Assembly: GCA_002085025.1 (NCBI GenBank)
Contig: MZGK01000006.1
Span: forward strand, 1-53,867
Source of the DNA: Candidatus Omnitrophica bacterium 4484_213
Lineage (GTDB): Bacteria > Omnitrophota > 4484-213
DNA: 53,867 bases
Direction of reading: 5' to 3'
Shown: one piece after another, positions 1-53,867 of the stretch
Numbering within the stretch: position 1 is the first letter of the stretch
How the letters are laid out: the number at the start of each line of letters is the position of its first letter
The notes under the pieces: generated by a model
What the model was told of the DNA's origin: nothing
Seen by the model: only the letters and a program-made list of their open reading frames with translations
Databases searched by the model: none
Translations under genes and position numbers: made by a program

Positions 1-393
1 CAAAAAGAGCCTCACTTGCCTCGCAGCGAAGCGAGCCGAAAACGGGAAGAGAAAATAAAGGAGGAAAACTATGGAGGGCTACCCTCCATAGTTAAAGACA
101 GTAAAGCATTGCTTCGCTATCAGGACCGGGTGAAGCAAAAGATTGAGCAGTGCAAGAAATATCCGAGATGGGCAAAGAGGCAGAGTTTTGAAGGAATTGT
201 CTATCTTAGTTTTACAATTTTAGCTAATGGCGAAGCTAAGAATATCAGGATTGTTCAACCATCTCAGTTTGATATTCTCAATAGGGAAGCGATTGCTACT
301 GTGAATAGGGCTTCGCCATTTTTGCCTATACCCGAAGATTTTAATCGTTCTTATGTTGAAATGGAAGTAGCTATTGTTTTTAGACTAAGATGA
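1..393 (+). CDS. TonB C-terminal domain protein (5' partial, frame open to window edge)
   Basis: No stop lies upstream of the TTG at 16 in this frame, so the gene probably starts outside the window. The tail YPRWAKRQSFEGIVYLSFTILANGEAKNIRIVQPSQFDILNREAIATVNRASPFLPIP fits the TonB/TolA C-terminal domain pattern. Confidence 0.65.
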   Translation, partial: QKEPHLPRSEASRKREEKIKEENYGGLPSIVKDSKALLRYQDRVKQKIEQCKKYPRWAKRQSFEGIVYLSFTILANGEAKNIRIVQPSQFDILNREAIATVNRASPFLPIPEDFNRSYVEMEVAIVFRLR

Positions 394-472
394 TCACAGG
401 TGTTATTAGAGGCAACTTCTCTATCGCCTCTATAAGGATACACAGATTAAAACCAGATTACGGCGATTTTCT

Positions 473-504
473 TATGCTGAGTGAAACGAAGCATATTTTA
501 TTTT
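473..504 (+). terminator. Weak candidate intrinsic terminator after the TonB-like gene
   Basis: 6-bp stem TATGCT (473-478) / AGCATA (490-495) followed by TTTTATTTT. The stem is short and AU-rich. Confidence 0.3.
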
Positions 505-548
505 AAGATACTATTGCGACTGCGTCTCAATTGCAATTAATATAGACA

Positions 549-3500
549 ATGAGTGAAATAAGAAATATTTTAGGAATAAGATGCTGGCTGGATAGCGGGC
601 AGTTAAGGATAAAAACAAAGAACAAAATTGGAAGGAAATTCAAGAAGTTCCTCCGCAAAACCATCTGCTTAACAATCATCTTCACCTTCTTGGTTGAAAA
701 CATCTCTTTCTCTAATCCCGATATCTTTTCGGGTAGATGGAGAATAGGAAGGCGGTTGCGTCCGCAACCGCCTTCTTCTTTGGCACAGGAAATAAGCAAA
801 GGAATTCAGGTTGACGAAGAAACTACAAATCAGCTTGGCGTAGGCGGGATTGATTTTACCCACATTGACTTCCATAAGCCAGATTCTGATGCTGACTATC
901 GCCAAGGTTTAGTTGGCAAAAGCGCTACTAAAAAGATTCTCAGTCCATCTTTTTTGAACAGTGTAGCCAATGAGCCTATCTATGACTCTTCGGGTAAACT
1001 TATCTATCTTCCCTCTGAAGAAGCCCCTTCCTATATTTCTCCCTTAAGCAACGAAACCATTAGTGAAAATCCTTTAGAGGAAGATAAAGAACCCTCTTTA
1101 TTAGATAGAATTTTTGCTATTGGTGGAGCAATAAAGGATGCTGCCACCGGGGTTTATAACTATTTAACCGGGGGAGTTTCTTCTCTAATTCATCCCGCCC
1201 CCAAAGAAAGCGAAGAAGACATTCTCCAGACGATAGAAACTCATCGTAAATTGGCTGAGGATTCTCTTACTCCCGAAGATAGAATCTTCTTGGGGTTAGA
1301 CTCTCTTCCTCTTGAAGATGAAACCAAGGAAGCCCCCGAGCAGAAGTTTTTGAGCATTCCTTCTTATGATGTTGAGAGTCCATTGGACACTTTTGAACAA
1401 GGCGGCAAAATAATATCCTACTATCTCAGCGACGATGGAAAGAATCAAATAAAGGTTACTGCTGACTTAGCAAGTCGAACTGTTATTGAGGAGCTTTGCA
1501 ATTTAGAGCGTAGCTCTTTATCTGAGGCGGTTATCCAAACCACTTGTATGAGTAAAAAATCAAAGGAGAGTTTTGATGTAGTGCAGACGCTTAAAAATGG
1601 CGAGAGGGTGATATTTTCCCGAAAAGGGAGCTACGATAATAAGACTGGAGAGTTGAGATTTACTGAGGGGACCTATCTAAATAATCAGGGTAAGGCGATT
1701 GGTTGGAAAGGAGATAAGATAGTTTCTATCAACGACGGCAGTAATCTAATAACCTATGATTATCACTCTCAGGAGAGATTTGATATTGGTCGAGGCTCTG
1801 ATGGAAGTTTGCTTATCTATAAAGATGGAGACTTGATTATTCAGAGCAAAGGAAAGGTGGAAGATTACCAGATTGAAATCGGAGAAGGGGAGATAGAGAT
1901 TATTCGCTATTCCCTCTATAAAGATGGAAAGTTTATCCCTCTAAGTAAGCCAATAAGAGAGAAGATTAAGCCAGGAAAGGGGATAAAAATTACTGCAGAA
2001 GGGATAACCTCTATTTATAATCTTGAAGGGCAGTTTCTGGGGATTGATGTTGGAGGAAAACATTTTACTCCAGAAGAGATTGAGAAAATAAACTATCTAA
2101 AGAAGATTGGTTATCTTGAGAGCGTAAACCCCGTTAGAAAAGAATTTTCTAACGGGGTAAATAAAGAATTAAGATTGTCCTCCTCGGCTGAGCAGAGAAT
2201 TAGCGATTATTATGCCGCTTCCGAACTTTACAATATAGTTCAGCGCCCTGAAGAATTTGGCATTAAAAAAATAAAATACGGGGATTTTGGAGAGGATAGC
2301 GATTCGGGTAATCCTTATCTTGATGCAATATTCGCCGGGATATCAGCAGTTACAGAGGTATTTACTAAAACTGCCGGACCAATAAAATCGTTTGATTTAA
2401 TTATTGATAAAAATAATCTTAATAACTATCAATTTAGCCCCAATCCTGACCTCCAGACGGTAAATATTCCTGGGGCAGATATGGAAGTTTCCAAGACGAG
2501 TATTATTCCTTTTTATGGTCTAATTGCTGGTCCGGAAGGAATATACAACTTAAACTTCCGGGAAGAGGAAGCGCTTAACCGAATGTCTGAGCAATCCTTA
2601 CGCTACGGCACAATCTGCGAGACAATTGCGGTTGGTCCTGATGGAAAAGCAATGAGCCCGATGAATTGGGATTTCTGGACTGAGATGCATAAGAATGAAA
2701 GAATAGGCGACCACTACGGTTATGCTGATTTTTCTACTTATTCAGTTGTTGACGGAGTATTTGATCTGGTTCTGCTTGCCGCTCTTGCCGATAATGTTAT
2801 TGGAATTGAAGGAGTAGATGAAGCGGCAGTCTTAGCCGCCAAGGAGGCTTTTCAAGCCGGCAAGATTAGCACTCGCCAATATCTAAGCAACGGGGTTAAG
2901 CCCTTAATTAAAAAGGGAATCAACCAGAGTTTAAAGGAACTTCCTAAGGATATGCTTCTGGGAGGGTCTAGCTTTGTTGCCACTGATAATGTCATTTCTT
3001 GGACCTTAGACGGTCAGCTTCCTTCTTTAGAGCAAAACATTCGCTCCTTTAAATCCGGCGCCGCCCTTCAAGGTGGATTGAGGTTTGTCGGCGTAGGCGG
3101 AGGTACTACCTTGAAGATTGCCGGGGCTACAAACACAGGGGCAGAACTATCATCAAAGATATCAGGTGTAAGCAGTAGATATGCAAGTAGGCCTTTGACT
3201 TATTATGCTCCCGAAGATGCGGCTAAATTAACCAAGATTAGAGCCGGAAGCAAAGCTGCATTAGCCAAGCCATTTATTCACGCAGATAAAGTAGGTAAAG
3301 AGGTTATCCGGGCCGGTCTGCCTCAAGATGCGACAGCGGCAAAGCTCCTTTCTCCTTCCTTAAAAAAGATTGCCGGGTTTACAGCTATTGGTCCTTCCTT
3401 TACTACTTTGAATATCGGCATTGAATCAGCAATAGAAGGGGAATTGACTTGGCCGGGCAAAAAGGATGGTTTATCTGTTCGTCAGGCATACATAGCAGAT

Positions 3501-6500
3501 GCAGCAAACTTTGCCAAGATGGGTACCTGGCTACCTCAAACAATCGGTATTCTCTCTGTTCCGCATACAGTCGCTAAGGAGGGAGGATTTTTAAATGCTC
3601 TTTCCCGAGAGCATAGTTTGAGCAATTTAGTAAGGTCAATAAAAAACCCGGCTAATGCCATAAAGTCATTAGAAGAAAAAGCAATAAGATTTAATACTGA
3701 AAAAGGGCTAAAGATTTCTTTAGAAAAGGGAATAACTGCTCTCGATTCAGCGGCTTTTATCGCCGGCACACTCTCGGGAGTTCAGCACCTTTCTGAATCT
3801 GGTTTGCAGAAGATTGGTTTTAGTGAGGCTCAAGCCGAGTATTTGTCAAACAAGGCTGCTTTTGCTTCGCTCGTATTTATACCTGCTTATTATAATCCCT
3901 CCTTACTCTCTAAACCCCCTTTACCCACGAAAGCAGGGATAGGTAGCCGAATTAAACAGCGGCTGAGCAATTTGCTTAAAGGAAAAAATACTCCTCAAGG
4001 GCTAAAATTTTCTTTTGATTCCGATAGAATAAAAGAAAACCAGAAATTTGGTAAAGAGATAGGCGACAAATTAAATGAACTTATCGCTCTAAAAAACAGC
4101 GGCAGACAAATCTCCGAAGATATTCTAAACAGCAATGAGATTACCGATAAAATTGCCCTGAGTTTCTTGCAAAAGGCAGAGAAAATGGGCAAGAATTTTG
4201 AGGTGCGTCCCGATGACCAGCTCTCAATGACCTATGTTTTAACCAGGGATATTCTAAGAAGTGTGCAGGAGAGCAAGGATTCTCGGCCCTTTGTTGTTAA
4301 GGTGTTTATGAGCAAGGGGAAATCTGCGGCTTATGCCAGTACGGTTGAATCTGCTTTAGATATCGCCCCGGCAAAGATAGTCATTGTTGCCCCTAACATT
4401 GAAATTATTAACCAGATTCTGTCTGAGCCGGCGATGCAATCAGTAGCCCAAAAATACGGGGTTTGTCTAATTAAAGACCCCCAGAGAGATATTCCTAAAG
4501 GGAACAAGGTTTATCTAATGACCGATTCTACCTTTAAGGACTTTGGCTTGACTATGAAGTATAACCTCGCCAATGGAGAATTCCTCAATGGTATTAACAA
4601 GATTATTGTTGACGAGCCGCAGGTTGTTCTTGCCAATCCGGATAAGGTTGTTAGCTCAAGGGAGGGAGTTTTAAGGCGGCTTTCTCCCCAGATGCAGGAA
4701 AGATTAAGCGAGGAATATTCCTTGCGAGAAAAGATATATTCCAAGGTAGAGGAAAACGCCGATGCTATCCGCACCAAAGGAGAAGAGCCTTTTCTCTGTG
4801 AAGTTCCTGAGGAAATAGCGCGCAGTTTGCATAAATCACCAGAGTTCAGAACTCTGAGTTATTCCTTGCTTAAATATCTCTTAGATAGTGCGGCGACCAT
4901 CTATAAATACGGAGATAAAGCACAGTACTATAAATCAGAAGACGGTAAATTCTTTTCTGTTGCCGGCCCAGGCGGGAGAAATGAACCAGGAACAATCTTT
5001 GGCGAGCGGGAGATGTCTATCTTTTTAGGGATAAAAGAGAAATTGGGCAGAGAAAAGGCAATGGAGGATTTTGTCGCCAGTAGTAATCCCTACCGCATCA
5101 GTTTTACGGAAATAATCAGTCGCTTAGGAAAAAATAAATTTGTCGGGGGCAGCGGGACTACAGATAGCATTGATGGCATTCTCAAGGAAATGGGTTTTGA
5201 TGTCCTGGAATTTAGCCGAGAACCGATATTCAAAACAGGACCTACTACGAAGATTATCTTTGCCGAAAAAGATTTACCGACAAGCTTGGGAGAGGTTATT
5301 GAGAAAGCGTTTCGTGAGGGTTATAACAAGGTTGTAATTACGGATAAAAGGGGTCAGATGCTCGAGCGCTATGAACGAGCATTAAAATCTGATGAAGGTA
5401 TTTCTCAAGATACAGAGATAATTTTAATTGAGGGAAGAGAGAAATGGGAAGAAGGGATGGAGTATGCGGCAAGAAGGTGTCAGGAGTATCCTCAGGAAAA
5501 GACCATCGTTCTTGCCCAGGAGCTAGAGACAGGGCTCAATCTTCTGGCTACTTCTAAGAAGGGTGATTACAAAGCGGTAGTTATCAAAACAGATATTTCA
5601 TCCAAGGATATCTTTAAGCAGTTTGCTGCTCGGGTAAAAACTAAAGAGATGCCCGAAATAGGAGGAAGAGTAGAGGGAAAGGTTTATTTTATGATTGACC
5701 CCATAGAGGTAGAGAATCTGGGTTATAACGGTAAGAATGTAGGTTTAAGTGGTCTCACCGATGCCGATAAACTCGCTCTATCTAAAGCGAAAGACCTTGC
5801 TGAAAAGCAAGAGATTATTCTGAATATTGCTGAACGTATTTCCCATCTGGGGAGATTTAGCAAAGGCATAGATATGTTTAGAAAACCTACAAGCCAGATT
5901 CAGCGTGAGACAATAGAAAGACATCTTTCCGAGGTATTAGAAGAGGAACTCGCGGCAATCAAAAAAAATCCCTCTTTAATAACTCATAATAGAATAAAAA
6001 ACATAATTTCTTTGTTTGATAATGAAGACGATGAGGTACGTCAACTTGCCCTGGGGAATCTCTTTGAGATGTTGAGAAGAAGGGATGAAAAAAATTCTTT
6101 GTTGGCAAATCCTGAGGAGGTAGAGGAAATAATCAGAGAGTTTGCGCTCAAGGATGAGGGTTATTATGACCGCGTAAAGGGAATAAAGAGAGAGCCGCAT
6201 TTTGTGGGAACCCCCTTTGAGGTAATAAGAGAGATAGCCAGAGAGGATATTGACAAGCTTACCTTCCCGGTTGTAAAAGAGGTGCTCAAGGTATTTAAGA
6301 AAGATGCTCGTTCATTTATAAAAGAGGCATTTGTTGATGTTTTTGGCAACCTGCCCCCCAGAAAGACAATCGACGATTGGGTTGAGGCGATGGTAGAGCG
6401 AGGCTATAGCCAGGAGGATGTTCTTCGTGGTTTGCGAGGCGAGCGATATCTATATGAAGATGAACTCAATGCTATTGCTAAAGGTGAATCTATTATTAGT

Positions 6501-7670
6501 TCTGATAGTAAGGAATTTTCAGATTGGCTAAAAGAAACATCCTTGGCGACTGGTAAATCTGAAGAGGCAATTCTCGGCGAGATAGAAGAGGCGAAAAAAG
6601 ATTATGCCGAGAGAGAGAAGAGAAAAAAAGAGAAACTTGTTTATCAATTGGGAGAAAATTTAGGCAAATCTTTAAAGCATTTTGGGGAGCAGATTGGAGG
6701 GTCTCCCATAGGGAAGATCCTCTCTCTGGCTATCCCTTTGGGTATAGGTGTTCTCTATCTTTCCTCTCCCCTTAGCGGACTTATAGCCGGAGTTGCTGCC
6801 CAAGATAATCCCCTGGATATGCATAGAGATGATACGAAATTAGCCATAGACAGGGAAGATTTAACATCAACGCTTGCTTCTCCAAAACAAGAAGTTCTAC
6901 TTACCTTGCCCGAAGTAGAGAAGGTAGATATAAATAGCTATACGCCACACGCTACGCGTTATACACCTGATGGAAAAGATTCTGGAGGTGAATTTAGCGA
7001 ACAGATAGCCACTCCCCGCATCATTGGAGAAGACCTTTCTCCCTGGGACGATGATTATGTTGATAGGGAGACAGAGACTGGCTACCTTAATATTTATCTT
7101 GAGGTTGATAATTGGGCTGATTATATTGAACTCTGGCAGGCAGATAATCCCGAGTTTGAAGATACCCAGAGAAAAATAATCCCTGCCGACGAAGACCATC
7201 GCCGAAATATAGAGCTCAAACTCAAAGATTTAACCGAAGACCAGTATGTCAAGTTTGTTGCCTATCGCGCCGGAGCCGCGCCCAGTGAAGAGAGCGAGAT
7301 TATCCGCGTTAAGGTTGTTAAAGAAGATAACCACGGTAATCCAATAGAGCCAGTAGAAGAGCCGATAGGAAAATTAGACACTAAAGATAGTCATTTAGGA
7401 GAATTAACCGTAGAGTTAGAACCCGGCGAGGAGCCCAATATAGTAACTACCTATAAAACTCTTATTGATGCCAAAGGTGAGCCAAAGACAACCAAGATAA
7501 AAGAGGATATTACTGATTATCCCCGTTTCTTTGAGGTGATGATTGTAGATACTGAAGTTGGTGGGATATGGAGAAGAAAAAGGACCTGCCCGATGGTAAG
7601 TATGAGGTCTTTGCCCGCGCCCATTATTATAAAGATTCATCCACCGGCAAACTGCCAAGCGATTGGGTGA
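549..7670 (+). CDS. Giant membrane-anchored protein, upstream reading frame (2,373 codons) with a SecA-like NBD1-PPXD-NBD2 core
   Basis: Uninterrupted 7.1-kb ORF. The N-terminus has a basic stretch then a hydrophobic segment (RKTICLTIIFTFLVENISF). A second hydrophobic span is GKILSLAIPLGIGVLYLSSPLSGLIAGVAA (nt ~6712-6803). nt ~4290-5545 is colinear by eye with the genuine SecA at 38509: SKGKS~GEGKT, KIVIVAPNIEII~[33 protein letters not shown]~[26 protein letters not shown]~AIVDEVD, YYKSEDGKFFSVAGPGGRNEPG~[29 protein letters not shown]~[22 protein letters not shown]~[14 protein letters not shown]. Confidence 0.85.
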   Translation: MSEIRNILGIRCWLDSGQLRIKTKNKIGRKFKKFLRKTICLTIIFTFLVENISFSNPDIFSGRWRIGRRLRPQPPSSLAQEISKGIQVDEETTNQLGVGGIDFTHIDFHKPDSDADYRQGLVGKSATKKILSPSFLNSVANEPIYDSSGKLIYLPSEEAPSYISPLSNETISENPLEEDKEPSLLDRIFAIGGAIKDAATGVYNYLTGGVSSLIHPAPKESEEDILQTIETHRKLAEDSLTPEDRIFLGLDSLPLEDETKEAPEQKFLSIPSYDVESPLDTFEQGGKIISYYLSDDGKNQIKVTADLASRTVIEELCNLERSSLSEAVIQTTCMSKKSKESFDVVQTLKNGERVIFSRKGSYDNKTGELRFTEGTYLNNQGKAIGWKGDKIVSINDGSNLITYDYHSQERFDIGRGSDGSLLIYKDGDLIIQSKGKVEDYQIEIGEGEIEIIRYSLYKDGKFIPLSKPIREKIKPGKGIKITAEGITSIYNLEGQFLGIDVGGKHFTPEEIEKINYLKKIGYLESVNPVRKEFSNGVNKELRLSSSAEQRISDYYAASELYNIVQRPEEFGIKKIKYGDFGEDSDSGNPYLDAIFAGISAVTEVFTKTAGPIKSFDLIIDKNNLNNYQFSPNPDLQTVNIPGADMEVSKTSIIPFYGLIAGPEGIYNLNFREEEALNRMSEQSLRYGTICETIAVGPDGKAMSPMNWDFWTEMHKNERIGDHYGYADFSTYSVVDGVFDLVLLAALADNVIGIEGVDEAAVLAAKEAFQAGKISTRQYLSNGVKPLIKKGINQSLKELPKDMLLGGSSFVATDNVISWTLDGQLPSLEQNIRSFKSGAALQGGLRFVGVGGGTTLKIAGATNTGAELSSKISGVSSRYASRPLTYYAPEDAAKLTKIRAGSKAALAKPFIHADKVGKEVIRAGLPQDATAAKLLSPSLKKIAGFTAIGPSFTTLNIGIESAIEGELTWPGKKDGLSVRQAYIADAANFAKMGTWLPQTIGILSVPHTVAKEGGFLNALSREHSLSNLVRSIKNPANAIKSLEEKAIRFNTEKGLKISLEKGITALDSAAFIAGTLSGVQHLSESGLQKIGFSEAQAEYLSNKAAFASLVFIPAYYNPSLLSKPPLPTKAGIGSRIKQRLSNLLKGKNTPQGLKFSFDSDRIKENQKFGKEIGDKLNELIALKNSGRQISEDILNSNEITDKIALSFLQKAEKMGKNFEVRPDDQLSMTYVLTRDILRSVQESKDSRPFVVKVFMSKGKSAAYASTVESALDIAPAKIVIVAPNIEIINQILSEPAMQSVAQKYGVCLIKDPQRDIPKGNKVYLMTDSTFKDFGLTMKYNLANGEFLNGINKIIVDEPQVVLANPDKVVSSREGVLRRLSPQMQERLSEEYSLREKIYSKVEENADAIRTKGEEPFLCEVPEEIARSLHKSPEFRTLSYSLLKYLLDSAATIYKYGDKAQYYKSEDGKFFSVAGPGGRNEPGTIFGEREMSIFLGIKEKLGREKAMEDFVASSNPYRISFTEIISRLGKNKFVGGSGTTDSIDGILKEMGFDVLEFSREPIFKTGPTTKIIFAEKDLPTSLGEVIEKAFREGYNKVVITDKRGQMLERYERALKSDEGISQDTEIILIEGREKWEEGMEYAARRCQEYPQEKTIVLAQELETGLNLLATSKKGDYKAVVIKTDISSKDIFKQFAARVKTKEMPEIGGRVEGKVYFMIDPIEVENLGYNGKNVGLSGLTDADKLALSKAKDLAEKQEIILNIAERISHLGRFSKGIDMFRKPTSQIQRETIERHLSEVLEEELAAIKKNPSLITHNRIKNIISLFDNEDDEVRQLALGNLFEMLRRRDEKNSLLANPEEVEEIIREFALKDEGYYDRVKGIKREPHFVGTPFEVIREIAREDIDKLTFPVVKEVLKVFKKDARSFIKEAFVDVFGNLPPRKTIDDWVEAMVERGYSQEDVLRGLRGERYLYEDELNAIAKGESIISSDSKEFSDWLKETSLATGKSEEAILGEIEEAKKDYAEREKRKKEKLVYQLGENLGKSLKHFGEQIGGSPIGKILSLAIPLGIGVLYLSSPLSGLIAGVAAQDNPLDMHRDDTKLAIDREDLTSTLASPKQEVLLTLPEVEKVDINSYTPHATRYTPDGKDSGGEFSEQIATPRIIGEDLSPWDDDYVDRETETGYLNIYLEVDNWADYIELWQADNPEFEDTQRKIIPADEDHRRNIELKLKDLTEDQYVKFVAYRAGAAPSEESEIIRVKVVKEDNHGNPIEPVEEPIGKLDTKDSHLGELTVELEPGEEPNIVTTYKTLIDAKGEPKTTKIKEDITDYPRFFEVMIVDTEVGGIWRRKRTCPMVSMRSLPAPIIIKIHPPANCQAIG
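2128..2158. repeat. Minimal palindromic element (termini only) inside the giant gene
   Basis: Perfect 14-bp inverted repeat ACCCCGTTAGAAAA (2128-2141) / TTTTCTAACGGGGT (2145-2158) with a 3-nt loop. It is read in frame as NPVRKEFSNGV. Confidence 0.8.
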
Positions 7671-10600
7671 GTTTAGGCGAGGTTGAGATTGAAAGAGACG
7701 ATAGATTAAGATATTTTGCTCCTCCGCCGGAGATGGATATTCAAGAGACCAAAAACGGCTGGGGAGTGTTGAGCTGGAGTCTTCCCCCAGGAGCAAAAGG
7801 AGTTGTTCTAGAAGTAGCGGAGAAATCAAGGGATTTATCCTCGCATCCTAATGCGGATAACGGGAAAGATACTCAGCGATATTTTATTCCCCGAGATTTT
7901 ACATCGCTTTTAACCAATCAAGAGGGTGTATATCATATTGCTACTGTATATGAGAAGCCCGACCCCGATAGCCAGGTAACCGGCAAGAAAATTTTGACCT
8001 ATAGCCAATGGGGCGGTTTGCATTCAGAACACAACTATTTCCAGAAGAGAGAAGGAGAGGAAACTATCTCTATAGAGGCAATCACAGAAAGTATTCCGCA
8101 GAGAAAAGGGATTATCATTGACAACAATCAGGCAAAAATATTCATAAAAGATAAACAAGATGAGTTAAAATTCCTCGCTGATTATGAATTAGATGATAAT
8201 TTTGAGATTAAAACCACAAGAGAAGAACCCTTAGATAAAGGCCCGGTTCATATCAAGCATTTTACAGATTATGGAGAAAATGAATTTGACACGGAGCAGA
8301 TTGGCAATAATATTTATCATTATGAGAAGGGTTTGAAAATGTCTGATGGCACGCCCTTCTGGACAGAGGTAACTTCAGCAATTGATAAGGATAAAGTAAT
8401 TAAAACCGCCGAGGCGATTATAGATAAAGACAGCGGCGAGATAATTGGGCGAAGAGTTAAGGATTTAATCAGCGGAATCACCGAGATTCAGGATTATTAT
8501 GGAGGAGAGTGGTTCACAACAGAGAAAACCGTAGCTAATGGAGAGACATTTAATTATAAATATAAGGATTATGTAGGCAGGAGATTTCTTATCTGGGATA
8601 ATGAGGACGGAATAGAGAAAGAACATAGCTATGAGTTTTATCCTCTGGAGAAAGAAACAGAGGTTGAAGAGATAACTAAACAAGATTGGCCTGGCGGGCC
8701 CGAGCAAAAGGGCTGGAAGTCTAATGAAAAAGCACTTTTAAAAGTAAAAACTCGGACTATCTCTTTTAATGATGGACGGCCCGATGTAGTTAAGCATTAT
8801 GATATTGATGAGAATTTACTAATAGTTGAAAACAGCGATGAGACAATTAGTATTTATGATTTATTTAATTTCCCAGGTTTAAATCAACCGACAATGATTG
8901 CAGATGCGCAAACCGGCGAGATTAGACAAAAGATCAATTATGAACTTGATGAGATGAATGTGATTACTAAGATAACTAAAGAACATCTTTTTGAAGGGCA
9001 AACCGAGATGATTGAAGTTGACCCGGTTACTAATTGGAAGACAATTACAACGAAAGACAATGATGGGGTTATTTGGATAAGCACTCCGTCAACAGAAGAT
9101 AGCCAATATATTGAAACAAAGGTGAACCTGTGCAGTGGCACTGAAGAGAAGTTATTCTTCAATTATTATGGAGGACATATTATTGGAGGAGCGGAGTTTG
9201 ATTGGAATGGAGATGAAATAAAACACTGGGAAATTGATGGAAATAAAAAGATAGTAGAATACCCCCGAATTGGCGAGAGAGAAGAAATAACCCTTGCCTG
9301 GGAATATAACGGTCCAGCTACAGAAGGACATTGTTTTGATAAATTAGGAGAAAAATCTAACTGGGAGGTTAGCGAGAGTGGATATACCAAGACAAAAAAC
9401 TTTTTACGTCTTGGCCAAGCAGAAGAAGTAAAACTTGCTTATCGCTATGGGCCAGAGATAAAAGGCGCAAGGTCGGATGATTTAGGAGAGATATTTTCCT
9501 GGAAAATTGGAGTAGGCCAAGATGGAAAATGGCATAATCTCAAGGAATTTGTTAGAACCGGCGAGAGAGAGGATGCTGTTCTTTCCCATTTTAGTGGCTT
9601 GCCCGAGAAGATAGATTTTATCGGCTCAGACGGAGAAATAAAAAGGGCTACAAAATTTAGAGACGATAGTGACGATTGGCTATCCCAAGAAATAGAGGGC
9701 AAGAAAAAGCCTTTAGCAATCACCGAGAAATTTGATGGCCGGAGTAAAGAGACGGTCTATGGTTATCTGAGCAGTTCCAGGATAGGCCCGAAGATAGTTG
9801 AAACAGAATTTGATAATAATGGCGATTTATTCTCTGTTCTAAATCTTCAGGGAGATGGCCGATGGTTAATTAAGGAGGAAGGTGAGGATAAAGGTAAATA
9901 CTATGGAAAGAAGTATTTTGTCCAGGAAGGAAAGAATGAGGATGGAGAATATAGAGAATATGAAGAGATAGTTTTTGCTTCTCAGGATGGAACAAAAGAA
10001 AAAATAACCCATTATAAGTGGAGTGGAGAAGAGCAAGAATTTGTAGAGATATTTAGCAAGGAGGCAGTGGATGAAAATGGTAACTGGTTGATAGACGAGA
10101 ATACAGGAAAGCATTATACACAGATAGATTTTGCCAATGGAAGGAAGCAGTTTAATGTCCACCCTTGGATAGGCAGTGAAGTAAACGAATTTAGCAAGAT
10201 GCTTGCTCCTGACCGCCAGACAACTCTTTGGGACGAACAAACTTATTTTGATGAAAAGGATAGGAAGTGGTATCAAGACAAAAATATTTACGATAGAGGA
10301 AAATTAATAAAAGAAGAGAAGAATATTTTACTTTGGCACAATGGCCCATTGAGCGACGGCACAATTGTTGAGCATCGCTATGACGGAGATGTTTATTTTG
10401 ATGTTAAGCGAGATTACATAGAGAATTACAGCAAAATGACCGAGACGATTAGGAGAGAAGACAATGGAGACAGAGACGCTATTAAATGGGAAAGGATTTT
10501 AGGAAATTGGGAGAAGATTGAAATTGACTATTCAGATGGCACAGGTGAGAAGAACTATTTTGACGATAACGGCATAAAGATAAAGAAGGAATTTAGCCGC

Positions 10601-11089
10601 AAAGAGTTTGGGGGGATAAATAACTATGTAGAAGAATTCGTTTATCCAGGAGATAAAATTAAAGGAACGGTCTATGGAATGCATTCTGCCAAGGGTAAGT
10701 TTGTCGGCGAGAGGACTTATGATAACTTGATTAATGAAGGAAAGTTGATACATAGCATAAATATTTTAGATTTAGGTAGAGAGCAGAGAGTTGAAGTTAA
10801 GTATCAGTCCGACGGCAGTATTTTGCATTACCGAGATTATAAAGGAGTTAATCTTCCCTTATTAGGATATACAGATGAGTTATTTAGAAATACAAACATA
10901 GATTTTGTGGACGAATTTTATTGGCAGCACAATAAACTTTATACCCTTGACTTAAATAGCAATAAAAAAGAAACATTCCACTTTTTAAGAAATGATTATT
11001 ATCTATCAGAAATTTCCCGAGTTGATTATCAACTGAACGATAATTCGCTAAGAATAAGCGCTGAGTTCTTATTGGTGTATTTGCTTTGA
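7568..11089 (+). CDS. Giant protein, downstream reading frame (1,173 codons): Fn3-like segment then beta-rich repeats; probably the C-terminal continuation of 549..7670
   Basis: Overlaps the upstream frame by 103 nt in the -1 frame. The first residues (KKDLPDGKYEVFARAHYYKDSSTGKLPSDWVSLGEVEI) look like the end of an Ig/Fn3-like domain. GWGVLSWSLPPGAKGVVLEVAE looks like the start of another. Later ~40-aa repeats are visible (IGEREEITLAWEYNGP... / LGQAEEVKLAYRYGP... / TGEREDAVLSHFSGLP...). Confidence 0.85.
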   Translation: MEKKKDLPDGKYEVFARAHYYKDSSTGKLPSDWVSLGEVEIERDDRLRYFAPPPEMDIQETKNGWGVLSWSLPPGAKGVVLEVAEKSRDLSSHPNADNGKDTQRYFIPRDFTSLLTNQEGVYHIATVYEKPDPDSQVTGKKILTYSQWGGLHSEHNYFQKREGEETISIEAITESIPQRKGIIIDNNQAKIFIKDKQDELKFLADYELDDNFEIKTTREEPLDKGPVHIKHFTDYGENEFDTEQIGNNIYHYEKGLKMSDGTPFWTEVTSAIDKDKVIKTAEAIIDKDSGEIIGRRVKDLISGITEIQDYYGGEWFTTEKTVANGETFNYKYKDYVGRRFLIWDNEDGIEKEHSYEFYPLEKETEVEEITKQDWPGGPEQKGWKSNEKALLKVKTRTISFNDGRPDVVKHYDIDENLLIVENSDETISIYDLFNFPGLNQPTMIADAQTGEIRQKINYELDEMNVITKITKEHLFEGQTEMIEVDPVTNWKTITTKDNDGVIWISTPSTEDSQYIETKVNLCSGTEEKLFFNYYGGHIIGGAEFDWNGDEIKHWEIDGNKKIVEYPRIGEREEITLAWEYNGPATEGHCFDKLGEKSNWEVSESGYTKTKNFLRLGQAEEVKLAYRYGPEIKGARSDDLGEIFSWKIGVGQDGKWHNLKEFVRTGEREDAVLSHFSGLPEKIDFIGSDGEIKRATKFRDDSDDWLSQEIEGKKKPLAITEKFDGRSKETVYGYLSSSRIGPKIVETEFDNNGDLFSVLNLQGDGRWLIKEEGEDKGKYYGKKYFVQEGKNEDGEYREYEEIVFASQDGTKEKITHYKWSGEEQEFVEIFSKEAVDENGNWLIDENTGKHYTQIDFANGRKQFNVHPWIGSEVNEFSKMLAPDRQTTLWDEQTYFDEKDRKWYQDKNIYDRGKLIKEEKNILLWHNGPLSDGTIVEHRYDGDVYFDVKRDYIENYSKMTETIRREDNGDRDAIKWERILGNWEKIEIDYSDGTGEKNYFDDNGIKIKKEFSRKEFGGINNYVEEFVYPGDKIKGTVYGMHSAKGKFVGERTYDNLINEGKLIHSINILDLGREQRVEVKYQSDGSILHYRDYKGVNLPLLGYTDELFRNTNIDFVDEFYWQHNKLYTLDLNSNKKETFHFLRNDYYLSEISRVDYQLNDNSLRISAEFLLVYLL

Positions 11090-12120
11090 GCCCAACCTGG
11101 GGGACTTGGGCTATTGGGGGCGTTACAACTTTCTTTTTTACTACCCTCTTGGTTCGCAATCTTAGCAGTGATTTCGTTCCTCACTTTGGCTGGAACCCTC
11201 TAAAATGGGAATGGTTTAAGAAAGGAATATTCCATCCCCAGAAACTCAGCCGCTCTATACTCAGTTGTAATATAGGTGGGCCTATCTTTAACCTGTTGCT
11301 TATTACTTCGGCCATTCCTTTAGCAGCTTATATTCTTTCAGCTTTAGCACTTCCGAGCGAAGTATGGTTAGCGGTTCTCTTTGCTATCCTCTGGCCTATT
11401 AAATCGCTATACAAAAGCACAATGAGAAAACTCCAGCCTTTTCCAGAAGAGGCCCAAAAGGCAGAGTGGGGAAAGATGGCTATTTCTGAAGCAGTGCTTC
11501 TTCCAATAGTTTATTTCGTTCTTTCTATGGACCCTTTAGGTTATGTCTTCTTTACGCGAGTTTTTTGCCAGGGGTTAGGATTTGGCATAGATGTAAGATA
11601 CTTTCTCTTTGGTAGTATTGAGATTACGCGCGGGTTTAGAATGGGAGTGCCCGGCAGGGTAACCATTAACGGGAAGAGGATTAATCCTAAGGAGGCGTGG
11701 GAGAGATGGGCTATAGAAAATAAAATTGAGGATGCAAAGATTGTTCCTGCCAATATTCGAGAAGAGATATTGAAAGGGTGTCTAAGCTGCGGGAGTTGTC
11801 CAATGTCCAATAAGGGAAATAGCGGGCACTGCGGGGCGTGTTTTGGGGCTTCTGAACGTTGGCATAGCACAATAAAAGACATCAAGATGGGTTCTGTCCA
11901 TAAATTTATATGTGATAATAAGAAATCAGACCTTTCCCAATATAAATATCTTTCTCCCCAGCATATTCAGTATGAGTTTTTGGAGGATTTGCTTGCAAAA
12001 GCAGGAGTAGAAGCCCCCGGACTATTTCTTGCGCAACTATTTCTTGAAAGAAATGGTAAAGATAATAATGGAAATACCGATATCTGGCAGGCGATAGAGG
12101 CGAGAACAAAGAAACCATAG
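11086..12120 (+). CDS. Polytopic membrane protein with a Cys-rich C-terminal domain, translationally coupled to the giant gene
   Basis: The TTG start overlaps the giant-gene TGA (TTGA at 11086-11089). There are about 5 hydrophobic spans (e.g. GGPIFNLLLITSAIPLAAYILSALAL, VWLAVLFAILWPI, AVLLPIVYFVLSM). The C-terminal part contains CLSCGSCPMSNKGNSGHCGAC. No family was recognised. Confidence 0.7.
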   Translation: MSPTWGTWAIGGVTTFFFTTLLVRNLSSDFVPHFGWNPLKWEWFKKGIFHPQKLSRSILSCNIGGPIFNLLLITSAIPLAAYILSALALPSEVWLAVLFAILWPIKSLYKSTMRKLQPFPEEAQKAEWGKMAISEAVLLPIVYFVLSMDPLGYVFFTRVFCQGLGFGIDVRYFLFGSIEITRGFRMGVPGRVTINGKRINPKEAWERWAIENKIEDAKIVPANIREEILKGCLSCGSCPMSNKGNSGHCGACFGASERWHSTIKDIKMGSVHKFICDNKKSDLSQYKYLSPQHIQYEFLEDLLAKAGVEAPGLFLAQLFLERNGKDNNGNTDIWQAIEARTKKP

Positions 12121-12292
12121 CAAAGGCCTTTCCAATTAACCTCTCAACCATATTCAGTTTTCATTGGTGACCTTCCAATTTTTTCAATATCATATAGAAC
12201 TTTTGCATTTTTCTCTAAACTTTTGTTTAATTAAGGGAATTTTTGCATTCCTCGCTCTCGTGATTTTTTATTAACGCTAAAATCTGCGTCTC

Positions 12293-12380
12293 GGCAGGGC
12301 AAAATCAAACTTGACCACCTCAGACCCGAAACGGTTCGGGTCTTCGGCGGTCTTCGGACATGATTTTGCTAGGACCTGCC
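12293..12380. repeat. Nested-hairpin intergenic element
   Basis: Outer pairing is GGCAGG+GCAAAATCA (12293-12307) with TGATTTTGC (12361-12369) and CCTGCC (12375-12380). The inner perfect hairpin is GACCCGAA-acgg-TTCGGGTC (12323-12342). Confidence 0.7.
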
Positions 12381-12394
12381 TCAACTTGATTTTA

Positions 12395-12444
12395 TCCGAC
12401 GCTTCCTCGGGGGAATTCGCCATAGGCGAATTATTTAACAGGGT
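12395..12444. repeat. Intergenic copy (3' part) of the palindromic element family
   Basis: Ends with ATTTAACAGGGT (12433-12444), identical to the right terminus of the nusB copy. It shares tccgacgctNcctcgggg with the hydA copy and has the inner hairpin AATTCGCC-ata-GGCGAATT (12414-12432). No clean left terminus was found. Confidence 0.6.
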
Positions 12445-12472
12445 TGACCAAACATTCTTTTCCTGCTAAACT
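12444..12472 (+). promoter_or_regulatory. Candidate sigma70-type promoter for cysK
   Basis: TTGACC (12444-12449), 17-nt spacer, TGcTAAACT extended -10 (TAAACT at 12467-12472). The -35 box abuts or overlaps the end of the palindromic element. Confidence 0.4.
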
Positions 12473-12582
12473 TTAAGACATCAAAGCGGATGTCTGATTA
12501 CAATGATTAAAAAACACCTCCCTACCACAGGCAAGGATTGCGGCAATTATTGGCTATAACAAAGTTATAGCAAGGAGCAAAA

Positions 12583-13533
12583 ATGGCAAAGATAGCTGAG
12601 AGTGTGACAAAACTAATTGGGAATACTCCCTTAGTGAGGTTAAACAGAATCACTTCCGATGTCTATGCTCGTGTTGTAGTAAAGTTAGAATCCTTTAATC
12701 CTCTATCTAGTGTAAAGGACAGGATTGGGGTTTCTATGATTGAGGATGCCGAAAATAAAGGACTAATCAAAAAAGGCAGCACAATTATTGAGCCAACGAG
12801 TGGAAATACTGGAATTGCTCTTGCTTTTGTCTGTGCGGCAAAAGATTATCACCTAATTTTAACAATGCCCGATACGATGTCTCGTGAACGCAGGCAGTTA
12901 CTTTCTTTATTTGGAGCAGAAGTTATCTTAACACCCGGTCAGCAAGGAATGGCCGGGGCAGTGAAAAGGGCAGAAGAAATCTTAGAGAGCACCCCTAATT
13001 CCCTCATACTTCAACAATTCAAAAATCCAGCCAATCCAGAGATTCACCGCAAGACTACCGCTGAAGAAATCTGGAGGGATACAGATGGAAAGGTAGATAT
13101 TTTAGTTGCTGGCGTAGGCACCGGGGGAACAATTAGCGGAGTAGCCGAGGTAATCAAAGAAAGAAAGTCCGAATTTAAAGCGATTGCTGTTGAACCTGAA
13201 GATTCTCCCGTGCTTTCTCGCCAAAAATATGGCCAGCAGGCCGGAGGGAAACCCGGGTTGCATAAAATTCAAGGCATTGGCGCAGGGTTTGTGCCCGATG
13301 TTTTGAAGATGGATCTAATTGATGAGGTAATCCCGGTAAGCAATGAGGATGCGGCCGAAACTACCCGAAGGTTGGCTAAAGAAGAAGGAATATTGGCAGG
13401 AATTTCCTCTGGTGCGGCAGTTTGGGCGGCAATAGAGGTGGCTAAAAGAAAAGAAAATAAGAATAAACTCATTGTTGTAGTTTTGCCGGATACGGGAGAA
13501 AGGTATCTTTCTACAGAGTTGTTTAATCAGTGA
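12583..13533 (+). CDS. cysK: Cysteine synthase A (O-acetylserine sulfhydrylase)
   Basis: [21 protein letters not shown] (PLP lysine motif), [39 protein letters not shown] lies 6 nt upstream of the ATG. Confidence 0.93.
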
Positions 13534-13560
13534 TAATCTGTCAGTGTTATTAACCAATGT

Positions 13561-14277
13561 ATGAAGAATTTTTATCGGGATTGGATAAAAAACAGTGACC
13601 TGATTGGATTTCAGGTCATAGTCAAAGAGACAGAACTTTTTGTTAAGGCAGAGCGAGACTTATCTGTTGAGGCAACCAACTCAATTGTGGAATTTAGAGG
13701 TCAAATAGAAGAATATATTGCCAAAGATTCCGAATTTAAAACTGCACTTAAGCCCTATAGCGTTAGTGATAGAGCTCCCTTGATAGTTAAGGAGATGGCT
13801 AAAGCTTCATCTTCGGTTGGGGTTGGCCCTTTTGCCTCTGTAGCCGGTGCTATAGCAGAATATGTAGGGAAAAATCTTCTCAAACATTCTCGGCAGATTA
13901 TTGTAGAAAACGGAGGGGATATATTTATCAAGAGTGCAAAAAATAGGGTTGTGGGGATATACGCCGGTTTATCTTCCTTTAACAGGAGAGTGGGGTTGGA
14001 GATAAAAGCTGAGGAGACTCCCCTGGGTATCTGCACTTCTTCGGGAACAATAGGGCATTCTTTAAGCTTCGGGAAGGCGGATGCGGTAGTAGTGCTTTCC
14101 AAATCTACTCTTTTAGCCGACGCATCTGCTACTTGCATCGGTAACCTCATTAAGAAAAAGACCGATATCCCTCAAGGGATAAAGTTTGCTCAAAAGATAA
14201 ACGGGCTTAAAGGAGTAGTTATCATCAAAGATGACAAAATGGGAATTTGGGGTGAGGTAAAGATTTGCCAAATTTAA
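13561..14277 (+). CDS. UPF0280 family (ApbE-like fold) protein
   Basis: PFASVAGAIAEYVG, IVENGGDIF and TSSGTIGHSLSFGKADAVVV resemble UPF0280 proteins. Assignment is from memory of the family pattern only. Confidence 0.5.
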   Translation: MKNFYRDWIKNSDLIGFQVIVKETELFVKAERDLSVEATNSIVEFRGQIEEYIAKDSEFKTALKPYSVSDRAPLIVKEMAKASSSVGVGPFASVAGAIAEYVGKNLLKHSRQIIVENGGDIFIKSAKNRVVGIYAGLSSFNRRVGLEIKAEETPLGICTSSGTIGHSLSFGKADAVVVLSKSTLLADASATCIGNLIKKKTDIPQGIKFAQKINGLKGVVIIKDDKMGIWGEVKICQI

Positions 14278-14458
14278 AATGCGATTTGCTGATATATTAA
14301 AAAAGCCAAAGAAAAGAGGATATTGTTCAAAGAAGAGATAATTAAATTTTTGACAACAAAAAAATAAGGAAGAGGCTTGCCATTTTAAAACGGTACTCCT
14401 TCAAAAGGGTCCGGAAAAATAAAGATATTCCGATGGTATAGAAAAGAGGTTTAAGGAA

Positions 14459-15619
14459 ATGAATTTAAAAAGAGTTGTTGTGGCAATGAGTGGAGGAGTA
14501 GATTCTTCGGTTGCTGCCGCTCTACTTAAAGACAAGGGCTTTGAAGTCATTGGTATCACTATGCAAGTCTGGGAATGTTCCAGGAATTGGAGCGGTTATG
14601 CAAAGAGGGTAGCTAATAGATTAGGAATACCCCACTATGTATTAGATGTCCGAGATATTTTTAAACAAAAAGTAATTGCCAACTTTTGTGAAGAATATAG
14701 AGAGGGCCGAACGCCTAACCCTTGCATTAGATGCAATGAATACATAAAGTTTGAGACCTTGCTTAAAAAAGCAAAGGAGTTAGACGCAGATTATATCGCT
14801 ACAGGTCATTATGCAAGGATAGAGAGGGCAAAGAGCAAAGGGCAAAAAGCAAAGGGCAAAGAAGAAGTCCGATGCTTGCTTAAAAGAGGGATTGATGCTA
14901 AAAAAGATCAATCCTATGTTTTATACACGATGATCCAGGAGCAATTAAAGCATACCCTCTTGCCCTTAGGAAACTTGACTAAAGACCGGGTGAGAGAAAT
15001 TGCTCGGGAAAAGGATTTGCCGGCAACAAGGCCAGAATCTCAGGAAATATGTTTTATCCCCGATAATAACTATGGAGAGTTTCTCAGAAAATATCTCCCT
15101 GAGGCAGCAGAACCTGGCCCTATTCTAAATAAAGAGGGTAGAGTTATCGGCGAGCATCAAGGAATAATTTTTTATACTGTCGGCCAACGCAAAAGAATAG
15201 GCCTATCTAACAAAGAGCCTCTATATGTAATCGCAGTTAATAAAGAAAGCAATACAGTTGTTGTCGGAAAAAAAGAAGAGGGCTATGCTGATGAGTTAAT
15301 TGCTAATAATCTAAATTTTATAGATATGAAGAAGTTAACCTCGCTTCTGGGAGCAGAGGCGAGGTTAAAGACTCCTATTAAGGCAGAGGCAAAAATAAGA
15401 TATCTTCATCAACCCTCAGCGGTAACTGTTACTCCGTTGAGCGAAGCTTGGGTTCATCCTGCCAAATCCCTGCCGAGGTGGGGACCGGCAAAGCCGCTAT
15501 TAAGCAGGGTAAGAGTGAAGTTTAAGCAGCCGCAGTGGGCAATTACTCCTGGGCAGGCAGTGGTATTTTACGATAAGGAGGAGGTTATCGGGGGAGGAAC
15601 GATAGAAAGATGCCTCTAA
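14459..15619 (+). CDS. mnmA: tRNA 2-thiouridine(34) synthase MnmA, carrying two repeat-derived insertions
   Basis: PP-loop VVVAMSGGVDSSVAA, NPCIRCN, TGHYAR, DQSYVL, ITPGQAVVFYD...GGGTIE. Confidence 0.93.
   Translation: MNLKRVVVAMSGGVDSSVAAALLKDKGFEVIGITMQVWECSRNWSGYAKRVANRLGIPHYVLDVRDIFKQKVIANFCEEYREGRTPNPCIRCNEYIKFETLLKKAKELDADYIATGHYARIERAKSKGQKAKGKEEVRCLLKRGIDAKKDQSYVLYTMIQEQLKHTLLPLGNLTKDRVREIAREKDLPATRPESQEICFIPDNNYGEFLRKYLPEAAEPGPILNKEGRVIGEHQGIIFYTVGQRKRIGLSNKEPLYVIAVNKESNTVVVGKKEEGYADELIANNLNFIDMKKLTSLLGAEARLKTPIKAEAKIRYLHQPSAVTVTPLSEAWVHPAKSLPRWGPAKPLLSRVRVKFKQPQWAITPGQAVVFYDKEEVIGGGTIERCL
14826..14860. repeat. Heptanucleotide tandem repeat (RRGCAAA x5) inside mnmA
   Basis: gggcaaa gagcaaa gggcaaa aagcaaa gggcaaa, translated as (R)AKSKGQKAKGK. 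It lies between the HYAR and DQSY motifs. Confidence 0.8.
15451..15510. repeat. Palindromic element copy inside mnmA (nusB-type subfamily)
   Basis: ggttcaTCCTGCCAAAT...ATTAAGCAGGGTaag aligns with the nusB copy ggttcaCCCTGTTAAAT...ATTTAACAGGGTaaa. It is read in frame as VHPAKSLPRWGPAKPLLSRV. Confidence 0.7.
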
Positions 15620-15636
15620 AACAAGGCAAGAATACT

Positions 15637-15665
15637 TGACAACAATTTCTTTTTATGCTACACTT
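15637..15665 (+). promoter_or_regulatory. Candidate sigma70-type promoter of the rex-hyd operon
   Basis: TTGACA (15637-15642), 17-nt spacer, TGcTACACT extended -10 (TACACT at 15660-15665). Confidence 0.55.
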
Positions 15666-15683
15666 TGTGAAAATAGGAACAAA
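15666..15683 (+). promoter_or_regulatory. Candidate Rex operator (autoregulation)
   Basis: TTGTGAAAATAGGAACAA matches 11 of 14 specified positions of the TTGTTAA-N4-TTAACAA type Rex box. It sits immediately downstream of the -10 and overlaps the rex start codon. Confidence 0.4.
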
Positions 15684-16333
15684 TGCCAAAAAGTAAAATT
15701 TGTATAAGAAAAATGTGCTTTTCTGTAGAGACCGTTAAGCGGTTGAGTTTATATTTGAGGGACCTGCGAAAACTCGCTAAGAAGAAGATAGAGCTTATCT
15801 CTTCCAACAAGATAACCCAGCTTTTGAATATATCCCCGGCCCAGTTTAGAAAAGACCTCTCTTACTTTGGAGAATTTGGCAAGAGAGGCGTAGGGTATGA
15901 AGTCAAGAAACTAATCAAGAAACTGGAGGAGATTTTAGGTATCAATAAAGAGTGGAGGATAGCCGTGGTAGGAGTGGGAAGGTTGGGGAGTGCATTATTG
16001 AGGTTTGAGGGGTTCTCCAAATTTAACATCAAAATAAAGACAGCTTTTGATATAAGCAAGAAGAAGGTAGGGAAGGTTATAAATGGAATTAAGATAGAGG
16101 ATGTTAGGAATTTAGAGCGGGTCATAAAAAAGGAGAAGATTAAACTATCCCTAATTTGTACTCCTCCTCAGGTTGCTCAGGATATCACAAATAGATTAGT
16201 GAGAGCAGGGATTCGGGGGATATTGAACTTTGCCCCGGTGGCTTTAAAGGCACCAAATAATGTATTTATTTCCAATGTAGATATGGCTTGCGAACTGGAG
16301 CGATTGATTTTTCTCTTAAACAATGAAAGATAA
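15683..16333 (+). CDS. rex: Redox-sensing transcriptional repressor Rex
   Basis: VKRLSLYLRDL, RKDLSYFGEFGKRGVGYEV, Rossmann VVGVGRLGSAL, ILNFAP. Length and order match Rex. Confidence 0.9.
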   Translation: MPKSKICIRKMCFSVETVKRLSLYLRDLRKLAKKKIELISSNKITQLLNISPAQFRKDLSYFGEFGKRGVGYEVKKLIKKLEEILGINKEWRIAVVGVGRLGSALLRFEGFSKFNIKIKTAFDISKKKVGKVINGIKIEDVRNLERVIKKEKIKLSLICTPPQVAQDITNRLVRAGIRGILNFAPVALKAPNNVFISNVDMACELERLIFLLNNER

Positions 16334-16772
16334 ATTAAGGAAAATTCTAAAGTCTTACAATGGCCAAAGAGAGGGGCTTTTGCCTTGTCTCCATTTTATC
16401 CAGAAAGAGCGCGGATATTTATCTGAAGAGGACGCCCTATTTTTGGCTAAAGAATTGAATTTGCCGCCGGTGGAGGTTTATAGTGTAGCGAGTTTCTACT
16501 CTATGTTTACTCTCAAAGAAAGAGGTAAGTATATTATTCGTGTTTGCGCATCTTTGCCCTGTTATCTTAAGGGTTCAAAAGAGATTTTGCAAGCATTAAC
16601 TGAGGAATTAAATATCAGCGTAGGCCAGACCACAGCTGATAAAAAATTCACCATAGAGGCAGTCTCTTGTTTAGGGGCTTGCGATAAAGCACCGGCGATG
16701 ATGATCAATGAAGAAATTTATACAAATTTAACCCCGGCAGAAGCAAAGGAAATAATTCGTCAGTTAAAATGA
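16323..16772 (+). CDS. hydC: [FeFe]-hydrogenase NuoE-like 2Fe-2S subunit
   Basis: Thioredoxin-like 2Fe-2S pattern: RVCASLPCYLKGS ... SCLGACDKAPAMMIN. Overlaps the rex end by 11 nt. Confidence 0.88.
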   Translation: MKDKLRKILKSYNGQREGLLPCLHFIQKERGYLSEEDALFLAKELNLPPVEVYSVASFYSMFTLKERGKYIIRVCASLPCYLKGSKEILQALTEELNISVGQTTADKKFTIEAVSCLGACDKAPAMMINEEIYTNLTPAEAKEIIRQLK

Positions 16773-18034
16773 AAATAGTCTTAAAAAATATTGAAAAGCA
16801 AGGTTATAATGGCGATTTAGAAAGTTATCTTAAACAAGACGGCTATCAGGCCTTAAAGAAGGCACTGAGTCTATCTTCCGAAGAAATAATCAGCGAGGTT
16901 AGATCTTCCAAACTTGTTGGCCGAGGGGGAGCGGCATTTCCTACGGGACTGAAGTGGGAATCGGCTCAAAAGAGCAAAGGGTTTCCTAAGTATGTAGTTT
17001 GCAATGCCGATGAAGGCGAGCCGGGGACATTTAAAGACCGGCTCATTTTAGAAAAAGATCCGCACCTAATAATAGAGGCGATGGCTATTTGCGGATTCAG
17101 TATAGGGGCAGGACAAGGTTTTGTTTATCTGCGAGGGGAATATTTTAAGGGCTACGAAATCTTAAAAAAGGCAGTTCAGGAAGCAGAGGAAAAGAATTTT
17201 TTAGGCAAAAATATTCTTGGGTCTAAATTTTCCTTTAAGATTAATCTTTACAGAGGAGCCGGGGCGTATGTATGCGGCGAGGAAACCGCACTTTTGGATT
17301 CATTGGAAGGCAGGAAAGGACAATCTCGCGTAAAGCCCCCTTTCCCTACATTTGTCGGGTTTAAGACTAAACCAACCATTTTAAATAATGTGGAGACATT
17401 TGCCAATATCCCGGCGATAATTTTAAAGGGCGGGGAATGGTTCTCTCAAATAGGTTGCCCTGATTCTCCAGGGACAAAATTATACTGCCTTTCCGGGGAT
17501 ATAAATAAACCCGGGGTCTATGAACTCCCCACAAGTATCGCCTTAAAAGAATTGCTCGAAAGATATGGTGGAGGTATCAGGGGAAAACTTAAAGCTGTTT
17601 TACCGGGTGGAGTTTCCAGCAGTCTATTAACTGATAAGGAGTTAGATGTAGCCCTGAACTATCCCAGCGTCCAGAAAGCCGGCAGTATGTTGGGTTCAGG
17701 AGCAGTGATTGTAATAAATAATAGTCATTGTATAGTAGATTTAGCAAAAAGATGCGCAGAGTTTTTTGATTATGAATCCTGCGGAAAATGCACTCCCTGT
17801 AGAGAAGGCACAAAAAGAGCAAAGGAGATTCTTGTAAATATTACCAAAGGAGAAGGTAATTTAAGCGATTTGGAACTTTTGAGGGAATTGCAGGAAATTT
17901 TATATGATACATCCCGCTGCGGTTTAGGCCAAGCCGCACTGAATGCTGTCCGTTCAGCTATTGAGAAGTTTCCGGTTGAATTTGAGGAACATATTTCAAA
18001 AAAGAAATGTAGATTGGGGATTTGTCCAATATGA
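16769..18034 (+). CDS. hydB: [FeFe]-hydrogenase NuoF-like flavoprotein subunit (NAD(P)H/FMN binding)
   Basis: GRGGAAFPTGLKWE, CNADEGEPGTFKDR, YICGEETALL-like (YVCGEETALLDSLEG), ESCGKCTPCREG. ATGA overlap with hydC. Confidence 0.9.
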   Translation: MKIVLKNIEKQGYNGDLESYLKQDGYQALKKALSLSSEEIISEVRSSKLVGRGGAAFPTGLKWESAQKSKGFPKYVVCNADEGEPGTFKDRLILEKDPHLIIEAMAICGFSIGAGQGFVYLRGEYFKGYEILKKAVQEAEEKNFLGKNILGSKFSFKINLYRGAGAYVCGEETALLDSLEGRKGQSRVKPPFPTFVGFKTKPTILNNVETFANIPAIILKGGEWFSQIGCPDSPGTKLYCLSGDINKPGVYELPTSIALKELLERYGGGIRGKLKAVLPGGVSSSLLTDKELDVALNYPSVQKAGSMLGSGAVIVINNSHCIVDLAKRCAEFFDYESCGKCTPCREGTKRAKEILVNITKGEGNLSDLELLRELQEILYDTSRCGLGQAALNAVRSAIEKFPVEFEEHISKKKCRLGICPI

Positions 18035-19815
18035 TTACTTTAACTATTGATAATCAAAAAGTAGAGGTTCCTGAAGAGACAACTATCTTTGAAGCCGCCA
18101 AAAAGGTGGATATTAACATCCCCCATCTTTGCTATCACGAGGCATTATCTATTTATGGGGCTTGCCGGGTTTGCGTGGTAGAGATAGAAAAAAGACCGCG
18201 CTTGGAGCCTTCTTGCGCTACCTTGGTAGAGGAGGGAATGGTTGTCTGGACAAATACGGCTCGTGTCCGGCGGGCACGCAGGATGCTCGTGGAATTGCTT
18301 TTAGCCAATCACCCTGAGGATTGCTTTACCTGCGAAAGGAATCAGGCCTGCGAATTAAGAAAACTCGCTTATGATTTAGGAATAAGAGAATTAAGATTTA
18401 AAAAAGGGAGGAAATATCATTACGAGCAGGATATTTCTTCTCCGGCTATAATAAGAGACCCCAATAAATGCATTCAGTGTGGCCGGTGCATAAGGGTGTG
18501 TTCGGAAATACAGTCAGTGGGGGTAATTGATTTTGTCAATCGTGGTGGGAAAACCCAGGTTTTAACTTTTTTCAATAAAGGGTTAAACAATGTAGAATGC
18601 ACTACCTGTGGCCAGTGCATCCTTGCCTGTCCTACAGGCGCATTGCGCGAGAAGACTGTAGTGGACGAGGTCTGGGAGGCAATCTCTGACCCTAAAAAAT
18701 TTGTTGTGGTTCAGGCCGCCCCAGCAGTAAGAGCGGCTATCGGAGAGGAATTTGCTATGCCTGCAGGGAGCTTGGTTACCGGTAAAATGGCTGCCGCTTT
18801 GCGAAGGTTAGGTTTTGATAAGGTATTTGATACCCAATTCGCTGCAGACCTGACGATTATGGAAGAAGCACATGAATTGATAGAAAGGATAGAAAATAAG
18901 GGTGTGCTTCCGATTATTACCTCTTGCTCTCCCGGCTGGATAAAATATATTGAACATTTCTTTCCCAAGTGCTTGGAGCATATTTCCAGTTGCAAATCTC
19001 CCCAGCAGATGTTTGGGGCGATAGCCAAAACATACTACGCTAAGAAGATAGGGGTTAAGCCCAAAGATATATATGTGGTTTCTATTATGCCTTGCACCGC
19101 AAAGAAGTTCGAGGCTCAGCGCCCGGAAATGAGAGATTCAGGTGTCCAGGATGTAGATGCGGTGCTGACTACAAGAGAGGCAGCCCGAATGATTAAAGAG
19201 GCAGGAGTTGATTTTATTAATTTAGAAGATGAAGATTTTGATGAGCCATTAGGTATTTCAACAGGGGCGGCCGTAATATTCGGAACTACCGGCGGAGTAA
19301 TGGAGGCGGCCCTGCGAACAGCGTATGAGGTAGTGGCAGGGAAGACTTTAGAACGAGTAGAATTTGAACAGGTGCGCGGGATGCAAGGAATAAAGCAGGC
19401 AGAAATAAACTTAGAGGGATTAAACCCTATTAGAAGCAACTCCGACGCTACCTCGGGGTGTCCGGCGGGAACTCCTAACGGGGTAAATTTAAAAGTGGCA
19501 GTTGCCCATGGTTTATCTAATGCCCGAATTCTATTAGAAGAAATTCAAAAAGGAATTTCACCTTATCACTTTATAGAAATTATGGCTTGTCCAGGAGGTT
19601 GCTTGGGCGGAGGGGGTCAACCTATGCCTACCAATGAAGAGATAAGGAAGAAAAGGGCAGCCAGTTTATATTTAGAGGATAGAAACAAACCGATAAGGAA
19701 ATCTCACCAAAATCCGGCCATTATTGCCCTGTATGAAGAATTTTTAGGTAAACCCTTGAGCGAAAAGTCTCGTCGTCTTTTACATACAACCTATACTAAA
19801 AGAGAAAGATATTGA
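18031..19815 (+). CDS. hydA: [FeFe]-hydrogenase catalytic subunit
   Basis: N-terminal 2Fe-2S and 4Fe-4S motifs (CRVCVVE, HPEDCFTCERNQACELR, CIQCGRCIRVC, CTTCGQCILACP). H-cluster motifs TSCSPGW, MPCTAKKFE, EIMACPGGCLGGGGQP. The ATG at 18031 overlaps the hydB TGA; the track start at 18022 is a TTG. Confidence 0.93.
   Translation: MITLTIDNQKVEVPEETTIFEAAKKVDINIPHLCYHEALSIYGACRVCVVEIEKRPRLEPSCATLVEEGMVVWTNTARVRRARRMLVELLLANHPEDCFTCERNQACELRKLAYDLGIRELRFKKGRKYHYEQDISSPAIIRDPNKCIQCGRCIRVCSEIQSVGVIDFVNRGGKTQVLTFFNKGLNNVECTTCGQCILACPTGALREKTVVDEVWEAISDPKKFVVVQAAPAVRAAIGEEFAMPAGSLVTGKMAAALRRLGFDKVFDTQFAADLTIMEEAHELIERIENKGVLPIITSCSPGWIKYIEHFFPKCLEHISSCKSPQQMFGAIAKTYYAKKIGVKPKDIYVVSIMPCTAKKFEAQRPEMRDSGVQDVDAVLTTREAARMIKEAGVDFINLEDEDFDEPLGISTGAAVIFGTTGGVMEAALRTAYEVVAGKTLERVEFEQVRGMQGIKQAEINLEGLNPIRSNSDATSGCPAGTPNGVNLKVAVAHGLSNARILLEEIQKGISPYHFIEIMACPGGCLGGGGQPMPTNEEIRKKRAASLYLEDRNKPIRKSHQNPAIIALYEEFLGKPLSEKSRRLLHTTYTKRERY
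19424..19484. repeat. Palindromic element copy inside hydA
   Basis: ACCCTATTAGAAG (19424-19436) ... ACTCCTAACGGGGT (19471-19484). Read in frame as NPIRSNSDATSGCPAGTPNGV between the GIKQAEI and VAVAHG segments. Confidence 0.75.
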
Positions 19816-19817
19816 CG

Positions 19818-20543
19818 ATGCTAAAAATAGAAAATTTGACTCTTGAAAAAGATAGCAGACAAATATTGGAGAAGGTAAATTTAACTGTTGGAAAAGGTGA
19901 AATCTATGCTCTTTTAGGCCGCAACGGCACAGGGAAGACAACCCTTGCTTATGCTATTATGGGCTGTAATGATTATCAACCTAATGAAGGGAAAATTATC
20001 TTTGGGGGAAAAGAGATTACCCACCTATCCATATCTAAAAGGGCAAAGTTAGGGATTACTCTTGCCTGGCAGAAACCAGCCGGTTTTGAAGGATTGACTG
20101 TTCGAGAGTATCTAAGGTGCAAGAATAAGAATGCAAATGTTTATAGTTTGCTTTCAGTGGTTGGGCTATCTTCTGATTATCTAAACAGGACGGTAGACGA
20201 TAAGCTTAGCGGGGGTGAGAGAAAGAGGATTGAATTGGCATCGGTTATGGCAGTGAAACCAAAACTGGCAATATTGGATGAAATAGATTCGGGGATAGAT
20301 GCCCCTTCTCTTCCCTTTATCAGAAAGACCATTCAGAAAATGAGAGCCGATGGCGTAACCGTTTTTTTAATCAGCCATAGTGAAGCCACCTTAAATATAT
20401 CCGATAGGGCATCTTTGATTGGTGCCGGTCGGATATTAAAAACCGCCAGCCCAAAAGTAGTGAAGGAATTTTTTGTAAAACATTGTAAGAAATGCAGTCA
20501 TTTATATAAAATAAATTGGGAAAGGATTAAATATGGTTTCTAA
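19818..20543 (+). CDS. sufC: Fe-S cluster assembly ATPase SufC-like
   Basis: Walker A GRNGTGKTTL, signature LSGGERKR, Walker B LAILDEIDSG. The ATG at 19818 is preferred over the TTG at 19812. Confidence 0.85.
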   Translation: MLKIENLTLEKDSRQILEKVNLTVGKGEIYALLGRNGTGKTTLAYAIMGCNDYQPNEGKIIFGGKEITHLSISKRAKLGITLAWQKPAGFEGLTVREYLRCKNKNANVYSLLSVVGLSSDYLNRTVDDKLSGGERKRIELASVMAVKPKLAILDEIDSGIDAPSLPFIRKTIQKMRADGVTVFLISHSEATLNISDRASLIGAGRILKTASPKVVKEFFVKHCKKCSHLYKINWERIKYGF

Positions 20544-21477
20544 TGAGTTTGAGCAACTTTTAAGCATCTATGAAAAAGCCAGTGGGAATAAAGATGCTTT
20601 TAGCGATAAAGGTACAGCCAATCTCTTGGTTCACGGAGATAAGGTTTTAAATGTTAATGATGTTGAGGGAGTAATCCTAAAATCTGAGCAAAAAAAAGAT
20701 GGTGCAATTGTTCATCTTTCGGTCGGAAAAGATGTTAGAGTGAAAAATCCTATTCATCTCTGTTTTGGTATTTTACCCCGTGAGGGCGAGCAGGAAATTG
20801 GTGTAAATATTTTTATAGAAGACGGCGCCGAAGTGAAGGTGCTCGCTCATTGTATTTTCCCAAACGCGATGAAGGTATTACATAAAATGGATGCAAATAT
20901 AAAAATGGGAGATGATGCAAAATTTAGATATCAAGAGACGCATTACCACGGAGAGTTTGGGGGCATTAAAGTTATTCCAAACGCAAAAGTTTCTGTAGGA
21001 AAGGAAAGTATATACGAGAATATCTTTAGTTTGCTTAAAGGAAAAGTCGGGTTTCTTGATTTTAATTATGAAGTAAGCTGTAGTGAAGGAAGTATAACCA
21101 ATATGATAGCAAAGATTTATGGCAAAGGAGAGGATGAAATAAGAATTAAAGAAAAAGTTAACTTGAATGGTGAAGGAGCGAGAAGTTTGATAAAAACCAG
21201 AGTTGTCCTTAAAGATAAGGCAAGAGCAGAAGTTATCGGCGAAACTTATGGTAATGCTCCTTATGCCCGGGGGCATGTGGATTGTGTAGAGATTTTAAAC
21301 GGTAAAGAAGCATTCGCAAAGGCAATTCCCGTTGTCTCAGTAAAGGATGAAAAAGCAAAGGTAACTCACGAGGCGGCAATAGGTTCTGTGGATAAGAAGC
21401 AGATGGAGACGTTGATGGCCAGAGGCTTAGAAGAGGAAGAGACAATCGATACTATCGTGAAAGGAATATTAAGATGA
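20533..21477 (+). CDS. SufB/SufD family Fe-S assembly protein (short form)
   Basis: The beta-helix-like C-terminal pattern (...RGHVDCVEIL..., THEAAIGSVDKKQMETLMARGL) is typical of SufB/D. Overlaps the sufC end by 11 nt. Confidence 0.7.
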   Translation: MVSNEFEQLLSIYEKASGNKDAFSDKGTANLLVHGDKVLNVNDVEGVILKSEQKKDGAIVHLSVGKDVRVKNPIHLCFGILPREGEQEIGVNIFIEDGAEVKVLAHCIFPNAMKVLHKMDANIKMGDDAKFRYQETHYHGEFGGIKVIPNAKVSVGKESIYENIFSLLKGKVGFLDFNYEVSCSEGSITNMIAKIYGKGEDEIRIKEKVNLNGEGARSLIKTRVVLKDKARAEVIGETYGNAPYARGHVDCVEILNGKEAFAKAIPVVSVKDEKAKVTHEAAIGSVDKKQMETLMARGLEEEETIDTIVKGILR

Positions 21478-22913
21478 AACCGAAAGAAGACAAAATTACT
21501 CGTTTTATGCACAACGGAAGTGACTTTATAAATGAGGAGGAGATAGAAAAGCTTTTAGAAGAAAATAAAAATCCTCCCAAAAGCAAAGTAAAAGATATCA
21601 TTCAAAAATCTCTTTCTATCCAAAGATTAGACCCCGATGAGACAGCAAGCCTTCTAAGCGTGAAAGACAGGGATTTGTGGAAGGAAATTTTTGAGGCGGC
21701 GGGTGAAGTAAAAAAGAGGGTCTATGACAACCGAATTGTAACCTTTGCTCCTTTGTATTTGAGCAACTTCTGTGCGAATTCTTGTCTTTACTGTGCTTTC
21801 CGGAAAGAGAATACCAAAGAGGTAAGAAGAAGGTTGACTTTAGATGAAGTAAAAAAAGAAACAGAGGTTCTCATATCTCTTGGGCATAAACGTCTTATCG
21901 TGGTCTACGGTGAACATCCTCTGTCAGATATAGATTATATCGCTGAGACGATAAAAACAATTTATGCGACAAAGGTTGGCAATGGCGAAATCAGAAGGGT
22001 AAATGTAAATGCTTCTCCAATGCCAGTTGGAAAACTGAAGATACTAAAGGAAACAGGTATCGGGACATATCAGGTATTCCAGGAGACATATCATCACCAA
22101 ACTTATAAAAAGGTCCATCCTGCGGGTAGAAAATCGGATTATAAATGGCGTCTTTATTCTATGCATCGAGCTTTTGAAGCCGGAGTTGACGATGTGGGAA
22201 TTGGGGTTTTATTTGGACTTTATGATTGGCAATTTGAGGTAATGGGTCTTTTATATCATACAATAGATTTAGAGGGAAAATTTGGAGTAGGTCCGCATAC
22301 AATCTCTTTCCCGCGTTTAGAACCGGCAGCAAATACCCCTTTTATTCAAGAGTCAAAATATAAGGTTTCAGATGGAGATTTCAAAAAACTTATCGCTGTC
22401 CTTCGACTTTCAGTTCCTTATACAGGTATGATTTTAACGGCAAGGGAAGGCCCCCAAATTAGAAGAGAGGTGATTCCTCTGGGAGTAACTCAGACAGATG
22501 CCTCCACTCGTATCGGAATTGGTGCATACAGCGATAGATATGATGAACAGGAAGGAGAGCGGCAACAATTCCTTTTAGGCGATACAAGGACGCTGGACGA
22601 GGTGATAAGAGAGCTTGCTTTGAATGGTTATATTACCTCCTTTTGCACCGCCGGATATAGATGTGGAAGAACAGGAAAGTGCATTATGCAACTTTTAAAG
22701 ACAGGCGAGGAGGGGGGATTTTGCAAATTAAATGCGGTTTTGACTTTCAGAGAGTGGCTGGATGATTTCGCCGGCAATAAGACAAAGAAAGTCGGAGAGG
22801 TAATTATCGAAAAGGAAATTGAAGAAATTAAAGAGAAAATCCCGCAATTTTTTTCTAAATTTATGGAATATTACCAGAGGATTAAAAGCGGTGAGAGGGA
22901 TCTCTATTTCTGA
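21474..22913 (+). CDS. hydG: [FeFe]-hydrogenase maturase HydG (radical SAM tyrosine lyase)
   Basis: Radical-SAM CANSCLYCAF. ThiH-like core. C-terminal Cys cluster SFCTAGYRCGRTGKC...FCKL. ATGA overlap with the upstream gene. Confidence 0.88.
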   Translation: MKPKEDKITRFMHNGSDFINEEEIEKLLEENKNPPKSKVKDIIQKSLSIQRLDPDETASLLSVKDRDLWKEIFEAAGEVKKRVYDNRIVTFAPLYLSNFCANSCLYCAFRKENTKEVRRRLTLDEVKKETEVLISLGHKRLIVVYGEHPLSDIDYIAETIKTIYATKVGNGEIRRVNVNASPMPVGKLKILKETGIGTYQVFQETYHHQTYKKVHPAGRKSDYKWRLYSMHRAFEAGVDDVGIGVLFGLYDWQFEVMGLLYHTIDLEGKFGVGPHTISFPRLEPAANTPFIQESKYKVSDGDFKKLIAVLRLSVPYTGMILTAREGPQIRREVIPLGVTQTDASTRIGIGAYSDRYDEQEGERQQFLLGDTRTLDEVIRELALNGYITSFCTAGYRCGRTGKCIMQLLKTGEEGGFCKLNAVLTFREWLDDFAGNKTKKVGEVIIEKEIEEIKEKIPQFFSKFMEYYQRIKSGERDLYF

Positions 22914-22941
22914 AAGCATAGAAATTGAAATTTCTATGCTT
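22914..22941. repeat. Perfect hairpin immediately after hydG
   Basis: AAGCATAGAAAT(T) / (A)ATTTCTATGCTT, 12-13 bp perfect inverted repeat. No U-tract follows, and GATTA-type short repeats come next (22942-22985). Confidence 0.6.
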
Positions 22942-23003
22942 GATTACAGCGATTAAATTCAGATTACACAGATTAGCGAATGCACTTGGGCATATTTTAA
23001 GAT

Positions 23004-24023
23004 GTGAATAAAAAAGAAATTATAGAGTGTTTAAGAGAAAAACACCCAAAAGGACTTTTTGAAAAAGCCGATAGTGTTAGAAGGGAATTTTGCGGCGATG
23101 AAGTGCATATTCGCGGAATAATTGAATTCTCTAATTACTGCTGTCGGAGTTGTGTTTATTGTGGCTTGCGTCAAGAAAATAAAAAAGTTTCCCGTTACCG
23201 AATGTCAGCTGAGGAGATAATAAAATTAGCAAATGAGATAAATCAATATGGGGTAAAAACCATTGTTCTGCAATCAGGGGACGATTTAGGATTTAGCCAA
23301 AAGATACTTTCTGGTGTTATAGATAAGATAAAGAGAAAACATCCTGAGATTGCTATAACCCTGTCTATCGGGGAAAGAGAATTTGATGACTATAAAGCAT
23401 TTAAAGATGCCGGGGCTGATAGGTATCTTTTAAAACACGAAACCGCTAATCCAGAACTTTACACAAATCTCCATCCGGGGCAAACCTTAAAAAAAAGAAT
23501 AGAAATTTTAGAGTGTCTCAGAAAATTGGGGTATCAAATGGGGGCAGGCAATATTGTCGGTCTGCCAGAGCAGACCTTGCAAGATTTAGCCGATGATATC
23601 TTATTTTTAAGAGATTTAGATGTGGATATGGCTGGGATCGGGCCGTTTATTCCGCAAGAAGATACCCCTTTAAGAGATTTTCCTTGCGGGAGTTTAGAAC
23701 TAACATTAAAGGTTTTAGCACTTACGCGTATAGTTACTAAAAACACCCATCTTCCGGCTACTACTGCTTTGGCTACCCTTGATTTTAAAAACGGGCAAAT
23801 TTTAGGTCTAAGTGCTGGATGCAATGTCTTTATGCCTGATTTTACTCCTGAATATTATCGCGAGAATTATGTGATTTATGACAATAAAGCAAGAGTGAAT
23901 TTAAAAAAGGCAAAAGAGGTAATCTTAAAAGCAGGTAGGTCAGTTTCTAAAAATAGAGGTGACTCATTAAAAAAATCAAATGTCAAAATATCAAAAATTT
24001 CAGAGAGAAAATCTTGGTTTTAA
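23004..24023 (+). CDS. hydE: [FeFe]-hydrogenase maturase HydE (radical SAM, BioB-like)
   Basis: CCRSCVYCGL radical-SAM motif, a BioB-like barrel, GTG start. Confidence 0.85.
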   Translation: MNKKEIIECLREKHPKGLFEKADSVRREFCGDEVHIRGIIEFSNYCCRSCVYCGLRQENKKVSRYRMSAEEIIKLANEINQYGVKTIVLQSGDDLGFSQKILSGVIDKIKRKHPEIAITLSIGEREFDDYKAFKDAGADRYLLKHETANPELYTNLHPGQTLKKRIEILECLRKLGYQMGAGNIVGLPEQTLQDLADDILFLRDLDVDMAGIGPFIPQEDTPLRDFPCGSLELTLKVLALTRIVTKNTHLPATTALATLDFKNGQILGLSAGCNVFMPDFTPEYYRENYVIYDNKARVNLKKAKEVILKAGRSVSKNRGDSLKKSNVKISKISERKSWF

Positions 24024-24036
24024 GCAAGGATAGACG

Positions 24037-25374
24037 ATGAGAAGGACGCCGAAAGGCCTTCGTCTGCACATAGCCATCTTCGGCCGAAGAAATGTAGGCA
24101 AATCCTCTATACTTAACGCATTGACGCGACAGGAAGTTTCAATTGTTTCAGAGATTGCTGGTACAACTACCGACCCGGTGGAGAAGGCAATGGAATTACT
24201 ACCTATCGGGCCGGTTTTATTTATTGATACCGCAGGTCTGGATGATATAGGAGCCTTGGGTGAAAAAAGAGTTGCAAAAACCTATAAGGTTTTTGAGCGT
24301 GCTGACATTATTCTTTTAGTTAGTCAGGCAAATGTATGGGGAGAATATGAGGAAGAGATTTTAGAAGAAGCAAGAAGGAGAAAAACCCCCATTTTGGTTA
24401 TTTTAAATAAAACAGACCTCTTTAAACCGGAGCAGGATTTAGGCCCCGTTAGAAGTAATCCGCCTCTGGCGGATGCCCCCAATGGGCATCGGGGGACTTC
24501 TAACGGGGCAAAAGCGAAATTAAATAAAGAAAAAATTCCTTACGTTGAAACCTGTGCGTTAAATCAGGGTTGGGAAACAGCAGCCAAAATAAAAAATGAA
24601 CTTATCAAGTTGCTTCCCAGCGACTGGATAACCCCTTGTCCGATTATTGCTGATTTAATTGAAGCCGATGACCTGATTATTCTGGTTATCCCCATTGATA
24701 AAGAAGCGCCAAAAGGAAGAATTATCCTGCCTCAGCAACAGACATTGAGGGAGATATTGGATAAAAAAGCAACAGCTTTAGTGGTAAATGAGAGGAATTT
24801 AGGCAAGGCAATTTCCAATTTAAAACAACCTCCAAAAATTGTGGTTACTGATTCTCAGGTCTTTGAACAGGTTTTTGCCTCTACGCCTTTAGATATTCCT
24901 GTGACCAGTTTTTCTATGCTTTTTGCTCGCTGTAAAGGCGATTTAAAGCAGTTAACTGAAGGGGCAAAACGAATAGATGAGTTAAATCCGGGTGATAAAA
25001 TTTTGATTGCCGAGGCCTGCACCCACCATCCCATAGGTGACGACATCGGACGGGCGAAAATCCCCAATTGGATTTCTGAGAGAGTGGGGAGCAAAATAGG
25101 CCCCGCACCAGATTCCCAGTGCAGGGTAAATTTTGATATTTATTCCGGACACGATTTCCCCTCTAATTTAAAACAGTATAAATTAATTGTCCATTGCGGC
25201 GCGTGTATGTTAAACCGGAAAGAGGTTTTAAATAGAATCTATGAAGCAAAGAGTCAAGGTGTTCCCATAACCAACTATGGCGTGGCTATAGCCTATCTTC
25301 ATAATAAACTAGAGAGGGCTTTAGAGCCTTTTGAAAAAAAGAAAAGGGATGAAAATGAAAAAAGATTGTCCTAA
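24037..25374 (+). CDS. hydF: [FeFe]-hydrogenase maturase GTPase HydF
   Basis: G1 [10 protein letters not shown]3 DTAGLDD, G4 NKTD. C-terminal cluster motif CTHHP ... HCGACM. Confidence 0.9.
24443..24509. repeat. Palindromic element copy inside hydF (full-length, nested hairpins)
   Basis: Perfect 14-bp termini GCCCCGTTAGAAGT (24443-24456) / ACTTCTAACGGGGC (24496-24509). Inner hairpins are TCCGCC-tct-GGCGGA (24459-24473) and TGCCC-ccaat-GGGCA (24474-24488). Read as [23 protein letters not shown]. Confidence 0.85.
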
Positions 25375-25564
25375 TAAAGAAGAGAATAAAAAGAGATGTC
25401 CTTGCACCTATGAACCTTGCTCCAGAAAGGGTATTTGTTGTGAGTGCATAAAATATCATTGGAGTTTAGGCGAACTCCCGGCCTGTTTCTTCCCTGACGA
25501 TGTAGAGAGAACCTATGACCGTTCTATTAAAAGATTCATCCAGGTCTATCAGAATAAGGTTTAA
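25355..25564 (+). CDS. Small Cys-rich protein (DUF6485-like pattern)
   Basis: [55 protein letters not shown] lies 5 nt upstream of the ATG at 25355. Overlaps the hydF 3' end by 20 nt. Confidence 0.65.
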
Positions 25565-25576
25565 ACAACCTTTCCC

Positions 25577-25605
25577 TTGAAAAATCTCTTTTAATATGGT
25601 ATATT
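25577..25605 (+). promoter_or_regulatory. Candidate promoter driving the riboswitch leader
   Basis: TTGAAA (25577-25582), 17-nt spacer, TGgTATATT extended -10 (TATATT at 25600-25605). Confidence 0.55.
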
Positions 25606-25617
25606 TTCAGTAGAGAC

Positions 25618-25716
25618 TGATACCCGAAAAGGCAACCCAGCACTAATTCTCTGAGAAAATTAGTGCTGGGACGCAAAACTACGGTTCGCTCAGTGGTGTG
25701 CGAAGGCCGAGTTGCC
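25618..25716 (+). promoter_or_regulatory. c-di-GMP-I (GEMM-I) riboswitch aptamer
   Basis: AAAAGGCAACC, then an 11-bp hairpin (CAGCACTAATT/AATTAGTGCTG), then GGGACGCAAAAC, then a second hairpin (CGGTTCGC...GCGAAGGCCG), then AGTTGCC. This is colinear with the Vc2-type consensus GGCAAACC-P1-GGGACGCAAAGCC-P2-GGUUACC. GGCAAC (25631-25636) can pair with GTTGCC (25711-25716). Confidence 0.72.
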
Positions 25717-25747
25717 GATAAAGCAGTTTAGGTAACTCGGTTTTTTT
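25707..25747 (+). terminator. Intrinsic terminator forming the riboswitch expression platform
   Basis: 10-bp stem CCGAGTTGCC (25707-25716) / GGTAACTCGG (25731-25740, one G-U pair) followed by T7 (25741-25747). The left arm overlaps the aptamer closing helix. Confidence 0.7.
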
Positions 25748-25816
25748 ATTTATCCTCTTTCTAAAAACTTTTCAAAATATTTTTTAAAAGCACATAGTAA
25801 TCATAAGGAGAGCAGA

Positions 25817-27628
25817 ATGAAGACACTAAAAATTTTGATTACAGTAATTATCGGTGCTATAATGTTAAGCATTGCAAAAGCCGGTTTAGCCGTTGAAACA
25901 GAAGCAGACCTTGTTAATTATATTCCCTATTACAAAAGAGCATTAGCAAGGAGCCGCACTTCTTATGTTTTCCAACTTTGCATTCCTAATATGATTTACA
26001 TAGTGCAAAAAACAGGCAAAAGCAAATCCGAAGCAGAAGAGATAGTGCGTGCTCTTATAAAGGAGAAAAGCGATAAAGAGGTGAGAGAGTTATACCAAAA
26101 GATGAGAAAGACAAGGAATGTAGACGAGATTAAGAATTTAATCTATGCTGAGATGTTAAACCAACTTTCTCCTGCAGAAAGAAAGTATATTGAAGAAGCA
26201 GGGGAGATAGATGAGGGTAACTATGAGGAGTTTCTGACAGATTATTTAGCAGAGCACTATGAGCTGCCTTGTTTTGATTTTGAGGGTATGAATTTTGAAG
26301 ATATCATCGGAATTGCTTCCCGGCTAGAATCTTCTCCGGGTTCTCCGGAGATTACTATTGTCGCTGCTGATATTCAAGACAGGGATGATTTTATAGCCTC
26401 TCTTCCAGCCACTGCCGCTTATAATAAACTGCATTACAGCGGCATCCAAAATATAAATATAGATATTGCGGACATTATTGCGGATTCAAATATCTCCGAA
26501 GTGCTCTCTGATAAACAAAAAGCCGAAGGAGATTTGCAGGATAAACAGAGTTTGATGGAAGAAATGGAAAGAGATATACAAGATTTGAAAGAGGTAATCG
26601 CATATTTAAAAACAGCCGAAGATAAGATAGATGCTCTGCAGAGGGAATATGATAATACTAACTGGTGGAATCCCTTAAACTGGCCACGTTATTTTTCTTT
26701 AAAGGATAAATTGGAGCAGGCAAAAGCTGAATATGACGCTCTATGCAATGAATACGGAAAAACTTATGAGCAGGCAAAAGCGGAATACGAGCAAGCTAAA
26801 TCGAATTATGCTGATTTAGAGATAGAATACGAACAGGCAAAAGCAGAGTATGAGGCAAAGTATGATATTGCTACCGGTGAAGCAGATACAGTAGCAAAAT
26901 TGATTTCAGCGATGTCAATAGGGGAAGCAGTTAAAGAATTTTCTTCTCTCTCTACTTCCAGAATTGCCCAATTGTTAGCCAATCCCTATCTTTCGTCAGA
27001 CCAGGCAGCAGATATTTTGCTCAAACTATATTCACAATCGCCGGATAAAGTAGAAGAGATTCTATTAGGTGAAGCGCGGACTGATGGTTTACTGGCCGAT
27101 TATTCTTCTCAAAAAGCCTATGTCATCCGCGATAAATTGCTGGAGAAAACTATTACATCAGGAGAGTTAGATCTTCTATTTAGAGTAAAACTCTTTTCTC
27201 TTAATGATGAGCTGACAAGAGGGAGTTATGGATATGGAATAGATGATGTAGGTGACTGCACAGAGTTTGCCCGAAATTTTGCCATAAAAGCGAGCCTGTA
27301 TAATATTCCGGCAAAATTGGGGTTGGAGTTTTCGGAGGCAGCGTCGAGTGGTGGATATAGTTGGCATGTCTTAAACTGCGTTAAGATAGTGGGAGAGTGG
27401 TATGTAGTTGATGCTACTGGTGTTCCTAAGGGAAGAACAAGAGTTCATACCACCATTATGAAAGCAGAAGACTACCAGCGAATTAGAAACGCTAGGATTC
27501 ACATTTATGAATCTGATTCCCGAATGCAAACAGCCCGTGATGCTTTAGGACATCCAGAACTGGGAATAGGTGGAGGCAAAGGAGAGCCAAAATATGAGGG
27601 TTTAATCGAATTCCTCCCACGACCATAA
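25817..27628 (+). CDS. Secreted coiled-coil protein with a C-terminal transglutaminase-like cysteine protease core
   Basis: Signal peptide MKTLKILITVIIGAIMLSIAKAGLA. EQAKAEYE-type repeats at nt ~26710-26870. Cys-His-Asp core GDCTEFARNFA ... YSWHVLNCV ... WYVVDATG (nt 27251-27421). Confidence 0.8.
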   Translation: MKTLKILITVIIGAIMLSIAKAGLAVETEADLVNYIPYYKRALARSRTSYVFQLCIPNMIYIVQKTGKSKSEAEEIVRALIKEKSDKEVRELYQKMRKTRNVDEIKNLIYAEMLNQLSPAERKYIEEAGEIDEGNYEEFLTDYLAEHYELPCFDFEGMNFEDIIGIASRLESSPGSPEITIVAADIQDRDDFIASLPATAAYNKLHYSGIQNINIDIADIIADSNISEVLSDKQKAEGDLQDKQSLMEEMERDIQDLKEVIAYLKTAEDKIDALQREYDNTNWWNPLNWPRYFSLKDKLEQAKAEYDALCNEYGKTYEQAKAEYEQAKSNYADLEIEYEQAKAEYEAKYDIATGEADTVAKLISAMSIGEAVKEFSSLSTSRIAQLLANPYLSSDQAADILLKLYSQSPDKVEEILLGEARTDGLLADYSSQKAYVIRDKLLEKTITSGELDLLFRVKLFSLNDELTRGSYGYGIDDVGDCTEFARNFAIKASLYNIPAKLGLEFSEAASSGGYSWHVLNCVKIVGEWYVVDATGVPKGRTRVHTTIMKAEDYQRIRNARIHIYESDSRMQTARDALGHPELGIGGGKGEPKYEGLIEFLPRP

Positions 27629-27654
27629 TTTTAGTTAAAAATCTTAAGAGGAGA

Positions 27655-28212
27655 ATGATGAACAATATCTATAGAAAAGCAAATAAAAAGAGAGTGGTTT
27701 TTTATTGCTCTTTTTTAATATTTTCTGGAATAAGCTGGGGCGAAAATATTGAGATTCAAAAATCAACCCAAGAACTTATTAATAAGTCTTCTGTTCGTGA
27801 AAAGATTTCTCCAGATCTTCTTTTTGATGCGGCTAAGAAAAATGAAGATGATTCTTGTGCCTCAACGATTAATGTTTCTCCAGAGGTATTTACCCAGTTG
27901 ACAGGAGACCAATCGAGAGCAGTGGAGGAAAATCCGTTAGAAAGATTTATTAGTTGGCTAAGAAATAGTTATAATTCTATCAAAGAAATAATTTATGAAA
28001 AGGGAGAGCAAGAAGGAGAACAAAAAGAAGAGATGCCTGAAGAGATATCTATGGAAGATGAAACTGGGCCTAAAAATATGACCATTGCCATAATTGATAC
28101 CGAAGGAATTAATGTAAACGGAGCTTATATGGATATCCAGCGACTATGGAGAAACCCCGGCGAGATTCCCAATGATGGCTTAGATAATGATAAAAATGGA
28201 TATGTTATTTAG
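27655..28212 (+). CDS. Subtilase (S8) N-terminal fragment
   Basis: Signal peptide, then IAIIDTEGINV...LWRNPGEIPNDGLDNDKNGYV, which is the S8 Asp-block region (DTE instead of DTG). Ends at a TAG where the His block should follow. Confidence 0.6.
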   Translation: MMNNIYRKANKKRVVFYCSFLIFSGISWGENIEIQKSTQELINKSSVREKISPDLLFDAAKKNEDDSCASTINVSPEVFTQLTGDQSRAVEENPLERFISWLRNSYNSIKEIIYEKGEQEGEQKEEMPEEISMEDETGPKNMTIAIIDTEGINVNGAYMDIQRLWRNPGEIPNDGLDNDKNGYVI

Positions 28213-28295
28213 AATTAGAACTAAGTCTTTCTTGGATAGTTGGTAATCTTTCTGATCAAGACCTATTCAACAAGACCAGAAAAGAGACCGGAGAG

Positions 28296-28898
28296 ATGAT
28301 ATATGATAGGACTTTAAGGGAGATTATGAACAACGCGCCTAAAGCAATAAGATATGCCGCCGATAATGATGCTGATATAATCAGTATAAGCCAAGCCTGG
28401 AAGGAGGATGCCCCCAAAATAGAGCAAGCAATAGATTATGCCTATTCTAAAGGGGTATTAATAGTGGCACCAGCTGGAAATAACGATTTGAGTTTAGACA
28501 TTATACCCCGTTACCCCATAGGATATGACAATGTTGTTGGTGTAGCCGGGGCCGCCGGTGATAAAAGGGCTTTTTTCTCTAATTATGGAGATGATATAGA
28601 TATATCGGCCCGAGCTTTATTCTTTTTTGGTGATGAAGCCGAAGTAGGGACATCGTTTTCTGCCTCGGAAGTAGCCGGAGTAGCAGCCTCAGTCTGGGCA
28701 GAAAATACTACTCTTACTGCTACCCAAATCGCCAATATTTTTTATGACACTGCTGATGACATAGAAACACCTGGGGATAAATATACCGGCTATGGCAAGG
28801 TAAATCAGACTGCGGCATTAGAAGCTGTCCTTTCTTTACCCGAACTTAATTCTTCAGCAGTGGATGCTTTGATAAATCAACCTATAGTTGAGGAGTAG
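28296..28898 (+). CDS. Subtilase (S8) C-terminal fragment
   Basis: Different frame from 27655. ADIISISQAW, VAPAGNN (oxyanion Asn) and GTSFSASEVAGVAA (Ser block). This frame stays open back to ~28200, but no HGTH block is present in any frame of the gap. Confidence 0.6.
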   Translation: MIYDRTLREIMNNAPKAIRYAADNDADIISISQAWKEDAPKIEQAIDYAYSKGVLIVAPAGNNDLSLDIIPRYPIGYDNVVGVAGAAGDKRAFFSNYGDDIDISARALFFFGDEAEVGTSFSASEVAGVAASVWAENTTLTATQIANIFYDTADDIETPGDKYTGYGKVNQTAALEAVLSLPELNSSAVDALINQPIVEE

Positions 28899-28994
28899 AA
28901 AAAAACTTGTTAAGGCAAGAGGTTTTTTATATCTTCTTCCTAAAAACTTTTTAAAAGTCCTTATAGAAGCCATTAACCCAGAGAGGTGAGAGGA

Positions 28995-29933
28995 ATGAAA
29001 AAGAACAGGTTCTTGATTGCAGCCTTAATTTCTAATTTGCTCCTCTTATCTTATAATTGCAGTTGGGCAGATTATTATAGTCAGAAACACGAAGATTTAA
29101 TCCGCGAGGCTTCCAATTCTAATGCTCAAGAGGTCCGGCGAATTATCAAAGAAATCCCCAGGTATGAAGGAGAAGGCAATAAATCATCTTTTATTTATAT
29201 TTCTTCAGCAGACGGAGAAATTCTAAGAAGTTTAACCCAAACTTCTTCTTATCCCTTTTATCCCTTGCCTCAACTTTGCACCGACTGTCATCTTCCTGAT
29301 AAAAATTATCCGGTAGTGGGCTATAATTCTGCGCGTAATAATGAAACTGCTTTAGGATTTAGAAATAAAATCCGTTATGATAGAATAACAGATAAACTCT
29401 GGAATCGTTACGAACTTGAAGGACGAGAACCTTATTATTGTGGAACAGTGAAACTGCCCTTGGATGAAATCTACCGCCGCCTTAATGAAAATGATTATAC
29501 TCTAACAGCTAATATTGCTTATGAGGATTCCGGAGAGATTACAAGTGCTAAACGCTATTATAATTTTGAGAGAGAAAAACTACTGACAAGATTAGGGATA
29601 ACCCCGATGTTTTGTGCGGCTAATCCTTTATTAGCCCTAGCAACAATATACCTTGCCTTTCCCGAACGCCAAAAGCATATCCGCATATTTCCTACCGAAG
29701 AAGAAGGAGTTTATGAAATCAGGGCCCATGATGAACCCTCTATATTTCATCCGCTCCAGCATTTGCATTGGACATCCAGCACAGTCAGCGATAACTATGA
29801 TGAGGTAAAACAGATATTTCCCGAAATAGAAGGCGAACCCGAGCGGGGGAGTTGCACGAGTGAGGGGAAAATTAATAGAAAGTTCAGAGAGATAAAAGAT
29901 AGCATAAGGGGCTTTTTTGCCAGAAAACCTTGA
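28995..29933 (+). CDS. Secreted hypothetical protein
   Basis: Signal-like MKKNRFLIAALISNLLLLSYNCSWA after GAGAGGTGAGAGG. Contains one CTDCH (CXXCH) motif. No family was recognised. Confidence 0.6.
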   Translation: MKKNRFLIAALISNLLLLSYNCSWADYYSQKHEDLIREASNSNAQEVRRIIKEIPRYEGEGNKSSFIYISSADGEILRSLTQTSSYPFYPLPQLCTDCHLPDKNYPVVGYNSARNNETALGFRNKIRYDRITDKLWNRYELEGREPYYCGTVKLPLDEIYRRLNENDYTLTANIAYEDSGEITSAKRYYNFEREKLLTRLGITPMFCAANPLLALATIYLAFPERQKHIRIFPTEEEGVYEIRAHDEPSIFHPLQHLHWTSSTVSDNYDEVKQIFPEIEGEPERGSCTSEGKINRKFREIKDSIRGFFARKP

Positions 29934-29979
29934 CATCCTTGGGGAGCTGTGGTATTACTAAGATTGCGGAGGTGGAGTT

Positions 29980-30217
29980 ATGGCAAAGATAAATTTAGGT
30001 ATTAGTAAAGGTTTTATTGGTGCTATTTCTTGGGTTGAAGAACATAAAGGAGATTTGCATAAACAATACCAAGGGAAGTGGGTTGCCGTTTACGACAATA
30101 AAGTAGTTGCGGTAGGGAAAAAGATAAGCAGCGTGGAAAAAAGCAGAGCAGAAAACGAATCATCCTTTTCGTAAAATACCCGTTGTATATATGGAAGACT
30201 CTCATTGTATTTATTAA
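29980..30217 (+). pseudogene. DUF5678-like small protein, frame broken at an A6 run
   Basis: HKQYQGKWVAVYDNKVVAVGKK fits the DUF5678-like pattern. The drawn ORF stops at 30174. Removing one A from the A6 run (30137-30142) gives ...EKAEQKTNHPFRKIPVVYMEDSHCIY, ending at TAA 30215-30217 directly abutting the next ATG. Confidence 0.5.
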
Positions 30218-30685
30218 ATGATCAATCTTATTATTGATAACTCAAAATTTAGTATTCCCAAAAGCAATTTTAGCTTAGATTTTGTCCGACTTAAATGTTT
30301 GGTTGGCTTTAAAGAAGAAGAAAGTGCGAATTATCGGCTTTGCGAAGGTATAGTTGATACAGGTTCTTATGTTATTGTTTTGCCCTTTAGGCTATCCGAG
30401 AGGATAGAAAAAGAAGTTTCAGGTAAATACAAAATAAAGGGTTTTTATACTAAAGGAGAATGCGCAATCCCTGTGTCAGGTAAAACAAAGTGTGTTTTAT
30501 TCGACAAACAAGGCAATTCTTCTTGCGAGATGATAATTTATTCTTATTTTGTCCAGACAGATGAAATTCCAATTATTTTGGGTTTTGCTGATTTGTTGAC
30601 CAGATTTAAGATTAAAATAAATTATCAAAAGGGGATTGCTTTTTTAGATTGGTTTTTTTATTTTCCTTTATTAAGAACTTTTTGA
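30218..30685 (+). CDS. Retropepsin-like (clan AA) aspartic protease
   Basis: GIVDTGSYVIVLP carries the D-T-G active-site motif. Size (~155 aa) and the IILGFADL-type second motif fit single-domain bacterial retropepsin-like proteases. Confidence 0.6.
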   Translation: MINLIIDNSKFSIPKSNFSLDFVRLKCLVGFKEEESANYRLCEGIVDTGSYVIVLPFRLSERIEKEVSGKYKIKGFYTKGECAIPVSGKTKCVLFDKQGNSSCEMIIYSYFVQTDEIPIILGFADLLTRFKIKINYQKGIAFLDWFFYFPLLRTF

Positions 30686-30943
30686 AAGATAAAGTAAAAG
30701 ATAGAAAATAGACATAAGAATATTTTAATTACCATTTTAACCATAACAGGGATATTATTTTCTTTGCTTATGGGGAATCCGATGATGCTACTGAAAAACT
30801 TATCCGTGCGGCAAGTCAAGGTTATTCTTCCGGTGCAACCAACAAAACCTTTTAGAAGCTTTTTTATCCAGTAGCTGAACAAAACAATGCCTTCTCCCAA
30901 AATTCTTCTCCGGTGATATATGTGTCTTTTGACGATATAGCCG

Positions 30944-31420
30944 TTGTTGATGCTATTTCAAAAACAGAAGAAGATGGACGAGGAAACTTCAGAAGACTTT
31001 AATAGGGCGAAAAAAGAAGCAAAAGAAGCATATAATTATGTTATAGGAGGATTAGGAGAAATAAAAGATATAGCCATTAGCAGAGAGGAAAAAGAGAATC
31101 TGAAAGAAGCGGAGAATATAGATTATGCAGGTATAGAGAATTTTATGGAATCTCAATCTCCTTGGGGATATATTGAAATATCCAGACCCCATCTTGTGAA
31201 CAGAAGCGAATTAATATATCCTTACATTATTTCAAATACCTATGTCTATAGTAATTCGAGTTTTGGGTGGCATGTAATGGTAGGATATGATGATATAGTA
31301 TTCCCACTTTACGCCCCAGCGGTAATTAAGGAGACAGAGAATTTCCCTTGGGTTAGTCCTAAAAATTTAAGAGGTGCAGTGCTTTCCAATTGGCTTATGC
31401 CTGGTTATCCTATATCGTGA
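30944..31420 (+). CDS. Hypothetical protein or gene fragment
   Basis: ORF with GWHVMVGYDD, which resembles the His block of papain-like or C39-like peptidases. The ORF contains no Cys. Flanking frames hold further ORF fragments. Confidence 0.3.
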   Translation: MLMLFQKQKKMDEETSEDFNRAKKEAKEAYNYVIGGLGEIKDIAISREEKENLKEAENIDYAGIENFMESQSPWGYIEISRPHLVNRSELIYPYIISNTYVYSNSSFGWHVMVGYDDIVFPLYAPAVIKETENFPWVSPKNLRGAVLSNWLMPGYPIS

Positions 31421-31690
31421 AATTAAAAAATCTCTGCAATCTCAGGATATTGTAGAGAAACAAGTTGATGAAATTACGGCAAATAATTATTCTGTAGAAA
31501 ATTATTTTAACAATAGAGAGAAAATTCGGGATTGGATAGTGAAAATATTGAATATGATTATGAGAAATACGAGAAAAAATGGTCCTCCATTTTTACTCCA
31601 GCCGAGACGCTTAGCAAAAGAAAAAGGGTATGTAATGATTCTGGCTTAGAGGCTTATATGCAGAATTATTTGTATAAAAGAATCATCAAA

Positions 31691-32173
31691 ATGTCAATGA
31701 AACCAACATATTTTACCCAACACTCCCTTGACCAAATGCATAAAAGAAAAGCAGCAAAAAGGGAGGTTGAGATAACAATAAGAGAAAGTGAATGGGATGT
31801 TGCTGGGCAAGGACGCTGGACAGCGGCAATGTCTTTTGATTTTAATGCAGAGCATTATGGTCGCTTTTATAGATGTAAGGAGGTAGTTTCAATCTTTGTT
31901 GAGGAAAACGAACGGATTGCGATAATAACTGTATATACATTTTTTATAACAGGGGGAAAGATGAAGATTAAATATGACCCGGAGGCAGATGCAGTTTATA
32001 TCACTCTTAAAGGGCGAGAGGCAGACCATACTCTGCGAGTAGGCCCTGATTTTGCCGTTGATTATGGTCCTGATGGTGAGGTACATGGAATTGAGATTTT
32101 ATCGGCAAAGAAACATTTAAAATTAAGCCCAAGGCACCAAAAGATTAAGTTAGAGAATTTAATGCTTGCTTAA
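31691..32173 (+). CDS. DUF4258-like / DUF2283-like pair fused in one frame
   Basis: The DUF4258-like part is MSMKPTYFTQHSLDQMHKRKAAKREVE...IAIITVYTFF. It runs without a stop into the DUF2283-like part MKIKYDPEADAVYITLKG...GEVHGIEIL, which has its own AGGGGGA SD 4 nt before ATG 31961. Confidence 0.55.
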   Translation: MSMKPTYFTQHSLDQMHKRKAAKREVEITIRESEWDVAGQGRWTAAMSFDFNAEHYGRFYRCKEVVSIFVEENERIAIITVYTFFITGGKMKIKYDPEADAVYITLKGREADHTLRVGPDFAVDYGPDGEVHGIEILSAKKHLKLSPRHQKIKLENLMLA

Positions 32174-32204
32174 TCTTATCCTTAAACCATTTCACAAAAA
32201 CACT

Positions 32205-32873
32205 ATGACTATTCATATCCTTACCCTTTTTCCCGAGATGTTCAAAGGGCCGCTTAGCGAATCGATTATAAAAAGGGCGATAGAAAAGAAATTAGTGAAT
32301 ATAAATATTCATAATTTAAGAGATTACTCTTTAGATAAACACAAAAAGTGCGATGACCGCCCTTATGGTGGCGGGCCGGGAATGGTGTTAAGACCCGAGC
32401 CGATATTTGCGGCGGTGGAGAGAATTACCCAAAAGAAGACAAAAGGCAGATGCAAGGTGATTTTAACCAGCCCCGGGGGCAAATCTTTCAATCAAAGGCT
32501 CGCCGAGGAACTTTCTCAATTAGAAAAAATGGTGTTTATTTGCGGACACTACGAGGGGGTGGACGAAAGGGTAAGGAAACTCGTTGATGAGGAGATTTCT
32601 ATAGGGAGATATATCTTAAGCGGGGGAGAGCTCCCGGTAATGGTAATTACCGATGCAATAGCGAGATTGATTCCCGGAGTATTGGGATGTGCAGAGTCAA
32701 ACCGGCAAGAGTCTTTCGCAAAAGGAGATTTGTTAGACTATCCTCAGTGGACTCGTCCGGCAGTGTTTAGAGGAATGAGAGTTCCCAAAATCATTACCTC
32801 GGGAGACCACCAGGCAATTGAGAAATGGCGTAAACAAAAGGCAGAAGAAAGGACCAATCAAAGGCAAATATAA
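32205..32873 (+). CDS. trmD: tRNA (guanine37-N1)-methyltransferase
   Basis: ILTLFPEMF, DDRPYGGGPGMVL, ICGHYEGVDERV, SIGRYILSGGELP. The ATG at 32205 is preferred over the TTG at 32166. Confidence 0.93.
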   Translation: MTIHILTLFPEMFKGPLSESIIKRAIEKKLVNINIHNLRDYSLDKHKKCDDRPYGGGPGMVLRPEPIFAAVERITQKKTKGRCKVILTSPGGKSFNQRLAEELSQLEKMVFICGHYEGVDERVRKLVDEEISIGRYILSGGELPVMVITDAIARLIPGVLGCAESNRQESFAKGDLLDYPQWTRPAVFRGMRVPKIITSGDHQAIEKWRKQKAEERTNQRQI

Positions 32874-32959
32874 AATTAGCAATTAGCAATGAAAATTGAC
32901 TTTACTTATACCTATACCTCTACGGTGTAAGTTGGTCTTAAAGGGGAGGGAATAAGATA

Positions 32960-33331
32960 ATGAGTGACAAGATTAAATTAGTAGAAGAGGAGTATCTTAA
33001 AAAAGATATCCCTGAGTTTAGAGCTGGGGATGAAATCCGGGTTTTCTCGGAGATTCCTTCTCGGCCCCAGCCAAAATTGAAAAAAAAAGCAGCTAAGAAG
33101 AAAGAAAAGGAGGAGCGGAAGAGAATGCACGCTCAGCTTTTTCAGGGGATAGTTTTGGCAAAGAGAGGCTCGGGGTTAAGAGAAACCTTTGTGGTGCGTA
33201 AGGTTTCTTACGGAGAAGGAGTGGAAAGGACCTTTTTACTCCACTCTCCTTTTATAAAAAAGATTGAGGTTGTCAAGCACAATAAAGTAAGGCGGCCAAA
33301 ACTCTATTATTTAAGACGTTCTAAAAGATAG
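32960..33331 (+). CDS. rplS: 50S ribosomal protein L19 with a Lys-rich insertion
   Basis: [38 protein letters not shown]...I.V, KLYYLR. Confidence 0.92.
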
Positions 33332-33387
33332 GATGCCTGCCTGCGGTAGGTAGGTCTGATTCCAGTGATCATTATTAACGAGAAAAA

Positions 33388-34008
33388 ATGAAAAGAGATT
33401 TTAGCGGCATAGTTGCTGGGGTTGACGAAGCCGGCAGGGGGGCATTAGCCGGTCCGGTAGTTGCCGCTATGGTTTTTTTCTCCCCTGATGTTTCTATTAG
33501 AGGAATTGCTGACTCTAAGACATTAACTCCGGCAAAACGTTTTTTTCTTTTTTCTCAGATTATTAAAAAAGGAAAAATTGGAGTTGGAATAGTTAATGAA
33601 AAAGTAATTGATGAAATTAATATTCTCCAGGCAAGTTTGCGAGCGATGGAGCAAGCGTTTCTTGATTTGAATAGAAAGGAGAAGATTGACCACCTTTTTG
33701 TGGATGGGCCAATAAAGCCAAATGTCTCTTGCCCTTGCACAGGGATAATAAAAGGGGATAAAAAGAATCTTCATATTGCCGCTGCTTCTATTGTGGCAAA
33801 GGTAATTCGCGACCGAATTATGCTTATCTACAGCCGATTCTTCCCGGGCTATGGTTTTAAGGAACACAAAGGATATCCTACCAGAAGCCATCTGAAAGCC
33901 CTGGATAAATATGGCCCCTCTCCTATCCATCGCTATTCTTATAGGCCAGTGAGAGAGCGGATAAAGGTTGTTAAAAAAGAAAGGGGCTTCCATCCGGTTC
34001 TTTCTTAA
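33388..34008 (+). CDS. rnhB: Ribonuclease HII
   Basis: GVDEAGRGALAGPVVAA, DSKTL, ASIVAKV.RD, GYPT..H. Confidence 0.92.
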   Translation: MKRDFSGIVAGVDEAGRGALAGPVVAAMVFFSPDVSIRGIADSKTLTPAKRFFLFSQIIKKGKIGVGIVNEKVIDEINILQASLRAMEQAFLDLNRKEKIDHLFVDGPIKPNVSCPCTGIIKGDKKNLHIAAASIVAKVIRDRIMLIYSRFFPGYGFKEHKGYPTRSHLKALDKYGPSPIHRYSYRPVRERIKVVKKERGFHPVLS

Positions 34009-34033
34009 ATATCCCTTTCATACCCACGGAGGG

Positions 34034-34435
34034 ATGGGTTTTAAACGGGGTGAAATGCTCTCGAAGATAGAATTCGGAAAATTGGGAGAGGAGCTCGCAG
34101 TCGCTTTTTTGAAAAGAGAGGGATGCAGGATAATTGAGCAGAATTACAAGTGCCTGTTTGGAGAGATAGATATTATTGCTAGGTTTAAAAAGACCTTGAT
34201 TTTTGCCGAGGTAAAGACGCGGCATCCTTCTCATTTGGGTCTCCCTCAAGAAGCGGTGGATAAAAGAAAGCAGGAGCAAATTGCCAAAACCGCTCTTCAT
34301 TATCTTGCTACCCATCAACTTTTAAAAAAACCTGCCCGTTTTGATGTTCTATCTATTTTAGTCAATCCTGATGGTTCAAAGGAGGTTGAATGGCTAAAGG
34401 ATGCCTTTCCTTTGCCTGAAAGATATAGCTACTGA
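34034..34435 (+). CDS. yraN: YraN family (UPF0102) endonuclease
   Basis: GEELAVAFLKREGCRIIEQNYKCLFGEIDIIA ... FAEVKTR ... ARFDVL. The start is uncertain (34034 or 34055). Confidence 0.85.
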   Translation: MGFKRGEMLSKIEFGKLGEELAVAFLKREGCRIIEQNYKCLFGEIDIIARFKKTLIFAEVKTRHPSHLGLPQEAVDKRKQEQIAKTALHYLATHQLLKKPARFDVLSILVNPDGSKEVEWLKDAFPLPERYSY

Positions 34436-34506
34436 ACTTTGACAAATGCTAAAGTTTAGTAAATCCCAAGCAAAAAAGGAATTTTGGGATTTGGGGTTTC
34501 ACTATT

Positions 34507-35373
34507 ATGAAAAACCTTAATCAGTTTACTGCTAGTGAATTATTGAAGCTGTTAAAGAAAGAAGAGATAACCTCTCTTGAGATTGTCCGAGCTTTGCTTG
34601 GGCGAGTAGAAGAAGTAGAGGATAAGATTGGGGCGTATCTCTTTTTAGATAAAGAGAGGATTTTAAACAACGCCAAGGAGGAAAGACAGGGTTTGCTGGT
34701 TGGAATTCCTGTAAGTATAAAGGATAACATCTGTGTAGGCGGTGAATTAACGCGCTGTGCCTCTAAGATATTGGAGGGATTTAATTCTCCCTATGATGCA
34801 ACTACAATCAAAAACTTGAAGAGGGAAGGGGCGGTTCTCTTTGGTCGAACAAATATGGACGAGTTCGCTTTTGGTTCTTCGTGTGAGAGCTCTGCCTATC
34901 AAATTACTCACAACCCCTGGGATTTAGAAAGGGTGCCCGGTGGTTCAAGTGGTGGCTCAGCTGCCGCCGTAGCCGCTGACGAAGCAATATTTGCTCTGGG
35001 TTCAGACACCGGCGGCTCAATCCGCCAGCCGGCAGCTCTCTGCGGAATAGTCGGGCTAAAGCCGACCTATGGTCGGGTTTCTCGTTATGGTTTAGTCGCC
35101 TTTGGTTCTTCTTTAGACCAGATTGGCACACTTAGCAAGGATGTGCGCGATGCCGCTCTTTTGCTAAAAGTAATTGCCGGTTTTGATAGCCAGGATTCTA
35201 CATCTCTCAATACCCCTGTTCCGGATTATGAAACCTATTTAGGAAAGGAGATAAAGGGTTTTAAAATAGGTACGTGCAGATCTCCTTGCCCCATACCGAA
35301 TACGCTGTTTCGGTATATTACATTCTTGCTACTGCTGAAGCGAGCTCTAATCTTTCGCGGTTTGATGGGGTAG
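34507..35373 (+). CDS. gatA: Glu-tRNA(Gln) amidotransferase subunit A, N-terminal fragment (real sequence ends near 35271)
   Basis: Amidase signature [36 protein letters not shown]. After ...IKGFKIG the frame yields non-homologous residues. Confidence 0.88.
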
Positions 35374-35957
35374 AATACGGATTAAGAACGCCCCACGCCC
35401 CACGCCCCACGCCCCACGCTAAAAAAGACTTGCTGAAAATGTATGAAGAGACGAGGGGAGAGGGGTTTGGCAAGGAGGTAAAACGGCGGATTATCTTAGG
35501 AACCTATGTCTTGAGCAGAGGGTATTATGACCAATATTATCTGAAAGCAGCAAAGGTTCGGGAACTCATCAGAAGGGATTTTGAAGAGGCATTTAAAAGA
35601 TGTGATTTGATTGTTACCCCTACTTCGCCCACTCCAGCTTGGAAAATAGGCGAAAAAATAGACGACCCTCTGAAGATGTATCTCTCGGATATCTTTACTA
35701 TCCCGGCGAATTTAGCTGGCATTCCGGCAATCTCTATCCCCTGTGGTTTTACCCCGTTAGAGAACTCTACGAGACAAAGTAAGAGCAGTGTTCGCACTAT
35801 TAAAGAGCGAGCGAAGGATTCTCTAAAGGGGTTTACAAATGAACTCCCTGTAGGTCTGCAGATTTTGGGAAAGCCATTTAAGGAAGAAAAAATTTTGCAA
35901 GCCGCTTATGCTTATGAACAAGACACAGAGTGGCATCTGCAGAAACCAAAATTATAG
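35274..35957 (+). CDS. gatA: Glu-tRNA(Gln) amidotransferase subunit A, C-terminal fragment
   Basis: [92 protein letters not shown]. The frame differs from the N-terminal fragment. Confidence 0.88.
35388..35418. repeat. Heptanucleotide tandem repeat (CCCCACG x4) inside gatA
   Basis: acg ccccacg ccccacg ccccacg ccccacg, translated as [11 protein letters not shown]. Confidence 0.85.
35751..35832. repeat. Palindromic element copy inside gatA
   Basis: ACCCCGTTAGAGAA (35751-35764) / TTCTCTAAAGGGGT (35819-35832), 13 of 14 complementary. The inner AGTG-ttcg-CACT hairpin is present. Read as [28 protein letters not shown] between PCG and LPVGLQI. Confidence 0.75.
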
Positions 35958-36020
35958 AATTCAAACTTAATGAAACAAATAAGTCTGACTTAAATGTTTC
36001 ATTAAGTATCTCTTATCCAT

Positions 36021-37421
36021 ATGAAATTTAAAACAACTGTCGGATTAGAGGTTCATCTGCAATTAAATACCAAGAGCAAGATATTCTGTGCTTGCTCTAC
36101 AGAGTTTGGCGCACCGCCCAATACTCAGACCTGCCCGGTCTGCCTGGGGTTGCCCGGTTCGTTGCCAGTCCTGAATGCGGAGGTGTTGACTAAGGCGATC
36201 AAGCTTTGTTTAGCCCTGAATTGTGAGATAGCCGAAGAGATAAGGTTCGACCGTAAGAATTATTTTTATCCTGATCTGCCCAAGGGTTATCAAATATCTC
36301 AATATGATAAACCTATAGGTTCTAAGGGAAGATTGGCGGGGATAGGGATTAGGCGTATTCATTTAGAAGAAGATGCCGGAAAGCTTATCCATACTTCTCA
36401 GGGGAGTTTGGTTGATTATAATCGCGCTGGCATGCCTCTATTAGAGATTGTTAGCGAGCCGGAGATTCAGAGTCCGCAGCAGGCTTATAACTATCTCTTA
36501 ACCTTGAAATCAATAAGTGAGTATCTGGAGATATCTGATTGTAATATGGAAGAGGGAAGTTTGCGTTGCGATGCCAATATTTCTCTAAATCCTGTGGAGA
36601 GCGAGAAATTAGGAACGAAAGTGGAACTAAAGAATATGAATTCTTTTCGCGGAGTGGAGAAGGCGCTGGAGTTCGAGATAAAGCGGCAGGAGGAGATTTT
36701 AAACCGCGGAGAAAAGGTAATTCAGGAGACCCGGCTCTGGGATGCTAATAAGGAGACAACCTTGCCAATGCGCAGTAAAGAAGAGGCAAACGACTATCGC
36801 TATTTTCCTGAGCCTGACCTCCCACCTTTTTTCGTTTGCCGAGAGATGGTTGAAAAAATAAAGACAGAGATGCCCGAACTCCCAGAAGAGCGAAAGCAGA
36901 GATTCTTTTCGCAATATAAAATTCCCGAATATGATGCCTCGGTATTGACAAGGGAAAAGAAGATGGCTGATTATTTTGAGGAGTGTTTGAAATTTTTTCC
37001 TAAGCCCAAAACAGTTAGCAATTGGTTGATGCGTGATGTGTTGAATTTTTTAAAAGTGGAGAAGATTGCCTGGGAGGATTTTCCACTTTTAGCGCAAGAT
37101 TTTACGGATTTGTTAAAAACAGTGGAGACGAAGGAAATCAGTATCAATATAGCGAGAGAGGTATTTTTAGAGATGCTAAAGAGCAATAAAAAGGCGGGAG
37201 ATATTATTGCCGAGAAGGGTTTGAAGCAGGTAAGTGATGAGAAAGAATTAGCGGCTGTTGTTGATGAAGTTATTCGAGTAAATCCTAAATCAGTCAAGGA
37301 TTTCCAGGCCGGCAAAGAAAAAGCGCTGATGTTTCTGGTTGGTTATGCGATGCGCGAGACCAAAGGAAAAGCAAATGCACGGGTGGTTCAGAGGCTTTTA
37401 AGGGAGAGGTTAAGATGCTAA
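36021..37421 (+). CDS. gatB: Glu/Asp-tRNA amidotransferase subunit B
   Basis: GLEVHLQL, CPVCLGLPGSLP, FDRKNYFYPDLPKGYQISQ, HLEEDAGK, NRAGMPLLEIVSEP, C-terminal YqeY-like region. Confidence 0.93.
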   Translation: MKFKTTVGLEVHLQLNTKSKIFCACSTEFGAPPNTQTCPVCLGLPGSLPVLNAEVLTKAIKLCLALNCEIAEEIRFDRKNYFYPDLPKGYQISQYDKPIGSKGRLAGIGIRRIHLEEDAGKLIHTSQGSLVDYNRAGMPLLEIVSEPEIQSPQQAYNYLLTLKSISEYLEISDCNMEEGSLRCDANISLNPVESEKLGTKVELKNMNSFRGVEKALEFEIKRQEEILNRGEKVIQETRLWDANKETTLPMRSKEEANDYRYFPEPDLPPFFVCREMVEKIKTEMPELPEERKQRFFSQYKIPEYDASVLTREKKMADYFEECLKFFPKPKTVSNWLMRDVLNFLKVEKIAWEDFPLLAQDFTDLLKTVETKEISINIAREVFLEMLKSNKKAGDIIAEKGLKQVSDEKELAAVVDEVIRVNPKSVKDFQAGKEKALMFLVGYAMRETKGKANARVVQRLLRERLRC

Positions 37422-38516
37422 CGGAAATCAAAGATAGATTGATAGAAATCAAGAAAAAATTGGAAAACCTACGGGGGTATCTTTGAAATAGGTAGCAAGA
37501 AAAGGAAAATTGAAGAACTGCAGAAAGAAATGTCTGCTCCCGGATTTTGGGACAGCCGTCCTAAAGCCGAAGGTGTTTTAAGAGAACTAAAGAGGTTAAA
37601 GGGTGTGGTTGCCCCCTGGGAAAAAGTTAGCCAGGAGTATGAGGATTTAAATGAGCTTTCTCAATTAATCCAGGAGAGCGATAAGAAGGATGTTAAGGAA
37701 ATTGCTACTAACTTAGAGAAATTAAAGGACGATTTAGAGCAGTTAGAATTTAGGCTCATCCTGGCTAAAGACGAGGATAAAAACGATGCGATTTTGAATA
37801 TCCATCCCGGAGCAGGTGGCACCGAGGCTTGCGATTGGGCCGAGATGCTCTTGCGAATGTATCTCAGATGGGCCGAGAAGAGAAAATTTAAAACAAAGGT
37901 AATCGACCTTTTGCCCGGCGGAGAGGCAGGAATAAAGGATGTTACGGTTGAGATTGAAGGCAGTTATGCTTATGGTTATCTAAAAGCCGAAAGAGGCGTG
38001 CATCGTCTCGTGCGCATTTCACCCTTTGACGCCAACAAACGCCGGCACACCTCCTTTGCTTCAGTGGATGTTATGCCTGAAGTAGGAGAGGAGAAGGACA
38101 TCGAGCTCAAGCCCGAAGATTTAAAGATTGATGTCTTTCGTTCTTCCGGCCCGGGCGGACAGAGCGTGAATACTACGGATTCGGCAGTGCGCGTGACTCA
38201 TCTGCCTACGGGGATTGTGGTAAGTTGCCAGAACGAACGCTCCCAATACAAGAATAAAGTCTGGGCATTAAAGGTATTAAAAGCGCGGCTCTATCAGCGT
38301 CAATTAGAAGAAGAAAGAAAAAAACTGAGAGAAAAATACGGCGAAAAATTAGATATTGCCTGGGGGAGTCAAATTCGTTCCTATGTTTTTCATCCCTATT
38401 CTATGGTCAAAGACCACCGCACCAATATAGAAGAGCACAATGTCTCGGCAGTAATGGACGGGGAGATTGATAGATTTATTGAAGGATTTCTGAAAAAGTT
38501 TCCAGATTATGCTTAA
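37415..38516 (+). CDS. prfB: Peptide chain release factor 2 (needs +1 frameshift at 37481-37486)
   Basis: Frame 0 is [23 protein letters not shown], then UGA. The +1 frame continues [23 protein letters not shown]... through the SPF and GGQ motifs ([23 protein letters not shown]). Confidence 0.92.
37473..37486 (+). promoter_or_regulatory. RF2 programmed +1 frameshift site
   Basis: GGGGG TAT CTT TGA: an internal SD-like element 3 nt upstream of the CUU-UGA slippery/stop pair, as in the classical prfB site. Confidence 0.88.
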
Positions 38517-40491
38517 CTTTATTCTCAGAAAAATAATCGGCACTCAGAATCAGCGGGCGTTGAGAAAAATGGCTCCTGTTGTAGAAAAGATAGAAGGTTT
38601 GGATCCGTCTATCTCTGCTCTCACCGATGACGAACTGCAGGCAAAGACAGAGGAGTTTAGAGAGCGTCTTAATAAAGAAGAGACTCTGGATGATCTTCTT
38701 CCGGAGGCGTTTGCTGTTGTCCGCGAGGCGGGCAAGCGGACGATAAATATGCGCCATTTTCCTGTTCAACTCATCGGTGGGATTGTTTTACATCAGGGGA
38801 AGATTGCCGAGATGGCCACTGGAGAAGGGAAGACATTGGTGGCTACCTTAGCGGCTTACTTAAATGCTCTGAGCGGTAAAGGGGTGCACATTGTTACCGT
38901 AAATGACTATTTAGCCCGCAGAGACCGCCAGTGGATGGGGCCAATCTATGAATTTCTCGGGCTTAGTGTAGGGGTAATCCAGCAAGGGATGCCCCCCCAG
39001 GAACGACGTGCCGCCTACAACTGCGATGTTACCTATGGCACTAACAACGAATTTGGTTTTGATTATCTGCGAGACAATATGGTTGTTTCTATAGAAGATA
39101 AGGTGCAGAGAGAGCTACATTACGCGATTGTTGATGAGGTGGATAGCATTCTCATCGATGAGGCCCGTACCCCCCTAATTATCTCCGGCCCGAGCGAGGA
39201 ATCAACAGATAAATATTATAAGGTAGATAGAATAATCTCACTCCTTAAGAAAGGCGAGAGGGATGAGGTGAGCAAAGAGGAAAGAGGGGATTATATTGTC
39301 GATGAAAAACACAAGACCTCTTATCTAACTGAGCAAGGGGAGATTAAGGCGGCTAAACTCTTGGGGCTAAAGGATATGCATAGTTTGACAACAATGGAAT
39401 ATAAACACCATGTCAATCAGGCATTGCGTGCGCACAACAATTATAAACGTGATGTTGATTATATGCTCAAAGACAATCAGGTGGTTATTGTCGATGAGTT
39501 CACTGGACGATTAATGCCCGGGAGAAGGTGGTCAGATGGGTTGCACCAAGCAATTGAGGCAAAAGAAAGGGTAAAGATTGAAAGAGAGAACCAGACCTTA
39601 GCTACAATTACCTTTCAGAATTATTTTCGGATGTATGAGAAACTTGCTGGAATGACCGGCACTGCGGCTACCGAGGCATCAGAGTTTTTGCAGATTTATA
39701 AGTTGGATGTAGCGGTTATTCCCACCAATAAGCCATTGAACAGAACAAATTATCCCGATGTAATCTATAAAACCGAGCGGGAGAAGTTTAATGCCGTAGT
39801 GGAAGAAATTGAGGAGCTCCACAAGCAGGGACGGCCAGTATTAGTGGGCACGGTCTCTATTGAGAAATCCGAGCGGTTGAGCCAGTTGTTAAAAAGAAAG
39901 AATATTATGCACTCGGTGTTAAATGCTAAATATCACGAGCGTGAGGCAGAAATAGTTGCCTTAGCCGGACAGAGGAATGCAGTGACCATTGCTACGAATA
40001 TGGCTGGAAGAGGCACAGATATTGTTTTAGGAGAGGGAGTAGCGGAGTTAGGGGGGCTACATATTATCGGCACCGAGAGACACGAAGCCCGCCGAATTGA
40101 CAATCAACTGCGCGGGCGTGCTGGCCGGCAGGGCGACCCCGGTTCATCGCGTTTTTATCTTTCTTTGGAAGATGACCTCTTACGTCTATTTGGCTCGGAA
40201 AGGATAATGGGGATGATGAAGCGTTTGGGAATGCCGGAGGGGCAGGCAATCGAGCATAAACTGATTACCCGGGCCATTACTACTGCCCAGAAGAGAGTAG
40301 AGGCGATGAATTTTGATATTCGCAAGCAACTTTTGGACTACGATAATGTGATGAATAAACAACGCGAGGTGATTTATAAACAACGCGAGGTGATTTTAAA
40401 AGGAGAGAATTTAGAGGAGGAGATAAACAGGATGATTGAATCAGTTTTGGAAAGATGGTTAGAAACTTATCTGCCCTTGAAAGATGGTTAA
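38509..40491 (+). CDS. secA: Preprotein translocase ATPase SecA, N-terminal 660 codons (frame broken near 40450-40490)
   Basis: [97 protein letters not shown]. Confidence 0.92.
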
Positions 40492-41084
40492 AGCAGAAAT
40501 TTGGAATAGAAAAGCAGATGGATATTAAGGGAGAAGTTCGTCCGCCTCTTGTTTATCATGAGATTAAAGAGAGTTTATTAAACAAGATAAACAGTCTCTA
40601 CAGACAGAAGAAGCAGAGGATTGGGGAATCAGCAATGGAATACTTAGAAAGAAGAGCGATGCTCCAGGTGTTGGATACAAAATGGAAAGAACACCTCTAC
40701 GCAATGGACAGTTTGCGTGAGGGGATTGGGCTCAGGGCTTATGGTCAGCGCGATCCTCTGGTAGAGTATCAACACGAATCCTTTGCAATGTTTTCGGAGA
40801 TGATAGAGAAAATAGAGGAGGAATCTCTGGAGTTTATATTCAAGGCAGAGCCGATTCAAGAGGAGGCCGCGAGCGTATTTTCTGTTCCGCAGGAGTTTGT
40901 GCATAAGGAGATGGCTGGATTAGAGAAAGCCCAGGCGAGGAAAACTCAATTAGAGTCTCCTATTTCCCCACCGCTTTCTGCCAATATCACCTATCGCCGC
41001 TCAGGAAAAAAGATTGGCCGCAACGAACCCTGCCCCTGCGGCAGTGGAAAGAAATATAAGTATTGCTGCGGAAGAAACGAGTAA
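40455..41084 (+). CDS. secA: SecA C-terminal fragment (helical wing/scaffold and zinc-binding tail)
   Basis: [41 protein letters not shown] and the C-terminal [17 protein letters not shown]. Overlaps the upstream fragment by 37 nt in another frame. Confidence 0.9.
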
Positions 41085-41090
41085 TCTATG

Positions 41091-41173
41091 AATTACGGAT
41101 TTCTTACGAATTTACGAATGCAAACATACGTATGTTCGTATAGATTAGTTATTCGTAGATATTATTCGTAGAT
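41091..41173. repeat. TACGAA / TTCGTA repeat array with a central palindrome upstream of lnt
   Basis: cTTACGAAtTTACGAAtg, then the perfect palindrome ACATACGTATGT (41123-41134), then TTCGTAtag and a tandem TTATTCGTAGATA x2. Confidence 0.7.
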
Positions 41174-41180
41174 AGAATTC

Positions 41181-42821
41181 ATGACCTCAATTTTTCTCGC
41201 CGTTCTCTCTTCTTTTTTATTAATTCTTTCCTTTCCTAAATTTAATCTTTCCTTTTTTGCCTGGGTTGGTTTTGTGCCTTTATTTATTGCTTGCGGAGGC
41301 AAAACCCGCAGACAATGCTTTTTTTTATTTTATTTAAGCGGTCTTATTTTTTGGGCAGGAATTCTTTATTGGCTGGTTCAGGTTAATCTCATCGGCTTTC
41401 TCCTCTTGATTTTTTACTTAGCTCTTTACTTCGGCATCTTCGGCTTACTGATAGGCTACACGCTACCCCGAACGGCAAGCCTACGGGGCAGGCACGCTAC
41501 ACACTACACGCCGAAGATTGCAACTCAGAAGTTAGCTTACAGAAAATTGCCTACTGCCTACTCCCTGCTGCCAAGTGTCTCCTACCTTCTGTTTCTGCCC
41601 TGTTTGTGGGTGAGTTTAGAATTTATCCGTTCGCATCTATTTACTGGCTTTGGTTGGGCTCTGCTTGGCTATTCACAATACACAAACCTTCCGATTATTC
41701 AGATTGCCGATGTCACCGGCGGCTATGGCGTTTCATTTTTGATTATCCTAGTAAATGCAACGATAGAACAGGTTCTTTTAGAAGTCAAAAAACAGAAGTC
41801 AGAAAACAGAAATTATTTATTTCCTTTTTTTTATCTGTTAACTGTCCTCTGTCTTCTGTCCTCTGCTTTTATCTATGGTTACAGTAAGTTGACCCACTTC
41901 CCACTTCCTACTTCCCACTTCCTACTCAGGATTTCCCTCATTCAGGGCAATATCCCCCAGCATCAGAAATGGGATGCGCAACTTAAAGAAAGTATCCTGA
42001 GCAAATATATCCATCTCAGTGAACAAACCGCCAAAAGCGACTCTCCGCATCTAATCATCTGGCCCGAGACAGCTGTCCCGGCTTATTTTAATCAAGACAA
42101 AGAACTAAAAAAGAGAATTTTAAGTTTATCCTCAGAGATAAATACCCCTTTATTAATAGGAACAGCAACCTTTCAAAAGAATAAACCCGGCACCAGAGCG
42201 ATGCAGGGTAAATCTTTTAATAGCGCTATTCTTATTTCCTCAGGCAAAGCAGTTCAACAATATGATAAACTCCATCTCGTTCCTTTTGGCGAATATGCCC
42301 CCTCGCTTTTTTCTTTTGTCCGCAATTTTATTGAAATCGGTGATTTTTCAAAAGGCAGAGAATGGAAAATTTTCTCTTTACCCTCTAACCTTTACCCTCT
42401 ATCCTCTTTTGCCGTGCTCATTTGTTTTGAGGATGTCTTTCCCTATTTGAGCCGTGGATTTGTGAAGAGAGGGGCAGATTTTCTGATAAATATCAGCAAC
42501 GACGCCTGGTTTGGTAAAACGAGCGCCCCTTACCAGCACTGTCAATCAGCTGTCTTTCGAGCAGTAGAAAACAGGGTGAATGTGATAAAATGTTCCAATA
42601 CCGGCGTTTCCTGCTTCATAAGTCCCGCAGGAAGAATCTCTGGTCGACTTTCTAAGCAAGGAAAGGATATTTTTGTAGCGGGCTATTCTACGCAGAAGAT
42701 ACTAATTGAAAAAACACCACTTACATTTTACACTCGCTTTGGCGATGTTTTTGCTATCCTCTGCTTGCTGTTTTGTGCGGGGTTTGGTATAATAAAGAGA
42801 CACGAATTCTCACGAATATGA
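41181..42821 (+). CDS. lnt: Apolipoprotein N-acyltransferase, containing several repeat-derived insertions
   Basis: N-terminal polytopic region. LEFIRSHLFTGFGWALLGYSQ. Nitrilase-like domain: QGNIPQHQKWD, IIWPETA, HLVPFGEY, ICFEDVF, NISNDAWFG. Confidence 0.9.
   Translation: MTSIFLAVLSSFLLILSFPKFNLSFFAWVGFVPLFIACGGKTRRQCFFLFYLSGLIFWAGILYWLVQVNLIGFLLLIFYLALYFGIFGLLIGYTLPRTASLRGRHATHYTPKIATQKLAYRKLPTAYSLLPSVSYLLFLPCLWVSLEFIRSHLFTGFGWALLGYSQYTNLPIIQIADVTGGYGVSFLIILVNATIEQVLLEVKKQKSENRNYLFPFFYLLTVLCLLSSAFIYGYSKLTHFPLPTSHFLLRISLIQGNIPQHQKWDAQLKESILSKYIHLSEQTAKSDSPHLIIWPETAVPAYFNQDKELKKRILSLSSEINTPLLIGTATFQKNKPGTRAMQGKSFNSAILISSGKAVQQYDKLHLVPFGEYAPSLFSFVRNFIEIGDFSKGREWKIFSLPSNLYPLSSFAVLICFEDVFPYLSRGFVKRGADFLINISNDAWFGKTSAPYQHCQSAVFRAVENRVNVIKCSNTGVSCFISPAGRISGRLSKQGKDIFVAGYSTQKILIEKTPLTFYTRFGDVFAILCLLFCAGFGIIKRHEFSRI
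41456..41575. repeat. Composite heptamer-repeat insertion in the lnt N-terminal region
   Basis: CTACACG (41456), CTACACA CTACACG (41497-41510), hairpin CCCCG...CGGGG (41465-41488), TGCCTAC TGCCTAC TCCCTGC TGCCAAG (41548-41575). Encodes LPRTASLRGRHATHYTPKIATQKLAYRKLPTAYSLLPS. Confidence 0.75.
41779..41928. repeat. Three heptamer tandem tracts in lnt
   Basis: TAGAAGT CAAAAAA CAGAAGT CAGAAAA CAGAAAT (41779-41813). CTGTCCT CTGTCTT CTGTCCT CTGCTTT (41842-41869). CCACTTC CCACTTC CTACTTC CCACTTC CTACTCA (41894-41928). Confidence 0.85.
42376..42410. repeat. 14-nt (2 x 7) tandem repeat in the lnt catalytic domain region
   Basis: CTTTACCCTCTAAC CTTTACCCTCTATC CTCTTTT, translated as LPSNLYPLSSF. Confidence 0.8.
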
Positions 42822-42850
42822 GACGAATTTGCCCGAATCGCGAATGTACC
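42797..42850. repeat. Phased ACGAAT repeats spanning the lnt stop codon
   Basis: cACGAATtct cACGAATatg agACGAATttg ccCGAATcg CGAATg, at about 10-nt spacing. A further tcACGAATt lies at ~42912. Confidence 0.65.
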
Positions 42851-42940
42851 AAAATTAGTAAGTCGGATAAAATAGGTTAAAAAGTTGTCGATGATTTTTA
42901 ATCTTAAAATCACGAATTAAAAAAGATAAGGGAAAAATCT

Positions 42941-43126
42941 ATGGCCTATAAAGAAAGGGTGCGAGGTGGAATAAAAGAGGAGGAATTGAAAAATATTTGG
43001 CAAGAAATATGCGAATCCTATGAACAAGATGGAGTTGAGCAGATAAAATCGACGCTAAACTCACAGATAGGTAAAATCAAAAAGGATTACGGACAGCTAC
43101 TTAAAAAACTTGGAAAAATGCTATGA
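42941..43126 (+). CDS. Small hypothetical protein coupled to the ATPase remnant
   Basis: 61-codon ORF whose TGA overlaps the next ATG (ATGA at 43123-43126). No family was recognised. Confidence 0.4.
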   Translation: MAYKERVRGGIKEEELKNIWQEICESYEQDGVEQIKSTLNSQIGKIKKDYGQLLKKLGKML

Positions 43127-43482
43127 TGGATGTATGCGATGTTAAAGATAAAAAGGTAAAAATAGGAGGATTCAGAGGGTTTACTCGAAAGACGCCTATC
43201 GAACCTATCGAATTTGAGAATCCTGTTACTCTATTATATGGGGGAAATCATCAGGGCAAGAGTAGTATATTAAATGCAATTGAATGGTGTTTATATGGAG
43301 ACGAGTGCATTAGTGAAAAATCTGGTATTCGTGAGCGTGTGGGTACAGGTGAGATAGCCTGGAGAGTTGTGAATGATAGTTCTGAGAAGGCCCAGGTAAA
43401 GTTGAAAATTGAGAGAGAGCAGGGGGTTTTACTATTATCCGAACCGAAGCCAAGGGAAAGGGCAAAAAAAGGGAAAGCATAA
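43123..43482 (+). CDS. Rad50/SbcC/SMC-like ATPase, N-terminal Walker A fragment
   Basis: [44 protein letters not shown] is the typical AAA_23/SbcC-type N-terminus. Confidence 0.6.
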   Translation: MMDVCDVKDKKVKIGGFRGFTRKTPIEPIEFENPVTLLYGGNHQGKSSILNAIEWCLYGDECISEKSGIRERVGTGEIAWRVVNDSSEKAQVKLKIEREQGVLLLSEPKPRERAKKGKA

Positions 43483-43490
43483 AAATATCT

Positions 43491-43958
43491 TTGCCAAATG
43501 GAACAGAGAAAGAAGGGGGTGAAGCTGACCAAGAACTATCAAAATTACTTTGTGTTTCATTCAAAGACTTTGCTACTACCGTATATCAACACCAAGAGAC
43601 CATCCATGATTTTGTAATACAAAAACCAAATGAACAGAGTGATGCAATGGATTGCCTCTTAGGTTTATCTGATTACCGGAATATTCTTGATGGCATTAAG
43701 AAGTTTGATGTTTCAAAGGTCCAAAGGGAGCTTGCGAAAGAATTTAATGAGTTTCAGGTCAGCGTACAACAAGCGATAAAAATAAGGCAAAAAGACCTGG
43801 ATGATAAAAGAGGCAAAGCCAAAGAGAGGGGGCTGAGTGAAGAAGAATTAAACGAAAATAAACTGCTTGAACTGGCGGAATCAACTGTAAAAGACATCAG
43901 TAACTTTGCCCGACTATTGGGACTCACAACAACAGCAATTTCTCCTCCTTCTGATTGA
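43491..43958 (+). CDS. Rad50/SbcC-like ATPase, second fragment (Q-loop and start of coiled coil)
   Basis: The frame differs from 43123. FATTVYQHQETIHDFVIQKPNEQSDAMDCLLGLSDY resembles the LPQGE..FL....ER...L..L.GL..Y block. The same frame continues past the TGA (43956) to 44066. No C-terminal signature or Walker B half is present. Confidence 0.55.
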   Translation: MPNGTEKEGGEADQELSKLLCVSFKDFATTVYQHQETIHDFVIQKPNEQSDAMDCLLGLSDYRNILDGIKKFDVSKVQRELAKEFNEFQVSVQQAIKIRQKDLDDKRGKAKERGLSEEELNENKLLELAESTVKDISNFARLLGLTTTAISPPSD

Positions 43959-44399
43959 GAAAATACAGAATCATTTATTAATGAAATTAAGAAGGAGTGC
44001 GATCGTCTTTGGGCAGAAACTCCAGAGATGCGAGAAGAATTCGAAGAGTTATCTGGAGAATATTAGTTGATTGTTAACTGAACAAGTTATTAGTTGAAAA
44101 AGAAAAATTTTCAGACCTTCAATGAAAAGTAGTTATAAATTTGAAGATGAAACTGATATGAAAGACATTTTTGTAATTAATTATGAAGATGTGCGATGTT
44201 TAGCAGAGCATGAAATCGGCAGAGAACTAACAATAGAAGAACTCAGAGAGCTCAAAAAAAGAAGTAGAATCTGGTTTAGAATGTCAGGGCAGTATCCGTA
44301 ATTAGTGCGATTAAAAATTGCTCTCAAAAATAAAAAAACTTGCCCAATGTTGAGAGATTTAATAATAAAGAATAGGAGCTGCCGGCGGTTTGTCGTTTG

Positions 44400-45377
44400 A
44401 TGAAAGCCCTTGCTTTATTTTCCGGGGGATTGGATAGTGTCTTGGCTGCTAAACTTATTTTAGAACAGGGCATTGAGGTAATCGGGGTAAATTTTATTAC
44501 CCCATTTTTTGCCGCTGATAATCAGCAAAGAGTCAAGCAGATTGCCGCTGATTTAGGAATAGAGTTAAAGACAATTGCCTTGGGGGATGAGTATATTGAG
44601 ATAGTTAAGTCACCAAAATACGGCTATGGCAAGAATCTCAATCCCTGTCTTGACTGCCGAATATTGATGCTTAAAAGAGCAAAGGGTTTGCTTCAAAGAA
44701 AAAGGTTGTCTTTTATTATTACCGGCGAGGTATTGGGTCAGCGGCCGATGTCTCAGCATAAAAACGCACTTGCACTGATTGAGAAAGAAAGCAATTTAAA
44801 AGGTTTAATTCTGCGTCCACTTTCAGCAAAACTCCTACCGCTCACACTCCCCGAAAAAGAAAACCGAGTAGATAGAGAGAAATTGTTAGATATACAAGGA
44901 CGCTCGCGCAAGGCCCAGATGGAATTAGCCAGAAAATGGAGGCTTAGCAGCTATTTTTCGCCTTCTGGCGGCTGTTTGCTTACTGACCCTATTTTTAGCC
45001 AGAGAATGAGAGACCTTTTGAGATATCAAGATACCTCTTTGGACAATATAGAATTGCTTAAGATTGGTCGCCACTTTCGTCTATCTCCGCGGACAAAATT
45101 GATTGTAGGAAGAGACGAAAGAGAAAACAATTTCCTTGTCGAGTTAATTAAAACAGAGGATGTTTGCTTTAGACCAATAGAGGTCAAGGGCCCAATAGGT
45201 ATAGGCAAGGGAAATTTTGATGACTCGCTGATTGGTTTAGCCACTCAGATAATTGCCCGATATTGCGATGAAAAGGAGAAAGCGGTAGAAATAGGTTGGA
45301 AATTGTCTAACCAGAAAATGAAGAAAATCAAGGTGATGGCGATGAGCGAGAAAGAAATAGAGGAGTTTAGGATATGA
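44400..45377 (+). CDS. PP-loop ATP pyrophosphatase, ThiI/MnmA-like tRNA thiolation family
   Basis: ALALFSGGLDSVLAA (SGGxDS PP-loop), NPCLDCRILM, IITGEVLGQRPMSQ. The ATG at 44400 is preferred over the TTG at 44397. Confidence 0.75.
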   Translation: MKALALFSGGLDSVLAAKLILEQGIEVIGVNFITPFFAADNQQRVKQIAADLGIELKTIALGDEYIEIVKSPKYGYGKNLNPCLDCRILMLKRAKGLLQRKRLSFIITGEVLGQRPMSQHKNALALIEKESNLKGLILRPLSAKLLPLTLPEKENRVDREKLLDIQGRSRKAQMELARKWRLSSYFSPSGGCLLTDPIFSQRMRDLLRYQDTSLDNIELLKIGRHFRLSPRTKLIVGRDERENNFLVELIKTEDVCFRPIEVKGPIGIGKGNFDDSLIGLATQIIARYCDEKEKAVEIGWKLSNQKMKKIKVMAMSEKEIEEFRI

Positions 45378-45396
45378 AATATGACAGGTTTTTCGC

Positions 45397-45617
45397 TCCC
45401 CCGATTTAACGGGTAAATTCATAGCTTTGATCCGTGTCCTTCGGGTGGCCCCGAAATTTCGAAACTTCGGTTCTCGCCCTGCACCAAAGCGGTGCAGGGC
45501 TTGCTTCGCGAGGAAGAAAAGGAAAAAATAAAAGCGAAATGGACTTCGTCCATTTCTATCCTTCGCTTCGCTCAGGCTCTCGCCTTCGGCGAGGAAGAAA
45601 AGGAGGTGCGAGAAAAA
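45397..45617. repeat. Repeat and hairpin-rich ribH leader
   Basis: Solo element end GATTTAACGGGTaaat (45403-45417). Hairpins CCCTGCAC-n7-GTGCAGGG (45477-45499) and GAAATGGAC-ttc-GTCCATTTC (45536-45556). Exact 16-nt direct repeat GCGAGGAAGAAAAGGA (45508-45523 and 45589-45604). Confidence 0.75.
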
Positions 45618-46081
45618 TGAAGACCTATCAGGGAAAACTGATTGGCAAAGGGAAAAAGTTTACGCTTGTGGTTTCCCGTTTTAACGATTTTATCGGTAAA
45701 CGGCTTGTGGAAGGGGCAGTGGATGTCCTTGTGCGTCACGGCGTAGAGGAAAATGGGATTGAAGTTATCTGGGTGCCTGGTTCTCTGGAGATTCTCTATG
45801 TAGCTAACAAAATGGCAAAAAAAAAGAAGTGCGATGCGGTTATCTGCTTAGGGGCAATCATCAAAGGCGAGACATCGCATTTTGATTTTTTAGCCAGCCA
45901 GGTAATTAAGGGAATTTCCCAGATTTCTTTGAGCGGTAATCTGCCGGTAGTTTCAGGAATAATTACCGTGGATTCCTTGGAGCAGGCAATTCAGCGGGCA
46001 GGAGCAAAGGAAGGAAATAAGGGGACCCAGGCTGCTTTAGCCGCTTTGGAAATGGCAAATTTAAATGAAACTGCAATTTAG
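45618..46081 (+). CDS. ribH: 6,7-dimethyl-8-ribityllumazine synthase
   Basis: MKTYQGKLIGKGKKFTLVVSRFNDFI is the normal RibH N-terminus. VPGSLEI, GAIIKGETSHFDF, AG.KEGNKG. The track start at 45434 only translates the repeat region. Confidence 0.92.
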
Positions 46082-46212
46082 CGAGTCCTTACCCTACACC
46101 AATTTCTCTTTTGATTAAGCATCTTGGAAAATTGGCGGAGGTTCAATTCGCAAACGGAGTTCGTCCCACAATTTACGTTGCTTACATTCCGTAAATTGTC
46201 TGCTCATTGAAA

Positions 46213-46683
46213 ATGCGCAAGAGAACAAGAGCAAGAGAAATAGCCCTCCAGATTCTTTATCTGATTGATATCAGTGAAGATGATTATCAGGTTGCTTGGG
46301 AGAAATTTTGGGCTGTAGAGTCTCCCGAGGTTTCTGAGGAGGTTCACCCTGTTAAATCCGCCGATGGCGGAGCAGCGAAGCCGCTATTTAACAGGGTAAA
46401 GGAATTTTCACAGCAATTAGTAAAAGGGACGATAGAGAATCTTAAATCGCTCGATGATGTAATTGAGAGCTTCGCCGAGAACTGGCGACTCTCGCGGATG
46501 GCAGTGGTTGAGCGGAATATTCTGCGGCTTGCTACCTATGAACTCCTTTTTTGCCCTGAGATTCCTCCGATTGTCTCCATAAACGAGGCAATTGATCTGG
46601 CAAAGAAATACAGCGGTCTGGAAGCCGGTAAATTCGTGAACGGGATACTGGATAAGATAAGAAAGTCAAAAATTAAGAACTAA
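46213..46683 (+). CDS. nusB: Transcription antitermination factor NusB, containing a palindromic insertion
   Basis: RTRAREIALQILY, W.L.RMAVVERNILRLATYEL, P..V.INEAIDLAKKY, KFVNGILDK. Confidence 0.92.
   Translation: MRKRTRAREIALQILYLIDISEDDYQVAWEKFWAVESPEVSEEVHPVKSADGGAAKPLFNRVKEFSQQLVKGTIENLKSLDDVIESFAENWRLSRMAVVERNILRLATYELLFCPEIPPIVSINEAIDLAKKYSGLEAGKFVNGILDKIRKSKIKN
46346..46397. repeat. Palindromic element copy inside nusB
   Basis: Perfect 12-bp termini ACCCTGTTAAAT (46346-46357) / ATTTAACAGGGT (46386-46397). Inner hairpin TCCGCC-gat-GGCGGA (46357-46371). Read as HPVKSADGGAAKPLFNRV. Confidence 0.85.
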
Positions 46684-46687
46684 AAAA

Positions 46688-46753
46688 CTGAAGAACCGAG
46701 AAACTAAAGAATAAAAAATAGCTCTTATGTTCTTTAGTTTATAAGTTCTTAAG
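46688..46753 (+). terminator. Long imperfect hairpin after nusB (possible terminator)
   Basis: 24-nt arms CTGAAGAACCGAGAAACTAAAGAA (46688-46711) / TTCTTTAGTTTATAAGTTCTTAAG (46730-46753), 20 of 24 complementary, followed by TCTTTCAATTTT. Confidence 0.4.
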
Positions 46754-46769
46754 TCTTTCAATTTTAATT

Positions 46770-47855
46770 ATGAATGATCTCAAATATATGCACTTAGCTC
46801 TGCGATTGGCTTTAAAGGGAAAGGGAAAAACCAGCCCCAATCCCTTGGTAGGAGCGGTAGTAGTTAAAAACGGAGAGATTATCGGCAGAGGTTATCATCG
46901 GCAGGCCGGCAAGAGGCACGCCGAGATTGTTGCCCTTGACGAGGCTGGCAAAAAGGCAAGGGGTTCTACGCTCTATGTCAGTTTAGAGCCCTGCGCTACT
47001 TATGGTAGAACCCCTCCCTGTGTGGATAGGATTATCAAGGAAGGAGTTAAAAAGGTAGTTATTGGGATGCTTGACCCCAATCTTGTCAATAGAAAAAAGG
47101 GGATAAGAAAATTAAAGACGCAGAACATAGATGTAAAGACGGGAGTTTTAAGGAAAGAAGCCGAGGAGCTCAATAAGTGCTGGATAAAGTTTATCACCCA
47201 GAGGGAGTCGTATGTGATTCTGAAAGTAGCCCGGTCCTTAGACGGCAAGATTGCCACTTTTGCGGGCGATTCAAAATGGATTACTTCTCCGGCAGCGCGA
47301 GGATATGTGCATAGGCTGCGTTCGGAGGTGGATGCGATTTTGGTAGGGATAAATACAGTTCTCCAGGATGATCCTTTGCTCTCCGCCCGCCTTTCCGAAA
47401 AGAGATTATATAGACATCAGCCGGCAAAGATAATCTTAGACAGCCATTTAAGAATTCCTTTAGAGGCAAAGATTTTTTCTCGCCGGTCCCCCGCACCGGT
47501 AATTATCGCTACCACTAAATTTGCCCCTCTCTCTAAAATAAAGAAATTAGAAAAAAGGGGAGTGCAAGTATTAATAGTCAAAGCAAAGGATAGGAAAGTA
47601 GATTTAAAGATGTTGGTGGGAGAATTGGCAAAGATGGAGATTGTTTGTCTTCTGATAGAGGGCGGAGGTGAGGTTTTTGAATCGGCTATAGAAAGCAAGA
47701 TAGTGGATGAATTTCTTGTTTTTATTGCTCCAAAAATATTTGGTAATGTTAGCAAAATCTCCCAAGCTCAGCGACTGAGCAGTTTGGAAGTAAGGAGAGT
47801 AGGAAAAGACATACTGGTAGCAGGAAAGATAAAAAATAGAATTTCTAATGTCTAA
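46770..47855 (+). CDS. ribD: Bifunctional riboflavin biosynthesis deaminase/reductase
   Basis: Deaminase HAEIVAL ... PCATYGRTPPCVD. Reductase part KVARSLDGKIA, WITSP.AR..VH.LR, LIEGGG. Confidence 0.92.
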   Translation: MNDLKYMHLALRLALKGKGKTSPNPLVGAVVVKNGEIIGRGYHRQAGKRHAEIVALDEAGKKARGSTLYVSLEPCATYGRTPPCVDRIIKEGVKKVVIGMLDPNLVNRKKGIRKLKTQNIDVKTGVLRKEAEELNKCWIKFITQRESYVILKVARSLDGKIATFAGDSKWITSPAARGYVHRLRSEVDAILVGINTVLQDDPLLSARLSEKRLYRHQPAKIILDSHLRIPLEAKIFSRRSPAPVIIATTKFAPLSKIKKLEKRGVQVLIVKAKDRKVDLKMLVGELAKMEIVCLLIEGGGEVFESAIESKIVDEFLVFIAPKIFGNVSKISQAQRLSSLEVRRVGKDILVAGKIKNRISNV

Positions 47856-48040
47856 TTGCTCTAATTATACTTGTTTTCGGCAAGTCCTTTGGCTAATCAA
47901 ATCCCAATGACTAATGACCGAATGACTAAAAATATTAGACATTAAACATTTTAGCATTAGGTATTCCTGCTTGCCTTGCCTAGCGGGGGGCAGGCTCAGG
48001 CAGGGATTAGACATTAGGTCAATTAGCCATTTATTAATAT

Positions 48041-48682
48041 ATGTTCAGCGGCATAATCGAACAATTAGGTGAAGTCGTAAAGATAGAATCTGTCTCCGGC
48101 AATAAAAGGTTATTTATTAAACCGACCTCTTTGTGGGAGGATTTACAGATAGGGGAAAGTATTGCTGTAGATGGGGTTTGCTTGACTATTGTTGATTTTA
48201 AGGAGGACTTGTTTGCCGCTGAAATAATGCCGGCGACCCTCTTGCAAACCACTTTAGGCAATTTAAGGGTTGGCGAGTATGTAAATTTAGAGCGGGCATT
48301 GACTCCAAATTCTCGTTTAAGTGGCCACTTTGTCAGCGGCCATATTGACGGAATGGGCATAATTAGCAAAAAAGAAAAGGGGAGAGATGTTAGTTTATCT
48401 GTTGAGGTCCCTGCCGAGCTTACGAAATATCTTTTGCCCAAAGGTTCTATTGCTGTAGATGGAATAAGTTTAACTATCGCTGAGATAAAAGACAAAGAAT
48501 TTATTGCTCATTTTATTCCCCATACTTTAAAGAGTACCAATCTCCAATCTAAAAATGTAGGGGATAAAGTAAATATTGAGGTAGACCTTCTAACAAAAGC
48601 AGTTTATCAGTATTTAGAGAATCTTGAGAGAGACAAACAGGGAATAACAAAAGAGATGTTGAGCAGAGCCGGGTTCCTCTAA
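48041..48682 (+). CDS. ribE: Riboflavin synthase alpha chain
   Basis: MFSGIIEQLG, GESIAVDGVCLTI, NLERAL, GHFVSGHIDG, GSIAVDGISLTI. Confidence 0.93.
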   Translation: MFSGIIEQLGEVVKIESVSGNKRLFIKPTSLWEDLQIGESIAVDGVCLTIVDFKEDLFAAEIMPATLLQTTLGNLRVGEYVNLERALTPNSRLSGHFVSGHIDGMGIISKKEKGRDVSLSVEVPAELTKYLLPKGSIAVDGISLTIAEIKDKEFIAHFIPHTLKSTNLQSKNVGDKVNIEVDLLTKAVYQYLENLERDKQGITKEMLSRAGFL

Positions 48683-49854
48683 CCTCTTCCCAGCCCTCTT
48701 AAGAACCCGATTATCTTCTCTTTCCATCCTTTCTTGATTCTCTCTTGCTCAGAACTCAGGATTTTAGAGAGCGGTTCTATATCTATATAATCCTCAGCGA
48801 GTTTTTTGAGAGCGGCAATCTTTTCATTATCCTGACTGGTTATCTTCGTGCGTAAACTGTATATCTGAGAGGCGAGGTCGTAGATATCCTTATCTACGAG
48901 CAATACGGGAATATCCATAGAGCCAAGGATGTCTTTTATACTTTGGGGGAGCTCCCGGCTTCCCGAAAGGAGAACTCCTGCTAAATTATGGGCATTCCCT
49001 ATATTTCTAAAGTAGGTGGTAAATACTGCCAAGAGAAGGTCGATGCGGTCGCTGGAGGTAATCAATAAAGTCTGTTGGCGAATATCTCTGAGCAATTCCA
49101 GTATTGTTTCCGGCTCCATTGTTCCCACTATTATCCTTTCTATATTCTTTTCTAAACGCCCTTTCCCACTGAGTATATTTGCCCCGGTTTGTTGAGCAAT
49201 CAACCAGAGAGGAGGACTGGAGAGAAGAGAACGGTAGGGGAGAAGACCGAATAGAAGGATGCTTTTTCTTTTGAGGTATCGCTTTAGGAGAGAAGAGATC
49301 TTATCGTATTTTTCTTCTAATATTTTATTGATTATTACCCCGATTACCTTACAGCCCTTCTCTTCAAAAAAACTTTTATTCAGGGTTATCTCATCAATGC
49401 TCTGTCCAATGCCTCCTCCGCAGACCAAAAGCACATCCGCCTCTAAGAGTTTAGCCACCTCGGCATTGGAGAGCTCCATTACCGAACCTACCCCGGCGTG
49501 GCCCGTGCCTTCAATGAGCACCAAATCGCTTTCCTTTGCCAGTCCTTCGTAGGCGTCGCGTATCTTTTTGGCAAGACCCCTCTTTATTTCTCCTTTGATA
49601 TATTTTTCGGTAAAGCCCCTTTCAATTATCAGTGGGCTCATATCCTCTATAAGATAAGGGAGGGCAAAGCTCTCCTTGATTAAAAGGACATCTTCGCCTA
49701 TCTTGGTTTCGGAAAGTTGGACATATCTCTGGGCAAGCGGCTTGATAAAGGCAATCTTCTTAAATTTTTTGCCTAAAAGATGGATCAATCCCAGAGAAAT
49801 AGAGGTCTTCCCGATATCCTGGCTGGTAGAAGCAATGAATAAAGATTTAGCCAT
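48679..49854 (-). CDS. BioD-like/DRTGG-domain protein (phosphotransacetylase N-terminal-like ATPase family)
   Basis: P-loop-like IASTSQDIGKTSISLGL, LIEGTGHAGVGS, later LLITSSDRIDLLLAV (DRTGG-type). Converges on ribE with a 4-nt overlap. Confidence 0.65.
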   Translation of the reverse strand: MAKSLFIASTSQDIGKTSISLGLIHLLGKKFKKIAFIKPLAQRYVQLSETKIGEDVLLIKESFALPYLIEDMSPLIIERGFTEKYIKGEIKRGLAKKIRDAYEGLAKESDLVLIEGTGHAGVGSVMELSNAEVAKLLEADVLLVCGGGIGQSIDEITLNKSFFEEKGCKVIGVIINKILEEKYDKISSLLKRYLKRKSILLFGLLPYRSLLSSPPLWLIAQQTGANILSGKGRLEKNIERIIVGTMEPETILELLRDIRQQTLLITSSDRIDLLLAVFTTYFRNIGNAHNLAGVLLSGSRELPQSIKDILGSMDIPVLLVDKDIYDLASQIYSLRTKITSQDNEKIAALKKLAEDYIDIEPLSKILSSEQERIKKGWKEKIIGFLRGLGRG

Positions 49855-49860
49855 AATTTA

Positions 49861-49975
49861 AGCACTGATTACGCTGATAAATTCCATCACTGATTACACT
49901 GATGATTTTATCAGCAATATCAGTGTTTAATATCAGTGTCATCAGTGTTCATAATCAGTGTCATCAGTGATAGAT
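49861..49975. repeat. Opposed arrays of CACTGAT / ATCAGTG heptamers spanning the purC 3' end
   Basis: CACTGAT at 49863, 49888 and 49897. ATCAGTG at 49919, 49932, 41, 54 and 63, plus partial copies. The second array encodes the purC tail ...LMTLIMNTDDTDIKH. Confidence 0.85.
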
Positions 49976-50819
49976 ATTTCTCGCTTGTTTTTTTAACTAT
50001 TTCCGCCGGCAATTCGGGAGCAGGTGGGGTTTTATCCCAATTTAAACCTTCAAGATAATCCCTGACAAACTGTTTGTCAAAACTGGCTTGACTTTTGCCC
50101 GCAAAATACTTATCCTTGGGCCAGAACCTTGAGGAGTCCGGCGTGAGCAATTCGTCGATAAGGATGATTTCGCCCTTATAGAAACCAAACTCAAACTTTG
50201 TATCGGCGATAATTATACCCTTAGTTTTGGCATATTCACTCGCTTTTTTATACAGGGCAATGCTTATCTCTTTTAGTTTGCCGGCGGTGTTTTTACCAAT
50301 TTCTTTTTCAATATCCTCTTGGCGGACATTTATATCGTGGCCTCTCTCCTCTTTTGTTGCCGGAGTAAAAATAGGCTTGGGTAATTTATCGGCCTGTTTA
50401 AGTCCCTCAGGCAGTTTTATCCCGCAGATGGATTGGCTCTTCTCATATTCTTTCCAACCTGAACCGGCTAAATAGCCCCGAACTACACATTCCACAGGTA
50501 TGGGCTCTGCCTTTTGGACGAGCATTGCGCGCCCAGACAGAATTCCTTTATAATTTGATAGAATAGGAGGAAACTCGCGAATATCAGCGCTGAGCAAGTG
50601 ATTGGGGATAATATCTTTTGTTAAGTGGAACCAGAATGTCGAGAGTTTAGTTAACACCTCTCCTTTATGAGGAATGTTGGTAGGGAGAACTACATCAAAG
50701 CAGGATATTCTGTCGGTGGAGATAATCAAGAGTTGAGTTCCTAAATCATAGATGTCCCGGACCTTTCCTCTTTTGAAAAGATTGAGTTCAGTAAGGTCTA
50801 TTGACTCTACGAGCGGCAT
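49920..50819 (-). CDS. purC: Phosphoribosylaminoimidazole-succinocarboxamide synthase
   Basis: LFKRGKVRDIYD, ISTDRISCFD, VECVVRGYLAGS, IIADTKFEFG, LIDELLTPDSSRFW. Confidence 0.92.
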   Translation of the reverse strand: MPLVESIDLTELNLFKRGKVRDIYDLGTQLLIISTDRISCFDVVLPTNIPHKGEVLTKLSTFWFHLTKDIIPNHLLSADIREFPPILSNYKGILSGRAMLVQKAEPIPVECVVRGYLAGSGWKEYEKSQSICGIKLPEGLKQADKLPKPIFTPATKEERGHDINVRQEDIEKEIGKNTAGKLKEISIALYKKASEYAKTKGIIIADTKFEFGFYKGEIILIDELLTPDSSRFWPKDKYFAGKSQASFDKQFVRDYLEGLNWDKTPPAPELPAEIVKKTSEKYLSLMTLIMNTDDTDIKH

Positions 50820-52584
50820 TTAATCTCCTCTTTTGTTCCTCCAGAATCTCAAACAAAATCTTGGGGGCATCAGGGATTTTTGTTTTATAAATTTCTATGA
50901 TTCTTTCTACTTTTGCCAGGTTAGCATCAATTCTCAAGGTAAATTCTTTCTGATAATCCCTCTCTGAATAATCCTTGCCCAGCACTTGTTTAAATAATCT
51001 TTTGAGGTCTTCGTAGCGGGGGAGGAATCCAATCGGGCTTTCAATCGCTTCTATTTCCTTATGCACCCTCAGTTCCATCCATTTGAGCCAGACCCTTTTA
51101 TCCTCTATCGCACTCAGATAGTTGCCATTTTCATCTCTCAGAAAATAATTTACTCCAAAGATAGTAGGCGGATGAGCTAAATCCTTTACAAATTGTAGAT
51201 GGTTTTGTATATATCTCCTGATGGGGATAGAAAGGAAATCCAGATTTGCCATCGGATTGAATTTTCGCACCCCTTGTTTTCCCAAAGTAGCGGCAGTGGT
51301 TTCTGATTCGAGGGAGGCGGCGATAGTTATTACCCCATGATTCCAATCAAAACTCTCAAATACCGATGGCCAGGCGTCTGAATCTCGGCCTCCGTAGATT
51401 ATACCTTTAACCTCCACGCCCTCGGGGTTTTCTAACTTCGGGTCGCAGTTTTTCAACGTTTTCAATCTAATGGTATATCTGGCATTGGGGTGGGGAAAAA
51501 TAGTAGAATTTTCAGGGTGTTTTTTTCCATCGTCCAGCCAATAAGGAATTCTATCTTTAACCAAGACATTAGAGAAGATGACCTCGCCCGGACTCGTCAG
51601 CGCCTGCCAGATTAGCGGGTCGTTTTGGGGGTTCACATCCCTTATTATTCCAAATATTCCCCTCTCTACATTTACGGCAAATACCTTGCCGTTTTTTTTT
51701 CGCAAATAGGCAATATCATCTCCTACTATGCTTTCTTCTTCTACCATGCAGGTGGAGGTTTTTCCGCAGGCGCTGGGAAAGGCGCCCGTAAAATAGGTTT
51801 TTCTGTTCTTGGCGCCGCCAACCCCCATAACGAACATATGTTCGGCAAGCCAGTTCTCTTTGCTTGCTTTATTTATTGCCAGACGCAGGGCTAATTTTTT
51901 CAAACCCACAGTATTTCCAGCATATTGGCTATTGGTTGTCCAGGCGATATTCTCAGAGAGGTCTATATATACCCTTCTCTTATCTATATTTTTGCTTACA
52001 CTATTCTCTAATTTTCCGGCAGAGTGAACGAATTTAAAAAATTCTATCTCGGCTCCTTTTTTCTTAAATGCCTCATAAGCTGAGCGGTAGAGGATGTCCT
52101 CGGAGTGGGCTACATAGGCCGAGTCAGTGAGTTGAACGGCATAGATAGAAAAATCTGAATTCACTGGCCCAAGGCAAAGGAACAAAACAAACATTTCTTT
52201 GCCCGACATAATTCCTTTTAATAGGGCTTGGATTTCAGATAGCCCTTTTTCTCGGACTATGGAATTAATATCCGAACCGAGGTTTTCGCTTTTACTTAGA
52301 AGGAATTTTGTATTCTGTTTATCCCTTCCCTGATCAGTGGGCCCATCAAAGTGGACAGTGTGCCCGTCTATATTAAGTTGCTTTTCCTCACCCAATTCCT
52401 TTGCCTTGTCTCTTATATATTGAGCGTCTTCGGCTGAATCGCTACGCACAAAGACTGAAGCAGGATTGCAAAGCTGGACATATTCCCCGACAAAATCAAA
52501 CAGGGCAGGATTATTTAGGGCAAGCAATTTCTGATAGTTTTCTTGACTGCATTTAGTTTTAAATAGTTTTTGATGTCTTTCCAT
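50788..52584 (-). CDS. pckG: Phosphoenolpyruvate carboxykinase (GTP)
   Basis: The kinase-1a motif GAFPSACGKTS is typical of GTP-dependent PEPCK. GGAGGA lies 4 nt upstream of the ATG at 52584, which is preferred over the track start at 52611. The 3' end overlaps the purC start by 32 nt. Confidence 0.85.
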   Translation of the reverse strand: MERHQKLFKTKCSQENYQKLLALNNPALFDFVGEYVQLCNPASVFVRSDSAEDAQYIRDKAKELGEEKQLNIDGHTVHFDGPTDQGRDKQNTKFLLSKSENLGSDINSIVREKGLSEIQALLKGIMSGKEMFVLFLCLGPVNSDFSIYAVQLTDSAYVAHSEDILYRSAYEAFKKKGAEIEFFKFVHSAGKLENSVSKNIDKRRVYIDLSENIAWTTNSQYAGNTVGLKKLALRLAINKASKENWLAEHMFVMGVGGAKNRKTYFTGAFPSACGKTSTCMVEEESIVGDDIAYLRKKNGKVFAVNVERGIFGIIRDVNPQNDPLIWQALTSPGEVIFSNVLVKDRIPYWLDDGKKHPENSTIFPHPNARYTIRLKTLKNCDPKLENPEGVEVKGIIYGGRDSDAWPSVFESFDWNHGVITIAASLESETTAATLGKQGVRKFNPMANLDFLSIPIRRYIQNHLQFVKDLAHPPTIFGVNYFLRDENGNYLSAIEDKRVWLKWMELRVHKEIEAIESPIGFLPRYEDLKRLFKQVLGKDYSERDYQKEFTLRIDANLAKVERIIEIYKTKIPDAPKILFEILEEQKRRLNAARRVNRPY

Positions 52585-52728
52585 ATTTCCTCCAAAAATA
52601 CAGCGTTTCAAAGAGGAAATATTATATCATATATTGGAGATTAAATAAAGGAATTTTTTGCCTTTAAAAAAATCTTGTTTTTTATTCCGAAATGTGTTAT
52701 TATTTAAAAAGTCATTTAGGAGAGAAAT

Positions 52729-53340
52729 ATGAGAGTTAAGTTGATAAACTACACTTCCTATCCTCAGAAGACAGCGGCAATCGCCGGTAAGCTTTGCTAT
52801 GCAAAATCCTCTATCAAGGATTTAGAGAAGATAACCCCGCAGGAAGAAGAAAGGTTTATTGAGAAAATCATCAAACTTGGTCACCTTTCGGTTATTGAAC
52901 ATAGCAGTTTCACTTTTGCTATTGAGGGGATTTCGCGGGTTACCTCGCATCAGTTGGTGCGACACCGTCTTGCCTCTTTTTCCCAACAAAGTCAGAGATA
53001 TGTAAAAAAGAGAGACTTTGAATATATAATTCCTCCCACTATAAAGAAGAAAAAGAAATTAAGACAGATTTTTGAAAAGGTAATCAAAGATATAAACAAC
53101 ACCTATGCTGAACTCTTAGATAACGGCATTCCCGTTGAAGATGCCCGATTTTTATTGCCCAATGCCTGCGAGACAAAGATAATCGTAACAATGAACGCCC
53201 GTGAACTTCGGCATTTTTTTAAGCTAAGATGCGCTAAAAATAGTCAATGGGAAATTCGCGAGATGGCTAACTTGATGCTTAAAGAAGTGCGAAAGGTCGC
53301 CCCGGTGATTTTTAAGAATGTAGAGAAGGGGCAAAAATGA
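52729..53340 (+). CDS. thyX: FAD-dependent thymidylate synthase
   Basis: ThyX signature RHRLASFSQQSQRY. GHLSVIEH. NARELRHFF.LR. Confidence 0.92.
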   Translation: MRVKLINYTSYPQKTAAIAGKLCYAKSSIKDLEKITPQEEERFIEKIIKLGHLSVIEHSSFTFAIEGISRVTSHQLVRHRLASFSQQSQRYVKKRDFEYIIPPTIKKKKKLRQIFEKVIKDINNTYAELLDNGIPVEDARFLLPNACETKIIVTMNARELRHFFKLRCAKNSQWEIREMANLMLKEVRKVAPVIFKNVEKGQK

Positions 53341-53495
53341 AATTTAAGAAATTTTTTATCGGTTACAATCTACTCCAACGAATTTACAATTGAAGAGAAA
53401 GATGCGAGGATGAGGAGTTTTTTGAGTGGTCGGTGCAGCGAATTTAAAATTAAACTACCCTCTGATAGAAATTAAGGGCCCAAGGGAGGTCATCT

Positions 53496-53647
53496 ATGGA
53501 GAAGAAATTTGATGCTGTCCAATTTTAGCTGAGGGTTCGTGAGGAATTAAGTTAAGGAGTATTCTACTACTCCTGATGTATTTGTTCGCGAACTCCAAGA
53601 GAAATGCCGCTTGCAAAGACAAAAGATTGAAAAACACTCCAAATAAT
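53496..53647 (+). pseudogene. Decayed small ORF behind a strong SD
   Basis: AGGGAGG lies 6 nt before the ATG at 53496. The reading MEKKFDAVQF-TAG-LRVREELS-TAA, then after a shift KEYSTTPDVFVRELQEKCRLQRQKIEKHSK, looks like one small gene with two in-frame stops and a frameshift. Confidence 0.3.
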
Positions 53648-53661
53648 TTGAGGAAGCAAAA

Positions 53662-53867
53662 ATGAATTCAAAAACAAAAATTTTTGTTGGGATTTTGGTT
53701 GTTGGAATTGTTTTAATTGGTGGACGGCAGGCTTGGAGTGAGCAAATTTCTCCAGAGACGCAAAAACAAGTAACCATTACCACAGATAAAACAGAGTATG
53801 AGCAGGGAGAAACTGTAAAGGTAGTTTTAAAGAACAATTTAGATAAGCCAGTATTTTTAGAATCATG
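53662..53867 (+). CDS. Secreted protein, 3' partial at window edge
   Basis: GAGGAAG SD, then MNSKTKIFVGILVVGIVLIGGRQAWSEQ (signal peptide), then TITTDKTEYEQGETVKVVLKNN. The frame is open to the end of the window. Confidence 0.65.
   Translation, partial: MNSKTKIFVGILVVGIVLIGGRQAWSEQISPETQKQVTITTDKTEYEQGETVKVVLKNNLDKPVFLES

Follow-up and report, generated by a model that had tools for sequence, protein, structure and literature searches.

The region at 549-12120 of the window, the whole 53,867-nucleotide stretch of Omnitrophota DNA analysed here, raises the question of whether it encodes one protein or several, and of what the ATPase inside it does. The initial annotation described a giant membrane protein with an embedded SecA-like motor, written in two abutting frames and coupled to a separate Cys-rich membrane partner of 344 aa. 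The parts of the locus are listed below as they stand in the window; missing stretches are given relative to two related sequences, a metagenome contig (L005) and an Omnitrophota MAG contig of isolate AUK068 (L001), the closest relative.

549..12120, + strand: giant envelope protein gene, split in the window into three ORFs by missing stretches
549..7670, + strand: ORF1, 2373 aa
7568..11089, + strand: ORF2, 1173 aa, in a frame other than that of ORF1
11086..12120, + strand: ORF3, 344 aa, its TTG start overlapping the TGA of ORF2
5844..5845, + strand: breakpoint A, lacking 45 in-frame codons (135 nt) that L005 and L001 have
7556..7557, + strand: breakpoint B, 103 nt absent compared with L005 and L001
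11066..11067, + strand: breakpoint C, 256 nt absent compared with L005 and L001

The region is a single gene for a multi-pass envelope protein of about 4,000 residues from an Omnitrophota bacterium. L005 is 99.5-99.9% identical to the window over 4304-12394, contains all three missing stretches, and reads as one uninterrupted ORF whose 5' end lies beyond the contig edge. L001, at 95% nucleotide identity, has a single ORF at least 3,876 aa long, whose protein (P0001, 3,876 aa) is 90% identical and covers ORF1, ORF2 and ORF3 together. The reconstructed intact gene has 12,063 nt, encodes 4,021 aa and contains no internal stops, and dN/dS is 0.21-0.39 in each of its segments. The coding capacity and the ORFs noticed initially are real, but ORF1 and ORF2 lie in different frames because of the 103 nt missing at breakpoint B. 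Likewise, the TTGA overlap is present in the window, but the stop/start junction that suggested coupling, together with the loss of two membrane spans, is a product of the 256 nt missing at breakpoint C. ORF3 is the C-terminal domain of the giant polypeptide, as it is in both L001 and L005; the three missing stretches split the gene into three ORFs and make this domain mimic a coupled partner gene. What stands of the initial reading is one giant membrane protein that contains an ATPase. A promoter and terminator scan gave a result no different from that of shuffled sequences.

Outside the ATPase, the following regions were delimited.

549..704, + strand: signal/anchor by hydropathy scan, a K/R-rich N-terminus followed by hydrophobic aa 34-52 (...TICLTIIFTFLV...SFS, then N)
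705..2744, + strand: proposed ecto-domain 1, aa 53-732, placed by hydropathy topology
2745..2801, + strand: candidate second membrane crossing, aa 733-751, VVDGVFDLVLLAALADNVI, Kyte-Doolittle 1.82, K/R-rich C-flank
5709..6716, + strand: E/K-rich helical linker from the ATPase to the next span, by composition and by the long helix after lobe 2 in an AF2 model
6717..6800, + strand: membrane span or internal signal-like segment by hydropathy, ORF1 aa 2057-2084, ILSLAIPLGIGVLYLSSPLSGLIAGVAA, then QDNP
6801..11066, + strand: proposed ecto-domain 2, beta-rich, ~1,475 aa in the intact protein
11086..11622, + strand: the five spans left of a C-terminal bundle of seven, by hydropathy (ORF3, P0001, reconstruction)
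11623..12120, + strand: proposed cytoplasmic Cys-rich tail, with CLSCGSCP...HCGAC at 11779-11841

Hydropathy and the positive-inside rule suggest a protein that crosses the membrane repeatedly. Its first half would comprise the signal/anchor, an ecto-domain of ~680 aa, a crossing, and a cytoplasmic block of ~1,350 aa containing a two-lobed SF2 ATPase; its second half would comprise a span, an ecto-domain of ~1,475 aa, the seven-span bundle and a cytoplasmic Cys-rich tail. The hydrophobic anchors first noticed at the N-terminus and near 6717-6800 were confirmed by hydropathy, as were the roughly five hydrophobic spans of ORF3, which are followed by the CxxCxxC...HCxxC pattern. The crossing at 2745..2801 is uncertain because the segment holds three acidic residues. 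The span at 6717..6800 is flanked by K-rich sequence on its N-terminal side and by acidic sequence on its C-terminal side, and its proposed orientation follows from the positive-inside rule. Neither ecto-domain 1 nor the Cys-rich tail matched any Pfam or NCBIfam family, and ecto-domain 2 had no Pfam match. The Fn3-like segment proposed earlier found no profile match, and the ~40-aa repeats said to run through the last ~1,400 codons shrink to three repeats of ~34 aa at 9269-9658; a seed HMM found no further copy, and self-BLAST of ecto-domain 2 returned no repeats. The AF2 model of the seven-span bundle with the Cys-rich domain (pLDDT 33) was unusable. Across the ORFs, the ATPase segment and its relatives, PADLOC, Pfam and NCBIfam scans yielded only weak DEAD/ResIII matches and a Tat signal.

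The ATPase itself was delimited with a six-sequence alignment of the module (A1) and by motif spacing.

4236..5708, + strand: divergent SecA-like SF2 ATPase module, ORF1 aa ~1230-1720
4305-4325, + strand: motif I, FMSKGKS (A1)
4602-4622, + strand: motif II, IIVDEPQ (A1)
4635..5129, + strand: insertion between motifs II and III, ~165 aa, where SecA has its preprotein cross-linking domain (PPXD), with core YYKSEDGKFFSVAGPGGRNEPGTIFGEREMSIFLGIKEK from 4926
5145-5162, + strand: motif III, GGSGTT (A1)
5520-5540, + strand: motif V, ELETGLN (A1)
~5619-5642, + strand: motif VI, QFAAR... (A1)

The embedded module is a two-lobed SF2 helicase-like NTPase. Motifs I, II, III and VI are kept across the six sequences, and the motif VI-like residues Q512, R516, R528 and G531 are invariant. 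The arginine of SecA motif V (GRGTD) is absent from the alignment, which has instead an EGxN-like block with invariant G and N; in several relatives, the residue after the Walker A lysine is Q, E or M rather than S/T. Pfam places the window segment below threshold for DEAD (PF00270; E 5.4e-4, 20.2 bits against a cutoff of 26) and ResIII (PF04851; E 4e-3), and one relative (P0003) barely above it for ResIII (E 7e-5, 23.2 bits against 22.5). The AF2 model of the module is weak (pLDDT 56, pTM 0.40; insertion below 50) and shows a long helix after the second lobe, which is no evidence for a scaffold domain. Foldseek of this model against the PDB gave 36 matches at E <= 1e-3, nearly all of them SF2 helicases or translocases (helicases at E ~1e-6), plus one dynein motor domain. 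The top matches were DinG, MDA5, RapA, DDX, XPD and Hel308, with TM-scores of 0.17-0.32 and an arbitrary lobe orientation in the model; for this query (pLDDT 56, TM-scores <=0.32), SecA was absent among the best 50 PDB matches, these being nucleic-acid helicases.

The window also holds a genuine housekeeping SecA gene, which begins at 38509 as initially annotated. Its product (38509-41084) matches PF07517, PF01043, PF21090 and PF07516 in Pfam, as well as NCBIfam TIGR03714 and TIGR04397. In the module, the Walker A, Walker B, motif III and motif VI blocks follow one another as they do in this SecA and at matching distances (motifs I to II ~100 aa, II to III ~180 aa), and the II-III insertion aligns to PPXD by hhalign. 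The block-by-block alignment described earlier is right about where blocks resembling Walker A, Walker B and motif III lie, and their spacing is SecA-like, but the likeness emerges only when profiles are compared with profiles. In hhalign, A1 against a three-sequence alignment of SecA NBD1 and PPXD gave a collinear match with a score of 39.7 (P 3.4e-4), compared with 13.6 for the reversed control and 16.0 ± 2.8 (maximum 25.9) for 100 column shuffles. A1 was also collinear with a single SecA sequence over 533 columns (P 0.0031). The strongest signal came from the PPXD-like insertion, where AF2 confidence is below 50: aligned alone with SecA residues 220-372, it scored 27.5 (P 0.0038; shuffles 13.8 ± 2.4, maximum 20.8). 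The NBD1 core alone was weak (P 0.09), as was the module against SecA NBD2 (score 22.0, P 0.026; shuffles 13.5 ± 2.4). The hhalign probabilities were 10-38%, from shallow profiles (6 and 1-3 sequences). The DEAD-box control eIF4A1 scored 15.6 against A1 (P 0.45) and ~27.8 against SecA, and the insertion showed no similarity to it. At the profile-profile level, with eIF4A1 as the sole non-SecA SF2 control, these comparisons support placing the ATPase, PPXD-like insertion included, nearer to SecA than to a canonical DEAD-box helicase. They also support, at that level only, a very remote SecA relative made up of NBD1, a PPXD-like insertion and NBD2, with no scaffold/wing detected.

Sequence-profile searches gave a different picture. 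SecA_DEAD (PF07517) did not match the whole ORF at E <= 1, and SecA_DEAD, SecA_PP_bind (PF01043), P-loop_SecA and SecA_SW found nothing at E <= 10 in the 611-aa segment and five relatives. NCBIfam gave no SecA match for the module or its relatives; BLASTP of the module against the window SecA found nothing significant (best E 1.3), and PDB sequence searches with the single sequence and with the A1 profile returned no match. Two word-index homology searches, one with the A1 profile and one with ORF3, also came back empty, but they missed even P0001, in which both regions occur, and so carry no weight. Searched against 76 window ORFs, the A1 HMM had SecA as its best non-self match, but only at E 0.37. 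The module therefore lacks any significant Pfam or NCBIfam SecA match, and since no SecA profile reached significance, the outcome that the initial annotation had itself put first as refuting its reading, the lack of such a match, has formally occurred. Nor is the motor "complete": scaffold/wing (HSD/HWD; PF07516) and the SEC-C zinc motif (PF02810), both present in the window SecA, were not found in the giant protein, and the motif V arginine is replaced (ETGLN). Unlike the window SecA, the module is covalently part of a membrane protein.

We infer an export function for the ATPase module, and the reading we favour is that one Omnitrophota envelope-protein gene carries a remote SecA-like ATPase that probably acts in cis on the protein's own export. 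A cytoplasmic motor would be synthesised ahead of the downstream signal-like span, and would then drive or gate translocation of the protein's own large extracytoplasmic segment, either through SecYEG or through its own membrane spans. The module may instead be a generic SF2 helicase or translocase with no role in protein export, which moves nucleic acid or serves as a mechanochemical or regulatory switch; its SecA likeness would then reflect shared RecA-like cores and an unrelated insertion. The module shares two RecA-like lobes and motifs I, II, III and VI with such helicases. Sequence-profile matches restricted to DEAD and ResIII, SecA profiles that never reach significance, and the Foldseek ranking without SecA are all as this alternative expects. 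However, the profile-profile signal peaks within the ~165-220 aa II-III insertion, in register with SecA PPXD, and profile similarity to eIF4A1 is lacking. In addition, the module always occurs within membrane-anchored or signal-bearing proteins, and the Foldseek ranking comes from a low-confidence model. A generic SF2 enzyme is unlikely, although the likeliest of the alternatives.

Relatives of the module are very sparse: a search of 1.84 billion clusters yielded only six representatives. A scan of genome contigs matched only the contig of P0001, and tblastn of P0002 against plasmids gave no match. All members carry the II-III insertion (165-220 aa), where conservation relative to the giant proteins P0004 and P0005 is highest. 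These two (4-5 kaa, without Pfam matches) have a membrane span after the ATPase, separated from it by a linker of 400-700 aa. P0002, P0003 and P0006 are smaller (600-900 aa); in them the ATPase is followed by a Tat-like RRxFLK signal, which in P0006 passes TIGR01409, and then by a C-terminal domain. The common order is therefore ATPase, hydrophobic or Tat-like signal, and C-terminal domain. This order could mark a separate and very sparse lineage of "self-export" ATPases that act in cis, in which a SecA-derived motor lies directly upstream of an internal signal and its cargo in one polypeptide; the envelope proteins of 4-5 kaa would have a Sec-type span as this signal, and the 600-900 aa proteins a canonical twin-arginine signal. 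We regard so broad a claim as doubtful. If it were true, each molecule would bear its own single-use translocation motor, an export principle undescribed for any characterised secretion system.

In the accessory Sec systems of Gram-positive bacteria (SecA2/SecY2), a separate SecA-family motor with its own channel exports one dedicated large adhesin. The idea of a SecA paralogue serving one very large surface protein is shared with the present case, but the Omnitrophota motor has diverged much further and forms one chain with what is presumed to be its cargo.

The architecture was not initially recognised as a described system. However, divergent SecA_DEAD and SecA preprotein-binding domains without scaffold/wing have been reported in giant multi-TM Omnitrophota proteins, for which self-export was proposed (West-Roberts et al. 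2023, bioRxiv 10.1101/2023.11.21.568195), and such domains were reported again, as a PF07517 architecture cluster (bioRxiv 10.64898/2026.06.07.730766). Compared by description, the protein studied here comes from the same phylum and is similarly multi-pass and mostly extracytoplasmic, with a fast-evolving SecA-like ATPase without scaffold/wing beside membrane spans, and with a normal SecA in the same genome. It differs in its ~4,000 aa, which lies under both published size thresholds (>30,000 aa, or >90 kb genes, in 10.1101/2023.11.21.568195; >=10,000 aa in 10.64898/2026.06.07.730766). It also differs in a module invisible to the Pfam SecA models, in the lack of enzyme, dockerin or peptidase domains, and in its C-terminal seven-span bundle and Cys-rich tail. 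By its sequence features, the protein appears to belong among those long and giant membrane proteins of Omnitrophota that bear divergent SecA-like domains, its own SecA-likeness being confined to the profile-profile level. Because divergent SecA domains in such proteins were published in 2023, it is a compact, Pfam-invisible form of a published type. For the question of how Omnitrophota insert and export such enormous envelope proteins, the carriers of SecA domains published so far (10-150 kaa) are difficult subjects. A 4-kaa protein built on the same logic, and relatives of 600-900 aa in which an internal Tat-type signal follows the ATPase, would offer tractable models for a cis-acting SecA-derived motor. 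Since SecA-like motors can diverge past Pfam detection, their frequency is probably underestimated.

The gaps that split the gene in the window are likely a sequence artefact, because secA and gatA, both presumably essential, carry the same kind of break in the same window. secA is divided into 38509-40491 and 40455-41084, and gatA into 34507-35373 and 35274-35957, and each lacks profile positions. Of the five gaps in these genes and the giant gene, four break the frame, as expected of unselected lesions. Real breakage in this genome, by three recent deletions that left a decaying pseudogene or three separately expressed products, would fit the clean junctions, which lack flanking repeats or homopolymers, and the fact that ORF2 happens to begin with ATG and ORF3 with TTG. 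However, the nearly identical L005 is intact and reads the ORF2 ATG as an in-frame internal Met; together with the similar breaks in secA and gatA, this makes real breakage distinctly improbable. Repeat-mediated slippage or assembler collapse was rejected, as the breakpoints are without repeats, and so was programmed frameshifting at 7556 or 11066, where the relatives have 103 and 256 extra nt and a slippery site is absent. Since the window holds frame-breaking gaps, "split gene" or "translational coupling" readings taken from it need comparison with related sequences. A two-frame giant whose partner is a distinct Cys-rich membrane protein of 344 aa, linked to it by translational coupling, is contradicted and hardly credible, despite the TTGA overlap at 11086-11089 and the distinct ORFs within the window, since the junction falls in the membrane-span region that the window has lost, and L001 and L005 read through the same DNA as ...IGVFALSPTW... 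inside one ORF.

The region at window positions 549-12120, which the initial annotation described as a giant protein in two abutting frames coupled through TTGA to a 344-aa partner, contains three open reading frames and, relative to the 95 % identical DNA of L001 (the Omnitrophota MAG contig encoding P0001), lacks 135, 103 and 256 nt:

549..7670, plus strand: ORF1, 2373 aa
7568..11089, plus strand: ORF2, 1173 aa, in a frame differing from that of ORF1
11086..12120, plus strand: ORF3, 344 aa, with a TTG start overlapping the TGA stop of ORF2
5844/5845, plus strand: gap of 135 nt
7556/7557, plus strand: gap of 103 nt
11066/11067, plus strand: gap of 256 nt

P0001 was the sole close homologue of ORF1 in an index of 5.8 billion proteins. 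This 3,876-aa protein from a Candidatus Omnitrophica/Omnitrophota MAG is 90 % identical, and its sequence continues across ORF1, ORF2 and ORF3. The ORF2 ATG has only 15 nt of open frame upstream, and the final 34 codons of ORF1 have an out-of-frame appearance. The single-gene reading was settled by L005 (JGI metagenome contig Ga0164311_10002461; 99.5-99.9 % identical to window 4304-12394), because it includes all three missing stretches and has a single ORF. With window 549-4303 joined to L005, the reconstructed gene has 12,063 nt, 4,021 codons and zero stops. Window 549-12120 is thus, as read from these sequences, a single gene for a predicted Omnitrophota envelope protein of 4,021 aa, fragmented by missing sequence. 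Both the 103-nt gap and the 256-nt gap cause a frame change, and the latter also removes two membrane spans; the breakpoints are clean, and repeats and homopolymers are absent there. Comparison of the window with L001 revealed purifying selection in every segment (dN/dS 0.21-0.39); the ATPase has the lowest value (0.21), closely followed by the C-terminal domain (0.22). The long coding capacity initially noticed is real; the two-frame layout is a product of the 103-nt gap, and the apparent coupling junction is ...FALSPTW... read out of context, continuous in both P0001 and L005.

Two other genes of the window are broken in the same manner:

38509-41084: housekeeping secA, split into two overlapping ORFs of 660 aa and 209 aa
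34507-35957: gatA-like amidase, split into ORFs of 288 aa and 227 aa with a 100-nt overlap

The secA product matches SecA_SW profile positions 1-78 and then 87-199, with 79-86 missing; on this alignment, about 25 nt are lost at the break, which disrupts the frame. The amidase matches Amidase profile positions 1-244 and then 274-445 (245-273 missing), which suggests artefactual deletions in the window sequence. An artefact is a likelier cause of the gaps than very recent deletions, because four of the five gaps in the window break the frame, two of these in secA and gatA, which are presumably essential. Unlike these breaks, the frameshift in prfB (release factor 2; window 37415-38516) is genuine: a short upstream peptide frame precedes the classic, well-known programmed +1 site, ...AGG GGG TAT CTT TGA A....

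The giant protein has the following predicted layout:

aa 34-52: hydrophobic signal/anchor (hydropathy) at a K/R-rich N-terminus
after the signal/anchor: stretch of about 680 aa, no known domain
aa 733-751: candidate span with a K/R-rich C-flank
between this span and the ATPase: Gly/Ala-rich region
about aa 1230-1720: ATPase
after the ATPase: E/K-rich helical linker
aa 2102-2130 of the reconstruction: span with a K-rich N-flank, acidic C-flank and AxA-like ...GVAA|Q
after this span: about 1,475 beta-rich residues
aa 3607-3855: seven spans
C-terminal: tail of about 165 aa with CxxCxxCP...HCxxC

In ORF1, hydropathy marked aa 34-52 and aa 2057-2084 (nt 6717-6800) as hydrophobic, and it gave ORF3 about five spans, in agreement with the anchors previously noted at the N-terminus and nt ~6712-6803 and with the ~5 TM spans of the next frame. 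The ATPase and the Cys-rich tail are predicted to be cytoplasmic, and both large uncharacterised domains would lie outside. AF2 modeling of the C-terminal domain failed (pLDDT 33). An Fn3-like segment and ~40-aa repeats had been proposed for the last ~1,400 codons; in the beta-rich part, only three copies of a repeat of about 34 aa could be detected (window 9269-9658), and there was no match to an Fn3 profile.

An exhaustive phmmer search of 1.84 billion cluster representatives with the ATPase module (window about 4236-5708) revealed only six matching proteins: the close homologue P0001, the giant multi-span relatives P0004 (at least 4,119 aa) and P0005 (4,871 aa), and the short relatives P0002, P0003 and P0006. 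The module is the only region common to all six. Word-index homologue searches with their alignment (A1) and with ORF3 returned blank despite near-identical copies in P0001, and such negatives are not trustworthy for sub-regions of very long proteins. In A1, SF2 motifs I (GxGK), II ((V/I)DE), III (S(G/A)T) and VI (Q...R...R..G) are present; motifs I and II are about 100 aa apart, and II and III about 180-220 aa. This spacing pattern is like that of SecA; in DEAD-box proteins, motifs II and III are roughly 30 aa apart. The Walker-type blocks initially recognized by eye hold. At the position of SecA motif V, only G483 and N485 are invariant (variants AEGTNI, GEGSNI, AEGENI, ETGLNL and GPGVNA).

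The block-by-block alignment with SecA was not recovered by direct sequence search: BLASTP of the ATPase segment against the window's own SecA gave a best E of 1.3, ORF1-3 had no Pfam or NCBIfam match at E <= 1, and PDB sequence searches with the module found no match. The isolated segment gave sub-threshold Pfam matches to DEAD (E 5.4e-4) and ResIII (E 4e-3), and P0003 just passed the ResIII cutoff; no SecA model was among the Pfam matches of the segment or its relatives. An AF2 model from the six-sequence alignment was weak (pLDDT 56, insertion below 50). Of the 36 PDB matches that Foldseek gave for it at E <= 1e-3, nearly all were SF2 helicases/translocases (including DinG, MDA5, RapA, DDX, XPD and Hel308), and TM-scores were low; SecA was not among the best 50 PDB matches listed for this weak query.

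Profile-profile comparison (hhalign) gave the following results:

A1 and a 3-sequence SecA NBD1+PPXD alignment: score 39.7, P 3.4e-4, 321 collinear columns
insertion alone and the 3-sequence SecA alignment: score 27.5, P 0.0038, shuffles 13.8 ± 2.4
NBD1 core alone: score 18.1, P 0.09
A1 C-terminal part (second lobe) and SecA NBD2: score 22.0, P 0.026, shuffles 13.5 ± 2.4
A1 and the single window SecA: score 33.3, P 0.0031, 533 columns, collinear
A1 and human eIF4A1 (control sequence confirmed against PDB at 902 bits): score 15.6, P 0.45, out of register
SecA and eIF4A1: score about 27.8, the baseline for true remote SF2 relatives

For the first comparison, the reversed control scored 13.6 and 100 column shuffles 16.0 ± 2.8 (maximum 25.9). 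The insertion aligned to SecA 220-372, the preprotein cross-linking domain (PPXD); the strongest signal, as these scores place it, is therefore in the SecA-specific insertion. In the aligned region, two helices flank a beta-hairpin (YYKSEDGKFFSV) and a loop (AGPGGRNEPGTIFGE), and the matched SecA stretch includes DY..kD.qvvivDe.tGr.mpGrr. These comparisons, which use shallow profiles and one non-SecA control and have probabilities of 10-38 %, point to a SecA likeness of modest strength. The scaffold/wing domain and the motif V arginine are absent from the module, so the embedded motor is not complete as initially proposed. The embedded SF2 ATPase probably derives, remotely, from SecA.

In P0004 and P0005, the module lies downstream of hydrophobic spans, and another span follows after a 400-700 aa linker. 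In the short relatives, the module is N-terminal; next comes a twin-arginine-type signal, ahead of a C-terminal domain of about 200-250 aa; the signal of P0006 (TRRDFLKTAGKAAALVGAASMG...AKA) passes TIGR01409. Thus, the order of ATPase, signal-like hydrophobic segment and further domain is common to all members. The short relatives (600-900 aa; L003 1552-4215, L007 1009-3291) carry the canonical twin-arginine signal mid-protein, between the ATPase and a shared uncharacterised C-terminal domain; their contigs are short, with ParE-toxin-like and AAA_14/DUF4143 genes among the neighbors. At L002 12795-18452 (GCA_041650935.1, JBAZKH010000011.1), P0004, which runs off the contig start, is directly followed by a 9,259-aa called gene, so that very long genes are clustered here. 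At L006 22643-23315, two small PilZ-domain genes follow P0005, hinting at nearby c-di-GMP-linked regulation.

Seymour et al. (PMC10066038) describe giant multi-span ORFs as common throughout the phylum and little understood. Most Omnitrophota proteins of >30,000 aa contain divergent SecA DEAD and preprotein-binding domains, which lack the scaffold/wing, lie beside membrane spans and group separately from the normal SecA encoded by those genomes; West-Roberts et al. suggested self-export of the giant protein (bioRxiv 10.1101/2023.11.21.568195). A 2026 preprint (10.64898/2026.06.07.730766) describes, for Omnitrophota proteins of >=10 kaa, a PF07517 architecture cluster of 20 proteins. The initial idea of a SecA paralogue built into its own giant protein, an architecture not recognized at first as a described system, is therefore essentially the hypothesis of West-Roberts et al. 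The present protein differs from the published giants in its small size, its Pfam-invisible module, its C-terminal seven-span/Cys-rich domain and its tiny family that includes short Tat-signal-bearing proteins. Self-export, in which the motor would act in cis to export its own polypeptide, is tentatively put forward as the most coherent mechanism, with the odds somewhat against it.

The giant gene has housekeeping neighbors: a TonB C-terminal domain upstream, as well as cysteine synthase-like, MnmA, Rex, [FeFe]-hydrogenase and maturase, and Suf genes. Window 16769-25374 holds genes for an NADH-binding flavoprotein (Nuo51-like), the [FeFe]-hydrogenase large subunit, SufC/SufBD-like proteins, two radical-SAM proteins (HydE/HydG-like) and HydF, a complete-looking hydrogenase and maturation cluster. 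ORFs of 603 aa (25817-27628), 315 aa (28986-29933) and 238 aa (13561-14277) had no Pfam match at E <= 1e-4. The plus strand holds 38 of the 43 window ORFs of at least 150 aa, with positive GC skew. Beyond about 48.7 kb, gene calls change to the minus strand and the skew becomes negative (cumulative peak about 49 kb); this switch near 48000-49000 could be related to replication or transcription.

Follow-up and report, generated by a model that had tools for sequence, protein, structure and literature searches.

Short palindromic elements within genes of an Omnitrophota bacterium, and elements with the same ends in other uncultivated bacteria

Known palindromic and hairpin elements

Rickettsia palindromic elements (RPEs), of which there are ten sequence families, are about 100-150 bp long and occur only in Rickettsia (Ogata et al. 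2000, 2002, as summarised in PMC10969869). A first-pass annotation proposed them as the analogue of a group of short palindromes in a contig of Candidatus Omnitrophica bacterium 4484_213 (MZGK01000006.1, positions 1 to 53,867; this whole stretch of 53,867 nucleotides is called the window here). In behaviour the analogy is sound: like RPEs, these are non-coding palindromic repeats, many of which lie in frame in unrelated housekeeping genes and are read through as peptide, while others are intergenic. In-frame read-through was found for six copies in the window and, among the matches listed, for 25 of the 26 copies in long ORFs elsewhere. The analogy does not by itself show membership: the present elements are 28-143 bp long (mostly 52-82), share only their 14-bp ends, have a demonstrable 4-bp duplication and occur in metagenome-assembled genomes (MAGs) labelled with about a dozen phyla, their hosts being Omnitrophota, Patescibacteria and others. 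Length and host set them apart from RPEs. By this comparison the elements behave like RPEs, and RPE membership is not established.

Bacterial MITEs (Correia, ERIC/IRU, RUP, Nezha and QMITE) are small, ORF-less elements of many copies with terminal inverted repeats and a duplication, and they are occasionally inserted in frame in genes (PMC10969869). The present elements share these features, including terminal inverted repeats and, at the nusB and gatA sites, a duplication relative to the empty site. However, classical MITE families are lineage-specific, with copies that are alike over their full length because they derive from one insertion sequence (IS), whereas here only the ends are conserved, interiors vary within one genome, the ends cross phyla and no parent IS was found: a search of the window and of 953 kb around elements elsewhere revealed no autonomous relative that shares these ends.

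PiggyBac ends consist of TTAA followed by CCCTAGAAAG, and excision is seamless by way of 4-nt overhangs (PMC7351741). The duplication variants TAAA and TCAA and CCC-type starts of the terminal inverted repeats (TIRs) have been described, and IS1380 is the prokaryotic outgroup (PMC10813416). The elements studied here likewise have 5'-CCC termini abutting a 4-bp T..A duplication (TNNA followed by CCCYGTTAGAAA; TNNA-CCCY...RGGG-TNNA overall), but the target is relaxed to TNNA, and the ORFs of the loci and of the window yielded no DDE/DDD transposase. ISEcp1, the bacterial member checked, makes a 5-bp duplication and has ends (CCTAGATTCTACGT) that resemble those of the elements weakly. IS1380 has CC ends and a 4-5 bp duplication. 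The elements resemble piggyBac/IS1380, as a lead rather than a demonstrated relationship.

REP/REPIN sequences with their RAYT are similar in being very short, high-copy hairpins with no longer TIR-bounded relative and with mobilisation in trans by a single-copy gene; they differ in that REPs are extragenic, have a GTAG or CGTC head and a species-specific sequence, and make no duplication (PMC3116915, PMC3733652, PMC2817692). The ACCCYGTTARA ends, the many intragenic copies and the duplication speak against REP/RAYT membership. Integron attC sites were also rejected. In attC the 5' arm has RYYYAAC and the 3' arm has GTTRRRY, a polarity that is reversed here (GTTARA on the 5' arm, TYTAAC on the 3' arm). 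The mitochondrial hairpin elements of yeast and Allomyces lie in compact genomes, including protein genes in frame. Such elements belong to eukaryote organelles, have unrelated sequences and make a different duplication or none, although mitochondrial GC clusters, double-hairpin elements and sponge repetitive hairpin elements are similarly tiny mobile hairpins that invade compact genomes (PMC2800124). A literature search that included the literal end sequences found no description of the present elements, and as far as found, elements with these ends across about a dozen phyla are apparently undescribed so far.

Elements of the window and their host genes

The ends are far commoner than expected by chance, both in the window and in a 596-Gb genome collection; a chance frequency would, according to the first-pass annotation, have refuted the family. 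With at most one mismatch, ACCCYGTTARA occurs 13 times in the window against 2.99 ± 1.82 times in shuffles (largest 8), and none of 100 shuffles reached 13. Scanning with a position-weight matrix (PWM) made from 244 half-sites of other genomes returned exactly five arm pairs (2128-2158, 19424-19484, 24443-24509, 35751-35832 and 46346-46397) and two right ends, at 12447 and 34054, that are strong but unpaired; from shuffled sequence it gave 0-3 weak halves. Genes of the window contain five complete inverted-repeat elements and a decayed one, all in frame, while a truncated copy and either one or two solo ends lie between genes (Table 1).

Table 1. Elements and element ends in the window
Feature	Position	Strand	Location	Flanks or sequence	Translation or remark
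C-type mini element	2125..2161	.	giant ORF (549-7670)	TAAA, CCCCGTTAGAAAAGAATTTTCTAACGGGG, TAAA	NPVRKEFSNGV; perfect 14-bp arms, 3-nt loop
Intergenic T-type copy	12383..12447	.	upstream of PALP/cysK-like gene (12583-13533)		
Decayed T-type copy	15453..15513	+	mnmA (14459-15619)	TTCA..TAAG	HPAKSLPRWGPAKPLLSRV
C-type copy	19421..19487	.	hydA (18022-19815)	TAAA..TAAA	NPIRSNSDATSGCPAGTPNGV
C-type copy	24440..24512	.	hydF (24037-25374)	TAGG..CAAA	23 residues
Possible solo right end	34038..34054	.	between rnhB and UPF0102 gene	GTTTTAAACGGGGTGAA	
C-type 82-nt copy	35748..35835	.	gatA	TTTA..TTTA	28 residues
Doubtful solo-end remnant	45403..45417	.	upstream of ribH	GATTTAACGGGTAAA	one G short; below strong-half PWM threshold
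T-type copy	46343..46400	+	nusB (46207-46683)	TTCA..TAAA	HPVKSADGGAAKPLFNRV

Each end comprises ACCCYGTTARA and three covarying bases, stops sharply at 14 bp and encloses a hypervariable interior. The arms reported earlier were recovered at five sites; the sixth copy, in mnmA, runs from 15456 to 15510 (A to T), its start having been set 5 nt early. Complementarity of the 14-bp arms is indeed perfect (14/14) at both 2128-2158 and 24443-24509, and direct reading of the sequence bore out the two shared inner modules, TCCGCC-nnn-GGCGGA in the hydF and nusB copies and TCCGACGCTNCCTCGGGG in the hydA and intergenic copies. The hydF arms, with G..C end variants, surround two inner hairpins, as do the perfect 12-bp arms of the nusB copy. 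The intergenic copy, given as 12395-12444, has a solid right end (ATTTAACAGGGT, right-half PWM score 18.9) and two inner hairpins, but its left arm (12383-12394) is decayed, with only 6/12 consensus matches, and the whole copy is without fold signal (z -0.17). The supposed end at 45403-45417 is at best a remnant. A further, possible lone right end at 34038..34054 is conserved in the related contig L124 (at 14578), where it is nearer the consensus (PWM score 24.4, against 16.5 in the window); it may be a remnant.

Copies embedded in genes nearly always add 3n bases, contain no stop codon and lie at gaps of homologues. From A to T the six window copies measure 31 (giant ORF), 55 (mnmA), 61 (hydA), 67 (hydF), 82 (gatA) and 52 nt (nusB), each of length 3n+1, and the net insertion including the flanking duplication is 3n. 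As first described, all six are translated without stops, five of them in one phase (CCC GTT AGA); the gatA copy (ACC CCG TTA) uses the other permitted phase. The forbidden phase does read TAG in C-type or TAA in T-type elements, and a gene on the same contig ends at the TAG of a further copy (L128 12589-12591). That these segments are insertions, as proposed earlier, is borne out by clean gaps against solved HydF, HydA, NusB, MnmA and GatA. The hydA copy corresponds to an exact gap of 20-21 residues against HydA1 of 8a6t, and relative to solved GatA the gatA copy is accompanied by a GF..GF duplication. Among the best 120 HydF homologues, only HydF of the window has the signature peptide. HydA homologues of ≤ 85% identity among the matches listed are mostly 571-579 aa long (some 587-595 aa) against 597 in the window, and the closest of these, at 576 aa, are too short to carry the element. 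NusB is typically 138 aa in Omnitrophota and 156-158 aa here; in its AlphaFold model a coil at residues 47-57 separates helices 40-46 and 58-77, and pLDDT is below 50 at 49-56. Elements inside genes appear, from their sequences, to be translated as extra loops.

RNA folds of the young copies are far better than those of shuffles (z -4.5 to -6.4). The giant-ORF element, with PWM scores of 23.7 and 25.8, folds at -20.7 kcal/mol (z -5.8) and the hydF copy at -45.8 kcal/mol (z -6.4), while z is -4.5 for gatA and -4.6 for nusB. Such folds, and inner loops some of which are UUCG-, UACG- or GAAA-like, might suggest an RNA-level element: a Y-shaped RNA spliced out like an intron, a segment bypassed by the ribosome or a structured regulatory RNA, the peptides never being made. 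This is highly improbable. Among the matches listed, 25 of 26 gene-embedded copies are in frame and all are stop-free (in a screen that demanded an open frame), and keeping frame and avoiding stops would be pointless if the segment were removed or skipped. Furthermore, pairing ends abruptly at 14 bp, shared old copies lose pairing without compensation, and Rfam gave no match overlapping the window elements (E ≤ 1) nor in 18 loci (gathering score).

Empty sites, flanks and distribution

The copies are inserted DNA, absent at three sites (hydF, nusB and gatA) in close relatives. The empty hydF allele, GGATTTAAAAGCG, is found in ~96% identical relatives (L124-L127), which lack 69 nt, and HydF without the insertion (P0002-P0004) has 422 aa against 445 in the window. 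Alignment of orthologues, a check suggested by the first-pass annotation, defined target-site duplications at the other two sites. In nusB, the empty G-TAAA-G of L131 corresponds to TAAA-CCCC..GGGG-TAAA in L132, a clean 4-bp duplication of TAAA; in gatA, the empty TGTGGT-TTTA-CAAAC of L131 corresponds to TTTA..TTTA in the window, a clean 4-bp duplication of TTTA. The same nusB codon is empty in L131, occupied by a C-type element in L132 and by a different, T-type element in L133. Across 16.7 kb of synteny in which the window has two elements, L131 has none.

The palindromy of old copies decays faster than the host gene diverges. The mnmA copy has a well-preserved orthologous copy in L124 (34-91); the element is 65% identical between the two and the flank 92%, and identity between the L124 copy and the nusB copy of the window is 92%. 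The hydA copy is also common to the window and L124, with 90% identity against 94-97% for its flanks, as is the gatA copy (16295-16382 in L124). An extra L124 copy lies in the trmD-rplS spacer, which is too diverged for a clean empty site.

The probability is close to negligible that the segments are protein loops, whether ancestral or convergent, or reflect a chance motif or faulty assembly. Beyond the first impression that they are translated, nothing speaks for this. Ancestral protein sequence, the alternative named by the first-pass annotation, conflicts with the gaps in homologues and the empty alleles of relatives; intergenic copies have the same ends, and motif statistics exclude chance. 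As for assembly, HydF with the insertion was found on contigs from three independent samples, in which the allele was assembled independently, and the hydA, mnmA and gatA copies recur, with substitutions, in a different assembly.

In GTDB species genomes, at least 120 loci hold elements with the same ends. Among the matches listed, all the genomes are MAGs or derive from single cells, and they carry the labels Patescibacteria, Omnitrophota, Planctomycetota and those of some ten further groups. With one mismatch, half-site density was barely over a rough expectation and is uninformative. The elements range from 28 to 143 nt, with modes at 52-67 and 82 (among the matches listed). Also among these, 26 of 123 copies lie inside long ORFs and 25 of the 26 have length 3n+1; the screen for gene-embedded copies required an open frame through the element and could find only stop-free copies, so the excess of 3n+1 lengths is the stronger argument. 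Host genes identified among the matches listed are holB, gatA, secA, proB, rsmA/ksgA, folD, rplR, lpxD and leuD. Only two matches were on viral contigs, which gives no sign of a phage vehicle. The spread of the same ends over about a dozen phyla, the two flank subtypes and the target-site duplication had all gone unseen in the first-pass annotation.

There are two subtypes with different flanks. The main subtype lies between direct TNNA repeats, single in the empty allele, which are a target-site duplication. Among the matches listed, these repeats surround 51 of 118 copies (class I); T is at -3 in 103 and A at +3 in 102, and the middle NN agrees between the two sides in 56, where 14.4 would be expected (1000 shuffles reached 27 at most). 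Reverse-complement duplications are about equally frequent (TTTA 15, TAAA 11; TCAA 6, TTGA 4; TTCA 5, TGAA 4), and Watson-Crick pairing at positions 12, 13, 14 and 15 is found in 113, 88, 72 and 28 of 120 copies. The second flank class (class II), TTCA..TAAA or its reverse complement, comprises 25 copies, about a quarter, among the matches listed. It has no duplication, corresponds to the GTTARAT subtype, includes the nusB and mnmA copies of the window and is unexplained; at the nusB site TTCA clearly arrived with the element. Two models of this class, one a Tn916-like 'coupling sequence' and the other a piggyBac 'donor flap', were rejected, as the flank pairs that they predict (TAAA..TGAA) were not observed. 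In the listed copies, the order of inner hairpins showed no correlation with flank asymmetry.

Class II invites comparison with single-strand transposition by a HUH (Y1) enzyme, as in IS200/IS605 or REP/RAYT, in which the folded hairpin is the substrate and is inserted 3' of a target tetranucleotide, its own tetranucleotide lying at its 3' end. On one strand the flanks read TTTA-CCC...GGG-TGAA, like a target and an own-end tetranucleotide; the empty nusB allele contains TTTA on that strand, and 8/8 class II copies in genes share one orientation relative to the sense strand (among the matches listed). Hairpins are as small as 31 nt, the loci have no longer TIR-bounded relatives, and perfect inner hairpins number 66 against 24 expected (among the matches listed), mostly with loops of 3-4 nt (for example, GAA and AAA) typical of stable DNA hairpins. 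Nevertheless, we regard this mode as unlikely, because HUH transposition makes no duplication, whereas class I has a true, variable TNNA duplication confirmed by two empty alleles, and NN varies among copies of one genome (TCTA and TCAA in JAZDOX01). With an approximate IS608 TnpA sequence as query, which makes this a weak test, phmmer gave no match among the ORFs of the loci, so that 953 kb yielded no Y1 transposase. The GTAG or CGTC head of REPs is absent on direct reading (cf. PMC3733652).

The target bases also bear on integration of an excised circle by a site-specific (serine or tyrosine, Xer-like) recombinase, whereby joined ends (..TYTAACRGGG-TNNA-CCCYGTTARA..) would recombine with weak look-alike sites, TNNA or NN being the crossover region rather than a repair duplication. 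The target G-T-N-N-A-C/T weakly mimics the joined ends GGGT-NN-ACCC, with G at -4 in 27 of 51 copies among the matches listed, and C-type copies with intact flanks on this contig lie only beside TAAA or its complement TTTA, as fits a crossover sequence travelling with the element. The T-type arm shares TGTTAAAT with what we take to be the XerD arm of E. coli dif, possibly by coincidence. A conserved host-encoded enzyme would account both for ends that are the same from phylum to phylum and for the missing transposase. Against this, NN differs between copies within other single genomes, the flanking arms of the target are conserved no further than one base, and integrase-family ORFs make up only 2 of 148 nearest neighbours among the matches listed, not above the expectation for housekeeping XerC/D. 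To our knowledge, Xer-exploiting elements integrate only at dif. We consider such integration very improbable.

Candidate mode of movement and its implications

The elements are probably copies of a selfish, non-autonomous, very small MITE-like DNA transposon that is moved in trans. Each consists of two 14-bp TIRs and 3-115 bp of variable, often hairpin-forming filler, and encodes nothing. A transposase encoded elsewhere would recognise the 14-bp ends and make a 4-bp staggered cut at TNNA. Insertion would be random and would hit genes since hardly any of the DNA in these genomes is non-coding. Selection would remove copies that shift the frame, add a third-phase TAG or TAA or lie in structured parts of the protein; those that survive would be translated as a surface loop of 10-28 residues and then drift, with xPVR...SNGV, HPVK...FNRV and TPLE...LTGF as proposed loop signatures. 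Several observations count against such a transposon. Identical 11-nt ends across about a dozen phyla would need either horizontal transfer at a high rate or strong conservation of a protein that acts in trans; the 31-bp copy is too short for the pairing of two double-stranded ends, unless it shrank after insertion; class II copies lack a duplication; and interiors differ even inside one genome, unlike those of a classical MITE burst.

The enzyme might be a DDE/DDD transposase of the IS1380/piggyBac superfamily, a tentative assignment based on CCC termini beside a 4-bp T..A duplication, which are a signature of that superfamily. If so, excision could be seamless and insertions in genes reversible. 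Pfam revealed no transposase in 20 ORFs of the window, and no transposase enrichment among the 202 families in the 148 ORFs nearest to elements elsewhere (among the matches listed). The ISEcp1 transposase had no phmmer match at E ≤ 10 in 1342 ORFs of the loci and window. In 953 kb around elements, no ends more than 160 nt apart form a plausible longer element; exact half-sites in the loci all pair with a partner within about 100 nt, and the 15 strong halves without a partner either lie at the end of a locus or are remnants.

Until now, selfish DNA lying in frame in the genes of bacteria was essentially a curiosity of Rickettsia, and the present results suggest that it is widespread in the least-known bacterial phyla, where it reaches core genes such as those for SecA, GatA, FolD, KsgA, ribosomal protein L18, [FeFe]-hydrogenase and its maturase. 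The elements offer a concrete, testable source for unexplained extra loops in CPR and Omnitrophota proteins, and a warning to annotators and structure predictors that such segments may be parasitic filler rather than functional motifs. Their 14-bp ends could serve as a marker for tracing horizontal transfer between phyla, and the enzyme, if found, could provide a compact cut-and-paste system with a 4-bp target.

A bolder and rather doubtful reading is that all belong to one ancient, still active hairpin family with near-invariant ends, circulating in a large part of the bacteria not yet cultivated, CPR, Omnitrophota and Planctomycetota among them, moved by an unrecognised bacterial piggyBac-like enzyme with seamless excision or by a conserved host recombinase, and adapted to life inside genes. 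Three features suggest such adaptation: lengths in 3n+1 classes, frames free of stops and a nusB codon that is used repeatedly. Were this true, the family would be a major, reversible source of lineage-specific loop insertions in the proteins of these organisms.

Palindromic elements within genes of the window

The end motif ACCCYGTTARA, with at most one mismatch, occurs 13 times in the 53.9 kb of the window, against 3.0 ± 1.8 times in shuffled sequences, and none of 100 shuffles reached 13. Five pairs of facing arms were recovered at the coordinates of the first-pass annotation. The mnmA copy starts at 15456 rather than 15451. A position-weight matrix for the ends, trained on 244 half-sites from other genomes, returned exactly the same five pairs, together with two lone right ends (see table). 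Outside genes, the reported intergenic copy is an element, but a good left arm is missing, and a further proposed end is doubtful.

All six in-gene copies (giant ORF, mnmA, hydA, hydF, gatA and nusB) are open in the host frame and five share one phase, as had been claimed. Their lengths, measured from A to T, are 31, 55, 61, 67, 82 and 52 nt, all 3n+1, and net insertion including the flanking repeat is 3n. From frame conservation alone, we infer that the in-gene segments are translated. Folded as RNA, young copies have an outer stem enclosing a pair of hairpins and fold far better than shuffles (z -4.5 to -6.4), which is not so for the decayed copies in mnmA, in hydA and between genes.

Alignment gaps against solved structures agree with the earlier view that these segments are insertions and not old protein sequence. 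HydA shows a gap of 20-21 residues at residue 460 of 8a6t, with both sides aligned, the HydF segment lies in the linker that follows the GTPase domain and that of MnmA in a C-terminal loop, while GatA has 26-28 extra residues bracketed by a duplicated GF. The NusB insert is modelled by AlphaFold as a coil between two helices (pLDDT < 50 at residues 49-56). HydA homologues listed at ≤ 85% identity are mostly 571-579 aa long, some 587-595 aa, compared with 597 in the window, and NusB has 156-158 aa here but typically 138 aa in Omnitrophota. For HydF, the 120 nearest homologues in the database were compared, and the signature peptide is confined to the window's own protein.

The family in other genomes

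A 596-Gb collection with one genome per GTDB species was scanned with the pattern ACCCYGTTARA-N30-60-TYTAACRGGGT, giving at least 120 loci, compared with approximately 17 by chance in the whole collection (our own estimate, at even base composition). The matches are not random, as is clear from the T/A bias of their flanks, arm pairing with a sharp end and enrichment of inner hairpins. Among the matches listed, pairing extends three more variable positions past the motif and then ends abruptly; interiors are mostly unrelated between copies, with perfect inner hairpins enriched (66 versus 24 expected).

All loci among the matches listed are from MAGs or single-cell genomes and, by the depositors' labels in record titles, about half are from Patescibacteria. 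The others listed belong to Omnitrophota, Planctomycetota (Pirellulales, Phycisphaerae, Sedimentisphaerales, Brocadiaceae), Cloacimonadota, Bacteroidota, Nitrospirota, Nitrospinota, Desulfobacteria/'Deltaproteobacteria', Gammaproteobacteria, KSB1, WOR-3/Stahlbacteria, Calditrichaceae and one Clostridia.

The elements fall into two subtypes, C-type with ends ACCCCGTTAGA and T-type with ends ACCCTGTTAAAT, the latter mostly 52-58 nt long with two GC hairpins. Lengths of the matches listed peak at 52, 55, 58, 61, 64, 67 and 82 nt, 68 of 123 being 3n+1. Long open frames hold 26 of these 123 copies (25 of them 3n+1), and the peptides that they encode are those also seen in the window. Host genes checked elsewhere were holB, gatA, secA, proB, rsmA, folD, a pyrD-like gene, rplR, lpxD and leuD.

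A C-type subfamily of 67-73 nt, found at four loci in Patescibacteria (L018, L032, L060 and L070), has an extra GCCCGCC/GGCGGGC stem around two hairpins; this shared, more complex nested interior suggests conserved structured subfamilies within a hypervariable family. In three unrelated genomes, type IV pilin-like genes carry phase-0 copies (TPLE...LTGF) precisely at their prepilin cleavage motif, G|FTLIE. The codons of this motif, GGN TTT ACN, hold a preferred target, G-TTTA-C.

Coordinates of elements and other features in the window, on its scaffold and in other genomes
Sequence	Position	Feature	Detail
Window	396-442	Hairpin repeat, 44-nt unit	ACAGGTATTATTAGAGGCAACTYCTCTATCGCCTCTATAAGGAT; single, upstream of giant gene
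Window	549-11089	2373-aa and 1173-aa ORFs	Overlap of ~100 nt
Window	7568-11089	1173-aa ORF	No Pfam domain
Window	12395-12444	Intergenic element	
Window	12447	Lone right end	
Window	25622-25720 (+)	c-di-GMP-I-GGC riboswitch match	47.3 bits (gathering 59), E 4e-8, full model length
Window	25817-27628	603-aa ORF	No Pfam domain
Window	25817-28900	603-aa ORF and subtilase fragments	~3 kb; no counterpart in L124
Window	27655-28898	Subtilase (S8 peptidase)	Split into two ORFs
Window	34054	Lone right end	
Window	~35272	gatA deletion	92 nt, out of frame, relative to L124 15746-15838
Window	40455-40491	secA	Split into two ORFs
Window	45403-45417	Doubtful end	
L128 (window's scaffold)	12583-12619	33-nt mini element	~12 kb right of window; 3' end of methionine-synthase-like gene
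L124 (near relative)	8751-8940	44-nt hairpin repeat	Four-copy tandem array between hydG and hydE
L013	3025-3106, 6120-6201	Phase-0 copies at pilin motif	In-frame tandem pair
L092	2235	Phase-0 copy at pilin motif	
L105	6931	Phase-0 copy at pilin motif	

Mobility, flanks and possible mobilising enzymes

The window is part of a 99-kb metagenome scaffold, on which three further copies lie just outside it, one within a TonB gene. In another of the three, a 33-nt mini element, the left-arm TAG is the stop codon of the host gene; thus, the 'forbidden' phase is usable to end a gene.

The nearest relative is the Omnitrophota MAG AUK068 (GCA_021158625.1) with matching JGI contigs (L124-L127), which is syntenic and approximately 95-96% identical in DNA. 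The hydA, mnmA and gatA copies are common to both. In hydF of the relative 69 nt are absent (GGATTTAAAAGCG, versus GGATTTAG[GCCCC..GGGGC]AAAAGCG in the window), while at the trmD end the relative has a copy of 31 nt that is absent from the window. Copies shared with L124 have diverged beyond their flanks in mnmA (65% versus 92% identity) and hydA (90% versus 94-97%) but not in gatA, and pairing was lost without compensation.

Cleaner evidence on mobility comes from more distant relatives (approximately 80% identical). One of these, L131, has no element within 16.7 kb of synteny and shows empty alleles of gatA (TGTGGT-TTTA-CAAAC, versus TTTA-CCCC...GGGG-TTTA in the window) and nusB (GAAG-TAAA-GAAA). 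The nusB site of L132 holds a C-type element between two TAAA, its interior like that of the window's hydF copy, and at the same codon T-type elements flanked by TTCA...TAAA, their interiors unrelated, are present in the window and in L133.

Of 118 copies among the matches listed, 103 have T at -3 and 102 have A at +3. Class I flanks, a T-N-N-A direct repeat on both sides, occur in 51 of these 118, nearly all C-type with GTTAGA[A/G] ends, and the middle NN is the same on both sides in 56 of the 118 (14.4 expected). Reverse-complement pairs of the TNNA duplications are similarly frequent, as they should be if elements insert both ways round. Together, these repeats and the two empty alleles (nusB and gatA) show that the TNNA repeat is a target-site duplication, of either 4 bp, with CCC as the end of the element, or 2 bp, if A and T are the element's own. 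Class II flanks (TTCA...TAAA or its reverse complement; 25 copies among the matches listed) accompany GTTARAT ends and include nearly all T-type copies. The nusB alleles show that TTCA comes in with the element, and TTCA is 5' on the sense strand in all eight in-gene class II copies listed. No single model could be fitted to class II flanks.

No transposase was found in the window, and the 148 ORFs nearest elements matched 202 different Pfam families without transposase enrichment. No ISEcp1-like or IS608-TnpA-like protein was found in any ORF of the loci; the ends of ISEcp1, seen in an E. coli plasmid, resemble those of the elements only loosely. Phage contigs contain hardly any elements, and in 953 kb no two ends > 160 nt apart resembled those of a longer element. 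Since no candidate enzyme was found in the window or loci, the elements would rely on a gene located elsewhere. A 4-bp T..A duplication directly abutting CCC termini is the hallmark of the piggyBac superfamily, whose bacterial relatives form the IS1380 family (PMC7351741, PMC10813416). By this analogy we favour, as a guess, an enzyme of the piggyBac/IS1380 kind, with which excision could be seamless. Mobilisation by a single-strand hairpin (HUH) mechanism or by a site-specific recombinase is possible. Both would account better than a piggyBac-type enzyme for the second flank class, for how small the elements are and for the lack of a parent element, but less well for the variable duplication.

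The elements behave as Rickettsia palindromic elements do, as proposed in the first-pass annotation, although neither size nor host supports membership of those families. In broader terms, it is also the behaviour of MITEs fused in frame to host genes (PMC10969869). Unlike described MITEs, the elements are conserved only in their 14-bp ends, have interiors that differ within one genome and no visible parent element, and carry the same ends in MAGs whose labels span about a dozen phyla. In the window and at the 18 loci scanned, no Rfam family matches them, and no published description was found in the literature searched.

Other features of the window

The riboswitch-like match upstream of the 603-aa ORF is below threshold. 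In L124, a 307-aa ORF and trmD come more directly after hydF. A different hairpin repeat, single in the window, forms an array in the same relative.

The gatA deletion, which removes native coding sequence, and the secA and subtilase splits reflect either errors of assembly or decay of these genes in this population. Giant genes have been reported for Omnitrophota, and the overlapping 2373-aa and 1173-aa ORFs, of which only the latter was scanned for Pfam domains, may be one such gene interrupted by a frameshift.
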